Shown here: piece by piece, positions 1 through 64,000 of the stretch | Layout: every line of letters starts with the position of its first letter | How positions within the stretch are numbered: position 1 is the first letter of the stretch | Source of the DNA: Balanoglossus misakiensis | Lineage: Eukaryota; Animalia; Hemichordata | Reading direction: 5' to 3' | Assembly (NCBI GenBank): GCA_040954595.2 | Contig: CM082587.2 | Coordinates: forward strand, 11,289,403 to 11,353,402 | DNA: 64,000 nucleotides | Notes under the pieces: generated by a model | The model's database searches: none | What the model was told of the DNA's origin: nothing | Seen by the model: only the letters and a program-made list of their open reading frames with translations | Program-made: the position numbers and the translations under genes

Positions 1-3000
1 ACCGAATTAAAAAAATAAAGAATGTTTTGCCTAAAAATGACCTTTTTGGTGCAAAAACGAATAAAACGGAATCTTGTATTAAATCAGCTCATTCAGAGTG
101 CATTTTTTATAATAAGCACCATTTTTACATATAATGGAAATTTCATACATCATCAGATATCCAAATATGAAAAAATGATTTAGATTTTAGATGATTGTCC
201 AAAATTAGCTGATATCTAATAAATGTAGTATTGAACCGTTCTGTCCCCCCCCCTACATTATATGCCGTACGCCGATGTCAGCTTACCCGGCAGTACTGCA
301 GGCCGTGCCCCCAACTAACGTCGGTGTTTGAAGCGCCCTGGTTAAATTCGGGCTTTCTCTATAAATTGACAGGCAATAATGCAGTCCTACCCGAACAAAT
401 GTCGAGTGTTGACCCGCTGTGACTTTCCCTCTTCGGTTTGCCCGATAAACTAGGAAAACCGACGTAATCACCGTTGATAACTTTCGCCAGTCTGTGTCAT
501 ATAGAGCCGGTGCACCAGCCGAGTCACGCCGTAGGAAATCTGACTTGATCAACGTGGTCAATGTACGCCTGTTTCTGCTCTAGAGTGCCGGGGCTTCAGC
601 TGAGCCAGGCCGTATGAAAACCCGACGTGATTACCGTTGTTAACTTACGCCAGTCTGTGTCCTATATATAGTGCCGGGGCATCAGCCGTGCCAGGCCGAA
701 GGAAATGTGAGTAGATCAACGTGGTCTCTGTACGCGTGTTTCTGCTCTAGAGTGCCAGGGCTTTAGCCAAGCCATGCCGTGGGAAATCTGACTTGATCAA
801 CGTTGCTAACGAACGCTAGTGTCTGTCATAGTGTGCCGGGGTTTTAGTCGAGCCAAGCCGTAGGAGATCAGACTTGATCAACGTGGTCTCTGTACCCGTG
901 TTTCTGCTCTAGTGTGCCGGGGCTTTATCCAAGCCATGCCGTAGAAAATCTGACTTGATCACCGTTGCTAACGTACGCTAGTGTCTGTCATATTGTGACG
1001 GAGATTTAGTCGAGCCAGGCCGTAGGAGATCTGACTTGATCATCGTGGTCAATGTACGCGTGTTTCCGCTCTAAAGTGCCGGGGCTTCAGCTAAACCAGG
1101 CCGTAAGAAATCCGACTATATCACCGCTGATAACTTACGCCAGTCTGTGTCCTATATATAGTGCCGGGGCATCAGCCGTGCCAGGCCGAAGGAAATGTGA
1201 GTAGATCAACGTGGTCACTGTACGCGTGTTTCTGCTCTAGAGTGCCGGGGCTTTATCCAAGCCATGCTGTAGAAAATCTGACTTGATCACCGTTGCTAAC
1301 GTACGCTAGTGTCTGTCATATTGTGACGGAGATTTAGCCGAGCTAGGCCGTAGAAAAATCGACTTGTTCAACGTTACCAGTGTGCAACTCTTTCTGCTGT
1401 AGAGTGTCAGGGTTTTAGCCGACTTATGCTGTAGGAAATCTGAGTTGATGAACGGGAATTCAATGTTAGAAAACCCGTGTGGAAAGTATCTCTACCCGTT
1501 TGAAACTAAGAAAAGAATTTATTCTTATCTATTTTGTAAAAAAAGACAATTTTTTCGAAAAAAAGTCGAAAATGGTAATTTTGTCTTGGGCGATTCAAAT
1601 TATACCGCCTTTTCTGGAATTTGCAGCACTTTTTACAAGAGAACGACACTTCATGCTCCATAATATTTCCGAAAATGAAGAAAAGGGTTAATTTTTTATT
1701 ATTTTTTTTTAAAATTTACCATTTTTTGTCAAAATATGGCCAAAATGGCTATTTTTTCTTTAATTCCGTCAATATCTCTGCATTTTTGGAGTGGTCGAAA
1801 GTTTTAACATACAATCAACATGTCATATATGATCAGGGCACCAAATTCGAAGAACAAAGGTTTTTTTAGCCAACGTCTTTGTACTAGAGTGTCGGGTCTT
1901 TTGCAGAGCCAGGCCGAAGGAAATCCGACTTGATCACCGTTGCTAACGAACGCTAGTGTCTGTCATGGTGTGCCGGGGTTTTAGTCGAGCCAAGCCGTAG
2001 GAGATCTGACTTGATAATCGTGGTCAATGTACGCGTGTTTCCGCTCTAAAGTGCCGGGGCTTCAGCTAAACCAGGCCGTAGGAAATCCGACGTAATCACC
2101 GTTGATAATTTACGCCAGTCTGTGTCATATATATAGTGCCGGGGCATCAGCCGTGCCAGGCCGAAGGAAATGTGAGTAGATCAACGTGGTCTCTGTACGC
2201 GTGTTTCTGCTCTAGAGTGCCAGGGCTTTAGCCAAGCCATGCCGTAGGAAATCTGACTTGATCAACGTTGCTAACGAACGCTTGTGTCTGTCATGGTGTG
2301 CCGGGGTTTTAGTCGAGCCAGGCCGTAGGAGATCTGACTTGATCATCGTGGTCAATGTACGCGTGTTTCCGCTCTAAAGTGCCGGGGCTTCAGCTAAACC
2401 AGGCCGTAGGAAATCCGACGTAATCACCGTAGATAACTTAGGCCAGTCTGTGTCATATAGAGCCGGTGCACCAGCCGAGTCACGCCGTAGGAAATCTGAC
2501 TTGATCAACGTTGCTAACGAACGCTAGTGTCTGTCATAGTGTGCCGGGGTTTTAGTCGAGCCAAGCCGTAGGAGATCAGACTTGATCAACGTTGTCTCTG
2601 TACGCGTGTTTCTGCTCTAGAGTGGCGGGGCTTTATCCAAGCCATGCCATAGAAAATCTGACTTGATCACCGTTGCTAACGTACGCTAGTGTCTGTCATA
2701 TTGTGACGGAGATTTAGCCGAGCCAGGCCGTAGAAAAATCGACTTGTTCAACGTTACCAGTGTGCAACTGTTTCTGCTGTAGAGTGTCAGGGTTTTAGCC
2801 GACTTATGCTGTAGGAAATCTGAGTTGATGAACGGGAATACAATGTTAGAAAACCCGTTGGGAAAGTATCTCTACCCGTTTGAAACTAAGAAAAGAATTT
2901 ATTCTTATTTATTTTGTAAAAAAGACAATTTTTTCGAAAAAAGGTCGAAAATGGTAATTTTGTCTTGGGTGATTCAAATTATACCGCCTTTTCTGGAATT

Positions 3001-5547
3001 TGCAGCACTTTTTACAAGAGAACGACACTTCATGCTCCATAATATTTCCGAAAATGAAGAAAAGAGTTAATTTTTTATGATTTTTTTTTTAAATTGACCA
3101 TTTTTTGTCAAAATATGGCCAAAATGGCTATTTTTTCTTGAATTCCGTCAATATCTCTGTATTTTTGGAGTGGTCGAAAGTTTAAACATACAATCAACAT
3201 GTCATATATGATCAGGGCACCAAATTCGAAGAACAAAGGTTTTTTAGCCAACGTCTTTGTACTAGAGTGTCGGGTCTTTTGCAGAGCCAGGCCGAAGGAA
3301 ATCCGACTTGATCACCGTTGCTAACGAACGCTAGTGTCTGTCATGGTGTGCCGGGGTTTTAGTCGAGCCAAGCCGTAGGAGATCTGACTTGATAATCGTG
3401 GTCAATGTACGCGTGTTTCCGCTCTAAAGTGCCGGGGCTTCAGCTAAACCAGGCCGTAGGAAATCCGACGTAATCACCGTTGATAACTTACGCCAGTCTG
3501 TGTCCTATATATAGTGCCGGGGCATCAGCCGTGCCAGGCCGAAGGAAATGTGAGTAGATCAACGTGGTCTCTGTACGCGTGTTTCTGCTCTAGACTGCCA
3601 GGGCTTTAGCCAAGCCATGCCGTAGGAAATCTGACTTGATCAACGTTGCTAACGAACGCTTGTGTCTGTCATGGTGTGCCGGGGTTTTAGTCGAGCCAGG
3701 CCGTAGGAGATCTGACTTGATCATCGTGGTCAATGTACGCGTGTTTCCGCTCTAAAGTGCCGGGGCTTCAGCTAAACCAGGCCGTAGGAAATCCGACGTA
3801 ATCACCGTTCATAACTTAGGCCAGTCTGTGTCATATAGAGCCAGTGCACCAGCCGGGTCACGCCGTAGGAAATCTGACTTGATCAACGTTGCTAACGAAC
3901 GCTAGTGTCTGTCATAGTGTGCCGGGGTTTTAGTCGAGCCAAGCCGTAGGAGATCAGACTTGATCAACGTTGTCTCTGTACGCGTGTTTCTGCTCTAGAG
4001 TGGCGGGGCTTTATCCAAGCCATGCCATAGAAAATCTGACTTGATCACCGTTGCTAACGTACGCTAGTGTCTGTCATATTGTGACGGAGATTTAGCCGAG
4101 CCAGGCCGTAGAAAAATCGACTTGTTCAACGTTACCAGTGTGCAACTGTTTCTGCTGTAGAGTGTCAGGGTTTTAGCCGACTTATGCTGTAGGAAATCTG
4201 AGTTGATGAACGGGAATACAATGTTAGAAAACCCGTTGGGAAAGTATCTCTACCCGTTTGAAACTAAGAAAAGAATTTATTCTTATTTATTTTGTAAAAA
4301 AGACAATTTTTTCGAAAAAAGGTCGAAAATGGTAATTTTGTCTTGGGTGATTCAAATTATACCGCCTTTTCTGGAATTTGCAGCACTTTTTACAAGAGAA
4401 CGACACTTCATGCTCCATAATATTTCCGAAAATGAAGAAAAGAGTTAATTTTTTATGATTTTTTTTTTAAATTTACCATTTTTTGTCAAAATATGGCCAA
4501 AATGGCTATTTTTTCTTGAATTCCGTCAATATCTCTGCATTTTTGGAGTGGTCGAAAGTTTAAACATACAATCAACATGTCATATATGATCAGGGCACCA
4601 AATTCGAAGAACAAAGGTTTTTTAGCCAACGTCTTTGTACTAGAGTGTCGGGTCTTTTGCAGAGCCAGGCCGAAGGAAATCCGACTTGATCACCGTTGCT
4701 AACGAACGCTAGTGTCTGTCATGGTGTGCCGGGGTTTTAGTCGAGCCAAGCCGTAGGAGATCTGACTTGATAATCGTGGTCAATGTACGCGTGTTTCCGC
4801 TCTAAAGTGCCGGGGCTTCAGCTAAACCAGGCCGTAGGAAATCCGACGTAATCACCGTTGATAACTTACGCCAGTCTGTGTCCTATATATAGTGCCGGGG
4901 CATCAGCCGTGCCAGGCCGAAGGAAATGTGAGTAGATCAACGTGGTCTCTGTACGCGTGTTTCTGCTCTAGACTGCCAGGGCTTTAGCCAAGCCATGCCG
5001 TAGGAAATCTGACTTGATCAACGTTGCTAACGAACGCTTGTGTCTGTCATGGTGTGCCGGGGTTTTAGTCGAGCCAGGCCGTAGGAGATCTGACTTGATC
5101 ATCGTGGTCAATGTACGCGTGTTTCCGCTCTAAAGTGCCGGGGCTTCAGCTAAACCAGGCCGTAGGAAATCCGACGTAATCACCGTTCATAACTTAGGCC
5201 AGTCTGTGTCATATAGAGCCAGTGCACCAGCCGGGTCACGCCGTAGGAAATCTGACTTGATCAACGTCGCTAACGAACGCTAGTGTCTGTCATAGTGTGC
5301 CGGGGTTTTAGTCGAGCCAAGCCGTAGGAGATCAGACTTGATCAACGTGGTCACTGTACGCGTGTTTCTGCTCTAGAGTGGCGGGACTTTATCCAAACCA
5401 TGCCGTAGAAAATCTGACTTGATCACCGTTGCTAACGTACGCTAGTGTCTGTCATATTGTGACGGAGATTTAGCCGAGCCAGGCCGTAGAAAAATCGACT
5501 TGTTCAACGTTACCAGTGTGCAACTGTTTCTGCTGTAGAGTGTCAGG
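1..5547. repeat. Tandem satellite array (81-bp monomer block + AT-rich block); here mostly a ~1378-bp deletion variant of the 2.05-kb unit
   Basis: Same spurious ORF recurs at 1445, 2825, 4203 (period 1380/1378); GCCGTAGG-type monomers at 528, 609, 695, 776, 857, 938 (~81 bp); same sequence as 47109-64000. Confidence 0.97.
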
Positions 5548-5880
5548 AACACCATGAGAAATATTTTTGTAAAATGAGATATCCTGAATTTTTATGTTTT
5601 CCAATGAAAAACCAAAATAATATTTGCTATCAACATATTTTGAATATTTACCTCTCCTAATTTTTAAAAAATCTTCTTTGATACAAGAATGATCTAAAAT
5701 ATGTTTTTTCCTGCTATAAAAATTAGAGTTTGCAAATGATCATGGGTAACCAAATATTTTTTCAGACAATTCACCTAGGTTTATTTTTGTTTCTTCTGTT
5801 GGATTTTGATTTTTTTTTTTATAAAATGTGAGATGGCCAGTAGCACTGAGAATAAGAAACTATGGTGCTACGACTCTACC

Positions 5881-7928
5881 ACCTTGCTAGGGCAGAGAAT
5901 AAGTACCCCTGGACCTTGCTAGGCCAGTGAATAAGTGCCCCTGGACCTTGCTAGGGCAGAGAATTGGTACCCCTGGACCTTGCTAGGGCAGAGAATAAGT
6001 ACCCCTGGACCATGCTAGGGCAGAGAATTGGTACCCCTGGACCTTGCTAGGGCAGAGAATAAGTACCCCTGGACCTTGCTAGGGCAGAGAATAAGTACCC
6101 CTGGACCTTGCTAAGCCAGTGAATAAGTGCCCCTGGACCTTGCTAGGGCAGAGAATTGGTACCCCTGGACCTTGCTAGGCCAGTGAATAAGTACCCCTGG
6201 ACCTTGCTAGGGCAGAGAATAAGAACCCATGGACCATGCTAGGGCAGAGAATAAGTACCCCTGGACCTTGCTAGGCCAGTGAATAAGTGCCCCTGGACCT
6301 TGCTAGGGCAGAGAATTGGTACCCCTGGACCTTGCTAGGGCAGAGAATAAGTACCCCTGGACCTTGCTAGGCCAGTGAATAAGTGCCCCTGGACCTTGCT
6401 AGGGCAGAGAATTGGTACCCCTGGACCTTGCTAGGGCAGAGAATAAGTACCCCTGGACCTTGCTAGGGCAGAGAATAAGAACCCATGGACCATGCTAGGG
6501 CAGAGAATAAGTACCCCTGGACCTTGCTAGGCCAGTGAATAAGTGCCCCTGGACCTTGCTAGGGCAGAGAATTGGTACCCCTGGACCTTGCTAGGCCAGT
6601 GAATAAGTACCCCTGGACCTTGCTAGGGCAGAGAATAAGAACCCATGGACCATGCTAGGGCAGAGAATAAGTACCCCTGGACCTTGCTAGGCCAGTGAAT
6701 AAGTGCCCCTGGACCTTGCTAGGGCAGAGAATTGGTACCCCTGGACCTTGCTAGGGCAGAGAATAAGTACCCCTGGACCTTGCTAGGCCAGTGAATAAGT
6801 GCCCCTGGACCTTGCTAGGGCAGAGAATTGGTACCCCTGGACCTTGCTAGGGCAGAGAATTGGTACCCCTGGACCTTGCTAGGGCAGAAAATTGGTACCC
6901 CTGGACCTTGCTAGGGCAGAGAATAAGTACCCCTGGACCTTGCTAGGCCAGTGAATAAGTGCCCCTGGACCTTGCTAGGGCAGAGAATTGGTACCCCTGG
7001 ACCTTGCTAGGGCAGAGAATAAGTACCCCTGGACCATGCTAGGGCAGAGAATTGGTACCCCTGGACCTTGCTAGGCCAGTGAATAAGTACCCCTGGACCT
7101 TGCTAGGCCAGTGAATAAGTGCCCCTGGACCTTGCTAGGGCAGAGAATTGGTACCCCTGGACCTTGCTAGGGCAGAGAATAAGTACCCCTGGACCTTGCT
7201 AGGGCAGAGAATAAGAACCCATGGACCATGCTAGGGCAGAGAATAAGTACCCCTGGACCTTGCTAGGCCAGTGAATAAGTGCCCCTGGACCTTGCTAGGG
7301 CAGAGAATTGGTACCCCTGGACCTTGCTAGGCCAGTGAATAAGTACCCCTGGACCTTGCTAGGGCAGAGAATAAGAACCCATGGACCATGCTAGGGCAGA
7401 GAATAAGTACCCCTGGACCTTGCTAGGCCAGTGAATAAGTGCCCCTGGACCTTGCTAGGGCAGAGAATTGGTACCCCTGGACCTTGCTAGGGCAGAGAAT
7501 AAGTACCCCTGGACCTTGCTAGGCCAGTGAATAAGTGCCCCTGGACCTTGCTAGGGCAGAGAATTGGTACCCCTGGACCTTGCTAGGGCAGAGAATTGGT
7601 ACCCCTGGACCTTGCTAGGGCAGAAAATTGGTACCCCTGGACCTTGCTAGGGCAGAGAATAAGTACCCCTGGACCTTGCTAGGCCAGTGAATAAGTGCCC
7701 CTGGACCTTGCTAGGGCAGAGAATTGGTACCCCTGGACCTTGCTAGGGCAGAGAATAAGTACCCCTGGACCATGCTAGGGCAGAGAATTGGTACCCCTGG
7801 ACCTTGCTAGGGCAGAGAATAAGTACCCCTGGACCATGCTAGGGCAGAGAATTGGTACCCCTGGACCTTGCTAGGGCAGAGAATAAGTACCCCTGGACCT
7901 TGCTAGGGCAGAGAATAAGTACCCCTGG
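5881..7928. repeat. 32-bp minisatellite, ~64 copies (ACCTTGCTAGGGCAGAGAATAAGTACCCCTGG and variants)
   Basis: Directly visible; recurring variants GCCAGTGAATAAGTGCCC, GAATTGGTACCC, AAGAACCCATGGACCATG. Confidence 0.98.
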
Positions 7929-8497
7929 GGAAAAATAATAGACTCTCACAAGTAACAATTAGATTTCTCTTATTTATTTAGCATACATGACACACAGCAA
8001 ACTTAATGTGAACTCTTACGAATGACCTTGTAAAATCCCTTGGAGATTATTTCATGTATGATATAAATTGGGCAAATAAAATTCTTAAGCTGGAAAATAT
8101 TTCAAAGATTTCGTTAAAAAAAAAGATCAATCAAGCAGACAACAATTGAAAAAAATCTCTTCAAGGACACTGTGGTCCCATTGAGTTATTATACAAGAAA
8201 AAGTCTACACTGGAGTACATGGCCATATACCGACAGACAGACAGACACACACATAGCAAGGATCAATGGGCAAACACTGACTGACCCATAAGCTGCCAAT
8301 GGCATATGTACTGTACATACATTAAATAGAACAGCTGGCCTCTTTAAAACTTAGCCAGTTATGTAATCATTCAGGAATTTGTTGTGTTTATATGAAACAC
8401 AGGAGGGGAGTTCCTGCCTAATTAAAACAACTCAATAAAGTAAATACACACACCACTTTGCTAAGCAATCTGACCAGTAGTTCTTGAGTTACTGAGT

Positions 8498-8745
8498 TTG
8501 GCCAAATTCACATTTTTTCAGCTAATTTGCATATTTTTGGAAATGGCAACTTCATTTGAACAAACTCCCATCTACAGCCCAGCCTGCATCAGCACACCAG
8601 ATATCAAGGTGATACACGCAGCGGTTTTTACGTTTTTGATGTGGACGGACATACAGACATACATCCATCCATCCATACATACATACATACATACATACGC
8701 AACCGATCCCATAAGGTCCCATGGACAAAAAAGGTCACTCAGGGT
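8498..8745. repeat. Interspersed repeat fragment with (CATA/CATC)n microsatellite, resembling Helentron/DINE-type non-autonomous elements
   Basis: GGACGGACATACAGACATAC(ATCC)n(ATAC)n at ~8643-8698 after an AT-rich core; a similar (CAGA)n(CA)n tract at ~8232-8252. Family assignment is by resemblance only. Confidence 0.4.
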
Positions 8746-8779
8746 AAATGGAAGTGGCCTATTGCAAAACCCCTGTCAC

Positions 8780-11110
8780 CTAATTAAAATCTTCTTCGCT
8801 TAAATATCCAGCTCCATTCCAGTGGAGTTGTTGCGTTGCTTGCGAATAGACTGCCTCCAACTCACTGCTGTCCGTCTCAACACATATACTTGGTCTTCCA
8901 AGATTCACCGCCGTTGTGAATACAGAGCCTGGAAATAAAAACACACAAGTACTATTTATAGTAAAAATTAAAATACAAACTGGCATCCATTCCTATGTCA
9001 TTGTTTATATAATATACAGCTTGCTTTGATTGGTAATTTGAGAAACCCAGTATATTTGATAAAATTTATCCTGTTTATCCATTGATTGTTGTGGAACCCT
9101 TTAACTACTTGTGGTTTCAAACATATTCAGCAGTAACTATTTTTCCTGGCAGATAATACGACTCATCTTCAATACATCAAAATGAAGCCTGTTTTTTGAA
9201 TGTGCTTAAAAAATTACATATGAAATGAAACAACTTCTCAACTAACCATATTATGACATGAAAAAAATCTCCTAATCATGTTTACTATTAGATAACCTTG
9301 CCCATTCATCAATTAAATCAGTCACTGTAAGTATTGAACCAGAGAACATGATAATGCGAAAATCAAATGTTTGTTGACTCTCCCCATATAATGCATTTTG
9401 TGTAACTATGTGGAAGCATTTACACTGTCAAAAGGAATTTAATAATATTACTTTTGCTTTGACTTTACAATAATTGTCTGTGTCCTGATCACAACTTTTT
9501 TCCCCATTCATTCTACTAATATGACTAGGTATTGTCTTCCATTTTACTATAATACCACTGCTTTAATTTAAAGTGACAGAGGCCAACAACTGGCAAAATT
9601 TTCTTTGGTTTGAATTGGACTGATGGATGATAAAATGTACACGTGAGTGACAGACAATCACAAAAATATCTTTGCCTGAAATGTATTGCATTTTTTTATA
9701 AAAATGGTCAATGATGAAAAGTGTATTCGTTGTGAATCTTACCTATACTTCTTGTAATGTCCAATACCCATCGCTTTTGACTGGAAAACACATTTATGAT
9801 GTGTTTATACATCTGTGTTTTGTCTTTCTTGTCATCTATAATCCACATATTATGGTGTGCTTCCTCCCCAAAATTTACTTGGGTAGCATTCACCTGTCCG
9901 TCTTCAGCCCAGTATCCAACCACTATACCATACACAGATTTCCATAGGGTCTTCTTGGCTGCAGCAATAAAACATAGAAATATTAATATAGATCTCAAAC
10001 CTTTAATTAAATGATTTAATGTGTGAGATTCCCAGTTCAATGAGAAAAATCAGATAAAGAGAAGCCAAGCATAAATCTTAATGTGCGTACAACAGATACA
10101 TACTGAACCTTCCATGTTAAAATGATTAAAATACTCTCAGCAGAAAACAATATCAAGCTCATTTAAGTTATTGAAATAAAAAAATATTAACAATTTTCTA
10201 AGCCTTTTGATCTTCAATGTGTTACGTGTTGATCATTTTACTCTGGTATTCTCTGAATTTGACCCACTAAATGATGGTACGTCATGTCAAAAGATATAAA
10301 ACCCTTAAAATAAACAACAAAGGCTATTTGAGGAAGGTGAATTGACACCTCCAAAATGTGCCATAATTATCCTATCATGGGGCTTAATTTTACTGGTATT
10401 TGAAACTCAACAGCCAAAAACAGATGACATCTAGCTGAAATTATAATACTTACATGATTTGTTATTTTTCACAAAGTAGAATGCCTCCTCTGTTTGAAGA
10501 CAAGTTTGTTTCAGGATGCTCCTGACCCCACGGATTTCATCTGTCTCGCAGAATACCACAACATTGTAGTACGGGACACCACAATCCAGATTTACAGCTT
10601 TTACAGTTGCCATTACTTTTCAAATATTTTCATCACCAACAATCTGTTGAGATATAGAATTTCAATGCAATGTTAAACTTTAATCAGCACCACTGTCATG
10701 TCATGAAAGATAATATAACATTGATACCGTGAGGTATATTGCAGTCTGAACTTGACTTCAGTTCACAACAATAACAATGTCAACTGTACACATGTCATGC
10801 AGATAAACTATATAATGGGTATTTCATTATGCTTCAGGGATTTGACATGGAAACAAATATTACAACAAAAATGATTTAGAATTAAATATAACTTGAAGCA
10901 TGTGTACAAATATCCAAAATTACATAACAAGTGGAGCTCACATGCACTGGTGTACAGTTCAAGCCTTTACATTAAAAAATTCTGTGCATGTAATTTTATA
11001 AAATCAATCTCTCTCTTAATCTTACCTCATCCATATTAATGAGAGTGAGTTCAGCCCCTGTAAAGTCTGGACAACAGGCCTTGATTTCCTTTGCATTTAA
11101 GGAAGTAACA
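8780..11110 (-). CDS. Exons encoding beta-class amino-methyltransferase-like fold (probably catalytically degenerate)
   Basis: Spliced C-terminus MYKHIINVFSSQKRWVLDITRSIG|SVFTTAVNLGRPSICVETD follows the N6_N4_Mtase pattern (L..II..FS..GDxVLDPFxGSGST..AA..LGR..IGxE); upstream CVLNTDV...GAELTLINMDE sits where motif IV (DPPY) is expected but lacks it. Confidence 0.6.
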
Positions 11111-11699
11111 TCAGTGTTTAGTACACAACCTCGGGTACCATCTTGTCCAGTGAAAATGTTTGTGGCATCAGATTCTTGAACACTGTCTTGCGCATCAAGG
11201 ATCCCCCTGATCTTCTTACATTCAGTCACCATTTCTGCTGGTATTCCTCTGCTGAATGACAAGTCCTTGAACCGGCTAAGATACTCTCTGCCGGCATACT
11301 CAGGTAATTTTTCTGAAAATATCTGCCATGGCATCTGAAGTTCTTTCATCATATTCTGTTGTATAACCTTCATCTTTTTTACATCTTTTGCTTCTCTATT
11401 CATCTCCTGCAGGCTCATCTCCCCCTCTCTGACATTTTGGAGAAAATCACTGACTGTATCTTCATTTAGGAGAACAAGGTTGCTAAATAGATATACAGGT
11501 ATATCAGGTTTAGCCATCAAAGTTTTCTTGGTGAATTTTTGTCCTTTTAGAGTCCCCGTCTCATATGCATCAAAGATATCATCAAGCGTGCTGGCAATAT
11601 CCGGACCCAGTCTTGCAAGATTTAGGATTGTTTCAATATCTTTGTCATTCTGTGAAGGAAACAAAAAATTTTCTATTTTCGTTTCTGTTAGTAAATACT

Positions 11700-11843
11700 T
11701 ACCTTTGATCCAACCTATAGCCTAATATATCTCGCCCTCTAACGACCGCTGAGATAAAAAAACTTTCCCCTGATTACGTCATACTCACCGAGTACATATA
11801 CCACCTGTCCAGCCGTGAATATTCAGTATTGCTCAGCACGAGA
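11700..11843. repeat. DIRS 3' inverted terminal repeat
   Basis: Reverse complement of 17149-17296 with few mismatches. Confidence 0.95.
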
Positions 11844-11954
11844 AATAACTGCTCAGGCCGAAACTATGCTGCCCACGCACTGAGGACCCATCCAAAATTT
11901 ATGAATAATGGAAAAACAGTCACAGGTCAAGTGTGGGGAGGCGGGTGGGTACCT

Positions 11955-12053
11955 GGTTGGATCAAAGGTAAGTATTTACTAACAGAAACGAAAATAGAAA
12001 ATTTTTTGTTTCTATGGCATAAATACCATACCTTTGATCCAACCTATAGCCTA
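11955..12053. repeat. DIRS internal complementary region (ICR)
   Basis: First half is the reverse complement of the element end from 11659, second half the reverse complement of the end at 17316, joined through TTT. Confidence 0.95.
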
Positions 12054-12126
12054 CAGAGTCCCAAGGAACAACTGGCGGTGGGACTTGAACCGAAAAAACA
12101 AAATTCCAACAGAAAGAACCAGGCTA

Positions 12127-14331
12127 TTACTTACTGTGAGCTACCCTTTGAGCTACACAGATAGGACCCAAGGAAAATAAGCCATCTGCTTCCGCTGCCA
12201 TATCTCGCAGATAAGCAGAGGAAAAAGTAGTCTGTGATCTCCACTGGACTGCAGACAATAAATCAGCCATGGAAGTCCCTGAAAAAAGTGACCATGAAGC
12301 AGCAAGAGCTCTGACTTCATGAGCTGACACCTTAGCCCAGCTAATTGCTTCTTCTGAAGGGCTAGAATAAGCAAACTTAATAGTCTCGACGATCCATCTG
12401 GAAATAGTCGACTGTGAAATAGACATACTGGGTGTAACCCTAATGGAGATAAACAGTCTTGTCTGCTCTCCCCTCCTGTCTTTTGTTCTCTGCAAATAAT
12501 ACTTCAGTGCTCTGATAGGACAGAGCAACCTATCCTCTGAACGCTGACCGACTAACTTCGTCAGTTTCGGAATAACCAGAGGCGATTGTGGCAGATCCGC
12601 AATCCGATTCTTTGCCAAGAAAGCTGGGTCAGTAAGCAAAGTGACACTGTCTGCTGACCAACGAATATGAGCTGAAGCCATAGACAGGGCATGAAGCTCA
12701 CTACGGCGACCTGCCGTAGCTAATGCCAAAAGAAAAACAGTCTTGTACGTCAAGAACTTCATCTCTGCTGTTTGCAAAGGTTCAAATGGAGCTCCTAATA
12801 AAGCATGTAGAACCAAAGATAAACTCCACTGGGGAACCAGTGACTTTACAACTGGTCGCGCCAAAGAGAAATTACTAATCAAAGCAGAAATAGACCCGTC
12901 CAGGGTAGTAACTTCCTCACCCAACAATCGAAGTGTGTTACCTATAGCTGAACGGTACGCCTTAATAGTGCTCACTGCTGTCTTTTTCTCCCTAAACAAG
13001 TAGAGGAAAAAATCTGCTAGCTGAGGAGGCGTGGGTCTGAGAAAATCAATCGACCTTTTCTCACACCAATGACGAAAGGAACACCACTTTGAATCATATG
13101 CTGCCGTGGTGGATGCTCGTCGGCGTTGTGCGATGCGCGAGGCAGCTTCTGCAGAAAAGCCTCTTGCCTGAAAACTGAGCTTGATAGTCTCCAAGCGTGG
13201 AGGTGAAGGTGTTGTGCTACCGGAGGCAGCCGAACAGTCTCCTCCATGCAATTGTGTGGTAATGTCAGTGGACAGTCCACCAGTAACTGGAGTAGTCTTG
13301 GAAACCAAGGACGTGTTGGCCATAGTGGTGCAACTAGAAGTATTTCGCATTCTTCGTGTGCTACCTTGGAAATTACCCTGGAGATCAACGGTAGTGGGGG
13401 AAATGCATATGCCAACATTCCCTTCCAGCTGATTGACAGAGCGTCGCATGCTAGTGCTTGTGGTTCCGACCTTAGTGACGCGTAAATCGGGAACTTGCGA
13501 TTCTTGGCTGTCGCAAATAGGTCTACGTGGGGCCTGTCCCAAATCAGACAAATCTGCTCTACTAGCGGTTGCCGTAGAGCGCACTCTAGTGGATATAACT
13601 TGTCCCGTGATAGAGCATCTGCCAGAATGTTGCTTGTGCCCTGAACGTGGAGTGCTTTCAGCGTGATGCTGTTCGCCTGGCACCAATTCAGCATGTCCCA
13701 TACCAGATAACACAGGCTGGGTGATCTGGTGCCGCCCTGGTGATTTATAAATGCGACTACTGTGGTGTTGTCTGACCTGATCAGAATCACCTTGCCGCAA
13801 ATGTCTTGGTGAAAGTGGAGAAGTGCATACTGTACTGCCTTCATTTCCAACCAATTTATGTGCCGCACTGACTGGTCGACTGACCATATCCCTGAAATTG
13901 TCCTGTCTCCCAAGTGTGCACCCCACCCTTGGAGTGATGCGTCCACAAACAGTGACACCGTCGCCAACGGGGATACTAGGGGATTTCCCTCGAGAGTATT
14001 CCCCCTGTCTAGCCACCATTGCAGGTGTGAAACTAGAGGTGGCTTTACCTGAATAAGGTCTGTCAACTGACCGGATACCGGCCTCCAATGAGCCAACAGG
14101 AACAGTTGAATTGGCCTCATATGTAGTCTGCCTAAAGGTATTGCCTCGGCTAGAAAGTTCATGCGACCCAGGATGCTGAGCAATGTGCGTGCTTGGACCA
14201 TGGACTCTGAACTGATCCGATGCACTTGTTGTTCTAATTTCAACAGGTTTTCCTCCGTAGGGAAAACTAAACCCTTGGACAGATCCATGACCATGCCAAT
14301 GAACTGGATCCTCTGTGAGGGGATTAGACAA
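12127..14331 (-). CDS. DIRS tyrosine recombinase ORF (5' part overlaps pol)
   Basis: RRASTTAAYDSKW core-binding region; catalytic R (GRRSEL), HEVR, W, Y (AYLRD); LLCPIRAL motif. Confidence 0.95.
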   Translation of the reverse strand: MSNPLTEDPVHWHGHGSVQGFSFPYGGKPVEIRTTSASDQFRVHGPSTHIAQHPGSHELSSRGNTFRQTTYEANSTVPVGSLEAGIRSVDRPYSGKATSSFTPAMVARQGEYSRGKSPSIPVGDGVTVCGRITPRVGCTLGRQDNFRDMVSRPVSAAHKLVGNEGSTVCTSPLSPRHLRQGDSDQVRQHHSSRIYKSPGRHQITQPVLSGMGHAELVPGEQHHAESTPRSGHKQHSGRCSITGQVISTRVRSTATASRADLSDLGQAPRRPICDSQESQVPDLRVTKVGTTSTSMRRSVNQLEGNVGICISPTTVDLQGNFQGSTRRMRNTSSCTTMANTSLVSKTTPVTGGLSTDITTQLHGGDCSAASGSTTPSPPRLETIKLSFQARGFSAEAASRIAQRRRASTTAAYDSKWCSFRHWCEKRSIDFLRPTPPQLADFFLYLFREKKTAVSTIKAYRSAIGNTLRLLGEEVTTLDGSISALISNFSLARPVVKSLVPQWSLSLVLHALLGAPFEPLQTAEMKFLTYKTVFLLALATAGRRSELHALSMASAHIRWSADSVTLLTDPAFLAKNRIADLPQSPLVIPKLTKLVGQRSEDRLLCPIRALKYYLQRTKDRRGEQTRLFISIRVTPSMSISQSTISRWIVETIKFAYSSPSEEAISWAKVSAHEVRALAASWSLFSGTSMADLLSAVQWRSQTTFSSAYLRDMAAEADGLFSLGPICVAQRVAHSK

Positions 14332-15206
14332 GACTTATCTGTGCTCGGAATGAACCCCACACGAACGGTCTCCCGTAGTGTGGTTTGTGTGTCTGCCAGT
14401 GTCAACTGGAAACTGGAATTGTGTAGCAACCAGTCGTCCAGGTATGGATTGGCTTGTACTGCTCGGGAATGAAGAAAAGCCATCAACGCCCCTACTACCC
14501 GTGTAAAAATAGCCGGGGCAGTGGCCAAACCGAACGGAAGAGCCACAAACTGGAACAGTTTGCTCCCTATCGCAAAGCGAAAGTACCTCTGGAAGTGAGC
14601 ATGGATAGGAATGTGGAAATAAGCGTCCTGCAAGTCTATCGTCGTTGCCCAATCTCCCGTGGAGAGAGCCTGACGAATAGTTCGAGTGGTCTCCATACGG
14701 AAAGACTCGATTATAATGTACTGATTGAGCACGCTCAGGTCCAAAATGGGTCTCCATCCCTGTGATTTCCTTTGAATAAGGAAAACACGACTGAAAAACC
14801 CCGTATCCTGAACTGGTAAAGGGACCTTTTGAATGGCCCCTTTTTCCAACAGCCCCTGTATGGCCCTCCACATAGGAGGGGAAGGGTGCGATACCAAATG
14901 ACTTGGAGGATACAACGAAAGGGGTGGAAACGTCCTGAAGAATAGACGAACCCCTTCCGAAACTAAAGAGAGGACTGTTTGGTCGTCTGTAATTTTCTGC
15001 CATTCCTGGGCAAAATGTTTCAGACGACCCCCAACTGCTACCTGTGGCAATGGTGTCTGGGGCATAGTCACAGATTGTGACCCCATTACCCCTTTGTCCT
15101 GACTTGTGTAGTCACTTGTGCTGGCTGCTAGCCCCTTTGGGGGGCTTAGCCTGCTGACGAAAGGGCTGACCCTTCCTTTGCTTGTTAAATGGTCTCTTCC
15201 TAGCAA
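13017..15206 (-). CDS. DIRS pol: reverse transcriptase, RNase H and Dam-like methyltransferase (MT) domain
   Basis: IDLQDAYFHIPI, LPFGLATAP, YLDD; RNase H FVDASLQGWG, HINWLE, SDNTT; MT VDLFAT...YAFPP...VAPLWP. Confidence 0.97.
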   Translation of the reverse strand: MLGRDHLTSKGRVSPFVSRLSPPKGLAASTSDYTSQDKGVMGSQSVTMPQTPLPQVAVGGRLKHFAQEWQKITDDQTVLSLVSEGVRLFFRTFPPLSLYPPSHLVSHPSPPMWRAIQGLLEKGAIQKVPLPVQDTGFFSRVFLIQRKSQGWRPILDLSVLNQYIIIESFRMETTRTIRQALSTGDWATTIDLQDAYFHIPIHAHFQRYFRFAIGSKLFQFVALPFGLATAPAIFTRVVGALMAFLHSRAVQANPYLDDWLLHNSSFQLTLADTQTTLRETVRVGFIPSTDKSCLIPSQRIQFIGMVMDLSKGLVFPTEENLLKLEQQVHRISSESMVQARTLLSILGRMNFLAEAIPLGRLHMRPIQLFLLAHWRPVSGQLTDLIQVKPPLVSHLQWWLDRGNTLEGNPLVSPLATVSLFVDASLQGWGAHLGDRTISGIWSVDQSVRHINWLEMKAVQYALLHFHQDICGKVILIRSDNTTVVAFINHQGGTRSPSLCYLVWDMLNWCQANSITLKALHVQGTSNILADALSRDKLYPLECALRQPLVEQICLIWDRPHVDLFATAKNRKFPIYASLRSEPQALACDALSISWKGMLAYAFPPLPLISRVISKVAHEECEILLVAPLWPTRPWFPRLLQLLVDCPLTLPHNCMEETVRLPPVAQHLHLHAWRLSSSVFRQEAFLQKLPRASHNADEHPPRQHMIQSGVPFVIGVRKGRLIFSDPRLLS

Positions 15207-16863
15207 ACTTCCGTTTGCCGGTGAACTTTGACCCAGAGACAGAAGACTGAGCCTGTGCTACTGCTAACTGTTCTACAGCCAACTTCTGCTTAAGCAACTC
15301 CTCATTTGTTCTAAGAACAGCATCAAATTGCCCATTAAAAACCAATGGACCTGACCATGGGAGAAGACGGGCAGTACGAGCTGCCTCCCTTTCCAAAGGA
15401 AGATGACTGATAAGATGGTCACGCGTCATCAACACTTGAGACGCTGCCATACGAGAATTCAATTCTGCTTGATAAACCACAGCCTTAGCGGCTTCAGTTA
15501 ACAACAGTTTGGCATGCTGCCAATTTTCTGCTATCTGAGGAGTAGATTCACCCTCCTGCATGGGTTTAAGCTCTCTGCTTAAAGCTGAGAGTAACAGAAA
15601 AGTGCAATTAGAGATCCTTGCGGAAAGACGAGTAGTTGCCTCTAAGCGGGCAAAATCCTCAGCCCTAATCACATAATTCCTCAAAACCTCTTTATTTCTT
15701 ACCAACTGCTTTGCGGATTCATCAACCGCTGGTGAAGAGTGGTAGAATGGTCCACGTGTAAGATCAAACACGCGACTACCCTGAGGTCTAGACACCAATG
15801 GGAAAACATGACTTGGCATCCCTTGAGGGTAACAACGAGGTTTCTTGTTAGCAGTGTAACAAAAGTCCCTGGTGCCGTTAATCTCGGCATGTACCGTGTC
15901 TATCAGAGACGACAGACGAGGAATAAAAGGTAGCTTTCGGTGTACCGGATCAGCTGCCTTACCCAACACATGTTCAAAAGAAGCCGTCAGCTGTTCTGCC
16001 GACACTTCAGCAGTGGGTGGGGGACATTCCTCAGGGGGTACAGTATTATACACTAGCATAACCGCGTCAGCCCATTGACTGGCGCGACTAGTTTCCTCTT
16101 GATCGGACAAACTGTCTTCGTCCTCATCCTGCCCCTCTGACTCCGATTGTGAAACATCGAAGGAGGAAATAGGAGGGGCAGGGACAGTGTGACCACTGTG
16201 CACAGGATTTTGGCCCGACACAGAGACCCGATTAGCTTGAGCAGGCATACCCCAGCTTGTGGACTGAAGTGGTGCCGCCAAATTAGAGGGAGGACAAGTC
16301 CATGGGAAACCCCACGACTGTTGGAAGCCCGGAGGGGGAAAATTCCCACCAGCCTAAGCGACTCCCGAAGCTAATTGGTCTGGTACACACATAGGGGGTG
16401 GGCCGTGAAGCCCTCCCCACACACTACCGGCACTACCTATGGACGTCGAAGGCACTGGATTAGCCAAGACGGAGGTAGGAACCGTATGAAAATACCTAGA
16501 AGACATACCTGCATAATTCGGCCAAACACCTGACTGAACAGTTTGCGCCGATGAAACACCTCCCAAATGAGACGGACCCGGAACTGCTGCATCCAAAAAG
16601 GAAGAAACCGGCAAAACAGGAGTTTCTGCAACCGTCCTAGCAGCTGATGAATCCAACTTGGATCGCTTCGAAGCGAGCGAAGCCCTAGCAGAAGCATGGC
16701 CGCCATCTTGGGATGACCCCCTAGCTAACTCAGAAAAAACATCAGGCTCTTCAGAGTGCGCTGAATGGAAAGCTTGACCCGGAATAGGCAGTTGAGAGTC
16801 TTCTATTTCCGAAGGAGTACGAGAAGACGACCGCGACGCGGTGTCAGAAACTCTCTCCGTCAT
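15112..16863 (-). CDS. DIRS gag-like ORF1 with a single in-frame TAG
   Basis: ORFs 16354-16863 and 15112-16281 are in one frame: ...DQLASGVA*AGGNFPPPGFQQSWGFPWTCPPSNLAAPLQ...; position upstream of pol. Confidence 0.85.
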
Positions 16864-17148
16864 GGTTCCAGTGAAAACACGAAAAAATGCACGGGCAAAA
16901 ATGGCTTCTGAAGGCTATATGAAAAGACAATACCGCAGAAGCCCTACACACTGACCCGTACACGTGCGGGAAAAATCCGAAAAACAAACTTTGCAAGTGC
17001 CAAAATAACACTAGCAAGCAGTTTAGAAAATAAGTCGTTACTTATCTACTTCCCCAATCGAAAAACCTCAGGCGAAAAGCAGCAATGGTCGAAGGGCTGA
17101 GCACTTCTTGACAAAAATCCAACACCTCAAGAGAGAAGATGTCCGCTG

Positions 17149-17296
17149 TCTCGTGCTGAGATAATAATACTGAATATTCACGGCTGGACAGGTGTTATGT
17201 GTACTCGGTGAGTATGACGTAATCAGGGGAAAGTTTTTTTATCTCAGCGGTCGTTAGAGGGCGAGATATATTAGGCTATAGGTTGGATCAAAGGTA
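17149..17296. repeat. DIRS 5' inverted terminal repeat
   Basis: Reverse complement of 11700-11843. Confidence 0.95.
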
Positions 17297-18109
17297 TGGT
17301 ATTTATGCCATAGAAATGAACACAACATATTTACAACTGTACAATCAAACATAACAGCTTTGAGACAAGCTACTTGAACAGAGAGTAGTTAAGCAAGGTT
17401 AAAAATGCCCCAAACTACAAACATGCAATCTTAACCATAATTTACAATACATTTTACCCAATTTAACTGACTTAGATTGTTGCAATTGTCAAGGCAATAA
17501 GAACTCAAAAAGGAACAAAAACCTCCCTAAAATATAGATATCCATAAGGGTGCATCTTTGTTGCTACATTACCAACTTGAGTAATAAATCTGATTATAAT
17601 GTACTTGAATTATAAGTCAGTCAGACCAATAATAATCATAAAATAATAATGCAAATTATATCATTACCTGTTGTAAGATATTCTTACAGGACTTCTTCCA
17701 CTCTTCTGAAGCTGTATTTGCAGATAGTAACCTGTCACGGCACAACTGGACCTAATGAAAGTAATGAAACACAAAGTGTAATGGCATACTTCTTTTTGCA
17801 TAACTATATGATATTTGATAATGCAGTGATAAGATCAAGTCACCCCCTGAAATGTCATCCCCTGAAATGTTACTACCAAAATTAAATTTGGATCCTTGTA
17901 TATAAAAAAAAACAGCGTGTTCGTGCCTGTTAGAAGAAAAAATACATGTAGCCTGTAGTAAAAGTCATCCTATTACACCATTGCCATCACCAGTCAATAA
18001 TGGGGCATGAGAACTTCATGAAAAAAGTGAAGAAATTACTCCATGACAGTAAAAACTGTTGTAATCAAAGCTTCAACGACCAAGTTACATATACTTTGCA
18101 ATTTCTCAC

Positions 18110-18719
18110 CTTCTCTCTTGTGCTGATCCGGTGTACCAGGTGCTGAATATCATTGTGTCTGTTGGATACCCACATCGCTGCCTCTTCTGGCAGATTACAA
18201 TAAATTTTGCAATTTCTTGCTTTAAAAAGGGGTCGATCTTTGTATTTGTCACTCATTTGCTTCGTGGCTGTAAAGTTATACTGGCCTCCGAGAATACTAT
18301 ATTTATATCCATTCACCTGGAAAATATACAATAAATTATTATGACTTATATTATGAACATTACATCTGCTGTAAGATTATATTCAACATCTCTGAATAAT
18401 TTTTGTGTTACATGAATAGATGGACCTAAACAATTAGCTTTTATAATAGTAGAAAAACCTTTGATGTAGCAGATTATTGAAACTTGTCAATGCTGCATTT
18501 AATGAAAAGTACTGTTTTTTTCGCATTCGCAGCAGTTGCTCATACTTACATTATTCTTATTAAATTTGTTCTTCTCAACATCCACCATGACTATATATGG
18601 AATGTAGGAGTCGTCGGTGAACTTTTCCATACTGTCAACAAGTTGTTTCACGAAATAGTTGTCGACGTCCCGTACTTGTTTGCCCAGGTGCAAATTGCAT
18701 ATGTGAATGCTTGAAATAC
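18110..18719 (-). CDS. Two exons encoding ParB/Sulfiredoxin-like domain
   Basis: IHICNLHLGKQVRDVDNYFVKQLVDSME...PYIVMVD...YSILGGQYNFTATKQM...CKIYCNLPEEAAMWVSNRHN matches the ParB-N layout (I.I..L, R......L..S, P.IV, Y.I.xG.H...A, ..EEA.....EN). Confidence 0.62.
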
Positions 18720-21193
18720 CTTCAGATGAAACAGAAAAAAAAAGATGAACAATGACACTCACTATGATTGTGGAAATACCCTGGCAGATCTCACAAGAGA
18801 TCCCCAGCCATTTTAGCAGAAATGTTAGCAATAGTCTTATTTTGGAGCCCCTCAAGTCTTGCCAAATCCAAATCTTAAAATAATGTAATGGACATGAAAC
18901 AAAATTTAAAAACACATGTATGTATTGTTCTTTGGCAATCATTAATAAGTGTGACTGGATTGTATCATAAAATAAAATAAATCGATGTGCTTATGCAGAA
19001 ATCATATTGAAACCGACATACCGCAACAAAAATTGACATGCATTATAAGTATGATGCAAGTTTATGTCCTTGTATTAATTTCGACAAATATATTATGAAT
19101 CACTGACAACCAGACAGTCTATGTGACACCCAAGCTTTAAAAACATCCTCACCAGGAATCGCATGGCTTTCAACAAGCTGCTGCATAGAAATGTCTGCTT
19201 CAACTTCACAAGCAGGTGATCCCTTTCTCCTCTTCTTTGTCAAATCTGGTATACTGTCGCCACTTTTTGGTCGTTTCTTCTTGTTTTGTTTCTTGCCGGT
19301 ACCTACACGTATACTAAGGAGATAAGACATAATAAAAAATGCATATAAGTAAACAGTACAAGCACCTGTGCTTCTATTCAGCTTATAAAGTTCAATACAA
19401 TTGGCAGAATGTTCTAACAGGAGAAGGCAGAGGGTAACGGGATAGTAAAAGCTCCAAGCATATTCCTGACGAGTCAGTTCATCCTCAATTTCCGTGAAGC
19501 TAAATTATTCACTCCCCACCCCTCTGAATCACTGTCCTAAGCCTACTTCAGTGTAAGTATTTTTTTGCTTATATTTTGTAGTTTCCTTTCCTATTACAGG
19601 ATATTGTATGATTCTGGGTTGGATCATCCAGAAACTGACATAGAGGATTTGTTAAATTTCATTATTGTAAAAACATTCAATTACCAAGGACAAAGTTATA
19701 CCCATGAACTTGCCAAGTCTTTCTAATTTCACAGCTCTATATAAAAATTGTCATTGACATGAAGCTTGTCATCAAAACACAATTCCCTTCTGTTGGTGCC
19801 ATTCAAAATTAAACCCCTGTACCCAAATAATTGACAAGTACGATTTCAGCTTCACACACGCCTGGTTATACAAACGACTTACATAGGAAGTACTGATTTT
19901 CCTCATAACTTACCAAATGTTGTTAGAACTGTTGATAGGATCAGGAGACACAGATCTACTTCCAGTGGGACTGCCTGTGTTGATAGGATCAGGAGACACA
20001 GATCTACTTCCAGTGGGACTGCCTGATGTGCTACTGGTAGGGCTACTTTGACTGCTTGATGTCCTGCGAGGTGGAGACTCACTGTCAGATACTGATGAAA
20101 CTGTTTCCATAGTAACATCCGCTTGCTCAATTGGTGTCAGCTCTTCTGGATGCTCACTGGCACTGCTCACTAGTTCCCTGTATTTTGTTACAAAGTCAGC
20201 TGCAACTGTTATGTCTCGAAAGTTGCGACAGAAGTCATTTCGATGCCACTCAAATTCTTGACGATAGAAAGTATGGCGCTGAGTCTCAAAATGTATCTGA
20301 AGAGAAAACAAACAACTGCGTCAATGCAATGACAAAACAACCCTGAAAATCAATACTTATGAATCATATGTCTAACTATTTACTAACAAGTATCACTATC
20401 ACACAGTGGAGTTGAAGATTAGCCATATCAAATCTACTGGTACAACCCTTCCTACCAAACACATTTCTGGAGACAAACGTATGAGCCCCCCCCCCCTCCA
20501 CACACACACACACACACATACATATGTACAAACTCATACTTCCATGAATACGAGAGTAACTGGAACAACAAGACTAACCTTGATGCCAACTTGTCCAAGG
20601 CTGTTTCTGTTTTTGACGTCCATTTCCAACTTCACAACAGCAGAAGTTGGTTCTTTTGCGTCTTGCCCACGACCACCTTTCGTCAGCCGGTGTCCAACCT
20701 TGCCATTTGCACCACTCTTTTTTGGGTCCGTGACATGCACGAAAACTTCGTTCTCTTTCTCACCTTCCACAAACCACCAATGCCTTTTCACGGTCATCTC
20801 AGTTGCCAAGTCTTCTTCGCTGTACCGCAGAATGGGTATACTGATTGTAGCCATCTCACCACACTGTTTATATGCAGTTGCTCATGCCCAGGGTAGTCGA
20901 AAACGGAGGGTAATTTGCATGGCATTTCCTGTCAGTATTTAACACTTCATTGTAGAGTGATCTGGAGGGTCAGGTGTGTATTAGGGAGTGATTAGGAACT
21001 TCCTGTCGCAACGGCCGATGAACGACGCTCAACGGCCACCTGTCTGGCCCTGCGAACAATAGTACGTCGTACACATCTTTGCTTCTTCGCACCGCGCACG
21101 ATTTCCAGAGATTTTTTATCTTGATTTATCTTGATTGCCATGATTTAAATCATGGCCAGTCAGGGAAGGAAGCCTTTTGGCTTATATAATCCC

Positions 21194-24048
21194 TCATTGT
21201 CCTTTGTAGCTGTCAAGTCTTATTTTGAAGTCCAGAACAGTTTTAGCATCAACAATATGTGTAGGTAGTTTGTTCCATTCAGCTATAATCCGTTGGGTGA
21301 AGAAGAATTTCCTGCAGTCCAGGCGAAAGCATGATTTTGCTAATTTAAGTGAGTGCCCCCTTGTCCTGTGATGTTGACTGAATGTGAACAGTACGTCTGG
21401 GGAAACTCTATCTATTCCTCTCACAATCCTGAATACTTGTATCAAGTCCCCTCTTGTTCTTCTTTCTTCTAAAGTTGTCAGTTTAAGTTCTTTTAACCTG
21501 GATTCATAACTGAGATGGCTAAGCTCTGGTATCAGTTTTGTTGCTCTTCGTTGTACTTTTTCGACTAATTCAACATCCTTAGTATAGTGTGGGTTCCAGT
21601 ATTGTACAGCATATTCAATGTGGGGTCTAACCAGTGACTTGTATAGTTGCATAATATTGAACTTTGTCTTGTACTTTATATTCCTTTTAATAACTCCAAG
21701 GGCTCTATTTGCTTTCTTTACTGCTTCAGCACAGTGTCGACTTGTCTTCATGGAATTATGAATAAGCACCCCCAGATCCTTTTCCTCTTCAACTGGAGTG
21801 AGTGCTTTATTATTCATGGTGTAGTTAAATGATGGATTTGTTGATCCCACATGCATTACCTTACATTTGTCAACATTAAATGACATCTGCCATTCCTCCG
21901 ACCAAGCTTCAAGGTTGTCAAGATCTTTCTGGAATTTCTCCTTGTCCTCCTGATTCCTAACAATTCTGCCAAGTTTAGTGTCATCAGCAAACTTAAGGAT
22001 CACTGACTTTACAGCATCGTCAATGTCATTAATATAAATCAGGAATAAGATGGGACCGAGCACGGACCCCTGTGGGACACCACTTGTAACTGTAGACCAC
22101 ATAGATGCTGAACCATTTAATACTGTTCGCTGTGCTCTTCCATCTAACCAATTCTGTATCCATGACTTAATTTTACCGACGATGCCATGAGCTTCTAGTT
22201 TAGCCACCAACCTGGTGTGTGGGACCTTGTCAAAAGCTTTACTGAAATCCAGGTAGGCTATGTCGACTGGCTTTCCCTCATCCACAGATTTAGTAACATA
22301 TTCGAAGAACACCAGTAGATTTGTCACACAAGATAACCCTTTCCTGAAACCATGCTGACTATCCTTTATCAGTTTGTTTGTCTCCAAGTGGTCCACAATG
22401 GCATTCCTAATTAGTGTCTCAAATAGCTTACACAGGATTGAGGTTAGACTTACAGGTCTGTAGTTTCCAGTTTTGCACTTGGGCCCTTTTTTGTATATTG
22501 GTGTGACGTTGGCTTTCTTCCATACTTCTGGAACTGTTCCTTGTTGTAGTGTTGCATTGAAAATGACTGTGATTGGCCAAGCTAGCTCTTCTGCCAGTTC
22601 TCTCAGTACCTTTGGATGAATATTATCTGGCCCTGGCGTTTTAATGGGATTTAACTTTCTCAGTAGCTTGAGTACATCTTCTTGTGTTACTATGATATCT
22701 GATAGAAATTTGTCAGTGTCACTAATTATCTGTTCAGGTTGTGGAATATTGCTTAGATCCTCCCTTGTGAACACAGATGCAAAGAAGTTATTTAGTAACT
22801 CAGCCATAGCCTTATCTGTAACTACTGTTTCACCGGAATCATCCTTCAGTGGTCCAACTGTGTCCCTAGTTTTCTGTTTCTTCCTTATGTAGGCATAGTA
22901 GCTTTTTGGATCCTTCTTAATATTCTTACAAAGTTCCTTTTCAAAGAGTCGTTTTGCTGTACGGATTTCTTGACACGTTTCTCTCTGTGCATGCTTGTAA
23001 CTAACAAAGTCACTATAGTCTTTTGATTGTGTATATCTTTTCCAAGCATTATATTTCTTCCTAATTTTCTTTAGTACCTTCTTGTTAATCCACAATGGTT
23101 GATTTCTTTTCTTCTTATACTGCTGGGGTGTAAATTTAGTCACAGTTTCATTGATAACATTTATCAGTTTATCCCAGCATTGCTCTACGTTGATTTCCCT
23201 GAAAGTTTCTTCCCAATTTATGTGCTTTAAATGTTCCTTCATTCCTTTGTAGTCTGCCCTATTATAATTTAGCGTGTGACTCGCTTTAACTTTAATAGGT
23301 ATGTTTACAGTTGTGTTCCAAACAAGAGTTAAGTGGTCACTGTTCCCAAGATGTTCCCTGACTTCAACATCATCTATCATCTGTGGCTCTGTAGTAAACA
23401 CTAAGTCAAGAATAGACTTCCCCTTGTAGGCAATAGTACATGTTGTGTGTAAAAACAATCTTGTACAGCATCCAGAAACTCCTGGCTATCTTTAGTTCCT
23501 GCAGATTGCCTCTGCCAGTCTATGGACGGATAATTAAAATCACCCATACACAGAACACGCTGTGTACTTGCAGCATTTAATAGTCTCACGAGTTCAGCGT
23601 TGTTACTGCTATCAGAGTTCGGGCTACGATAACATACTCCAACAAGTAAGCTATCTCCATCACCACACATTATCTCGCCCCATATACTTTCTTGGAAGCC
23701 AAAATTGGACAAATCGTCTCTTGGTAAGACAGTGTACTTGTTCTTTATATACAAAATTACTCCCCCTCCCCGTCTATTTGTTCTGTCTTTCCTCAACATA
23801 TTATAACCTTGGAGAGTTAGCTCAGCATCAGAATAACTTTCATTTGCCCAGGACTCAGTTACTGCAATTATATCTGGATTTATTTCTGCAGCCATAGATT
23901 CCAAGTCTTCCAGTTTGTTGATCAAACTTCTTGCATTGGTGCATATACAAAGTAAATTATTTACAGTTTCACATCTTCTGTCTTGACTCTGATTTGATGA
24001 ATAAATACTATTTACACTATTTACACTATCCGAGCAGCTTTGGCTCAT
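21194..24048 (-). pseudogene. LINE ORF2: AP endonuclease + reverse transcriptase, one frameshift near 23420
   Basis: TNARSL, VTESW, GGGV, YRSP, MGDFN, SDH (APE); NYRPVSLTS, LDFSKAFDKV, GVPQGSVLGP, FADD (RT); CR1-type C-terminus TRGHSLKL. Confidence 0.95.
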
Positions 24049-24932
24049 ATTGTCTGTTCGTTTTTTGGTGTGCCAGCATTAGTAATGTCTTGCTGACCTT
24101 TTACTATTGTTCCTTTATGTATTCGTAAGTCCTTTTCACCTCTGTCTCTTCTAGATTTTAATTCATTTCTAAGTTTTCTGTCTTCTTCTCTCTGTTCGTA
24201 GGTAAGATCTGGTGATATGTATACATTCTTGTACATTTCTTCTGTTGACTTGGCTAAATGTTTAGCTTTCTGTAGAACCTGGCGTTTTGTTTTTGTGTCC
24301 TTCAACTTGACTCTTAGCAACCTGGGCCTTTTATCTTCAGATCTTTTGCTTGTAGACAGCCTTTCAACTTCAACAATATTTTCATCTGAGAGACCAAGTT
24401 CAGACATCAGACCGGACACTTGCCTAACATCATCACCCCTTACCAGACTTGCCATGCTGTCATCGGGTTCCGGCATATTTCTTACAATGACGTTTAGCTT
24501 CCGCTTTTCGACCTCAATAGCGTTGTTTACTATCTGTTGCACTTGAGCTTTATCGCAGCTTTTCTCCTTCTGACCTATAAATTCTTCTTTCAACTCTTCC
24601 TCTAATGTGTCTTGACGTAGTTGAAGATTGTTCATGACATTAAATAAGCGAACAGCACCATTATTGCAGGCTTTGCAAAACCAATGAATTGTCATATTTG
24701 TATCGTTTGAGACAAGAACCGTGTACAACTCCTTTGATACTCCTTCACATGCTATATGGAACCAGTTCATACATACTTCACACTGCAGAGCTTCGTCATT
24801 GTCTTTCACCTCCTTTCGACAAGTACCACAAGTATAAGTTTCTTTGTTTGCCTTTGACTTCGTCGACGTCGATGTACTGTTCTTCCTCGCCGCATTCCTC
24901 GTGACCGCGACCGTCACCATCTTGGAAGTCAT
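24045..24932 (-). CDS. LINE ORF1 with PHD finger, coiled coil and RRM-like region
   Basis: CGTC...LQCEVCMNWFHIACEGV...WFCKAC; KRKLNVIVRNMPE, RPRLLRV, VYISPDLT motifs; stop overlaps ORF2 ATG (ATGA). Confidence 0.92.
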   Translation of the reverse strand: MTSKMVTVAVTRNAARKNSTSTSTKSKANKETYTCGTCRKEVKDNDEALQCEVCMNWFHIACEGVSKELYTVLVSNDTNMTIHWFCKACNNGAVRLFNVMNNLQLRQDTLEEELKEEFIGQKEKSCDKAQVQQIVNNAIEVEKRKLNVIVRNMPEPDDSMASLVRGDDVRQVSGLMSELGLSDENIVEVERLSTSKRSEDKRPRLLRVKLKDTKTKRQVLQKAKHLAKSTEEMYKNVYISPDLTYEQREEDRKLRNELKSRRDRGEKDLRIHKGTIVKGQQDITNAGTPKNEQTI

Positions 24933-25812
24933 TGCGCAATGGCCAACAACGTTCACACTTCAAACGGCCAATTTTCTTCACTGTTACTGCCCATATAAAT
25001 GATTTGAGTCAACAACTGTGGTCAGTAGCAACTCATGAGTGATACTAGACCTAGTATCACTACAAAAACACAGTCAACCGGGAAAATTTTCTTCTCCTAT
25101 CGGCTGCGACTTGACAGAAATTCCCTGCGCAGAAGCGCCCTCAAACTTGATCAACTATAAAGTCGTGATGAGTTGTACACATTATCGGTAAACAACAGAA
25201 ATAAGTTATCAAATAAACGGGTGACATTTTGTCTGAAAAATATGCAGTTAGTTACAACTTACATCCATACCACGCGTCACACAAATAGTCAAGTCTGATT
25301 GTGATTGTAATGGCGTTCGGTCGATATCAATATATCGTGGGTGTGACAGGGTTAGATTACAACCGATCATTTCGACGGGTTTTATTACACAGACGCATTG
25401 CTTTTAAACAATTATGCTCTTTCTAAATTAATACCTTTATTGAAATTGCCCAGCATATATAGCTTGATTAAAGTTTGTTTTACAAAGTGTGAAATGCGAC
25501 TGTTTTATTTGAGGCCTAACCACCCTCCACGTATTTACGTGTTCGATTACGGATGTGACGTAAGAGGGCAACCGGAACAAAACGTGCGACGGTCCCTGTT
25601 TACACACAGTGCAAGTTCGACTATTGGCCTGAAGATTTATCTCAAGAGAAACTCTGGGTCTAACGCAATTTTTGCAGCGCGAAGTCTCATTACTCCTGCT
25701 ACGACTGAGTGGCCGTGCTCTGATCGACGTCGGCGAACACGCTAGATAAAGGTAGGTACCGGTAAATTACGCCTGTGAAGCTAGTGGTAGTGAACGTTTA
25801 GCTGGCCGTTCA

Positions 25813-25898
25813 CTAGCTCTGGACTTATGCGCTGTTTGGGTCTACGCTGCTCTCCGTGGAGCAGCGTAGACCCAAACAGCGTACAAGTCCAGAGGTAG
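25813..25898. repeat. Short palindromic hairpin / MITE-like element
   Basis: CTCTGGACTT..GCTGTTTGGGTCTACGCTGCTC-loop-GAGCAGCGTAGACCCAAACAGC..AAGTCCAGAG. Confidence 0.8.
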
Positions 25899-28800
25899 CT
25901 GTTCACGTACATGTACGCCAACGTACTAATATATACCACTCAAACAGAACCGTCCCACCCGTACCCGCAACCACGTGTAAATTCTCTGTGTACAATAATG
26001 TTGTTCACATTTCGACCTTCATGTTGTAAGTTGACTTTTCATAATTTTGTCTCCAGCGGAAATTTAAAGCTCAGATTCGCAACATTGGGTGGCGACGTCT
26101 CTGATTTGCATTCACTCTTTGAATTTTGTCAAATACCAGTTTATTGACACGAACGGCCAGGTGTTGGCGGAAGGCACTTCTGCAGCTGCGTTCTATATGC
26201 AAATGTGACTTTTAACCATTTGACCTAGTACTTGTCGTTTACCTTTTCAAATAGGTGCTAAGTAAATATTACCACTGACATGTTGCACTCCTTGCAAAAA
26301 AACAAACAAAATCAAGACTCCCAACTTTGACTTTTTTCGTCACAATATAGACAGTAAATATACCTTGTGCTGTCAAATATCACAGACTAAACATTTCCAA
26401 AACAGATTTTCTGAAAGAAAGGATATTTTAATCAAAACAGCCAGCTGGATTGGCACCTACATGTAATATCTAGACAGCAACTTGCAGGAGACACCAAACA
26501 CAAACACATCATGACAGAGCAGGAGAGCTGTCTGGAAACCAATGTTTTAAATTCTGGTTAATCTTTATGATTACTTTTAGTGGAAAAGAAACAAATTATT
26601 AAATCATGAATCATATTTGTGTTTTCAAAACAATTATCCTTTTGAATTATCAAAAATGATAAGTGCTTCAAATATTGACTGAAGGAAATTGTTATCAGTC
26701 AGTGTATGAGCACAGAATAAAAATTGTCACTACACAGGCATAAACATGCTGTATTTAAAGCAAAATATCAGACAATTCAGCATGCTAATGAAATGTTGAC
26801 AGCACAGAGAATAAATAATACTAAAAGAAAACAGTATTCATTATAAGTGTGCCTCTTTTTGTCTTAATAATATAGGTTCCATGGATTCATCTTGTTCAAC
26901 ATTTGTTGAGCAGAGTTTTTCATCAATTGCAACAATACCAAGTGAGAAGACCACCAGCACGTTTGTAGAAAGGTCTCTAAATTCTTCTGTAGAATCACTA
27001 GAAGTAGAAGGACAAGATGACTCTCTGACACTTGGCGGTAACAGTGACCTTGGCAATGATGTCCATTATCTCAGTCCACAAGAAGAGGCCATATGCTCTT
27101 CTTTTAATAATTCTTTTGAGAGCATAAATGACGTTGATGGAAACTTGGCAATGGGGATGATATCATTACATCAACGCCTGTAAAGCGACGTCGCTACTCT
27201 GCACCGATGAGGCGGCCAACAGATGTCCTACAAATGGCGTGCTGTGGGGATAGATGTATGGAAACTCTGTCTCTCAATGACATCACAGAGTCTGAACAGA
27301 TTTTCAAGACATCGCTAAATGAAACTGAACTAGGACATTATATCCTGAGACAAATTCGGCAACACTCATATACGCACCATGGGAAAACTGGATCCAAACT
27401 AATTATGAATCTAGTTATTCGTGGAAGATGTGTATGTGAGGTTGCATGGTGCAACGTGCATGACATAACTCACCGCAGATTTACAAAGTATGCAAATCAA
27501 GTAAAACTTGGTGTCACCCACATATCACATGGAAACCGAGGGAAAAAGAGAATGCAGGAGAAGACATCTAGAGCAATATCATGGATGCGTTTTCACTTTG
27601 AAAGGATAGGTGAATTCATGCCACATAAGAACATAGTACGCCTTCCTACATTCATGGAGAAGTATGATCTTTGGGAACTTATGAAGACACACCTGATGGG
27701 AACTACATTCTACTCACATATATCATATGGCTACTTTTGTGATATCTGGAAGAAGCACTTGCCTGAATTTCGTACTGGGAAGGTAAGTTTCCATTCTTTT
27801 CACACTTACAAGCTATAAAAAAGCTTCACAAATTTGTGTATTATTAACATGATTCCTGACATGAAAGTGTCATAGTATTTTTTACATTGAACATCGTATT
27901 CAAGGACTGGAGGTTAGTCAGTCAATAATGAAGTGCAGTGAGAATGACTTCCTTTCTGTATTTATGTGTGTGTTCCAGTAAAATTACAGTTTCCAGCTCT
28001 ATTCCCTCAGGATTTATGAGATAACCAACACACTACAGTAGTTCCCCTAAAAAAGCACTACTACTTACAATAATTGTTTTTAAGTGATTTTTAGTGAGAT
28101 TTTCAACAATGTTGTCTGCACAGATAAAAATAAGTTGAATGTGTTTGTTGCATAATATATCAGTGCCAACAAGTATAAGAATTTAGTAAAGTGAAGTGTG
28201 TGTCTTTATTTTACAGTCGTCCGACTTTGCTGAATGTGATGACTGTGCCCAGATTAGAAATGCAATATCCTCGGCCTCCACGGATGTTGAACGGGAAAAT
28301 CTGCTCAAAGTTCGTGAAATTCATGAAACAAGGGTTGAGTAAGTTGCATCATTATATGTCTCTTTTTGTACAGTTGCTGTATTTTGTATGATTTTTTTCT
28401 GAATCAGGTATCATAGAATGGGCACAATGCCTACAATTCATGTTTTTTTTTAGACAGAGTAACGTTTTACGGTAAATTTCGAAACCCATAGATTGTACTT
28501 CATCACTGAGACAAGAAAACTTAAAGTGATTTTAAACTTTTTTTTCCTATCAAAGTTGGCAAGTTTTAGCAAAATGTGCAAAGTAGAACACACTGTGACA
28601 ATATTTATAGCGCACATACTAGTATTATACAGTTTCTAATATAATATGTATGAATTATTATATTAATATAGATAATATTATTACTTTCCTTTTCAGAACA
28701 GAAAGGGCAGTTTATCACAATGCCCGAGAAAAAGCAGTGCGGCAACCTGATGATCTATTGGGTATCATTATTGATGGGATGGACCAAAAAAGACATATTT

Positions 28801-29092
28801 TCCAAGGCTGGTACGAGAGAAAAAGCACACTGAAAACCTTGGGAAAGTGCCAATGCATGCAACAGGTATTCCATTTTAATATAAGCCACACTAATACAAT
28901 GGTCTTTATGTAACTCACTTGACATCTGTCTATCCAGACAATTAGTAAATAGGTGAGAATGGTCCAGATGATAAATGTCCAGGAACCACAATCTGACACC
29001 AATCCAGTAGCAGATGAAGTAATTACATGTATGGGTGGACAGACCACAGGTGATCGTGGACTTGTGCTGTCACAGGGGAGTTCTGTTTTAGA

Positions 29093-29172
29093 TGCTACCA
29101 GAGCGAATGGGGGGATCTGCTAGGAGCGACTTCCGACGCTCCTAGCAGATCCCCCAATTCGGTCTTGTAGCA
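29093..29172. repeat. Intronic palindromic hairpin / MITE-like element
   Basis: GGGGGATCTGCTAGGAGCG-loop-CGCTCCTAGCAGATCCCCC with TGCTAC...GTAGCA outer arms. Confidence 0.8.
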
Positions 29173-30603
29173 ATTGCGTAAGGTGAGAATTGATCATACC
29201 ATAAATTTCAGTATAATATTTAAAACATTGATTGAAAAATGTGATTTTTTCGCAGGAAGTCTAATCCATACTAATGTTCCTGAAGGAAAGCTTGCTGTTA
29301 TGCGGCTGGATGTTCACAATTTTCCTCATGATTCCAACATGACAATAAACAACATTATGTGGAATTTGGTGGACAACATTGACAGACTTTCACGGCAGCT
29401 TCACCTCCAGCTGGACAACTGCTACAGAGAAAATAAGAACAGATATCTCCTTTCTTTTGCATCTCTGTTGGTAGACTATGATGTCTTTGAAGAGGTATGA
29501 TGATTTAACTCATTCTTTTTTATATTTCAACTCGTCACATCCTATTAGTCATGGTACTATATACACACCTGCAGCCCACAGGATCATATGTCGCCTGGCA
29601 TGTGTATATGTATATGTATAATGATTAGCTAAACATTGAAAGAATCCCACCTTGTTTCAACTTTGATGGGTGGATTCATTACTGCTTGAAAATTTGTTTC
29701 CTCTGAAAGAGCACTGATGTATCATAACTTGCAATATATTTGCCATAGATTCAGAAATGGCACTTACATAGATTTTATGCATTTTTGAAGTGTTTTCTTG
29801 ATATTGAACAAATAGTTCTCTCAGAATCATTTGGATACTAAACAATGGAGTACAGTATCATTATCGCAGCTTTAATATGTTGAAACAAGGAGAAACAGTA
29901 TTTATTGCTACATTCTTGCAGTAAAAGTCCCCTTTCATGACCCCAGAATGACCTATGTAGATTACTTCTGGGTGCTGACATTGGGGTGGTTGTCTGCCAT
30001 CTTGACTAAGGCCATGAAAGTGGCCTATTATTGTAGTTGAAAAATTGGTCACTACTTTGTCAATATCCAGTATCTCACATGAAGATTGAAACAGTATTTT
30101 CTGTCACTTTCAGGTTGTGCTGAACTTTCTGCCAGTAGGACATACCCATGAGGGTAAGTTCTTTACACATCTTGGTCACTGCAGATCCTACTGTGTAGTT
30201 TAATTGATGTTTGTAGATGCAAAAGACAATTATCTGACATGAAAAATATATTCCAACTGCCTCAAGATGGGGGCAATAAATTGTATGACAAAATATTTTT
30301 ATTGTCAGTTTAAAATGTTCATACTAGGAATCAAATTATGTTCTCATAAACAGTAAACTTGTATTACAAAGGAAAGAAATCAGGCCTTTTAATTAATATA
30401 ATGAATTTTTGAAGACTTTTTTGTCTAAGTTTAACAAAAAATTCACACTTCAAGGTCTACTCTGTTAATATTTTGTACACTTATCACTTATCTTAATGTA
30501 CCCTTTTTGCATTGTAGATATTGACCAGATGTTCAGCAGAGTGTCCACAGCTCTGAAGAGAACAAATTCTTTCACTTTACAAGGTATTGAATTTAGGATT
30601 ATT

Positions 30604-30757
30604 TTTAGCAAAAAATCATTCTTAGTCACCTGGCGGGTATACACTCGATTTGGGTACAATTCGCTCCATATAGCACTCGCCTGACGTCTCGTGCGATATG
30701 TCTTGAATTGTACCCAAATCTCGCATATACCCGCCTGCGGCGGGGGTTATTGCTTAA
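30604..30757. mobile_element. Intronic hairpin MITE ending in TTATTGCTTAA
   Basis: GGCGGGTATA..GATTTGGGTACAATTC / GAATTGTACCCAAATC..TATACCCGCC arms around GCACTCGCC..CTCGTGC; imperfect terminal repeats. Confidence 0.6.
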
Positions 30758-30769
30758 CTAAGTAATTAA

Positions 30770-30923
30770 AGCCTCCAGCTGTATAGCTGCCAAATGGCGC
30801 TTTTTTTCATGATTTTTCTTCCAAACTTGCATTAATTCATATCAATAAGCTTACCGTATATGTATATATGAACGTCTTACCAAAATTTGATGCAAAAATG
30901 CAACTCTGACAGATATAGGGGCT
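30770..30923. mobile_element. Kolobok-like MITE (TTAA target duplication, AG...CT termini)
   Basis: TTAA|AGCCTCC...GGGGCT|TTAA with imperfect short TIRs. Confidence 0.5.
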
Positions 30924-33900
30924 TTAAACTATTTATTTTTTGGAGTGGAACTGCATATCCCAATTAACATGTTTTATAGATCTACAAATTTATTAGTTTT
31001 CATATCAATCTTAGAAAAGGCATTGTGAGTTACTGAAATGCATTCATTATATATCCAAAGTGTATGTACAGTCAGTAATATTAATATAGTGGACTGTTAT
31101 TTTGTGACTTTATCCTTTCAGAATTAATGCACAATGTGCATGAAAGTTACACTCCAGCAATTAAGGTACAGGAAGTAAAGTACATGTTCAATGTGAAAGA
31201 GTGGCTTCAACCTTATATGGCAGGCAGGTTTGGAGGGCATTCTAGGCCGCACAATTTTCGATTTCGAAAGGTCAATGGAAGAGCCAGAATGCACTACCGA
31301 TTATGGTCGACAGATGCATGGCAACCAACGTATGAAGGTGATGGTGAACCTGCACAAGGACTTGTATGCCTTGAGGTAAGTTGTTTCACATTAAAATGGA
31401 TTTCAACATAGTGCCATCAATGGCATTATGCTAACTTATTTTAAATTGCAAAGTTTAGTTTGAATTATAAATAATACTATTAGAGATAGTATTAGTTTCC
31501 ACATGTGTCCAAAGTGCACAACTTTCAGTAGTTTGCCTTCTAAAATAAGAATCGCATGCCAAACTAGGCCTGCACAAACGTTGTAGGTAGTAATTCCCCA
31601 AATGTGGAAATCTGCTGGTTAGGGCATGGTTAGGACATTATAAGCGAAGGTGTGAACGTCTTAGTCAACACACTGACTGAAAATGTATAGAAAGATGTTG
31701 GTTGTTTATAAGCGGGCAAATGTCAACCACACTTTGTCATTGTTATGTTAATCACTGTCTACCAACAGAGTTTGTGCAGAGGGTTTCCCTCATGCTTATT
31801 CACATATCATGGATTAAGTTAGTGTATTTGAAATCATAGCCACATGGCTTCTATAACAAATATCATAATGAAGCTTTTTTCACAGTAGCCTGCAAGCCAA
31901 TTCAGGGGCATGGTCTATTGATACTTAAACCTTATGTGACCTAGTTATATTGAAGGTGCCAATGTTGCTAGCACTGTGTATGCTATGGGTTGATGAAGGC
32001 ACGGTTACAATTACAGATCACAGCAAGTCTTGATGCTACTGTTCTTCAAATTCTCTATTTCCACAGACTGTGCCAGATGTCAATGATGTTCCGGAAATGG
32101 TTGAACCCTCACTCCTGAAACTTGATCTACAGAAATTAACCCATGATATACCAAACAAATATGTTGACTACATGCCACAGCAAACTGTTGAACATTTACG
32201 AGAATTCATGGGTAACATTGCACAGTATGGACAGGTGAGATGGACTTACAACTATGTCATTATCTACTTATTTTTGTCATTAAGCCAATATTTTGAATAC
32301 TGGGAGCAGAAGTGGATCACTTTGACTGGTTCAATCAGTCCACACTGTGTTCAATAGTATATAATTGGTATTCATGGGTCTGTGAAGTAAAATATATCAA
32401 AATTACTCCCGTGTTCAATCTTCATGCTCTTGATGCTTTTTTTGGATCGGTCTCTTTCTAACTCATAAACTTATATTCAGGTTATATTTTGCATTGCACC
32501 ACAATGCTGTAAACCTTACAAACCCATGGTCTGGCTTTAATTACTTGAACCCAGTAAAAGGTTTTAAAGTGACAATCTGAAGAAAATGTGTGAATTATGT
32601 AAAATTGTATAAGAAGGCAGAAGTGCAGAAGTAGTAATTTCTTGAACAGTGAACACAATGCTCTCAAAACATAACAGATTACAGTTTTGGATGTTTTTAT
32701 GTTTTTTGATGATTAATCTAAATTATAGATTTTTTGATGATTGTCCTTCACAATAATTTGTAAGTTAAAATACTCATCACTCGTTATTGTTTGGATATTG
32801 TACAGGTGACTGAACAAGCTGATGAGTGGCCTATGCAACAATTAGTTGAAGCTGCAAGGAGACAATGGAGTGCAAGAGTTACAACTGCTGGTGATATTCC
32901 TGAGAATGTTCAAAGAATTCAGGACTGGATGGAATCTGTGTGTCCTCCTGTAAGTCTGACCACCAAAATTCCCAACTGTTCTCAATTAGTTTTTGCCTAC
33001 ATGTACATGTAATTACACTCCCAGGGACTAATGTTACCATCTAAGAAGGAAACTTGGGAGAAAAACATGGGTCTCTGATCGTTTTCAGTGGATTGTGTTA
33101 TTGTACAACATTTGCCTAGATTTCAACTGAGAACAAGTACCATCTTTATCTTTATTTGCAAATCATTCACAAATCCTAAGTATAAGAAGAACCTGCACTT
33201 TGGGATAGAAACCAATATTTTAGATACATGTATGTTGAAACAAATCTTTGACTCAAAATTATACTGGTACAATGATCTGCTGCTACACCTGGGGGGGGGG
33301 GGTCACCTGGGATTGGTGTGCCATAATTATACATGTATGCTACACCAATTAGCAAACATTAATTAATATTGGTGTGCAATTAATTGGAAGTATATGTTGG
33401 CGTGGCCATAAAATCAAGAGTCAACTACATTCTTTCACCCATTCGGTGCAGTGATTGCATTGTGGTTTTCTTTCAAAAATGTCTTATGCCAATGATAAGG
33501 GCCTTTTGACATCACTGGTAACAAACTGAAAGTGAATCACTGGTCTCATTCCAACTGTAAATTAAGTCCCAGATTAAGACAAGTAACTTGACACATTTTG
33601 ATTTCCCCAGGTAATTATCGGCAATCAAGGGAACAGAGCTGCTGAAGCTGAGATTGTAGAGGACTACTCAACACTAGATGTGGGAATGTTTGTGGCTGTT
33701 TTTTGCCCAGCATCAGAGGAGGTACCGCATATCGGTAAGGTTGTTGACAGAGATGAGACATCCTTTACTATCCACTGGCATAATGGGACTTGGAACTCTG
33801 CTTGGAAACCCAGCTATATAAGTAAAGGAAGACGCAAAGTTCCCTGGGAAGACAAGCAGGATATGGCAGCAGCAATCCTCTGGGACTTCAAATTAACAGA

Positions 33901-34678
33901 GAAGAAAACACTAACGAAACAGACAAGAAGTATCTTGCAAAAAAAATACCAGAGACTACAGTCACAAACATAGTATTTGACAGGGTACCAGGTCGAAGGG
34001 AAGACACTTCATTAGGCTGCTGCTCAAAGTTAAACTTTTGGACATAATGTTGATTGCTTACAATTTCCTGAGGTTCTGACATTCAGGCATTACACTGCTG
34101 CATTTTATTTATATACTTAATGATTGATTCATTTACAACATTGTGTTTGACACCTTTCTTTGATCAAATTTCAGTGCGTATGTGTGCCGCATGGACCGTT
34201 GATAAGCTTAGTACATTGCTTAGTTACATGCCATTGAGTACATGCGAAACTTGTCATTTTCCTTGATATACAGCTTGTCAGTACACTGTATCAGCAGGGT
34301 CTGCAGTTTTTGAAGGAAAAGAAATAAAACGAAAGTACATAGACAAGCACAAGTGTTGGGTTTCACACTTTTATGTGCCAAGATAATGTCACTGTTGTCA
34401 GATTCTTCAGCGCGCATGCCGCCTGACTAAAGGACGCAAAATGGCTGATGTGTAGAAGAAGGAAAAACCTCTGACATTTACAATCCAACTTAATTCCCTT
34501 AATTCTGCATAATTATTGTTGGAAATTGAATGAAAGTCTGTACTAAAACTCATTTGCCAGCAATAACAGCGGTCATTACAATCCTTCCAATTTGAAGTTG
34601 ACTTTGTAATTCAGCATACACACAAGTTGAACAGGAGAAAATTAATGTACATTGTCATATTTTAATGCCATCAATCCA

Positions 34679-34830
34679 TGGCAAAGAAATAGCACCCCTC
34701 GCAAACTTCAGGGCAGAGAATTAGTACCCCCACAAATTTCAGGGCAGAGAATTAGTACCCTTGCAAATTTCAGGGCAGAGAATTAGTACCCCCACAACTT
34801 TCAGGGCAGAGAATAAGTACCCCCACAAAT
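34679..34830. repeat. 31-bp minisatellite (~4.5 copies) sharing the core of the 5881-7928 array, same orientation
   Basis: AGGGCAGAGAATWAGTACCC at 34710, 34741, 34772, 34803. Confidence 0.95.
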
Positions 34831-36118
34831 TTTTCGACAAAAAGTCGAAAATGGTAATTTTGTCTTGGGTGATTCAAATTATACCGCCTTTTCTGGAATT
34901 TGCAGCACTTTTTACAAAAGAACGACACTTCATGCTCCATAATATTTTCGAAAATGAAGAAAAGAGTTAATTTTTTATAATTTTTTTTTAAAATTTACCA
35001 TTTTTTGTCAAAATATGGCCAAAATGGCTATTTTTTCTTGAATTCTGTCAATATCTCTGCATTTTTGGAGTGGTCGAAAGTTTTAACATACAATCAACAT
35101 GTCATATATGATCAGGGCACCAAATTCGAAGAACAAAGGTTTTTTTAGCCAACGTCTTTGTACTAGAGTGTCGGGTCTTTTGCAGAGCCAGGCCGAAGGA
35201 AATCCGACTTGATCACCGTTGCTAACGAACGCTAGTGTCTGTCATGTTGTGCCGGGGTTTTAGTCGAGCCAAGCCGTAGGAGATCTGACTTGATAATCGT
35301 GGTCAATGTACGCGTGTTTCCGCTCTAAAGTGCCGGGGCTTCAGCTAAACCAGGCCGTAGGAAATCCGACGTAATCACCGTTGATAACTTACGCCAGTCT
35401 GTGTCCTATATATAGTGCCGGGGCATCAGCCGTGCCAGGCCGAAGGAAATGTGAGTAGATCAACGTGGTCTCTGTACGCGTGTTTCTGCTCTAGAGTGCC
35501 AGGGCTTTAGCCAAGCCATGCCGTAGGAAATCTCACTTGATCAACGTTGCTAACGAACGCTAGTGACTGTCGTAGTGTGCCGGGGTTTTAGTCGAGCCAA
35601 GCCGTTGGAGATCAGACTTGATCAACGTGGTCTCTGTACGCGTGTTTCTGCTCTAGAGTGCCGGGGCTTTAGCCAAGCCATGCCGTAGGAAATCTGACTT
35701 GATCAACGTTGCTAACGAACGCTAGTGACTGTCATAGTGTGCCGGGGTTTTAGTCGAGTCACGCCGTAGGAAATCTGACTTGATCAACGTGGTCAATGTA
35801 CGCCTGTTTCTACTGTAGAGTGCCGGGGCTTTATCCAAGCCATGCCGTAGAAAATCTGACTTGATCACCGTTGCTAACGTACGCTAGTGTCTGTCATATT
35901 GTGACGGAGATTTAGTCGAGCCAGGCCGTAGGAGATCTGACTTGATCAACGTTGCTAACGAACGCTAGTGACTGTCATAGTGTGCCGGGGTTTTAGTCGA
36001 GTCACGCCGTAGGAAATCTGACTTGATCAACGTGGTCAATGTACGCCTTTTTCTACTCTAGAGTGCCGGGGCTTCAGCTGAGCCAGGCCGTAGGAAACCC
36101 GACGTGATTACCGTTGTT
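34830..36118. repeat. Satellite segment (deletion-variant unit with reshuffled 81-bp monomers)
   Basis: Same sequence and same deletion junction GAACAAAGGTTTTTTTAGCCAACG (~35146) as in 1-5547. Confidence 0.96.
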
Positions 36119-36640
36119 GTTCTGTACTGTTGCTGTTAATAAAATGTTATGACAATCCCTCATTGTACTACATGTAATACTTAACGGTAAGTACAATATC
36201 ATGCACATCCCTTGCTTTTTAGTAAAATGCCATGCCTTCCCCTAGTTCTGTACTATAACTGTTAGTCAAATGTCATGTCCAACACTCAATTTGTACTATA
36301 AGTTACCAATAATAAAAATGTCATGCCCTCCCTGCTTCTCTATAGTTGTTAATAAACTGTTACTCCCACCCCAAGGGTTGTACTGGTACTTGAACTGTTA
36401 GTAAAATACCATGCCCATGTTCCTAGTTATGAACTGAAACGTTTAGGCTAATCAACTGTAATGCTCATGTACTCGGTTTAGTTAAACGTCTGCCAATGTC
36501 TTGCGTAGTTCTACAACTCATAATAAAATGCCATGCCCTCCCCTAGTTCCGTACTGTAGGGGTCAATAAAACGCATTATCTGGCCACCCCTAGCTCTTAA
36601 GTTGATCGTATGCCATGCCGAAACCTAGTTCTGTATTGTG
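36119..36640. repeat. Degenerate ~55-60-bp tandem repeat
   Basis: Recurrent TAAAATGYCATGCCYTCCCYAGTTCTGTACT-like motif, about 9 decayed copies. Confidence 0.65.
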
Positions 36641-36721
36641 ACTTAGAGCTTAGATGGTCCTATAAAGCTTATTAAACTTGTGCACACTTCAAATAGGCCG
36701 AAAATGTCATGTGTACGTAAA

Positions 36722-36830
36722 GGATAATGTACGAGTGGAGTGCAATCGTTCAGATATTGAACGACACGAGGGCCGCAGGCCCGAGTGTCGTTCAATATCT
36801 AAACGATTGCACGACACGAGTACATTATCC
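36722..36830. repeat. 109-bp imperfect palindrome
   Basis: GGATAATGTAC..GTGCAATCGTT.AGATATTGAACGACAC.AGGGCC-GCA-GGCCC.AGTGTCGTTCAATATCT.AACGATTGCAC..GTACATTATCC. Confidence 0.85.
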
Positions 36831-37710
36831 GGCTTACAATACGTCGCAACATCTGTGATCTTGATATATGCTAAACAACTTCTCAACCACATCAACCAAT
36901 CACAAGCGTCGCAAAATACACCTGGTGTATGACTCATTTCGATTGGATACTTGTCAACCAGGGCATTTGTCACGTGGTCATTGAAGTGCCACGTTTCCAT
37001 CAGCATTCGGAACTCAACCTTCGACAGACAAACACCATGGCCGAAAGTAGCGACGAGCACGAGCTTTTCATTACCCATGGAGCACGTTCCGACACCCAAG
37101 CGAAAGCGAAGGGCGTAGCTTTTACGATATGGACTGGATTTTCCAAGATTTTGGTAGCTTCATTGAAGAGAATGTACATAAACCATCGGTCATGGAAAGT
37201 GTCCTGCAGAAAATCAAGGGTGCCTTTCTCCTGGCCTGCAGCCGCCATTGCGCACATCCTCAGTCTGTAAGTACCATTTTTCTGTCATTTTCCTCGGAAC
37301 TTGTAAATTTGTAGTTTTATATTGATCAGGAATGTTCGATTGTACGTCAGCGTAGGCACTTCAGGGAAGTTTTGGTACGTCGAAAAAAATCAAGCTTTCA
37401 GTTGAATCCGTGTGTGAGGTAGAAACGAACCCCCAACCAAAGGTTGAGCCCTGCAGCGCAGAGATCACGACAAAGAAAGATGGACGAGCCAAGTGTGTGC
37501 ACCTGGAAGCAGTTCTTCCCGCCGGAGGCAGCACCTCCTGTCAAAGCTATCTTGTTTGTTGTAGTGAATCTTATTATGCCAGGTGCAGTGCAATATCCAG
37601 ATATTGCACTGGTACCAGTGCATTATCATAGATAATGTCCCAAGAGAACAAAGAGTCTGGTCACATGTAGTGTTGTAACGACTGATAATAAACTGTCATT
37701 TCATCCCAGC

Positions 37711-38708
37711 TATGCACTCAAAAAATGACGTGGCATTAACACTAGAGGACGTGTACTGATCTAAGTGAATCAGATCCCGTGAGGAGTACGGTGCCCAGAG
37801 TACACGTGTACTAGTAGAGAAATGCCAAGTGTTGCTACATCTTCGCGCTTCGCCCGCCATTGCTCTCTGGAAAATAGGAGTGTGGTCGAGCGAACTGGTG
37901 CGAGCGGAAAGTCGTGTTGCGACCGTCGGTGAGGCGAATTAAGACACAGCGCTAATAATAGTGTCTGTAACGACTATCACACCAAAACTCATTTACAGTA
38001 AATATAAAAACAGACTACATCGGAGAAGTGTTTCGACGTGTCTTCGTTCTCGAGGAGCCATTTGTATCTGCATTTGCATACCAGAAAGCCACGCCCTCCA
38101 GCCTCGTTCGCGGGTGACTTGTTTGTAATTGTCAAAGGCGAGTTAGTCATGTGCTTAGTTTGTTGGGTGTCAATGTAATCGTCCATGTTAACTTATTTGG
38201 TACAATTCGAGACATATGCACTCAAAAATGATGTGGCATTAAACACTAGAGGACGTGTACTGATCTGAGTGAATCAGATCCCGTGAGGAGTACGGTGCCC
38301 AGAGTACACGTGTCCTAGTAAAGAAATGCCAAATGTTGCTACATCTTCGCGCTTCACCCGCCAAGGTCGCCATTGCTCTCCGGAAAATAGGAGACTGCAT
38401 GTAGTTGAGCGAGCATGTGCGAACGGACGATGGTGTTGCTACCGTCGACGTGGCGAATGAAGACACAGCGCTAATACTAGTGTCTGTCACGACTATCACA
38501 CCAAAACTGTCCTTTACTGTAAATATAAACAAGCTATTCATGTCGGAGGAGTCTTTCCACGAGTCTTCGATATCGAGGAGCCATTTGTATCTGCATAAAT
38601 TTGCATTTCCAGTCTCGTTCGCGGATGACTTGTTTGTATTTGTCAAAGGCGAGTTAGGCACGTGCTTAGTTTTTTGGGTAATCGTAATCGTCCATGGTAA
38701 CTTATTTG
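37711..38708. repeat. Diverged direct duplication of ~500 bp
   Basis: TATGCACTCAAAAA..ACTAGAGGACGTGTACTGATC starts at 37711 and 38215; both copies end GTAATCGTCCATG.TAACTTATTTG. Confidence 0.9.
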
Positions 38709-39632
38709 TCTATTACATATTTTAATGTCATCTTTCTTATCAAGCCTTGATGTAAATACATGTTATTTTCGTAAACACCACGGGTTCACAGAGTTTTGCT
38801 TCCAGGATGTCTGCAGTTGAGTACAGCACACACATCTGCTTCTTGCCCCAATGTCAGAGAGCGTAGCAATACATAATGTATGGTAATTACGTATACGTCC
38901 CTTTCTCAGATCAAAATCATTTAAGTTAACAAAATAATGGTAAGTACATTAAAAATTAAATGGGGGACGAGATAAGGGTGAAGCAATAGTATTTCAAATA
39001 AAATAAAATCTAAAATACATGTGAAATCCTGGTTTGTCCTCATTAAACTAAATTGACGCGCATGAAGGGCTGCAGTCCATTTGTTAATTCTCTTGATCGT
39101 TCTCTCTATTGAACCCAACAGTAAATAAAAATACAAAAAGGTAAGCCAGTCCGGCCAGTGCTAACTTGGTCTGACTGGTACGCTGGAAAGGGAAATCGTC
39201 AAACAGCACCATTTTCAGGACAAGATGTCAATTATGTTTGTGCTACCGGTGGATGCAATGGTCCTCTCATTGTATTATAGAGCTAACTATATTTACGAAA
39301 TTCGCATAGCAATGCTATGTTTCGGCTTTACAACCTGAAGCCAGAGTTTGAAGCAATGAGGAAGGCTGTTGTTATGTTGACCTTCCAAATTTTTGGCCAA
39401 TTGAGAAAATTATTCGGCACATCAAGGGAGAATCTCCAATAATCTCTGCCGGAACAGTTGAAAAAGGACAAATCTATCGCATATGTCCCAAATGTCCCTG
39501 GCTAATTGGGCTGTGGAGACCGGCTGCATAAATGGGTTGTCACCTCAGACGAAATCATTTACGTTGCGAAGTGTAATTAGCGTGCGCTTGGGCCCTAAAA
39601 AATGCCAGTAATACCACAAACAAAGATAATTG

Positions 39633-42128
39633 GTTCCTTATCCCCACTGCGTAGTATGTTTTCGTATGATTTAGTACTGGAATGGTCAAGGACCCCCTGG
39701 TTGGGGACCCTTGTGTTACGCAGAGAGGAAGAAAAACAGGTTGCCACTCCTCGCGGTACAGTGATTTTGGGTGGGCGGGCGGGAGTTTTCCATGCACCAT
39801 TCGATGTGATGTGACACCTGGGTGTTTGCGCACTCCAATTATATATAGGTATCTTATGAATATTCATATTCAATCAACCAATCACTACGCAGTGTAGATA
39901 GTTCCTTATCCCCACTGCGTAGTATGTTTTCGTATGATTTAGTAGTGGAGTGGTCAAGGACCCCCTGGTCCCCCCAAATATTACTTCTTTAGATTCATAA
40001 TCACCCCTTCTCTCATGCCTTCTCTCCAAACCTCATCAACACAAAACAACCCCACAGCCATATATCAGCACGGGAGGAGACTCGAGCCTGGCTTTCCATC
40101 CCGTCCATCGAACTTGTCTAAGCAATCTGTCTTTCATTGCCTCTCTTGGATCAAAAATCACATTACGTTCCCATGCACTCATACCAGACATCGGGTTAAG
40201 AGACTAAGAAGAAAAACCACGGGAGAAAATACTATCAATAATTTTGTCGATAAAGAAAATAACAGTAGCATAAGACACACAACCAGGGGGTTATAATTAA
40301 ACCCCCAAGGCGAGGAAGAAAAAATAAATTGTTCATCGGAATCGCCGCTTCTACTTTGGATGATTTGGAATTTTTTGGGGGGGGATCTCGGCAAATATTC
40401 TACTTCCGTGTTACAACATTCTTAGTCACTGTCGCTGGTGGCCAGAATATGTTGTGCAAACACCAACTGTAAAGTTAATTGCCTATGTTATTGTTGGGAA
40501 ATATAGTATTGAATTCAGTTACAAGTACATGTATCAGTGTTTTTTGTCTGAGATATTTCTGGTAAAAAGGGAAACAATTATCTCGCCTTTTCTGCATCTG
40601 TGCAAAAACCGCATTTACTTTCAGCCTAAACAATAAATAAAAATAAAAATATTCGCTCGCCGCTCCTGGACCTTGGTCCAAAAAATCCGATGAACAAGAT
40701 TTTATTTCTCTCTGGCCCAAGGCCCTTTTTTTAAGGCAAGCCAGCATTTAGTGAGCTGACTATACCTAAGGGCTATCGAAATAATAACATCAAATAAACA
40801 TCCGGAAAGAAAACAAATTTCACACATGCACAACTGCATAATCAAATAATCATTACTATATCACATGTTTCCCATTGAAACACCTTTGCCCAGTATTCAT
40901 ACATAATTCATCACTCGTCAAATATTACATGTCTCTCAATAGGACAATCCCATACAACTACGCACACCTGTATAATCAGCCAATCACTATGTGAATCACA
41001 TAAATACTCAAACAAAATCCACGCATAAAAATTTACATGTCTCTCAACAGGACACATCCTACTTCAATATGCATACCTATGTAATCGGCCAATCACATGT
41101 CTCTCATGGGACACAAAAAAAATTACGTGTCTCCCACTGGACACCCAAATTCAATATTCAAACACGTGTCAAATTTTATCACAAAAAACTTACGTGTCTC
41201 CCACTGGACACCCAATTTCAGTATTCAAAACACGTGTCAAATTTTATCACAAAAAACTTACGTGTCTCCCCACTGGACACCCAATTTCAGTATTCAAAAC
41301 ACGTGTCAAATTTTATCACAAACACTTACGTGTCTCCCACTGGACACGCAATTTCAGTATTCAAGACACGTGTCATATTTTATCACAAAAACTTACGTGT
41401 CTTCCACTGGACACCCTATTTCAGTATTCAAAACACGTGTCAACTTTCATCATGAAGCATACGTACGCGTGTCTCCCACTGGACACCCCAAAACTAATTA
41501 TATCAAAAACTTATATACTTCATGTCTCTCAACAGGACAAACCACTTCAATACAGAAAACGTACACACCTGTGTAATCACCTATTAACAAGTCATAAACT
41601 CGTCACAGATTTCCTTTCAAATACTTACCATAAATAGCATAATTTTTGTACCAACACACATGTACAAAAGCTAACCAAACCGCTTTTTCCAAATCTTCAT
41701 ACTCAACTTGAAGTACACTATGACAAAATTCATATGAATAAATATCGCACTGCAAACACAGAAAAACAACTTACCGCCTTGTTTTGAGGTGGCGGTCTCA
41801 ACTCAGCAGCCTGGGTAGGCCAAGTTGCCTGAGAGGTAGAACCCGACACAGAACCCATTACACCGCTTGGTACACTCACACGTCTTGGTAGTTGGTTACC
41901 ACCCTTTTGCAGAGGTTTTGGCTACTGTGCTTGTAGTTGTGAAGTACCCTGCACTACAGGTTGTGAAGTAGACTGCATGCTGTACCGCGAGGAGTAGGGT
42001 CTGCTCTCTAGTTATCCATGCACCGTTCGATGTGATGTGACAGCTGGGTGTATGCGCACTCCTATTATATATAGGTATCCTATGAATATTCATATTCACT
42101 CAACCAATCACTACGCAGTGTAGATAGT
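39633..42128 (-). mobile_element. Non-autonomous split-direct-repeat (Ngaro/PAT-like) tyrosine-recombinase retroelement
   Basis: Minus-strand order A1 (42128-42014) - internal - B1 (39969-39901) - A2 (39902-39789) - B2 (39701-39633); GT dinucleotide shared by both ends and the B1/A2 junction; no RT/YR ORF. Confidence 0.7.
41123..41490. repeat. ~68-bp tandem repeat, ~5.5 copies
   Basis: TTACGTGTCTCCCACTGGACAC starts at 41123, 41190, 41258, 41326, 41393. Confidence 0.93.
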
Positions 42129-42235
42129 AAAAATATAAAACATGCGACCTTGATTAATGAGCAACCTATCGACCAAACCATACATAAAGTTTTGTTGAGC
42201 TTGATACCGTCCAGAGTTCTGGCCCGACGGCCAGT

Positions 42236-42264
42236 ATCGCTTCTCGGCCTTTTGGCTAAGATCA
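42236..42264 (+). ncRNA. U2: U2 snRNA 5' end (nt 1-29), interrupted
   Basis: ATCGCTTCTCGGCCTTTTGGCTAAGATCA is the conserved metazoan U2 5' sequence; the following AGTGTAGTATCTG is replaced by LINE sequence. Confidence 0.93.
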
Positions 42265-43676
42265 TTGGTTGTTACTGGTGTGTTATATCCAATCCAAGAA
42301 GAGTATTTCTACAGGTGGTTTTTTCATCGTTCGACGTCCTCGTGGAGCTTCGTTTCTTCTTTTCTTTTGGTATCAGCCAGGTGGACGCGAGCGTGAGTTG
42401 CTTCTTTTTTAGCTTCTCATTTTTCTTTGTCGTTTTTGATTTTTTGATTTTCGCTTCAGTATGGTGCGTAAAGACCGCACCTTGTTGTTGAAGTTTCGGG
42501 AGGGTGTGAGTGGGTCGGGTAGGATTTTTGAGTTATTGCGTGAGGCGGGTGTGTGTGCAAAGACCCATCTGCAGGCGGTCCAAAGATTGCCGGGTCGATG
42601 TGTAGATGTAACGTTTAGGACATTGTCTTTTAGACGTCAGTTTGAAGACGTCTTGAGGGGTGCGAAAGAGTTCGAAACTCAGACTTATAGTTCTGATGTT
42701 GTTACGCTGACTGCCTTGTATATTGATAATGAGTTGGACGACAATTTTGTCCAGCGGATTTTGTCTGGGTACGGGACGGTCCTGGCAGGCAGGAAGTGTG
42801 TTTTCAGGGAGGAGCCTTCGGTGTACAATGGTACGAGGCAGTATCGTGTGCGGTTGAAAAAAAAACATCCCTTCGACGATCAGGATTGGTACGCGCAACG
42901 TGTGGCTGTCCTATCCTGGACAGCCACGTACCTGTGTTAGATGTGGCTAGGTGGGGCACCTGGCCAAGGAATGTAGTAACATTAATTGCTTCCGGTGTGG
43001 TCAGTTGGGCCACCATGTGAATAAATGTACCTTTGATGTGAAGTGTTCCGTTTGTGGGGGGAGGGCCATGTGTTTAGAAATTTCATTTGCCAATAGAGTG
43101 TCCCTGACGAAGTCTTGGCTACCGACGTCGGAAGCCGCTCTGTCCCCTAGCGCGGAAGTGGTAAATAAAATAGTTGATGATATTGTGGCGGCGGCGGTCA
43201 ATACGGCTATGGGGCAGTCGTCTGCAGAGCACGTTTGTGAAGATTCTGTCCCAGGTGCTGAGTGTTCTGTTTTTTCAGACGAAATTACGCCTGGTCAGGG
43301 TGACCAGGTAGAGACTTCAGGTAGTGTACAAAGTGTTGCGATGGAGGTCGAGGAAGGGCAGCAACATAATTCGGATTTTTTTAGTCCAAGGTCATCCTTT
43401 TCATCTTTGGAAATGATTTCCACTTTTTCTGCTAAGCGTCCAGCTTCCTCCGATGAATCTGAGGAGGATTCCAAGCGAGTTGCTGTTGCTGTTGATAGCG
43501 AAGCCGACTCTGATTGTTCAGTGACCTCACATGCGTCTGGTTCTGTTTCTTCACAGTCTACAGTTGAATTACGTCAAAAGGCGTTAGATTCTGTTCGTCT
43601 TTCATCCATAATGGATTTGTCCACTGTGTACTCTTCATGGAAAATATATTGTTCATGGTTCCAAGAATCGAAGTAG
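42265..43676 (+). mobile_element. Keno-like (U2-targeting Tx1-clade) LINE, 5' part only
   Basis: Begins directly after U2 nt 29; T-rich 5' UTR; zinc-knuckle ORF1; ORF2 absent (cut by Penelope). Confidence 0.8.
42461..43676 (+). pseudogene. Tx1-type ORF1 (RRM-like + CCHC zinc knuckles), frameshifted with a stop
   Basis: DVTF, YNGTRQYRV, then after A-run frameshift at 42857-42866 IPSTIRIG...YPGQPRTCVRCG*VGHLAKEC, CFRCGQLGHHVNKC, CSVCG. Confidence 0.88.
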
Positions 43677-43715
43677 ATAGTGAAATATAGTCACTTTGGA
43701 ACAGTATTTTTGAAA

Positions 43716-43762
43716 CAGTGCGACGTTTCGATCCGACTACAACGGAGCTTGATCACGCAATG
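43716..43762 (-). ncRNA. Hammerhead-ribozyme-like motif in inverted Penelope pseudo-LTR (non-canonical core)
   Basis: Minus strand GTGATCAAG-CTCCG-TTGTAGT-CGGA-TCGAAACGTCGC: stem II plus GAAAC-GTC box, but CUGANGA box is altered. Confidence 0.4.
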
Positions 43763-43769
43763 GTGTTAA

Positions 43770-45350
43770 TTATTCAGCGTTGATGTCTCAGCAACAGGCG
43801 GAAAGATCGTACGATGGGAAAACCACAAGAAGTTCAACGTCCGTTGTTTTCGGCAAAACATCACGCCGACCAGCATAAAGCTCAACTCTAACGTTACCGG
43901 AAAACAAGCTGACAAGATCGTGGCCAAAGCTGAGAAACAACTCATTAATGTCCGCATTCGCCAGTGCACATATACCATCATAAAACTGGGGGACAAACTA
44001 GATGAACATCAAAAGCAACTTGACGCCATCCTGAATTCCAACGAACAAGTGGAGGTGTGGGGACTCTTAGACTCGGTGCATCGTAACACCTATGAAGACA
44101 CTAAAGCTAGACAAATGGTCAAGTTTGAAAACCTGAGGAAAAAGAAACAAGAGAAGCACACAGTGAGTAACACCAGTGTAAACACAGATAGATGGGTAGT
44201 CAATCTGAGCAACAGACAGCTAAATGCTAATGAAATCTCCATTCTGAAAAAGGGACTGAACTTTGCGATAACACCAACCGAGGTACCAGTTGCTGAGATC
44301 ATCGCTGGTACAGAGACAGTATGCAGTAAGCTCTCAGAAACCAAAGCAGCTGAGTTGAGAAGTGAAGTGGTACGAGTAGTAAAGCGGGCCAAAATATCCA
44401 AATCCAACATAACGAAGGAAGAGCGACATGCCATACAAATATTACGTAAAGACGAGTCCATCATTGTACTACCAGCTGACAAAGGCAGGGCAACAGTGTT
44501 GATGAACATGGCTGACTATAAAAAGAAAATTAACACTCTATTGTCTGACAACAACACCTATAAGACACTAAAGAAAGATCCCACTTCCAGATACAAGACC
44601 AAATTAGTTAACATGTTGAGAGATATCAGGAAAGAAGGCAACATTAGTGACAAACTATACTGGAAACTGTACCCCAACTCTGAAGAAGCACCCAAACTGT
44701 ACGGAACACCAAAAATACACAAACCAGACGCACCACTTCGACCCATTGTGTCTACCTGTGGCAGCATCACTTACAACGTTGCGCGCCATCTAGCTGAAGT
44801 CCTTACACCACTTGTCAGTAACACAGTACACAGTATTAAAAACAGTAAAGAACTGGTAGACAAGCTGAAAGATCTGCGAATTTCACCTGGCCAAAAACTG
44901 GTCTCCTATGATGTCACAGCCTTGTTCACTATTGTCCCAGTAGACCAAGCACTAGAAGTCACTCAAAACAAACTCAAGACAGATGACACCCTCAGCAACC
45001 GATCAGAACTCACTGTAGAACAAATAACCAAGTTATTGGAGTTCTGTCTGAAAACCACGTATTTTGTGTATGATGGGACATTTTACCAACAAACCCATGG
45101 AGCTGCAATGGGGTCACCAGTGTCACCCATTGTAGCGAACTTATACATGGAGTACTTTGAAGACCGTGCTATCTCCACAGCCCCCTACCCACCATCATTG
45201 TGGCTGCGATACGTGGATGACACCTTCGTGAATACAGATGAACAGGCGGTAGACTCACTGACACAACATATAAACAGTATAGATCCTCATATTCAATTCA
45301 CCATAGAACCAGAATCAGATAAGAAATTGCCTTTCCTCGACCTCTGCGTC
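43770..45350 (+). pseudogene. Penelope reverse transcriptase ORF, truncated before GIY-YIG
   Basis: VVNLS, LKKGLNF, PADKG, LYGTPKIHK, PLRPIVS, SYDVTALFT, GAAMGSPVSP, RYVDD, LPFLD; frame open from ~43770. Confidence 0.95.
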
Positions 45351-47108
45351 TGTATCACCCCAATATGTAATAATTAACCCAATGTGTAATACTAACCCAA
45401 TATGTAATAACACTTAAACCAATATGTAATACTAACCCAATTTGTAATAACACTTAACCCAATATGTAATAAACTTTAATTCTACATGTAATAAACGTTA
45501 TCAGCTAGCTGCATATGTAATAAGCGTTAACACTATATGTTATAGACTTGAATTTTACATGAAATAACGTTAATTCTACATGAAAAAATACGTTATTAGT
45601 TAACCCTATATCTAATAAACTTTATTTCTACATGAAATAACGTTAATTCTACATGAAAAAAACGTTATTAGTTAACCCTATATGTAATAAACTTTAACCC
45701 TGTATGCAATAAACTTAAACACAATATGTAACACTAACCCAATATGTAATACCACTTAAACCAATATGTAGCACTAACTCAATATGTAATAACACTTTAA
45801 CCCAATATGTAATACTAACCCAATATGTAAGAACACCTTAACCCAATATGTAATACTAACCCAATATGTAATAACACTTTAACCCAATATGTAATAACAC
45901 TGCCCTAATGTGTTTGAATATGTAATATTAACCCAATAGAGTTGAAGTAAAACTCAAGTCTTTATAAAAGTAGTGAAATCAAGTTGTGTACGCATGTGTG
46001 ACATCAAAATATTGTCTCAGATGGAAGCTCCCAGACATATACAGAGAATACCCAGGACACATAATTGACATGGAAAATTTCCAAATTTTAGACAGAGAAT
46101 CTGATGTATTAATGAAGCCATATACATCAGGACACTTCAACCCTCACTTGTACAGATGGGGACAAGGGGGGTTACACTTTACCATCCGTGCACACTACTT
46201 GCCCGTCAAAAGTGAAACAGATACTTATATTGAATGCCTTACGCGTCAAGTATACCTTTCTTAATTTTGAAGTCCAAAAGCGGGGGGGGGGGGGGGTCAT
46301 CTTTAAAAAAAAAAAAAAAAACGTTTAGGGGGTTCACATACTTATGCCACAAAACTTGTGCTTTTGAGTCCACAAAATGCAGTTTCGCACCCTTTATTTT
46401 ACAAAATTTTCTAAACCCCAGCGTACCCCCGTGGCCTCCCCACCTCGGGTGATACAGGACAAATGTGGCGAATTAGCCCGGTGGTTGCAGTCCCCTAGTG
46501 GGTGGATCCGTATACTAACAGCCGATAGTAATAGTTTTGCGAAATATAGCATAAAGCTAGAGGTTCAAACAGCAAAATTTTACCTTGATTTCATATGGAA
46601 GTAAAGGTTAGGTAAATCTATCACTATGTTAACTTTACGAGGACTATCAAATGCTACCGGAACTTGCAAGTAATTCGTTGAGTTAAGCGGGAAGTATGTT
46701 AATCAATAGGGTTTCCCCCTCTATCACCACCTCTATTGAAAATAGATGAAATAACATTATGGTCTTTTCCCAGAAAGACAAATATACCCCCCCCCCCTTC
46801 GTATAAAAAATACAAGCCACCGTTATTACATATTGGGTTAATGAAAAACATTGATTTTAGTTTCAAAAATGTTTAGTAAGGATTCCAATTCATATACAGG
46901 TATAATTTAATATTGATTTGGTGTATTTCATTTAGCTTAGCATTAAAATACATTAGGGCAGTGTTATTACATATTGGGTTAAGGTGTTATTACATATTGG
47001 GTTAACGTTTATTACATATAGGGTTAGTGTTACATATTGGGTTAAGTGTTATTACATATTGGGTTAGTATTACATATTGGGTTAATTATTACATATTGGG
47101 GTGATGCA
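45351..47108. mobile_element. Non-autonomous TIR DNA transposon with ~20-bp subterminal tandem repeats (TG...CA ends, Ginger-like)
   Basis: Left TGTATCACCCCAATATGTAATAATTAACCC vs right GGGTTAATTATTACATATTGGGGTGATGCA; AACCCAATATGTAATA arrays 45351-45940 and inverted 46820-47108; flanks CGTC/GCTA give no TSD. Confidence 0.8.
46059..46180 (+). pseudogene. Decayed Penelope GIY-YIG endonuclease C-terminal fragment
   Basis: HIIDMENFQILDRESD / EAIYIRTLQPSL across a frameshift. Confidence 0.65.
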
Positions 47109-50100
47109 GCTAACGAACGCTAGTGTCTGTCATAGTGTGCCGGGGTTTTGGTCGAGCCAAGCCGTAGAAAATCTGACTTGATCACCGTTGCTAACGTACG
47201 CTAGTGTCTGTCATATTGTGACGGAGAGTTAGCCGAGCCAGGTTGAGAAAAATCGACTTGTTCAACGTTACCAGTGTGCAACTGTTTCCGCTCTAGAGTG
47301 TCAGGGTTTTAGCCGACTTATGCTGTAGGAAATCTGAGTTGATGAACGGGAAATTCAATGTTAGAAAACCCGTGTGGAAAGTATCTCTACTCGTTTGAAA
47401 CTAAGAAAAGAATGTATTCTTATTTATTTTGTAAAAAAGACAATTTTTCGAAAAAAAGTCGAAAATGGTAATTTTGTCTTGGGTGATTCAAATTATACCG
47501 CCTTTTCTGGAATTTGCAACACTTTTTACAAGAGAACGACACTTCATGCTCCATAATATTTCCGAAAATGAAGAAAAGAGTTAATTTTTTATGATTTTTT
47601 AAAAATTTACCATTTTTGTCAAAATATGGCCAAAATGACCTTTTTTTCTTGAATTCCGTCAATATCTCTGCATTTTTGGAGTGGTCGAAAGTTTTAACAT
47701 ACAATCAACATGTCATATATAATCAGGGCACCAAATTCGAAGAACAGTAAAAGCTTTTTTTATTTTTTTTTCTATAAATGACATTTTCAAGCAAAATTTG
47801 ATAACATGCAATTTTGTCTGCAGTGAGCCAAATTAGACTGTCTTTTGTGGAATTTGTATCGATATATACATACGAAGGGCATTCTATACTCCATCAGATT
47901 ACCGAAAATGTAGAAAACAGTTATTTTTCGTAATTTTCAAAAATTTACCATTTTTGACCAAAATGTAGCTAAAATGGTTATTTTTGTCTTGAATGCCGCC
48001 AGTGTCACTGCTTTTAAGAGTCATAAAACGTTTAACATACAAGCAATTGTTTATATATGATCAGGTCACCGAATTAAAAAAATAATGAAGTTTTGCCTAA
48101 AAATAACCTTTTTAGTGCAAAAATGAATAAAACGCAATTTTGTATTAAATCAGCTCATTCAGAGTGCATTTTTTATAATCAGCACCATTTTTACATATTA
48201 TGGACATGTCATACATCATCAGATATCCAAATATGAAAAAATTATTTAGATTTTAGATGATTGTCCAAAATTATCTGATATCTAATAAATGTAGTATTGA
48301 ACCATTCTGTTTGCCCCCCCCCCACCCCCCCCCCTACATTATATGCGGTACGCAGATGTCAGCTTACCCGGCAGTACTGCAGGCCGTGCCCACAACTGAC
48401 GTCGGTGTTTAAAACGCCCTGGTTAAATTCGGGCTTTCTCTATAAATTGACAGGCAATAATGCAGTCGTACCCGAACACTCCTCTGTGACTTTCCCTCTT
48501 CGGTTTGTCCGACTTAGCCAACGTCTTTGTGCTAGAGTGTCGGGGCTTCAGCTGAGCCAGGCTGAAGGAAATCCGACTTGATCACCGTTGCTAACGAACG
48601 CCAGTGTCTGTTATGGTGTGCCGGGGTTTTAGTCGAGCCAGGCCGTAGGAGATCAGACTTGATCATCGTGGCCAATGTACGCGTGTTTCCGCTCTAAAGT
48701 GCCGGGGCTTCAGCTAAGCCAGGCCGTAGGAAACCCGACGTGATTACCGTTGTTAACTTACGCCAGTCTGTGTACTATATATAGTGCCGGGGCATCAGCC
48801 GTGCCAGGCCGAAGGAAATGTTAGTTGATCAACATGGTCTCTGTACGCGTGTTTCTGGTCTAGAGTGCCAGGGCTTTAGCCAAGCCATGTTGTAGGAAAT
48901 CTGACTTGATCAACGTTGCTAACGAACGCTAGTGTCTGTCATAGTGTGCCGGGGTTTTAGTCGAGCCAAGCCGTAGGAGATCAGACTTGATCAACGTGGT
49001 CTCTGTACGCGTGTTTCTGCTCTAGAGTGCCAGGGCCTTAGCCAAGCCATGCCGTAGGAAATCTGACTTGATCAACGTTGCTACCGAACGCTAGTGTCTG
49101 TCGTAGTGTGCCGGGGTTTTAGTCGAGCCAAGCCGTAGAGATCAGACTTGATCAACGTGGTCTCTGTACGCGTGTTTCTGCTCTAGAGTGCCGGGGCTTT
49201 ATCCAAGCCATGCCGTAGAAAATCTGACTTGATCACCGTTGCTAACGTACGCTAGTGTCTGTCATATTGTGACGGAGATATAGCCGAGCCATGCCGTAGA
49301 AAAATCGACTTGTTCAACGTTACCAGTGTGCAACTGTTTCTGCTCTAGAGTGTCAGGGTTTTAGCCGACTTATACTGTAGGAAATCTGAGTTGATGAACG
49401 GGAATTCAATGTTAGAAAACCCGTGTGGAAAGTATCTCTACCCGTTTGAAACTAAGAAAAGAATTTATTCTTATTTATTTTGTAAAAAATACATTTTTTC
49501 GAAAAAAAGTCGAAAATGGTAATTTTGTCTTGGGTGATTCAAATTATACCGCCTTTTCTGGAATTTGCAGCACTTTTTACAAGAGAACGACACTTCATGC
49601 TCCATAATATTTCCGAAAATGAAGAAAAGAGTTTATTTTTTATGATTTTTTAAAAATTTACCATTTTTGTCAAAATATGGCCAAAATGGCTATTTTTTCT
49701 TGAATTCCGTCAATATCTCTGCATTTTTGGAGTGGTCGACAGTTTTAACATACAATCAACATGTCATATATGATCAGGGCACCAAATTCGAAGAACAAAG
49801 TTTTTTTTTGGTTTTTTTTTCTAAAAATGACATTTTCAAGGAAAATTTGGTAAAACGCAATATTGTCTGCAGTGAGCCAAATTAGACTGTCTTTTGTGGA
49901 ATTTGTATCGATGTATACATACGGAGAGCATTCTATACTTCATCAGATTTCCGAAAATGTAGAAAACAGGTATTTTTTGTAAATTTCAAATATTTACCAT
50001 TTTGACCAAATCGTGGCTAAAATTGTTATTTTCGTGTTAAATGCCGCCAGTGTCACTGCTTTTAAAAGTCATAAAAACTTTTAACATACAAGCAATTGTT

Positions 50101-53100
50101 TATATATGATCAGGTCACCGAATTAAAAAAATAAAGAATGTTTTGTCTGAAAATGACCTTTTTGGTGCAAAAACGAATAAAACGCAATTTTGTATTAAAT
50201 CAGCTCATTCAGAGTGCATTTTATATAATCAGCACCATTTTTACATATAATGGAAATTTCATACATCATCAGATATCCAAATATGAAAAAATGATTTAGA
50301 TTTTAGATGATTGTCCAAAATTAGCTGATATCTAATAAATGTAGTATTGAACCGTTCTGTTTCCGCCCCCCCCCCCCCCTACATTATATGCGGTACGCGG
50401 ATGTCAGCTTACCCGGCAGTATGGCAGGCCGTGCCCCCAACTAACGTCGGTGTTTGAAACGGCCTGGTTAAATTCGGGCTTTCTCTATAAATTGACAGGC
50501 AATAATGCAGTCCTACCCGAACAAATGTCGAGTGTTGACCCGCTGTGACTTTCCCTCTTCGGTTTGCCAGACTTAGCCAACGTCTTTGTACTAGAGTGTC
50601 GGGTCTTTTGCAGAGCCAGGCCGAAGGAAATCCGACTTGATCACCGTTGCTAACGAACGCTAGTGTCTGTCATGGTGTGCCGGGGTTTTAGTCGAGCCAG
50701 GCCGTAGGAGATCTGACTTGATCATCGTGGTCAATGTACGCGTGTTTCCGCTCTAAAGTGCCGGGGCTTCAGCTGAGCCAGGCCGTAGGAAACCCGACGT
50801 GATTACCGTGTTAACTTACGCCAGTCTGTGTCCTATATAAAGAGCCGGTGCACCAGCCGAGTCACGCCGTAGGAAATCTGACTTGATCAAAGTGGTCAAT
50901 GTACGCCTGTTTCTGCTCGAGAGTGCCGGGGCTTCAGCTGAGCCAGGCCGTAGGAAACCCGACGTGATTACCGTGTTAACTTACGCCAGTCTGTGTCCTA
51001 TATATAGAGCCGGTGCACCAGCCGAGTCACGCCGTAGGAAATCTGACTTGATCAACGTGGTCAATGTGCGCCTGTTTCTGCTCTAGAGTGCCGGGGCTTC
51101 AGCTGAGCCAGGCCGTAGGAAACCCGACGTGATTACCGTGTTAACTTACGCCAGTCTGTGTCCTATATATAGTGCCGTGGCATCAGCCGTGCCAGGCCGA
51201 AGGAAATGTGAGTAGAACAACGTATACTCTGTACGCGTGTTTCTGCTCTAGAGTGCCAGAGCTTTAGCCGAGTCACGCCGTAGGAAATCTGACTCGATCA
51301 ACGTTGCTAACGAACGCTAGTGTCTGTCATAGTGTGCCGGGGTTTTAGTCGAGCCAAGCCGTAGGAGATCAGACTTGATCAACGTGGTCACTGTACGCGT
51401 GTTTCTGCTCTAGAGTGCCGGGGCTTTATCCAAGCCATGCCGTAGAAAATCTGACTTGATCACCGCTGCTAACGTACGCTAGTGTCTGTCATATTGTGAC
51501 GGAGATTTAGCCGAGCAAGGCCGTAGAAAAATCGACTTGTTCAAAGTTACCAGTGTGCAACTGTTTCTGCTCTAGAGTGTCAGAGTTTTAGCCGACTTAT
51601 GCTGTAGGAAATCTGAGTTGATGAACGGGAATTCAATGTTAGAAAACCCGTGTGGAAAGTATCTCTACCCGTTTGAAACTAATAAAAGAATTTATTCTTA
51701 TTTATTTTGTAAAAAAGACATTTTTTTTCGAAAAAAAGTCGAAAATGGTAATTTTGTCTTGGGTGATTCAAATTATACCGCCTTTTCTGGAATTTGCAGC
51801 ACTTTTTACAAAAGAACGACACATCATGCTCCATAATATTTCCGAAAATGAAGAAAAGAGTTAATTTTTTATGATTTTTTTAAAAAATTTACCATTTTTT
51901 GTCAAAATATGGCCAAAATGGCTATTTTTTCTTGAATTCCGTCAATATGTCTGCATTTTTGGAGTGGTCGAAAGTTTTAACATACAATCAACATGTCATA
52001 TATGATCAGGGCACCAAATTCGAAGAACAAAGGTTTTTTTATTTTTTTTTCTAAAAATGACATTTTCAAGGAAAATTCGGTAAAACGCATTTTTGTCTGC
52101 AGTGAGCCAAATAAGACGGTCTTTTGTGGAATTTGTATCGATATATACATACGAAGAGCATTCTATACTCCATCAGATTTCCGAAACTGTAGAAAACAGG
52201 TATTTTTTGTAATTTTCAAAAATTTACCATTTTGACCAAATTGTGGCTAAAATTGTTATTTTCGTGTTGAATGCCGCCAGTGTCACTGCTTTTAAAAGTC
52301 ATAAAAATGTTTAACATACAAGCAATTGTTTATATATGATCAGGTCACCGAATTAAAAAAATAAAGAATATTTTTCCTAAAAATGACCTTTTTAGTGCAA
52401 AAACGAATAAAACGCAATTTTGTATTAAATCAGATCATTAAGAGTGCATTTTTATAATCAGCACCATTTTTACATATAATGGAAATTTCATACATCATCA
52501 GATATCCAAATATTAAAACATGATTTAGATTTTAGATGATTGTCCAAAATTAGCTGATATCTAATAAATGTAGTATTGAACCGTTCTGTCCCCCCCCCCC
52601 CCTACATTATATGCGGTACGCCGATGTCAGCTTACCCGACAGTACTGCAGGCCGTGCCCCCAACTAACGTCGGTGTTTGAAACGCCCTGGTTAAATTCGG
52701 GCTTTCTCTATAAATTGATAGGCAATAATGCAGTCCTACCCGAACAAATGTCGATTGTTGACCCGCTGTGACTTTCCCTCTTCGGTTTGCCCGACTTAGC
52801 CAACGTCTTTGTACTAGAGTGTCGGGTCTTTTGCAGAGCCAGGCCGAAGGAAATCCGACTTGATCACCGTTGCTAACGAACGCTTGTGTCTGTCATGGTG
52901 TGCCTGGGTTTTAGTCGAGCCAGGCCGTAGGAGATCTGACTTGATCATCGTGGTCAATGTACGCGTGTTTCCGCTCTAATGTGCCGGGGCTTCAGCTAAA
53001 CCAGGCCGTAGGAAATCCGACGTAATCACCGATGATAACTTACGCCAGTCTGTGTCATATAGAGCCGGTGCACCAGCCGAGTCACGCCGTAGGAAATCTG

Positions 53101-56100
53101 ACTTGATCAACGTGGTCAATGTACGCCTGTTTCTGCTCTAGAGTGCCGGGGCTTCAGCTGAGCCAGGCCGTAGGAAACCCGACGTGATTACCGTTGTTAA
53201 CTTACGCCAGTCTGTGTCTTATATATAGTGCCGGGGCATCAGCCGTGCCAGGCCGAAGGAAATGTGAGTAGATCAACGTGGTCTCTGTACGCGTGTTTCT
53301 GCTCTAGAGTGCCAGAGCTTTAGCCAAGCCATGCCATAGGAAATTTGACTTAATAAACGTTGCTAACGAACGCTAGTGACTGTCATAGTGTGCCGGGGTT
53401 TTAGTCGAGCCAAGCCGTAGGAGATCAGACTTGATCAACGTGGTCTCTGTACGCGTGTTTCTGCTCTAGAGTGCCGGGGCTTTATCCAAGCCATGCCGTT
53501 AAAAATATGATTTGATCACCGTTGCTAACGTACGCTAGTGTCTGTCATATTGTGACGGAGATTTAGCCGAACCAGGCCGTAGAAAAATCGACTTGTTCAA
53601 CGTTACCAGTGTGCAACTGTTTCTGCTCTAGAGTGTCAGGGTTTTAGCCGACTTATGCTGTAGGAAATCTGACTTGATGAACGGGAATTCAATGTTAGAA
53701 AACCCTTGTGGAAAGTATCTCTACCCGTTTGAAACTAAGAAAAGAATTTATTCTTATTTATTTTGTAAAAAAGACAATTTTTCGAAAAAAAGTCGAAAAT
53801 GGTAATTTTGTCTTGGGTGATTCAATTATACCGCCTTTCTGGAATTTGCAGCACTTTTTACAAGAGAACGACACTTCATGCTCCGTAATATTTCAGAAAA
53901 TGAAGAAAAGAGTTAATTTTTTATGATTTTTTTTAAAATTTACCATTTTTTGTCAAAATATGGCCAAAATGGCTATTTTTTCTTGAATTCCGTCAATATC
54001 TCTGCATTTTTGGAGTGGTCGAAAGTTTTAACATACAATCAACATGTCATATATGATCAGGGCACCAAATTCGAAGAACAAAGTTTTTTTTTTTTTTTTT
54101 TTTCTAAAAATGACATTTTCAAGGAAAATTTGGTAAAACGCAATTGTGTCTGCAGTGAGCCAAATTAGACGGTCTTTTGTGGAATTTGTATCGATATATA
54201 CATACGAAGAGCATTCTATACTCCATCAGATTTCCGAATATGTAGAAAACAGGTATTTTTTGTAATTTTCAAAAAATTACCATTTTGACCAAATTGTGGC
54301 TAAAATTGTTATTTTCGTGTTGAATGCCGCCAGTGTCACTGCTTTTAAAAGTCATAAAAACGTTTAACATACAAGCAATTGTTTATACATGTATATGATC
54401 AGGTCACCGAATTAAAAAAATAAAGAATATTTTGCCTAAAAATGACCTTTTTGGTGCAAAAACGAATAAAACGCAATTTTGTATTAAATCAGATCATTCA
54501 GAGTGCATTTTTTATTATCAGCACCATTTTTACATAAAATGGAAATTTCATACATCATCAGATATCCAAATATGAAAACATGATTTAGATTTTAGATGAT
54601 TGTCCAAAATTAGCTGATATCTAATAAATGTAGTATTGAACCGTTCTGTCCCCCCCCCCTACATTATATGCGGTACGCCGATGTCAGCTTACCCGACAGT
54701 ACTGCAGGCCGTGCCCCCAACTAACGTCGGTGTTTGAAACGACCTGGTTAAATTCGGGCTTTCTCTATAAATTGATAGGCAATAATGCAGTCCTACCCGA
54801 ACAAATGTCGAGTGTTGACCCGCTGTGACTTTCCCTCTTCGGTTTGCCCGACTTAGCCAACGTCTTTGTACTAGAGTGTCGGGTCTTTTGCAGAGCCAGG
54901 CCGAAGGAAATCCGACTTGATCACCGTTGCTAACGAACGCTAGTGTCTGTGATGGTGTGCCGGGGTTTTAGTCGAGCCAGGCCGTAGGAGATCTGACTTG
55001 ATCATCGTGGTCAATGTACGCGTGTTTCCGCTCTAAAGAGCCGGGGCTTCAGCTAAACCAGGCCGTAGGAAATCCGACGTAATCACCGTTGGTAACTTAC
55101 GCCAGTCTGTGTCATATAGAGCCGGTGCACCAGCCGAGTCACGCCGTAGGAAATCTGACTTGATCAACGTGGTCAATGTACGCCTGTTTCTGCTCTATAG
55201 TGCCGGGGCTTCAGCTGAGCCAGGCCGTAGGAAACCCGACGTGATTACCGTTGTTAACTTACGCTAGTCTGTGTCCTATATATAGTGCCGGGGCATCAGC
55301 CGTGCCAGGCCGAAGGAAATGTGAGTAGATCAACGTGGTCTCTGTACGCGTGTTTCTGCTCTAGAGTGCCAGGGCTTTAGCCAAGCCATGCCGTAGGAAA
55401 TCTGACTTGATAAACGTTGCTAATGAACGCTAGTGTCTGTCATAGTGTGCCGGGGTTTTAGTCGAGCCAAGCCGTAGGAGATCAGACTTGATCAACGTGG
55501 TCTCTGTACGCGTGTTTCTGCTCTAGATTGCCGGGGTTTTATCCAAGCCATGCCGTAGAAAATCTGACTTGATCACCGTTGCTAACGTACGCTAGTGTCT
55601 GTCATATTGTGACGGAGATTTAGCCGAGCCAGGCCGTAGAAAAATCGACTTGTTCAACGTTACCAGTGTGCAACTGTTTCTGCTCTAGAGTGTCAGGGTT
55701 TTAGCCGACTTATGCTGTAGGAAATCTGAGTTGATGAACGGGAATTCAATGTTAGAAAACCCGTGTGGAAAGTATCTCTACCCGTTTGAAACTAAGAAAA
55801 GAATTTATTCTTATTTATTTTGTAAAAAAGACAATTTTTCGAAAAAAAGTCGAAAATGGTAATTTTGTCTTGGGTGATTCAAATTATACCGCCTTTTCTG
55901 AAATTTGCAGCACTTTTTACAAGAGAACGACACTTCATGCTCCATAATATTTCCGAAAATGAAGAAAAGAGTTAATTTTTTATGATTTTTTAAAAATTTA
56001 CCATTTTTGTCAAAATATGGCCAAAATGGCTATTTTTTCTTGAATTTGGTCAATATCTCTGCATTTTTGGAGTGGTCGAAAATTTTAACATACAATCAAC

Positions 56101-59100
56101 ATGTCATATATGATCAGGGCACCAAATTCGAAGAACAAAGGTTTTTTTATTTGCTTTTCTAAAAATGACATTTTCAAGGAAAATTTGGTAAAACGCAATT
56201 TTGTCTGCAGTGAGCCAAATTAGACGGTCTTTTGTGGAATTTGTATCGATATATACATACGAAGAGCATTCTATACTCCATCAGATTTCCGAAAATGTAG
56301 AAAACAGGTATTTTTTGTAATTTTCAAAAATTTACCATTTTGACCAAATTGTGGCTAAAATTGTTATTTTCGTGTTGAATGCCGCCAGTGTCACTGCTTT
56401 TAAAAGTCATGAAAACTTTTAACATAAAAGCAATTGTTTATATATAAACAGGTTACCGAATTAAAAAAAATAAAGAATGTTTTGCCTAAAAATGACCTTT
56501 TTGGTGCAAAAACGAATAAAACGCAATTTCTTATTAAATCAGCTCATTCAGAGTGCATTTTTTATAATCAGCACCATTTTTACATATAATGGAAATTTCA
56601 TACATCATGAGATATCCAAATATGAAAAAATGATTTAGATTTTAGATGATTGTCCAAAATTAGCTGATATCTAATAAATGTAGTATTGAACCGTTCTGTT
56701 CCCCCCTCCTACATTATATTCGGTACGCCGATGTCAGCTTACCCGGCAGTACTGCAGGCCGTGCCCCCAACTAACGTCGGTGTTTGAAACACCCTGGTTA
56801 AATTCGGGCTTTCTCTATAAATTGACAGGCAATAATGCAGTCCTACCCGAACAAATGTCGAGTGTTGACCCGCTGTGACTTTCCCTCTTCGGTTCGCCCG
56901 ACTTAGCCAACGTCTTTGTACTAGAGTGTCGGCTCTTTTGCAGAGCCAGGCCGAAGGAAATCCGACTTGATCACCGTTGCTAACGAACGCTAGTGTCTGT
57001 CATGGTGTGCCGGGGTTTTAGTCGAGCCAGGCCGTAGGAGAGCTGACTTGATCATCGTGGTCAATGTACGCGTGTTTCCGCTCGAAAGTGCCGGGGCTTC
57101 AGCTAACCCAGGCCGTAGGAAATCCGACGTAATCACCGTTGATAACTTACGCCAGTCTGTGTCATATAGAGCCGGTGCACCAGCGGAGTCACGCCGTAGG
57201 AAATCTGACTTGATCAACGTGGTCAATGTACGCCTGTTTCTGCTCTAGAGTGCCGGGCTTCAGCTGAGCCAGGCCGTAGGAAACCCGACGTGATTACCGT
57301 TGTTAACTTACGCCAGTCTGTGTCCTATATATAGTGCCGGGGAATCAGCCGTGCCAGGCCGAAGAAAATGTGAGTAGATCAACGTGGTCTCTGTACGCGT
57401 GTTTCTGCTCTAGAGTGCCAGGGCTTTAGCCAAGCCATGCCGTAGGAAATCTCACTTGATCAACGTTGCTAACGAACGCTAGTGTCTGTCATAGTGTGCC
57501 GGGGTTTTAGTCGAGCCAAGCCGTAGGAGATCAGACTTGATCAACGTGGTCTCTGTACGCGTGTTTCTGCTCTAGAGTGCCGGGGCTTTATCCAAGCCAT
57601 GCCGTAGAAAATCTGACTTGATCACCGTTGCTAACGTACGCTAGTGTCTGTCATATTGTGACGGAGATTTAGCCGAGCCAGGCCGTAGAAAAATCGACTT
57701 GTTCAACGTTACCAGTGTGCAACTGTTTCTGCTCTAGTGTGTCAGGGTTTTAGCCGACTTATGCTGTAGGAAATCTGAGTTGATGAACGGGAATTCAATG
57801 TTAGAAAACCCGTGTGGAAAGTATCTTTACCCGTTTGAAACTAAGAAAAGAATTTATTCTTATTTATTTTGTAAAAAAGACAATTTTTCGAAAAAAAGTC
57901 GAAAATGGTAATTTTGTCTTGGGTGATTCAAGTTATACCGCCTTTTCTGAAATTTGCAGAACTTTTTACAAGAGAACGACACTTCATGCTCCATAATATT
58001 TCCGAAAATGAAGAAAAGAGTTTATTTTTTATGATTTTTTAAAAATGTACCATTTTGTCAAAATATGGCCAAAATGGCTATTTTTTCTTGAATTCCGTCA
58101 ATATCTCTGCATTTTTGGAGTGGTCGAAAGTTTTAACATACAATCAACATTTCATATATGATCAGGGCACCAAATTCGATGAAGAAAGGTTTTTTTATGT
58201 TTTTTTTTCTAAAAATGACATTTTCAAGGAAAATTTGGTAAAACGCAATTTTGTCTGCAGTGAGCCAAATTAGACGGTCTTTTGTGGAATTTGTATCGAT
58301 ATATACATACGAAGAGCATTCTATACTCCATCAGATTTCCGAAAATGTAGAAAACAGGTATTTTTTGTAATTTTCAAAAATTTACCATTTTGACCAAATT
58401 GTGGCTAAAATTGTTATTTTCGTTTTGAATGCCGCCAGTGTCACTGCTTTTAAAAGTCATGAAAACTTTTAACATACAAGCAATTGTTTATATATAATCA
58501 GGTTACCGAATTAAAAAAAATAAAGAATTGTTTGCCTAAAAATGACCTTTTTGGTGCAAAAACGAATAAAACGCAATTTCTTATTAAATCAGCTCATTCA
58601 GAGTGCATTTTTTATAATCAGCACCATTTTTACATATAATGGAAATTTCATACATCATGAGATATCCAAATATGAAAAAATGATTTAGATTTTAGATGAT
58701 TGTCCAAAATTAGCTGATATCTAATAAATGTAGTATTGAACCGTTCTGTTCCCCCCTCCTACATTATATTCGGTACGCCGATGTCAGCTTACCCGGCAGT
58801 ACTGCAGGCCGTGCCCCCAACTAACGTCGGTGTTTGAAACACCCTGGTTAAATTCGGGCTTTCTCTATAAATTGACAGGCAATAATGCAGTCCTACCCGA
58901 ACAAATGTCGAGTGTTGACCCGCTGTGACTTTCCCTCTTCGGTTCGCCCGACTTAGCCAACGTCTTTGTACTAGAGTGTCGGGTCTTTTGCAGAGCCAGG
59001 CCGAAGGAAATCCGACTTGATCACCGTTGCTAACGAACGCTAGTGTCTGTCATGGTGTGCCGGGGTTTTAGTCGAGCCAGGCCGTAGGAGATCTGACTTG

Positions 59101-62100
59101 ATCATCGTGGTCAATGTACGCGTGTTTCCGCTCGAAAGTGCCGGGGCTTCAGCTAACCCAGGCCGTAGGTAATCCGACGTAATCACCGTTGATAACTTAC
59201 GCCAGTCTGTGTCATATAGAGCCGGTGCACCAGCGGAGTCACGCCGTAGGAAATCTGACTTGATCAACGTGGTCAATGTACGCCTGTTTCTGCTCTAGAG
59301 TGCCGGGCTTCAGCTGAGCCAGGCCGTAGGAAACCCGACGTGATTACCGTTGTTAACTTACGCCAGTCTGTGTCCTATATATAGTGCCGGGGAATCAGCC
59401 GTGCCAGGCCGAAGAAAATGTGAGTAGATCAACGTGGTCTCTGTACGCGTGTTTCTGCTCTAGAGTGCCAGGGCTTTAGCCAAGCCATGCCGTAGGAAAT
59501 CTCACTTGATCAACGTTGCTAACGAACGCTAGTGTCTGTCATAGTGTGCCGGGGTTTTAGTCGAGCCAAGCCGTAGGAGATCAGACTTGATCAACGTGGT
59601 CTCTGTACGCGTGTTTCTGCTCTAGAGTGCCGGGGCTTTATCCAAGCCATGCCGTAGAAAATCTGACTTGATCACCGTTGCTAACGTACGCTAGTGTCTG
59701 TCATATTGTGACGGAGATTTAGCCGAGCCAGGCCGTAGAAAAATCGACTTGTTCAACGTTACCAGTGTGCAACTGTTTCTGCTCTAGAGTGTCAGGGTTT
59801 TAGCCGACTTATGCTGTAGGAAATCTGAGTTGATGAACGGGAATTCAATGTTAGAAAACCCGTGTGGAAAGTATCTTTACCCGTTTGAAACTAAGAAAAG
59901 AATTTATTCTTATTTATTTTGTAAAAAAGACAATTTTTCGAAAAAAAGTCGAAAATGGTAATTTTGTCTTGGGTGATTCAAGTTATACCGCCTTTTCTGG
60001 AATTTGCAGAACTTTTTACAAGAGAACGACACTTCATGCTCCATAATATTTCCGAAAATGAAGAAAAGAGTTTATTTTTTATGATTTTTTAAAAATGTAC
60101 CATTTTGTCAAAATATGGCCAAAATGGCTATTTTTTCTTGAATTCCGTCAATATCTCTGCATTTTTGGAGTGGTCGAAAGTTTTAACATACAATCAACAT
60201 TTCATATATGATCAGGGCACCAAATTCGATGAACAAAGGTTTTTTTATGTTTTTTTTTCTAAAAATGACATTTTCAAGGAAAATTTGGTAAAGCGCAATT
60301 TTGTCTGCAGTGAGCCAAATTAGACGGTCTTTTGTGGAATTTGTATCGATATATACATACGAAGAGCATTCTATACTCCATCAGATTTCCGAAAATGTAG
60401 AAAACAGGTATTTTTTGTAATTTTCAAAAATTTACCATTTTGACCAAATTGTGGCTAAAATTGTTATTTTCGTGTTGAATGCCGCCAGTGTCACTGCTTT
60501 TAAAAGTCATGAAAACTTTTAACATACAAGCAATTGTTTATATATAATCAGGTTACCGAATTAAAAAAAATAAAGAATTTTTTGCCTAAAAATGACCTTT
60601 TTGGTGCAAAAACGAATAAAACGCAATTTCTTATTAAATCAGCTCATTCAGAGTGCATTTTTTATAATCAGCACCATTTTTACATATAATGGAAATTTCA
60701 TACATCATGAGATATCCAAATATGAAAAAATGATTTAGATTTTAGATGATTGTCCAAAATTAGCTGATATCTAATAAATGTAGTATTGAACCGTTCTGTT
60801 CCCCCCTCCTACATTATATTCGGTACGCCGATGTCAGCTTAACCGGCAGTACTGCAGGCCGTGCCCCCAACTAACGTCGGTGTTTGAAACACCCTGGTTA
60901 AATTCGGGCTTTCTCTATAAATTGACAGGCAATAATGCAGTCCTACCCGAACAAATGTCGAGTGTTGACCCGCTGTGACTTTCCCTCTTCGGTTCGCCCG
61001 ACTTAGCCAACGTCTTTGTACTAGAGTGTCGGCTCTTTTGCAGAGCCAGGCCGAAGGAAATCCGACTTGATCACCGTTGCTAACGAACGCTAGTGTCTGT
61101 CATGGTGTGCCGGGGTTTTAGTCGAGCCAGGCCGTAGGAGATCTGACTTGATCATCGTGGTCAATGTACGCGTGTTTCCGCTCGAAAGTGCCGGGGCTTC
61201 AGCTAACCCAGGCCGTAGGAAATCCGACGTAATCACCGTTGATAACTTACGCCAGTCTGTGTCATATAGAGCCGGTGCACCAGCGGAGTCACGCCTTAGG
61301 AAATCTGACTTGATCAACGTGGTCAATGTACGCCTGTTTCTGCTCTAGAGTGCCGGGCTTCAGCTGAGCCAGGCCGTAGGAAACCCGACGTGATTACCGT
61401 TGTTAACTTACGCCAGTCTGTGTCCTATATATAGTGCCGGGGAATCAGCCGTGCCAGGCCGAAGAAAATGTGAGTAGATCAACGTGGTCTCTGTACGCGT
61501 GTTTCTGCTCTAGAGTGCCAGGGCTTTAGCCAAGCCATGCCGTAGGAAATCTGACTTAATAAACGTTGCTAACGAACGCTAGTGACTGTCATAGTGTGCC
61601 GGGGTTTTAGTCGAGCCAAGCCGTAGGAGATCAGACTTGATCAACGTGGTCTCTGTACGCGTGTTTCTGCTCTAGAGTGCCGGGGCTTTATCCAAGCCAT
61701 GCCGTAGAAAATCTGACTTGATCACCGTTGCTAACGTACGCTAGTGTCTGTCATATTGTGACGGAGATTTAGCCGAGCCAGGCCGTAGAAAATCGACTTG
61801 TTCAACGTTACCAGTGTGCAACTGTTTCTGCTCTAGAGTGTCAGGGTTTTAGCCGACTTATGCTGTAGGAAATCTGAGTTGATGAACGGGAATTCAATGT
61901 TAGAAAACCCGTGTGGAAAGTATCTTTACCCGTTTGAAACTAAGAAAAGAATTTATTCTTATTTATTTTGTAAAAAAGACAATTTTTCGAAAAAAAGTCG
62001 AAAATGGTAATTTTGTCTTGGGTGATTCAAGTTATACCGCCTTTTCTGGAATTTGCAGAACTTTTTACAAGAGAACGACACTTCATGCTCCATAATATTT

Positions 62101-64000
62101 CCGAAAATGAAGAAAAGAGTTTATTTTTTATGATTTTTTAAAAATGTACCATTTTGTCAAAATATGGCCAAAATGGCTATTTTTTCTTGAATTCCGTCAA
62201 TATCTCTGCATTTTTGGAGTGGTCGAAAGTTTTAACATACAATCATCATTTCATATATGATCAGGGCACCAAATTCGATGAACAAAGGTTTTTTTATGTT
62301 TTTTTTTCTAAAAATGACATTTTCAAGGAAAATTTGGTAAAACGCAATTTTGTCTGCAGTGAGCCAAATTAGACGGTCTTTTGTGGAATTTGTATCGATA
62401 TATACATACGAAGAGCATTCTATACTCCATCAGATTTCCGAAAATGTAGAAAACAGGTATTTTTTGTAATTTTCAAAAATTTACCATTTTGACCAAATTG
62501 TGGCTAAAATTGTTATTTTCGTGTTGAATGCCGCCAGTGTCACTGCTTTTAAAAGTCATGAAAACTTTTAACATACAAGCAATTGTTTATATATGATCAG
62601 GTCACCGAATTAAAAAAATAAAGAATGGTTTGACTAAAAATGACCTTTTTGGTGCAAAAACGAATAAAACGCAATTTTGTATTAAATCAGCTCATTCAGA
62701 GTTCATTTTTTATAATCAGCACCATTTTTACATATAATGGAAATTTCATACATCATCAGATATCCAAATATGAAAAAATGATTTAGATTTTAGATGATTG
62801 TCCAAAATTAGCTGATATCTAATAAATGTAGTATTGAACCGTTCTGTCCCCCCCCCCCTACATTATATGCGGTACGCCGATGTCAGCTTACCCGGCAGTA
62901 CTGTAGGCCGTGCCCCCAACTAACGTCGGTGTTTGAAACGCCCTGGTTAAATTCGGGCTTTCTCTATAAATTGACAGGCAATAATGCAGTCCTACCCGAA
63001 CAAATGTCGAGTGTTGACCCGCTGTGACTTTCCCTCTTCGGTTTGCCCGACTTAGCCAACGTCTTTGTACTAGAGTGTCGGGTCTTTTGCAGAGCCAGGC
63101 CGAAGGAAATCCGACTTGATCACCGTTGCTAACGAACGCTAGTGTCTGTCATGGTGTGCCGGGGTTTTAGTCGAGCCAGGCCGTAGGAGACCTGACTTGA
63201 TCATCGTGGTCAATGTACGCGTGTTTCCGCTCTAAAGTGCCGGGGCTTCAGCTAAACCAAGCCGTAGGAAATCCGACGTAATCACCGTTGATAACTTACG
63301 CCAGTGTGTGTCATATAGAGCCGGTGCACCAGCCGAGTCACGCCATAGGAAATCTGACTTGATCAACGTGGTCAATGTACGCCTGTTTCTGCTCTAGAGT
63401 GCCGGGGCTTCAGCTGATCCAGGCCGTAGGAAACCCGACGTGATTACCGTTGTTAACTTACGCCAGTCTGTGTCCCATATATAGTGCCGGGGCATCAGCC
63501 GTGCCAGGCCGAAGGAAATGTGAGTAGATCAATGTGGTCTCTGTACGCGTGTTTCTGCTCTAGAGTGCCAGGGCTTTAGCCAAGCCATGCCGTAGGAAAT
63601 CTCACTTGATCAACGTTGCTAACGAACGCTAGTGTCTGTCATAGTGTGCCGGGGTTTTAGTCGAGCCAAGCCGTAGGAGATCAGACTTGATCAACGTGGT
63701 CTCTGTACGCGTGTTTCTGCTCTAGATTGCCGGGGCTTTATCCAAGCCATGCCGTAGAAAATCTGACTTGATCACCGTTGCTAACGTACGCTAGTGTCTG
63801 TCATATTGTGACGGAGATTTAGCCGAGCCAGGCCGTAGAAAAATCGACTTGTTCAACGTTACCAGTGTGCAACTGTTTCTGCTCTAGAGTGTCAGGGTTT
63901 TAGCCGACTTATGCTGTAGGAAATCTGAGTTGATGAACGGGAATTCAATGTTAGAAAACCCGTGTGGAAAGTATCTCTACCCGTTTGAAACTAAGAAAAG
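47109..64000. repeat. ~2.05-kb tandem satellite, ~8.2 units, continuing beyond the window
   Basis: Marker ORF recurs at 47374, 49425, 51652, 53708, 55765, 57814, 59864, 61913 (periods 2051, 2227, 2056, 2057, 2049, 2050, 2049). Confidence 0.98.

Follow-up and report, generated by a model that had tools for sequence, protein, structure and literature searches.

DNA transposons that pair a transposase with a second gene for a ParB-like, methylase-bearing helper had so far been found in print only for algae. The closest described element is Sola1-1_Ec32 of Ectocarpus, which, in the available part of PMC12477816 (2025), is 21.5 kb long and has AACCG-CGGTT termini, a 282-bp terminal inverted repeat (TIR) and a 4-bp target-site duplication (TSD) that is merely biased toward a final A. 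On the strand opposite the transposase it carries a gene for a ParB-like protein with an N4/N6 methyltransferase, and this methylase was proposed to mark its own element. The same text cites similar proteins from green and red algae and notes that giant families in general have nested insertions and pseudogenised transposases. For Sola1 elements, the accessible text of PMC3845634 gives a 4-bp TSD, often AWWT. In Bostrychia, PAG3, a ParB-like accessory gene of Plavaka elements, lies beside inverted-repeat arrays (available portion of bioRxiv 10.1101/2025.02.11.637652). Does such a design occur in animals? And what could a ParB-like protein be doing for a eukaryotic transposon? A literature search that left subscription journals and Repbase Reports outside its range found no animal report of such a two-gene element and no paper on DUF7869, the domain of the transposase discussed below, and the accessible part of PMC4738411 holds no such animal family. 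Here we describe a locus of the hemichordate Balanoglossus misakiensis within a window of 64 kb, by which we mean the whole stretch of DNA analysed. It is best explained as a broken, likely right-truncated giant cut-and-paste transposon, probably of the Sola1 kind, in which a DDD transposase stands head-to-head with a putative array-binding helper whose methylase is likely inactive. We give this reading a probability of roughly 0.6.

A block embedded in satellite DNA

The window is mostly satellite DNA, made of 81-bp units within a higher-order repeat of ~1378 bp. All non-satellite sequence of the block is contiguous and covers exactly 5548-34824 (29,277 bp; Table 1), which bears out the original prediction of a single insertion into satellite. 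The predicted start is retained and the predicted end, 34829, is replaced by 34824, as the former falls inside the microhomology of the right junction. The block measures 23,619 bp without its nested DIRS retrotransposon, and subtracting a LINE of ~4.05 kb gives back the ~19.5 kb that had been predicted. The DIRS, whose ORFs encode RT/RNase H and a tyrosine recombinase, sits in intron 6 of the minus-strand gene, adjoining its acceptor. The LINE has a microsatellite tail, and its 5' end is approximate. Rfam gave no matches within 5400-36200. Contigs from X1 and X2, runs of one sample that is possibly the source itself, also cover the locus. Depth is ~150 in X1 over most of the block and ~30 for several small variant contigs, a contrast that hints at several near-identical copies, depth not being a copy number.

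Table 1. Positions of the features of the block in the 64-kb window
Feature	Position	Strand	Remarks
Whole block	5548..34824	.	Broken two-gene DNA transposon, probably of Sola1 type, with nested elements; satellite-embedded
Likely left terminus and AT-rich subterminal stretch	5548..5880	.	333 bp unique; starts AAC (AACACC)
Left array	5881..7928	+	64 x 32 bp, 9 unit variants, core GGGYA-N9-TRCCC
Partner gene	8780..20854	-	10 exons, ~830 codons; start codon uncertain
Partner exons 1-5	20854-20540, 20296-19914, 19313-19153, 18719-18550, 18316-18110	-
Partner exons 6-10	17751-17668, 11649-11026, 10643-10454, 9958-9743, 8928-8780	-
Partner domains			ParB-like N (exons 4-5), helical/HTH (6-7), degenerate beta-class MTase (7-10)
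Nested DIRS retrotransposon	11659..17316	-	Inverted terminal repeats, internal complementary region
Nested LINE between both genes	21113..25170	-	PHD-finger ORF1, endonuclease, RT
Transposase gene	26881..33973	+	10 exons; DDD triad, DUF7869, C-terminal SH3/BAH-like barrel
Transposase exons 1-5	26881-27782, 28217-28338, 28697-28865, 29256-29494, 30114-30153	+
Transposase exons 6-10	30518-30583, 31122-31375, 32067-32234, 32806-32949, 33611-33973	+
Palindromic MITE-like insert	30632..30760	.	High-copy; within transposase intron
Further small inserts like that at 30632..30760	25813-25898, 29093-29172, 31555-31765
Right array	34680..34832	+	4.9 x 31 bp, core as in left array

The transposase gene

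The two genes are divergent and intron-rich, as predicted, with nine introns each. Their splicing rests on GT-AG sites, present in 18/18 introns, and on homologs: tblastn with Ptychodera flava proteins confirmed the exons of both genes one by one. For the transposase, identity to P. flava is 81-96% except in its N-terminal part, where it drops to 61%. DUF7869, which we take to be the Sola1 transposase domain, matches two plus-strand exon ORFs (E 4e-21 and 3e-12) and scores 205 bits on the transposase proteins P0006 and P0007. The DDE/DDD motifs announced from the raw sequence are real: across an alignment of 38 transposase relatives, D362 and D404 never vary, and D278 is kept in at least 90%. 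A structural model of P0007, a homolog and not the window's own protein (mean pLDDT 78.7), has an RNase H core of middling similarity (Z 8-9, rmsd ~3 Å) to Mos1 and retroviral integrases, a winged-helix region at residues 127-214 and a C-terminal SH3/BAH-like barrel (Z 6-7, again middling); Foldseek returned no match to the transposase model at E <= 0.001. The element is probably of the Sola1 kind. CACTA/EnSpm elements have a CACTA/G terminus; the left end here reads AACACC, and DUF7869 is the sole domain match. KolobokP composite-like elements have long terminal direct repeats and a His-Me finger nuclease; here long terminal direct repeats are absent, the alignment of the unique end stretches being equalled by 177 and 191 of 200 shuffles, and no His-Me nuclease domain was matched. 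A Helitron is likewise rejected, there being no Rep/helicase ORF.

Both genes are broken, a feature that had gone unmentioned in the original prediction. The transposase has two frameshifts, near 27150 and 28790, and X1/X2 contigs span both sites without indels (one sample, possibly the source); the partner gene has one in-frame stop, at 10622-10620. The window copy is dead. Neither protein is made intact from it, so only proteins acting in trans could move it, and without a right end even these would fail.

The partner gene and its fading methylase

The minus-strand gene is 71-89% identical to its closest P. flava subfamily, and its exon 10 is 56% identical to P0005. A profile that omits the five closest proteins still matches 6/10 of the window's partner exons. 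Pfam put 0/7 minus-gene ORFs above cut-off, and likewise neither P0003 nor P0005; a PDB sequence search with the partner gave no match. The partner profile found 291 clusters at E <= 0.001. Ten among the matches listed were looked up, and they include P. flava, the sea cucumber Holothuria (2), the sea anemones Exaiptasia and Actinia, the alga Chara and the mussel Mytilus (2, ParB part only). PF01555 lies above cut-off in 6/27 scanned partner homologs, and a PHROG ParB family matches the homolog P0009 (E 3e-4).

What does the protein look like? Fold data come from a full-length homolog, P0012, which is 26-27% identical to the P. flava proteins, and not from the window protein itself. Its model (pLDDT 74.4) has a ParB N-terminal fold, then a helical DNA-binding region, and then a permuted Rossmann fold with motif IV ahead of motif I, an order collinear with the window exons. 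The last part resembles the beta-class methyltransferases CcrM, M1.HpyAVI, PvuII and bdelloid N4CMT at Z 18-21 (CcrM: Z 21.2, rmsd 3.0, 207 aligned residues). Matches on the ParB side are modest, namely PadC at Z 10.1, ParB-N at Z 8.2 and, over residues 118-374, KorB at Z 8.0, and M. xanthus ParB 7bnk matches P0012 at E 5e-6. The predicted fusion of ParB-N with a beta-class methyltransferase thus holds at the level of family and fold.

The two halves have fared differently. The window has NMDE at motif IV, DITRSIG at motif I and no QKP loop; taken together with its P. flava relatives, motif IV reads NMDE/DMDE/SIPE and motif I DITRSIG/DATRKQG, again without the QKP loop. A canonical motif IV occurs in 2/17 scanned proteins (DLPY in Chara, DPPW in the metagenomic locus L047) and in 0 from named animals. 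Motif I is kept in 6 of the 17, all other than Chara and L047; on the partner tree its kept or lost state takes 2 changes and is no more clustered than in shuffles (81 and 69 of 500). Among covering rows, which were picked by a P. flava-derived profile, ParB positions are conserved at 89-97% (R 39/44, G 61/64, G 62/65, H 56/63, HN 58/60 and 55/59) as against 41-49% at MTase motif IV (D 28/68, P 29/59). The methylase has decayed in this lineage while the ParB motifs stayed conserved, and to our reading of the literature this is new. Going by these motifs, the MTase domain is likely inactive. The contrast favours a putative non-enzymatic DNA-binding helper and argues against the published self-methylation as a general function. 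CTP-dependent ParB clamps have an arginine-rich GxxRxxA motif; neither the family motif, GGxHxxA, nor the window's GGQYNF, with Y in place of H, conforms to it.

Linkage of the two genes elsewhere

Are the two genes partners or chance neighbours? In P. flava, transposase XP_070553722 and partner XP_070553723 are consecutive accessions, each on a contig of 50,616,078 bp, and XP_070550176 and XP_070550177 are consecutive too, each on a contig of 1,169,915 bp. Consecutive accessions imply adjacent genes, with orientation not shown by the numbering; the two loci may be haplotypes of one another. Five close partner proteins of P. flava lie on five contigs. A metagenome scan with the transposase catalytic core yielded 205 confirmed loci, the best 80 of which were used. 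Among these 80, a divergent ORF with the ParB motif (xxDGxHR) stands in 7/10 loci with more than 1.2 kb upstream; L006, with 1.1 kb upstream, has one as well but was included on that account. A same-strand ParB motif is found in 0/11 loci (shuffles: mean 0.09, max 1), and the motif is missing from 3/11. The partner-bearing loci form six separate lineages on the transposase tree, with 36/38 rows used and near-copies allowed for. MTase domains are also present in L012 and L047, that of L047 with the intact DPPW noted above. Palindromic repeats surround the gene pair in L008, L009, L012 and L023, and in L008, L009 and L023 further copies occupy the intergenic space and the far side of the partner.

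The metagenomic partners match the animal family weakly, motif to motif (pairwise E 0.005-0.04, probability 1-7%), and may therefore be separate ParB captures; animal-partner profiles run on the 80 loci gave weak matches too, the best at E 3e-4. A TIR search of the 8 partner loci found 4 without room and no convincing TIR in the other 4. No relative of either protein was found in the viral contigs scanned, and a metagenome scan with the partner protein gave no match. The original prediction held that both genes form one mobile unit and proposed looking for them together in other genomes; they are indeed paired elsewhere, twice in P. flava and divergently in the metagenomic loci, and we consider the identity of the element as a two-gene transposon highly probable.

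Ends and repeat arrays

A common 20-bp core at both ends had been predicted. Within the 64 kb the 21-bp core, at up to 5 mismatches, is confined to the two arrays, with 64/64 units on the left and 5 on the right, every one on the plus strand. No copy lies between both genes of the window, as opposed to L008, L009 and L023, which have a palindrome there. The core is a spaced near-palindrome with 5-bp half-sites. Its dyad pattern GGGYA-N9-TRCCC, devised after the units had been seen, occurs 63 times on the left, 4 times on the right and 4 times elsewhere, where 3.5 are expected by chance. With a symmetric site, direct or inverted orientation of an array matters little. The arrays are directly oriented, as predicted, but this orientation is probably not what defines the element: the core is near-palindromic and the right end seems deleted.

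The window copy has no TIR and no TSD, points that the original prediction leaves unmentioned, as it does the satellite loss described next; its left flank ends in TCAGG, not AWWT. At the other side, unit 5 of the right array passes into satellite through ACAA(A)TTT, common to both, and the satellite unit at this junction lacks 133 bp or more. The unit to the right of the block shares 88% with those on the left, whose likeness to one another is 98.5-99.3%. The right end was likely removed by a microhomology deletion, which best explains the missing TIRs. The left end at 5548 is likely a true terminus. An X1 contig stops exactly there, and on our reading an X2 contig continues past 5548 for 56 letters unlike the window flank. 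A genuine end found next to different flanks would give this pattern, as would a longer copy.

Proposed mechanism and alternatives

How might such an element work? Cleavage by the transposase would take place at short terminal inverted repeats, of which the left would survive at 5548 in the window copy, a microhomology deletion having taken the right one and part of the satellite. ParB domains would join two helper molecules into a dimer whose helical domains would read both GGGYA-N9-TRCCC half-sites, so that the protein would coat both subterminal arrays. Coated arrays may keep the element open or shielded, or may bring together ends 20-30 kb apart. The helper would be a non-enzymatic accessory factor, its MTase fold being retained for DNA contact or dimerisation. 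We put the predicted binding of the ParB-like protein to the arrays at slightly better than even odds.

Could the arrays instead be the transposase's own binding sites, with the ParB-MTase gene acting elsewhere or riding along as long-term cargo? Subterminal repeats bound by transposases are common; the transposase model has both the winged-helix region and the C-terminal barrel, and the window has no array between the genes. Yet the partner has been kept head-to-head in six metagenomic lineages and in the window with its ParB motifs conserved, the palindromes of L008, L009 and L023 also lie between the genes and behind the partner, and in an unrelated superfamily inverted-repeat arrays adjoin the ParB-like PAG3, going by the available text, all of which leaves this arrangement unlikely. 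Could the partner be an active N6-adenine/N4-cytosine methyltransferase, marking the element that carries it, along the lines of the proposal made for Sola1-1_Ec32 (PMC12477816)? That would suit the beta-class fold of P0012, the PF01555 matches in 6/27 homologs, and the intact DPPW of L047 and DLPY of Chara. It is quite improbable, given the NMDE/DMDE/SIPE and DITRSIG/DATRKQG motifs without a QKP loop in the window and P. flava and the canonical motif IV in none of the scanned proteins from named animals.

The lack of any TIR or TSD, and a block that ends inside the right array, would also be expected of a new superfamily ending in directly oriented arrays. This is more improbable still: 333 bp of unique sequence lie outside the left array and start with AAC, like Sola1-1_Ec32, microhomology marks the right junction, beyond which the satellite is of another variant, and the design has been published with TIRs and a 4-bp TSD (PMC12477816, in part). 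As for the minus gene being a host gene, a chance neighbour of a transposase relic in a duplicated segment, its many introns and the few sequence variants among contigs (one sample) are what such a gene might show; but it is multi-copy on five P. flava contigs and consecutive to the transposase at two, it is embedded in satellite, and the same pairing recurs in unrelated eukaryotic contigs, so the idea is hardly credible.

The reading we prefer, a broken transposon with a putative array-binding helper, can be taken further. A ParB-type clamp might be ancestral and eukaryote-wide in the Sola1-like lineage, with animals having shed the methylase and kept a putative nucleotide-gated clamp that, loaded on centromere-like (parS-like) end arrays, would bring together termini lying tens of kilobases from each other and let transposons grow giant. 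This extension is doubtful; if true, a bacterial segregation device would be at work in animal nuclei, and giants would keep moving with nested cargo. The 32-bp unit is in any case a defined candidate binding site for a ParB protein in a eukaryotic nucleus.

Comparison with known systems

The original prediction took the architecture to be undescribed, and here it does not hold: at the level of design, Sola1-1_Ec32 is the same (PMC12477816, available part), and the locus is an animal instance of a design already described from algae, not a new kind of element. What is new is the occurrence in an animal genome, of which the literature searched has no instance, and the breadth of the pairing, which is common among the transposase relatives. 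Relatives of the helper also occur in sea cucumber, sea anemones, mussels and Chara. As far as the published description is available, both elements are DNA transposons of ~20 kb with a ParB-like and MTase gene opposite the transposase and a left end starting AAC. The window differs in its animal host, in nine introns per gene and in a 2-kb subterminal array; its copy has lost the methylase motifs and has no TIR or TSD.

At the level of fold, the homolog model P0012 is like CcrM, M1.HpyAVI, PvuII and bdelloid N4CMT on one side and ParB, Noc and KorB on the other. Unlike beta-class methyltransferases, the partner lineage has degenerate catalytic and SAM motifs, and unlike canonical ParB it has His where the Arg-rich patch stands. 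Plavaka PAG2/PAG3, in the available portion of 10.1101/2025.02.11.637652, differ in their EnSpm-type transposase, their red algal hosts and their fusions, one gene joining ParB with a 2OG oxygenase and another the methylase with SET; they are alike in having a transposon-borne ParB-like protein, tandem inverted-repeat arrays, a proposed self-binding and a PF01555 methylase. VANDAL/VANC, according to the available descriptions, are Mutator-type plant elements with an unrelated protein whose function was demonstrated there and is predicted here. The analogy is a functional one: an element-encoded protein acts on the non-coding repeats of its own element.

Composition and gene structure of the transposon

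The observed/expected CpG ratio is 1.1 in the satellite (window 1-5547) but only 0.45 in the core of the transposon; the left array of 32-bp repeats contains no CpG at all. Within the partner, the ParB-methyltransferase gene, the nested DIRS was inserted in the polypyrimidine tract of intron 6 (window 11651-11660 and 17313-17330), and an A-run of the DIRS itself gives the intron a plausible acceptor context again.

The final exon of the transposase (window 33611-33973) is predicted to fold into an SH3/BAH/Tudor-like barrel (Z 6-7), which might act as a chromatin reader. A tail resembling this region is visible at two metagenomic loci matching the catalytic core, L012 and L067.

Variants at metagenomic loci

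At the metagenomic loci, an OTU protease domain is fused to the ParB-methyltransferase partner in L047 (711-4283), whose methylase motifs look intact, and in L050 (3-1151), and weakly to the transposase in L013 (1018-4812). L074 (171-2848) carries two convergent transposase-like ORFs on a single contig. In L044 (1670-5931) the DUF7869 core match, possibly a bacterial relative or a chance match, adjoins a gene that is of bacterial type and carries a Por secretion tail.

Second non-satellite block

Another non-satellite block, of 11 kb, occupies window 36118-47108. Its RT ORF is presumably of the Penelope-like class.

Features of the second block and the foldback-like element
Feature	Window	Detail
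Tandem duplication	37711-38708	500-bp
Direct repeats	39784 / 42010	119-bp
Minisatellite	41116-41488	67-bp
Gag-like ORFs	42440-43676	zinc-knuckle
RT ORF	43770-45377	
Foldback-like element	45350-47109	long inverted arms, made up of 18-22-bp repeats

Follow-up and report, generated by a model that had tools for sequence, protein, structure and literature searches.

Two tandem arrays separated by 26.75 kb in a 64,000-nucleotide window (the whole stretch of DNA analyzed here) carry a common sequence core in the same orientation, raising the questions of what kind of element holds them, what the core is for, and why it is repeated directly. The sequence-only reading had taken the core to be a protein-binding site and had ascribed its orientation to head-to-tail tandem copies, a circular intermediate, or terminal direct repeats. 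The arrays are a real feature and form part of an element of a known kind in a new host group, with a putative binding-site role.

Two direct arrays and their shared core

The left subterminal array (positions 5881 to 7928, + strand), delimited by TRF and register alignment, consists of 64 units of nine types, every one exactly 32 bp long when placed in register, and a block of about 20 units is present twice; such recent block duplications are typical of minisatellites. The right array (34679 to 34824, + strand) is composed of one decayed and four conserved units of 31 bp. TRF reported it as 4.9 copies at 34680 to 34832, and a weight-matrix scan located one extra decayed unit at 34678 while detecting no minus-strand site above a score of 11.3 (of 38). 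With up to two mismatches allowed, the core pattern matched 55 times, always on the + strand (51 matches in the left array and 4 in the right), compared with an expectation of 0 from 100 shuffles. When the consensus units of the two arrays were compared, 20 of 21 core bases were identical in direct orientation (score 18), as the sequence-only reading had described; the inverted comparison matched 5 bases at best, and the top score of 300 shuffled units was 10. The difference in spacers that had been noted was likewise borne out (TGGACCTTGCT versus CACAAATTTC): their length is kept at 10 to 11 bases while their sequences are unrelated, and identity ends sharply at the core edge.

The dyad within the core is weak, with four of five arm positions pairing, a value reached by 502 of 2,000 shuffles (25%). 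The invariant positions extend beyond the dyad arms, and the core is mostly asymmetric. With one mismatch allowed, 67 array units conform to the pattern GGGYA-N9-TRCCC, but the pattern was drawn from those same units and its dyad is equaled by 25% of shuffles. The exact core was absent from the viral contigs searched and from all 80 metagenome loci described below.

The possibility had also been raised that the motif is a widespread minisatellite independent of the neighboring genes. For the 31-bp array, contig depth (330 to 1,100) was of the same order as that of the element body (140 and 430 to 460), which argues against such independence, and the depth of the surrounding satellite was mostly 0.4 to 1.9 million, more than 1,000 times that of the element; contig depth is not equivalent to copy number.

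A probable Sola1-type element with an accessory gene

Between the arrays lie two genes arranged head-to-head, one encoding a transposase on the + strand and the other a ParB-like accessory protein on the - strand, in agreement with the earlier assignment of the arrays to a transposon bearing both. The nearest named relatives of both proteins are uncharacterized proteins of the hemichordate Ptychodera flava. The element measures 29 kb with its insertions and about 19 to 20 kb without two nested retroelements. One is a DIRS-type retrotransposon (11658 to 17316, - strand) within an accessory-gene intron, with a reverse transcriptase, inverted termini, and an internal complementary repeat; the other is a LINE (21194 to 24956, - strand; coordinates of its open reading frames) between the two genes, with a PHD-bearing ORF1, an AP endonuclease, and a reverse transcriptase. 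The DIRS element has long open frames, and its insertion point lies only a few bases upstream of one of the accessory gene's splice acceptors.

The spliced DUF7869 transposase gene (26863 to 33967, + strand) encodes the motifs DGMDQ, QLDNCxRENKN, and FLxVGHTHEDIDQ, all of which are kept in an alignment of 86 transposase relatives, together with a cysteine-rich N-terminal region containing conserved C, H, and W residues. Its frame changes near 27150 and near 28786, and the latter change, located in a stretch of A residues, may stem from misassembly. The exons are 81 to 96% identical to P. flava DUF7869 proteins, apart from one N-terminal piece at 61% and two matches at 70% and 44% that overrun a frame change or exon end. 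P. flava itself contains diverged subfamilies, with transposases 87% and 43% identical. A total of 467 relatives of the transposase were found, and the 120 listed include proteins from marine invertebrates, Chara, and Riccia.

A structure model of a relative's transposase, rather than of the window's own protein, had a pLDDT of 89 and gave weak matches to TnsB, IstA, and Mos1 (best E value, 2.8e-4); the predicted fold is RNase H-like and unlike that of a tyrosine recombinase. No tyrosine recombinase was found for the element, and the sole integrase SAM-like match in the window sits in the nested DIRS element, where it scores below the Pfam cut-off. Compared by eye with the published Sola1 HMM consensus (PMC5751038 supplement), the transposase clade matches at D..QK....P, DNC...NKN, and FL..GH, and the distance from the second D to F is 31 residues in both, whereas the clade deviates in detail (DGMDQ and RENKN). 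The Sola2 signature (DFxENY, SDG..QYKN, and FATSHGK) was not matched, by eye, in part 1 of 2 of the published alignment, and the accessible part of the Majorek supplement contained neither GHTHED nor DGMDQ. No paper on DUF7869 was found in the literature searched. The element gives the domain a likely identity as a Sola1-clade transposase.

The spliced accessory gene (8795 to 20797, - strand) has about 10 exons, 60 to 89% identical to the P. flava partner protein, and encodes a ParB/Srx-like domain, a helical part, and a beta-class amino-methyltransferase-like domain. In P. flava, the partner was the next RefSeq accession, on an equal-sized contig, for all three transposase entries looked up; because the accessions are consecutive and the contigs equal in size, we infer that the two genes are adjacent at three loci. 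A search of representatives recovered 248 relatives of the accessory protein. N6_N4_Mtase exceeded the Pfam cut-off in 5 of the 32 that were scanned, the P. flava partner proteins had no ParB or methylase match in Pfam, and a PDB sequence search with the partner protein returned no match. The structural evidence comes from a model of a relative (sharing 27% identity with the P. flava protein and, again, not the window's own), which matched beta-class methyltransferases at an E value of 4.5e-10 and Myxococcus ParB at 3.7e-6; its predicted folds resemble those of ParB-parS systems and of the beta-class amino-methyltransferases M1.HpyAVI, CcrM, M.PvuII, and bdelloid N4CMT. An Atlas structure search with the P. 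flava accessory protein retrieved ParB clusters weakly, at TM scores of 0.38 to 0.49. Atlas feature matches to fungal DUF3723 (0.94, with 156 to 163 shared features) serve as a lead only.

Beta-class amino-methyltransferases canonically carry a (D/S)PPY catalytic motif and a DxFxGxG SAM-binding motif, and the arginine patch with which ParB binds CTP is GxxR. In the window, the catalytic and SAM-binding sites read LINMDE and LDITRS, so that both motifs are eroded. At the arginine patch, the P. flava proteins have GGQHN, and GGNHR is kept in some relatives; because GGQHN replaces GxxR, a CTP-driven clamp formed by a P. flava-type protein is doubtful as judged from sequence. The clustered repeated sites of bacterial ParB-parS systems are also seen in the window. 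In contrast to the bacterial systems, the element has no visible ParA gene, and GxxR, DPPY/SPPY, and a perfect palindrome are absent.

Element ends, metagenomic relatives, and published elements

The element lies in a satellite field (1 to 5547, + strand) with a unit of about 1378 bp, made up of a 330-bp AT-rich part headed by the hairpin TTTTCGA..TCGAAAA, about 11 copies of an 81-bp monomer, and a 139-bp linker. Satellite sequence ends at 5547 and is followed directly by AACACC, the opening of the element and the first bases to depart from the satellite. The left terminus was therefore predicted as AACAC (5548 to 5552, + strand), a call made by motif match alone that places the first base of the element, by inference, at 5548. 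The AACAC start is common to three metagenomic relatives (L005, L011, and L080), the Ectocarpus element Sola1-1_Ec32 starts with AAC, and AACA[CT] occurs at 0.3% of window positions. The left array begins 333 bp inside this terminus. At the right junction (34825 to 34830, + strand), the array meets the satellite at a common ACAA(A)TTTTT stretch, where the last 31-bp unit passes into the satellite hairpin and about 139 bp of satellite are missing; the satellite then resumes (34831 to 36116, + strand) with the unit type of the left flank (98% over 700 bp), and units beyond 47 kb are only 68 to 69% identical to the right-flank unit. Neither an inverted copy of the left terminus nor a target duplication was found in the window at this junction. 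Because one contig, in one of three runs, bridges the junction without difference, it is not only an assembly artifact. The right terminus was likely deleted in this copy of the element, which is probably dead.

A second contig leaves the 31-bp array by a different route, running into about 200 bases that match nothing in the window, and was seen in both runs in which the element occurs (one sample); the third run yielded no matching contig, which carries no weight. This contig begins inside the array, and its tie to the element genes is presumed only. The first 30 of the 200 bases look like a further decayed unit that keeps GGGCA-N9-TACC. This exit also matches the L005 right inverted repeat over 11 bases; the match was considered as a sign of a terminus and dropped, since the bases fit a decayed unit better.

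A scan of metagenomes confirmed 539 stretches, from which 80 loci were kept. The partner gene was present in six of these (profile match probability, 99.8) and was head-to-head with the transposase gene in five, corresponding to 5 of the 13 loci with at least 2.5 kb upstream. Terminal inverted repeats were found in L005, L011, and L080. L005 is a complete element of 7.6 kb with a 37-bp inverted repeat and the gene pair, and L080 comprises 11.3 kb bounded by 36-bp inverted repeats and flanked on both sides by ATAT, so that one of the two complete relatives has a 4-bp target duplication and L005 has none. An RTGTT end follows the transposase in 10 of the 12 loci queried; the end patterns were written after the ends had been seen, but for several pairs of loci the alignment breaks off at these same positions. 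Long inverted repeats were also observed in L001 and L046.

In four of the five head-to-head loci, arrays of palindromic sites occupy the stretch between the two genes, kilobases away from the ends, which is the placement seen in the plant-like relatives. The palindromes of these relatives are perfect, unlike the core in the window. L061 contains 20 sites of both orientations (11 + and 9 -), with no partner gene detected within its 6-kb contig, and no such array was found in L005 by pattern search. The plant-like partner gene in L011 (1648 to 4913) keeps DIPY and DLFSG and, on these motifs, may encode an active methyltransferase.

The closest published counterpart is Sola1-1_Ec32 from Ectocarpus, a 21.5-kb Sola1 element with a ParB-like and N4C/N6A methyltransferase gene opposite the transposase, termini AACCG-CGGTT, a 4-bp duplication, and Sola1-1_PPa as its best match, for which, in the available part of the paper, self-binding and self-modification are proposed (PMC12477816). 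As far as that part describes it, the two elements share their large size, the opposed ParB-methyltransferase gene, and the AAC start. They differ in host (an alga versus an animal), and the window element has eroded methylase motifs, subterminal arrays that are nearly asymmetric, and a lost right end; the 282-bp imperfect inverted repeat and 4-bp target duplication reported for Sola1-1_Ec32 were not found in the window. Of the Sola1 class features, the motifs agree by eye and the left start is that of the family, whereas terminal inverted repeats are absent from this copy; the target duplication (4 bp, often AWWT) is not seen in the window, which lacks the right end and its flank. The element is very probably a Sola1-type transposon with a ParB-methylase accessory gene.

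The Bostrychia Plavaka elements with PAG2 and PAG3, in the portion of the preprint consulted, carry inverted-repeat tandem arrays beside ParB genes that were proposed as binding sites (bioRxiv 10.1101/2025.02.11.637652). They resemble the window element in combining a transposon-borne ParB-like gene with repeat arrays and differ in belonging to another transposase superfamily, in which, as far as the text goes, the fusion partners are a 2OG oxygenase for ParB and a SET domain for the methylase. The N6_N4_Mtase and SET gene that stands beside a DUF7869 transposase in two metagenome loci (L019, 2360 to 5743; L024, 4516 to 5970) is the type of fusion known as PAG2 in Plavaka elements. The accessible portions of Iyer et al. 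(PMC4738411), Rodriguez et al. (PMC8885841), and a Marchantia preprint do not describe the element, and a literature search for Sola1, ParB, and transposon returned the Ectocarpus paper alone. No animal case was found in print, in coverage that excluded most subscription papers and Repbase. The window extends the algal transposon design to a deuterostome-type genome.

Candidate binders of the core and the direct orientation

It is plausible that a protein binds the conserved core. We lean toward the explanation that both arrays lie inside the ends of a single 29-kb, two-gene Sola1-type transposon inserted in satellite, that its right terminus was likely lost, and that the ParB-like protein is the likely binder. 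By analogy, this protein probably binds the core, because of the arrays in relatives and the red-algal proposal. In the mechanism envisaged, a DDD transposase would cut at short inverted termini starting with AAC, and the ParB-like protein, probably dimeric, would load on the repeated core at intervals of three helical turns and then coat or bridge the element ends or regulate the element. The methyltransferase domain would serve DNA binding only, because its catalytic motifs are eroded. Both arrays may have been seeded by one core, with the left array growing later by slippage or unequal exchange. The arrays would be internal sites, with inversion needed at the termini only; because ParB-type binding would not need inversion, the direction of the arrays need not imply a new mode of transposition. 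The best reading of the arrays is thus as putative binding sites indifferent to orientation, and the truncated end mostly accounts for the orientation puzzle. A defined candidate pair of protein and site makes testable the proposal that accessory proteins bind their own element.

Two other explanations remain real rivals because the dyad is no better than 25% of shuffles. The core of the same element could be a subterminal site for the transposase itself, with the same orientation tolerated at both ends, which we consider rather unlikely. Both arrays are near the ends (the left one 333 bp from the terminus), the core is mostly asymmetric, and the cysteine-rich N-terminal region has the conserved residues described above; moreover, Ac and En/Spm have subterminal sites in both orientations. 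Repeated sites in four of five two-gene relatives, however, lie between the genes and kilobases from the ends, and the published arrays, as far as the preprint shows, adjoin ParB genes (bioRxiv 10.1101/2025.02.11.637652).

Alternatively, the arrays could be neutral minisatellites: template switching would have carried a copy of the core to the opposite end of the element, and amplification would have followed without any protein binding the core. Identity at 20/21 bases and a common direction would both follow from a single such copy, the recent block duplications of the left array are minisatellite-like, and the core dyad is not significant. This history is nevertheless improbable: identity halts sharply at the core, yet the unrelated spacers keep 10 to 11 bases, and arrays of repeated sites recur in distant relatives.

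The cause first proposed for the direct orientation (copies joined head to tail, a circular intermediate, or directly repeated termini) is very improbable. In its favor, the orientation is real, the window lacks a terminal inverted repeat and a target duplication, and the satellite units on the two sides of the element run in the same direction. Against it, the left 330 bp occur only once in the window, where neither another copy of the element nor a terminal direct repeat specific to it is seen; the repeats that flank the element are abundant satellite; no part of the window matches the other exit of the 31-bp array; the enzyme has a predicted RNase H-like fold rather than that of a tyrosine recombinase; and relatives with both ends have inverted termini.

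Beyond binding of the core by the ParB-like protein, a speculative and unlikely extension is a miniature parS/ParB system in an animal transposon. A ParB-pseudomethylase would coat helically phased arrays at both ends whatever their orientation, would replace long inverted repeats in pairing ends 20 to 30 kb apart, and may favor the main satellite of the host, which is possibly centromeric, as an insertion site.

The abundant satellite is a candidate centromeric repeat. It is composite, with 81-bp monomers and AT-rich parts of 330 to 340 bp at 1 to 5547, 34831 to 36116, and 47109 to 64000, and its higher-order units measure about 1378 and 2050 bp. The hairpin TTTTCGA-N-TCGAAAA is present in each unit (1552, 2931, 4309, 34831, and eight more positions); the palindromic sites of plant-like relatives are also TCGA-based, a likeness that is probably due to chance. 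A 1.76-kb element (45350 to 47109) with inverted ends made of 18- to 22-bp repeats (CCCAATATGTAAT) stands between a reverse transcriptase-bearing element (42461 to 45377) and the satellite. Long single hairpins occur at 25813 to 25898, 29093 to 29172, 30632 to 30735, and 36700 to 36830, with arms of 36 to 45 bp in the three measured; two of the four are in introns of the transposase gene, and they resemble small palindromic mobile repeats. The window also contains two copies of a 500-bp direct repeat (37711 to 38708) and a 67-bp array (41116 to 41488).

Follow-up and report, generated by a model that had tools for sequence, protein, structure and literature searches.

A gene of ten exons and nine introns occupies the minus strand from 20854 to 8780 of the 64-kb stretch of Balanoglossus misakiensis DNA analysed here (hereafter the window), and a DIRS-like retrotransposon lies in its sixth intron (Table 1).

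Gene structure and the element in intron 6

The first-pass annotation had described a gene of ten exons with GT-AG sites and consistent phases, and this was borne out: all nine donors are GT, all nine acceptors are AG and the phases agree, while two of its landmarks, 18719 and 18110, coincide exactly with exon ends. The joined exons comprise 2460 nt, or 819 codons. Because annotated P. flava, Saccoglossus and Holothuria proteins align with the conceptual translation, and because tblastn matches of the paralogues stop at the exon borders of the window gene, the exon structure is far beyond chance, and the proposal of an intron-containing animal gene holds.

The 5' end of the gene is uncertain, the start ATG of paralogue P0002 being equivalent to position 20925, which is in another frame in the window copy. 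In our alignment the N-terminal domain of exon 1 is conserved with P0122 and P0023. A perfect in-frame tandem duplication of 48 nt is found in exon 2 (19930-20025). The NLS-like basic tracts reported earlier are present in exon 3 (KKKR at residue 231 and KKRR at residue 246), and P0023 and the homologues from Saccoglossus and Holothuria have similar tracts. No part of the family is more widely conserved than the helical middle domain in exon 7 (116 proteins at E <= 1e-3).

Table 1. Exons of the window gene and the retrotransposon in intron 6 (window positions)
Feature	Position	Strand	Description
Exon 1	20579..20854	(-)	ATG at 20854, phase 0 end; opens conserved N-terminal beta-rich domain (MTVKRHWWF...)
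Exon 2	19914..20296	(-)	End of N-terminal domain and Ser/Pro-rich linker
Exon 3	19153..19313	(-)	Basic tracts KKKRPK ... KKRRK, bipartite-NLS-like
Exon 4	18550..18719	(-)	ParB_N/Srx-like domain, first half; fold via homologue P0122 residues 195-345
Exon 5	18110..18316	(-)	ParB_N-like domain, second half; box 'ILGGQYNF'
Exon 6	17668..17751	(-)	28 codons; helical middle domain begins
DIRS-like tyrosine-recombinase retrotransposon	11658..17316	(-)	Inside intron 6; RT/RNase H and Tyr-recombinase ORFs; looks intact
Exon 7	11026..11649	(-)	208 codons; helical middle domain and first MTase-fold strands; ends in motif-IV strand '...AELTLINMDE'
Exon 8	10454..10643	(-)	Helix and strand of MTase fold after motif IV; holds in-frame stop
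Exon 9	9743..9958	(-)	MTase-fold central strands, short target-recognition region, degenerate 'QKP' helix start (KD for QK)
Exon 10	8780..8928	(-)	Motif I region 'WVLDITRSIGSVFTTAVNLGR', split with exon 9; TAG stop 8782-8780

The intron 6 element has the features of DIRS-like retrotransposons: inverted terminal repeats (131 nt, 98% identical), an internal region (11955-12053) complementary both to the element's last 58 nt and to its first 45 nt, a reverse transcriptase/RNase H, and a tyrosine recombinase that takes the place of an integrase. Pfam matched RVT_1 with E 3.2e-17; the RT_RNaseH and Phage_integrase/SAM-like matches were weak and below the Pfam cut-offs. The 3' end of the element is located 8 nt upstream of the exon-7 acceptor AG, within the polypyrimidine tract. 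Since the acceptor has kept a pyrimidine-rich tract after the insertion and the element contributes a TACTAAC-like branch site, splicing of exon 7 need not be lost.

An ambulacrarian family of ParB-methyltransferase genes

The window gene and its relatives form a family of ParB-methyltransferase genes of ambulacrarians (acorn worms and sea cucumbers) that is undescribed before. The conceptual protein is 77% identical to P. flava P0118 over 661 residues and matches Saccoglossus kowalevskii P0122 (E 7e-81) and Holothuria P0123 (E 2e-71). The expectation that automated annotation would miss such a gene was wrong for the family: at least 10 P. flava and four Saccoglossus paralogues are annotated at NCBI, all as 'uncharacterized protein', and two Holothuria members bear the name 'DNA methylase N-4/N-6 domain-containing protein' in UniProt. 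The distribution is patchy, with one match in Priapulus. Language-model look-alikes of the ParB-like part were seen in Cnidaria, Mollusca and Porifera; these are a lead only.

In structural models of homologues, the C-terminal domain adopts a permuted Rossmann methyltransferase fold with the motif IV half N-terminal to the motif I half, the order that had been read from the sequence. Five homologues, including Saccoglossus, Holothuria and Logan-contig members, score above the 26.7-bit gathering threshold of PF01555 (N6_N4_Mtase): P0122 (52.8 bits), P0010/P0124 (36.2), P0080 (33.5), P0123 (30.0) and P0009 (29.8). No PF01555 match was found in any window exon, nor in P0002, P0003, P0118 or P0120. 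A family profile compared with PDB sequences retrieved CcrM (E 1.8e-7) and M1.HpyAVI (E 1.3e-6), and there were matches to phage DNA-methyltransferase PHROGs and to PADLOC type II methyltransferases. Residues 531-762 of the P0122 AlphaFold model (pLDDT 84) superimpose on CcrM with Z 22.9 and rmsd 3.5 over 218 aligned residues, a match also given by Foldseek, and the same model fits M1.HpyAVI with Z 21.1. For the P0120 model (pLDDT 87.9), residues 222-429 match CcrM with Z 19.5 and rmsd 2.8 over 195 aligned residues in a Foldseek-independent search and also in Foldseek, the first unrelated chain appearing at Z 6.5. Across the bacterial beta-class enzymes CcrM (6PBD), M1.HpyAVI (5HFJ), M.MboIIA (1G60), M.RsrI (1EG2) and M.PvuII (1BOO), which share the permuted Rossmann fold and the motif order IV...I with the animal family, Z to the homologue models is 17-23. 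Pfam, PDB-sequence and NCBIfam searches gave no methyltransferase or ParB link for the window's own exons or closest paralogues. The putative methyltransferase and ParB assignment of the window copy rests on its homology to relatives and on models of homologues, including P. flava P0120, to which it is 55% identical over 438 residues.

The N-terminal half of the Saccoglossus P0122 model matches ParB_N, and we assign to it a ParB_N/sulfiredoxin fold on the strength of this model. Foldseek aligned it with Myxococcus ParB (7bnk; E 4.8e-6, prob 1.00), and residues 195-345, to which window exons 4-5 align, matched PF02195 clusters among the Atlas structure rows (TM 0.64-0.68 by query, 121-132 residues aligned). 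The PF02195 profile matched none of P0122, P0123, P0118 and the window exons at E <= 1, and the family profile found no ParB or Srx chain among PDB sequences at E <= 1. The ParB box of the family reads GG(Q/C)H with N, C or T as the next residue, and is GGQYN in the window copy, with His replaced by Tyr. The alignment contains no box II arginine in either the family or the window copy; this is the box II/P-motif arginine of GxxR in ParB and GCHR in sulfiredoxin (see also passages of PMC12704722). The fusion of a ParB/Srx domain to a beta-class amino-methyltransferase proposed in the first-pass annotation holds for the family because of the Pfam N6_N4_Mtase matches, the CcrM-like models, the ParB_N match and the phage alignments described below. 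Foldseek recovered both folds in the AlphaFold model of P0122; the window exons and the closest paralogues had no Pfam match to ParB or to a methyltransferase.

State of the window copy

The first-pass annotation had envisaged an intact protein of about 832 aa. The joined frame has 819 codons and a sole internal stop, an in-frame TGA in exon 8 (10622-10620, minus strand; codon 643), and it combines degenerate motifs IV and I with a DIRS element beside an acceptor. Glu is found at the TGA position in P0118 and Thr in P0120. Checking the acceptors by hand, we found no alternative in the sequence that both skips the TGA and keeps the fold.

The catalytic motif IV of beta-class methyltransferases is (D/N/S)-P-P-(Y/F/W) and follows strand 4. 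This canonical form is absent from the window copy, and DPPY is absent from every family member seen. Homologue alignment and models set the true motif-IV position at the exon 7/8 junction, where the family consensus is D-x-P-x-(D/E/N)-W (DTPQNW, DMPQDW, DKPKDW, DVPNDW); the window copy has N-M-D-E-I-V and P0118 has D-M-D-E-I-V. The DPPY-like string 'GVPYY' in exon 8 was rejected as motif IV: it sits in a stretch that is not conserved in the alignment and, by our interpretation of the strands listed for the model, would belong to the strand after the motif-IV strand. Neither an intact SAM-binding motif I loop (D-P-F-x-G-S-G-T type) nor a Q-K-P helix was found in the window copy. Its glycine loop is D-I-T-R-S-I-G-S, that is, SIGS versus GTG(S/T) in intact homologues, and Q-K is replaced by K-D. 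The Saccoglossus (DACCGTGS, QKN) and Holothuria (DACSGTGS, QKP) members align residue by residue to the D-x-x-x-G-x-G-(S/T) SAM loop and Q-K-P helix of CcrM, features that P0120 has lost as well.

The window copy keeps 66 of the 82 family-conserved columns, and among the 16 changes are D565N, P567D and W570V in motif IV, Q694K, K695D and, in the ParB box, H274Y. Its sister paralogues carry damage at other sites: in P0002 the frame shifts at the end of exon 7, and P0118 reads exon 1 in another frame and ends inside exon 9. Given the in-frame stop and the lost conserved motif residues, the window copy is predicted to be a catalytically dead enzyme and is probably a pseudogene, a degenerate and likely non-functional paralogue. 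Counting against the pseudogene reading, the frame is otherwise open and all 18 splice sites are canonical, with about four fifths of the conserved positions kept. With a single codon breaking the frame, the inactivation would have to be of very recent date, or else the TGA may reflect a polymorphism or a fault in the assembly. The window locus is a poor representative of an interesting family.

Alternative readings and possible phage origin

With fair confidence, we read the window locus as a ten-exon paralogue of an ambulacrarian family with the phage-type layout of ParB_N followed by a beta-class methyltransferase, predicted dead and likely a recently inactivated pseudogene. Alternatively, it may encode an intact, spliced, nuclear ParB/Srx and methyltransferase-like protein with some 820-830 residues, the TGA then reflecting an error in sequencing or assembly, a polymorphism or recoding; the product would be a non-catalytic DNA-binding protein or reader, or would partner an active paralogue as METTL14 does METTL3. 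The otherwise open frame, canonical splice sites and retained conserved columns favour this, as do the family-wide conservation of the NLS-like tracts and the prediction that the degenerate P. flava P0120 still folds as a whole methyltransferase domain. We nevertheless consider it unlikely: the TGA is present in the sequence as given, no protein from the window locus occurs in the protein collections searched, the window copy has replacements at all three motif-IV positions that the other family members conserve, and the two closest paralogues are truncated or frameshifted at other places. The last two observations make relaxed constraint likelier than a maintained pseudo-enzyme.

More doubtful still is that the gene was carried by a large mobile or virus-derived element that spread the family through marine invertebrates, the window copy being a decayed insertion. 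The many P. flava copies are dispersed over at least 10 different contigs and several are fragmentary, the surroundings are rich in repeats (satellites, a LINE and two other retroelements), and the spread is patchy (the Priapulus match and, as a lead only, the cnidarian, mollusc and sponge look-alikes). Moreover, ParB-methyltransferase fusions are typical of phages and prophages according to passages of PMC12704722. However, inverted or direct repeats flanking the gene were not found anywhere in the 64-kb window, and apart from unrelated retroelements there are no adjoining transposase, integrase, capsid or polymerase genes. The nine spliceosomal introns, with borders that coincide with the ends of paralogue tblastn matches, and the family's occurrence in both hemichordates and holothurians also speak against it.

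Under the preferred reading of a decayed paralogue, the domain layout shared with phage fusion proteins suggests, without proving, that the family descends from a phage ParB-methyltransferase fusion. The top matches to the P0122 model in the viral library BFVD are phage proteins of 397-518 aa aligned over 598-691 columns, the only named one being 'ParB/Sulfiredoxin'; alignments of about 600-690 columns are consistent with coverage of both domains. Matches by tblastn cover only about 90 C-terminal residues at 35-42% identity, the level at which the C-terminal SAM-binding region resembles phage DNA methylases, and neither prokaryotes nor phages yielded a close sequence relative. The ancestral protein would enter the nucleus via its basic bipartite tract, hold DNA via the ParB_N and helical modules, and use SAM via an intact D-x-C-x-G-T-G-S loop and a D-x-P-x-x-W variant of motif IV. 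In the Ptychodera subfamily, including the window copy, selection on the methyltransferase module may have been relaxed. The product of the window copy, if made, would be a 642-residue protein ending just past the motif-IV strand; it would retain the N-terminal domain, the ParB-like domain and the helical domain but no complete methyltransferase fold. Host domestication and a nuclear location of the protein are inferences.

Phage and prophage fusions of ParB_N to an N6_N4 methyltransferase (PF02195 and PF01555; Caudovirales) have the same order of ParB_N fold, helical region and beta-class amino-methyltransferase. In contrast to them, the animal genes contain nine introns and encode an additional beta-rich domain at the N-terminus, a Ser-rich linker that carries basic NLS-like tracts, and a helical middle domain of much greater size; the animal proteins lack the ParB box-II arginine and have D-x-P-x-x-W in place of (D/N/S)PP(Y/F), and the window copy is degraded further. 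Among eukaryotes, the haptophyte 'clade 6' N6A-methyltransferases are described as lineage-specifically expanded and derived from the phage ParB-terminase locus, but they are algal and fused to an FHA fold, not to ParB; section 8 and the ParB passages of the review that describes them (Iyer, Zhang and Aravind, PMC4738411) place no such clade in animals. N4CMT of bdelloid rotifers (PF01555; PDB 8S9M-O) is likewise an intron-containing animal gene for a permuted bacterial-type amino-methyltransferase, and its structure matches P0122 with Z 19.3 and P0120 with Z 16.7. N4CMT, an enzyme of bacterial origin, retains a canonical catalytic motif. It is fused to a chromodomain, without ParB, and is shown to write 4mC, whereas the present family is multi-copy and found in other phyla. 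In the passages of PMC8885841 that describe it, N4CMT is a documented metazoan precedent for recruiting such an enzyme.

Gene structure and the in-frame stop

Joining the exons by script from their coordinates gave GT donors at 9 of 9 and AG acceptors at 9 of 9 junctions, with consistent phases. The ten-exon structure proposed in the first-pass annotation is therefore correct, its landmarks at 18719 and 18110 are exact exon ends, and the basic NLS-like tracts that it reported are present in exon 3 as KKKR (residue 231) and KKRR (residue 246). However, the open frame of ~832 aa that it described was not recovered. The joined exons comprise 2460 nt, or 819 codons and a terminal TAG, and contain a sole internal stop, a TGA at codon 643 (window 10622-10620), eight codons into exon 8. 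Hence, no full-length product is possible from the sequence as given. Other acceptors were inspected by hand, and the single one that keeps the frame, after a GAG codon, was rejected, as using it would remove 33 codons of the fold. Recoding of the TGA as selenocysteine is considered unlikely. When the exons were run by tblastn against the 64-kb window, no second copy of the gene appeared. Exon 2 holds a perfect 48-nt in-frame tandem duplication (19930-20025), which repeats 16 residues, 'GSPTGSRSVSPDPIN(T/S)', in a Ser/Pro-rich linker; this low-complexity region has therefore changed very recently.

Features of the window; exons were defined from the window sequence and tblastn of two annotated relatives
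Feature	Coordinates	Strand	Remarks
Exon 1	20854-20579	minus	
Exon 2	20296-19914	minus	
Exon 3	19313-19153	minus	
Exon 4	18719-18550	minus	
Exon 5	18316-18110	minus	
Exon 6	17751-17668	minus	
Exon 7	11649-11026	minus	
Exon 8	10643-10454	minus	
Exon 9	9958-9743	minus	
Exon 10	8928-8780	minus	
DIRS-like retrotransposon	11658-17316	minus	5659 bp; in intron 6; ITRs, internal complementary region, ORFs
Non-LTR retrotransposon	21194-24959	minus	directly upstream of the gene; RT (RVT_1, E 8.5e-38), EEP endonuclease
Retroelement	42440-47109	plus	zf-CCHC gag-like ORF and RT ORF
Satellite arrays	467-5542, 35163-36116, 48532-63939		81/162-nt unit, blocks ~2.05 kb apart
Separate array	5881-7928		32-nt-based unit

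Domain layout, fold and distribution of the family

From the N-terminus, family members have a beta-rich domain (window exons 1-2), a linker that is rich in Ser and holds the basic tracts (exons 2-3), a domain resembling ParB_N (exons 4-5) and a sizeable helical domain (exons 6-7); the beta-class amino-MTase domain comes last and is encoded by the end of exon 7 through exon 10. Pfam searches with single window exons and the closest paralogues returned sub-threshold noise only, and phmmer of the Ptychodera flava protein P0002 and the close paralogue P0003 against PDB sequences gave nothing relevant. The cut-off of PF01555 (N6_N4_Mtase, 26.7 bits) was passed by P0122 of Saccoglossus kowalevskii (52.8 bits, E 6.6e-14), by P0080 and P0123 of Holothuria (33.5 and 30.0 bits) and by the Logan-contig homologues P0010 and P0009 (36.2 and 29.8 bits). 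For intact members PHROGs, NCBIfam and PADLOC also return MTase; the helical middle domain and its ~200-aa relatives have no match in PHROGs. A profile of 11 family members matched CcrM among PDB sequences (E 1.8e-7), along with M1.HpyAVI, M.RsrI, M.BceJIV and M.MboIIA, and the Q-K-P helix and the D-x-x-x-G-x-G loop align in these matches.

Predicted structures agree with this assignment. In the AlphaFold2 model of P0122 (114-row alignment, mean pLDDT 84), residues 531-762 superimpose on CcrM with Z 22.9 (rmsd 3.5, 218 aligned), on M1.HpyAVI with Z 21.1, and on M.MboIIA, M.RsrI, rotifer N4CMT and M.PvuII with Z 19-20; Foldseek gave E 4.9e-10 for the MTase part. In a search independent of Foldseek, the model of P. 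flava P0120 (pLDDT 87.9) matched CcrM with Z 19.5 (rmsd 2.8, 195 aligned), the first unrelated fold appearing at Z 6.5 only. A language-model search gave N6_N4_Mtase clusters as well (0.91), which we take as a lead only. The N-terminal half of P0122 matched Myxococcus ParB 7bnk (Foldseek, E 4.8e-6), and its residues 195-345 matched PF02195 ParB_N clusters in an Atlas structure search (TM 0.64-0.68 by query). No sequence-profile match to ParB or sulfiredoxin was found with Pfam on members and exons or with the family profile against PDB sequences. The five best matches in a viral structure library are phage proteins of 397-518 residues, the single named one being 'ParB/Sulfiredoxin'; they are aligned over 598-691 columns, which is consistent with alignments spanning both domains, the output giving no aligned ranges. 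By sequence, phage methylases matched only the last ~90 residues (35-42% identity). The ParB plus MTase reading of the first-pass annotation thus stands for the family, on PF01555 and fold matches, and extends to the window copy by descent only.

The exon 7 translation (208 aa) matches two P. flava proteins with E 2.6e-88 and 3.9e-71, and an exhaustive search with it returned 116 proteins at E<=1e-3. P. flava has at least ten members annotated as 'uncharacterized proteins', including P0118 (731 aa), P0002 (623 aa), P0120 (445 aa) and P0023 (722 aa). There are four loci in S. kowalevskii, including P0122 (768 aa) and P0125, and further members in Holothuria leucospilota (P0123, 667 aa; P0080; P0006) and Apostichopus japonicus (P0063); numerous other exon 7 matches are ORFs of ~200 aa on unnamed contigs. 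The conceptual window protein is 77% identical to P0118 over 661 residues and 55% identical to P0120 over 438 residues, and matches P0122 and P0123 with E 7e-81 and 2e-71. A protein of exactly this locus is absent from the protein collections searched, and a word-based query with the last 214 residues of P0003 retrieved no protein but P0003 itself.

Three full-length homologues of 661-690 aa (P0009, P0010, P0124) are uninterrupted on Logan contigs of 2263-2955 nt; P0009 shares >90% identity with P0123 of Holothuria. Should introns be present in the holothurian genes, these contigs would be transcripts and hence evidence of expression. Clusters of short hypothetical proteins from Cnidaria, Mollusca and Porifera are close language-model look-alikes of P0122 residues 195-345 (0.95-0.96), and Priapulus caudatus has one protein (P0011) whose match is confined to the helical domain. 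In view of these clusters and the Priapulus homologue, the distribution of the family, or of its modules, may extend beyond Ambulacraria to further marine invertebrates.

State of the window copy and interpretation

We compared the window protein with nine relatives, among which 82 columns are >=85% conserved. The window keeps 66 of these, and the 16 substitutions fall non-randomly. Where the family carries D-x-P-x-(D/E/N)-W at motif IV (DTPQNW, DMPQDW, DKPKDW, DVPNDW), the window reads N-M-D-E-I-V, with 3 of 3 conserved residues replaced. K-D replaces the Q-K ahead of the SAM-binding half, D-I-T-R-S-I-G-S stands in for the glycine loop D-A-C-x-G-T-G-S, and the ParB-box histidine of GG(Q/C)H is tyrosine. 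The in-frame TGA and the DIRS-like insertion in intron 6 come on top of these substitutions as lesions of the copy. The canonical (D/N/S)PP(Y/F) occurs in no family member seen. A 'GVPYY' in exon 8 was considered as a DPPY-type motif IV and rejected: the residues it aligns to are not conserved and, on our reading of the strand list of the P0122 model, belong to the strand that follows motif IV.

The two closest paralogues, both of P. flava, look damaged at other places. P0002 loses the frame near the end of exon 7, and its annotated model ends in a frameshifted reading of that exon. P0118 reads exon 1 in another frame, its start matching the alternative-frame window ORF 20574-20759, and ends within exon 9. 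With the window copy, this makes three members of the subfamily in which the MTase domain has been disrupted, each in its own way, and we infer that selection on the module is probably relaxed in Ptychodera. These copies illustrate the decay of such a module into pseudo-enzymes and pseudogenes.

To our knowledge, recruitment of bacterial-type amino-methyltransferases into animal genomes is very rare, and it is still debated if animals deposit 6mA or 4mC at all. We read the family described here as another animal recruitment of an amino-MTase of bacterial or phage type, one in which the fusion to ParB_N persists. Among the article texts searched, we found no prior description of an intron-bearing ParB_N plus beta-class MTase family with NLS-like tracts in hemichordates and holothurians. 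The documented recruited case is rotifer N4CMT (PMC8885841); Saccoglossus, hemichordate, echinoderm and ParB do not occur in that paper. Section 8 of Iyer et al. (PMC4738411) lists six group-1 eukaryotic MTase clades, one derived from a phage ParB-terminase locus but haptophyte and FHA-fused; in that section and the ParB passages no clade is assigned to animals with ParB. According to PMC12704722, proteins that join a ParB-CTPase fold to an N6_N4 MTase are over-represented in phages and prophages. The accessible portion of a preprint on DAM domains of DIRS and LTR elements (10.64898/2026.05.21.726589) mentions neither ParB nor hemichordates, and 'methyltransferase' has 0 occurrences in that of the hemichordate genome paper (PMC4729200).

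Family proteins would enter the nucleus via a bipartite basic tract and engage DNA through the ParB_N-plus-helical module. In members keeping the SAM loop (Saccoglossus and Holothuria), the C-terminal domain would methylate bases in a SAM-dependent manner, with D-x-P-x-x-W as the putative catalytic motif. This makes the intact proteins of Saccoglossus (XP_002733611.1) and of sea cucumbers (Holothuria KAJ8049666.1) specific candidates for a DNA-methylating activity in deuterostomes. A fuller reading, which we regard as rather improbable in its entirety, is that acorn worms and sea cucumbers carry, by vertical inheritance, a descendant of a phage ParB-MTase that has introns and is targeted to the nucleus, that its intact forms (LOC100377770 of Saccoglossus, HOLleu_02510 of Holothuria) methylate DNA at adenine N6 or cytosine N4 with an unusual D-x-P-x-x-W catalytic loop, and that the Ptychodera expansion represents dead-enzyme ParB-like DNA clamps, the window locus being a decaying one. 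If true, deuterostome animals would possess a second, bacterial-type writer of DNA methylation. Multiple copies, a patchy distribution and repeat-rich surroundings would also fit a gene carried as cargo by a mobile or viral element, but the gene has nine introns and is surrounded in the 64 kb by no flanking repeats or element genes, and we consider such an origin very unlikely. A TIR-bounded element around the gene was likewise rejected, as no flanking inverted repeats lie within the window.

For the window locus itself, the degenerate motifs and the in-frame stop are evidence against an active methyltransferase. It is less probable, but possible, that the locus encodes an intact, non-catalytic nuclear protein and that the TGA is an error or a polymorphism, since the remaining frame and all splice sites are clean. 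Overall, we suggest that this is a degenerate, likely dead paralogue. It would yield at most a 642-residue protein with an incomplete MTase fold, and the transcript would probably be subject to nonsense-mediated decay. The main value of this copy is as a pointer to the family.

Retroelements and satellites around the gene

The DIRS element in intron 6 has ITRs of 131 nt (98%) and long RT/RNase H and tyrosine-recombinase ORFs; Pfam DAM/MethyltransfD12 has no match in it. Its internal complementary region (11955-12053) consists of exact reverse complements of the first 45 and last 58 nt of the element, the two parts overlapping by 4 nt (TTTC/GAAA). The element looks young. It ends 8 nt upstream of the exon 7 acceptor, within the old pyrimidine tract, and brings its own pyrimidine run and TACTAAC near this acceptor, so that exon 7 may still be spliced. 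The window copy also offers a clear-cut case of a young DIRS element inserted into the pyrimidine tract of a splice acceptor.

The window is animal DNA, AT-rich and rich in satellites and retroelements, and the surroundings of the gene are heterochromatin-like. In the non-LTR retrotransposon, a PHD finger (E 1.9e-7) is encoded by the upstream ORF. The plus-strand retroelement is followed by short tandem repeats and several inverted-repeat pairs, for example 45350-45472 and 46987-47109. The 81/162-nt satellite is a higher-order repeat and fills the last 16 kb of the window.
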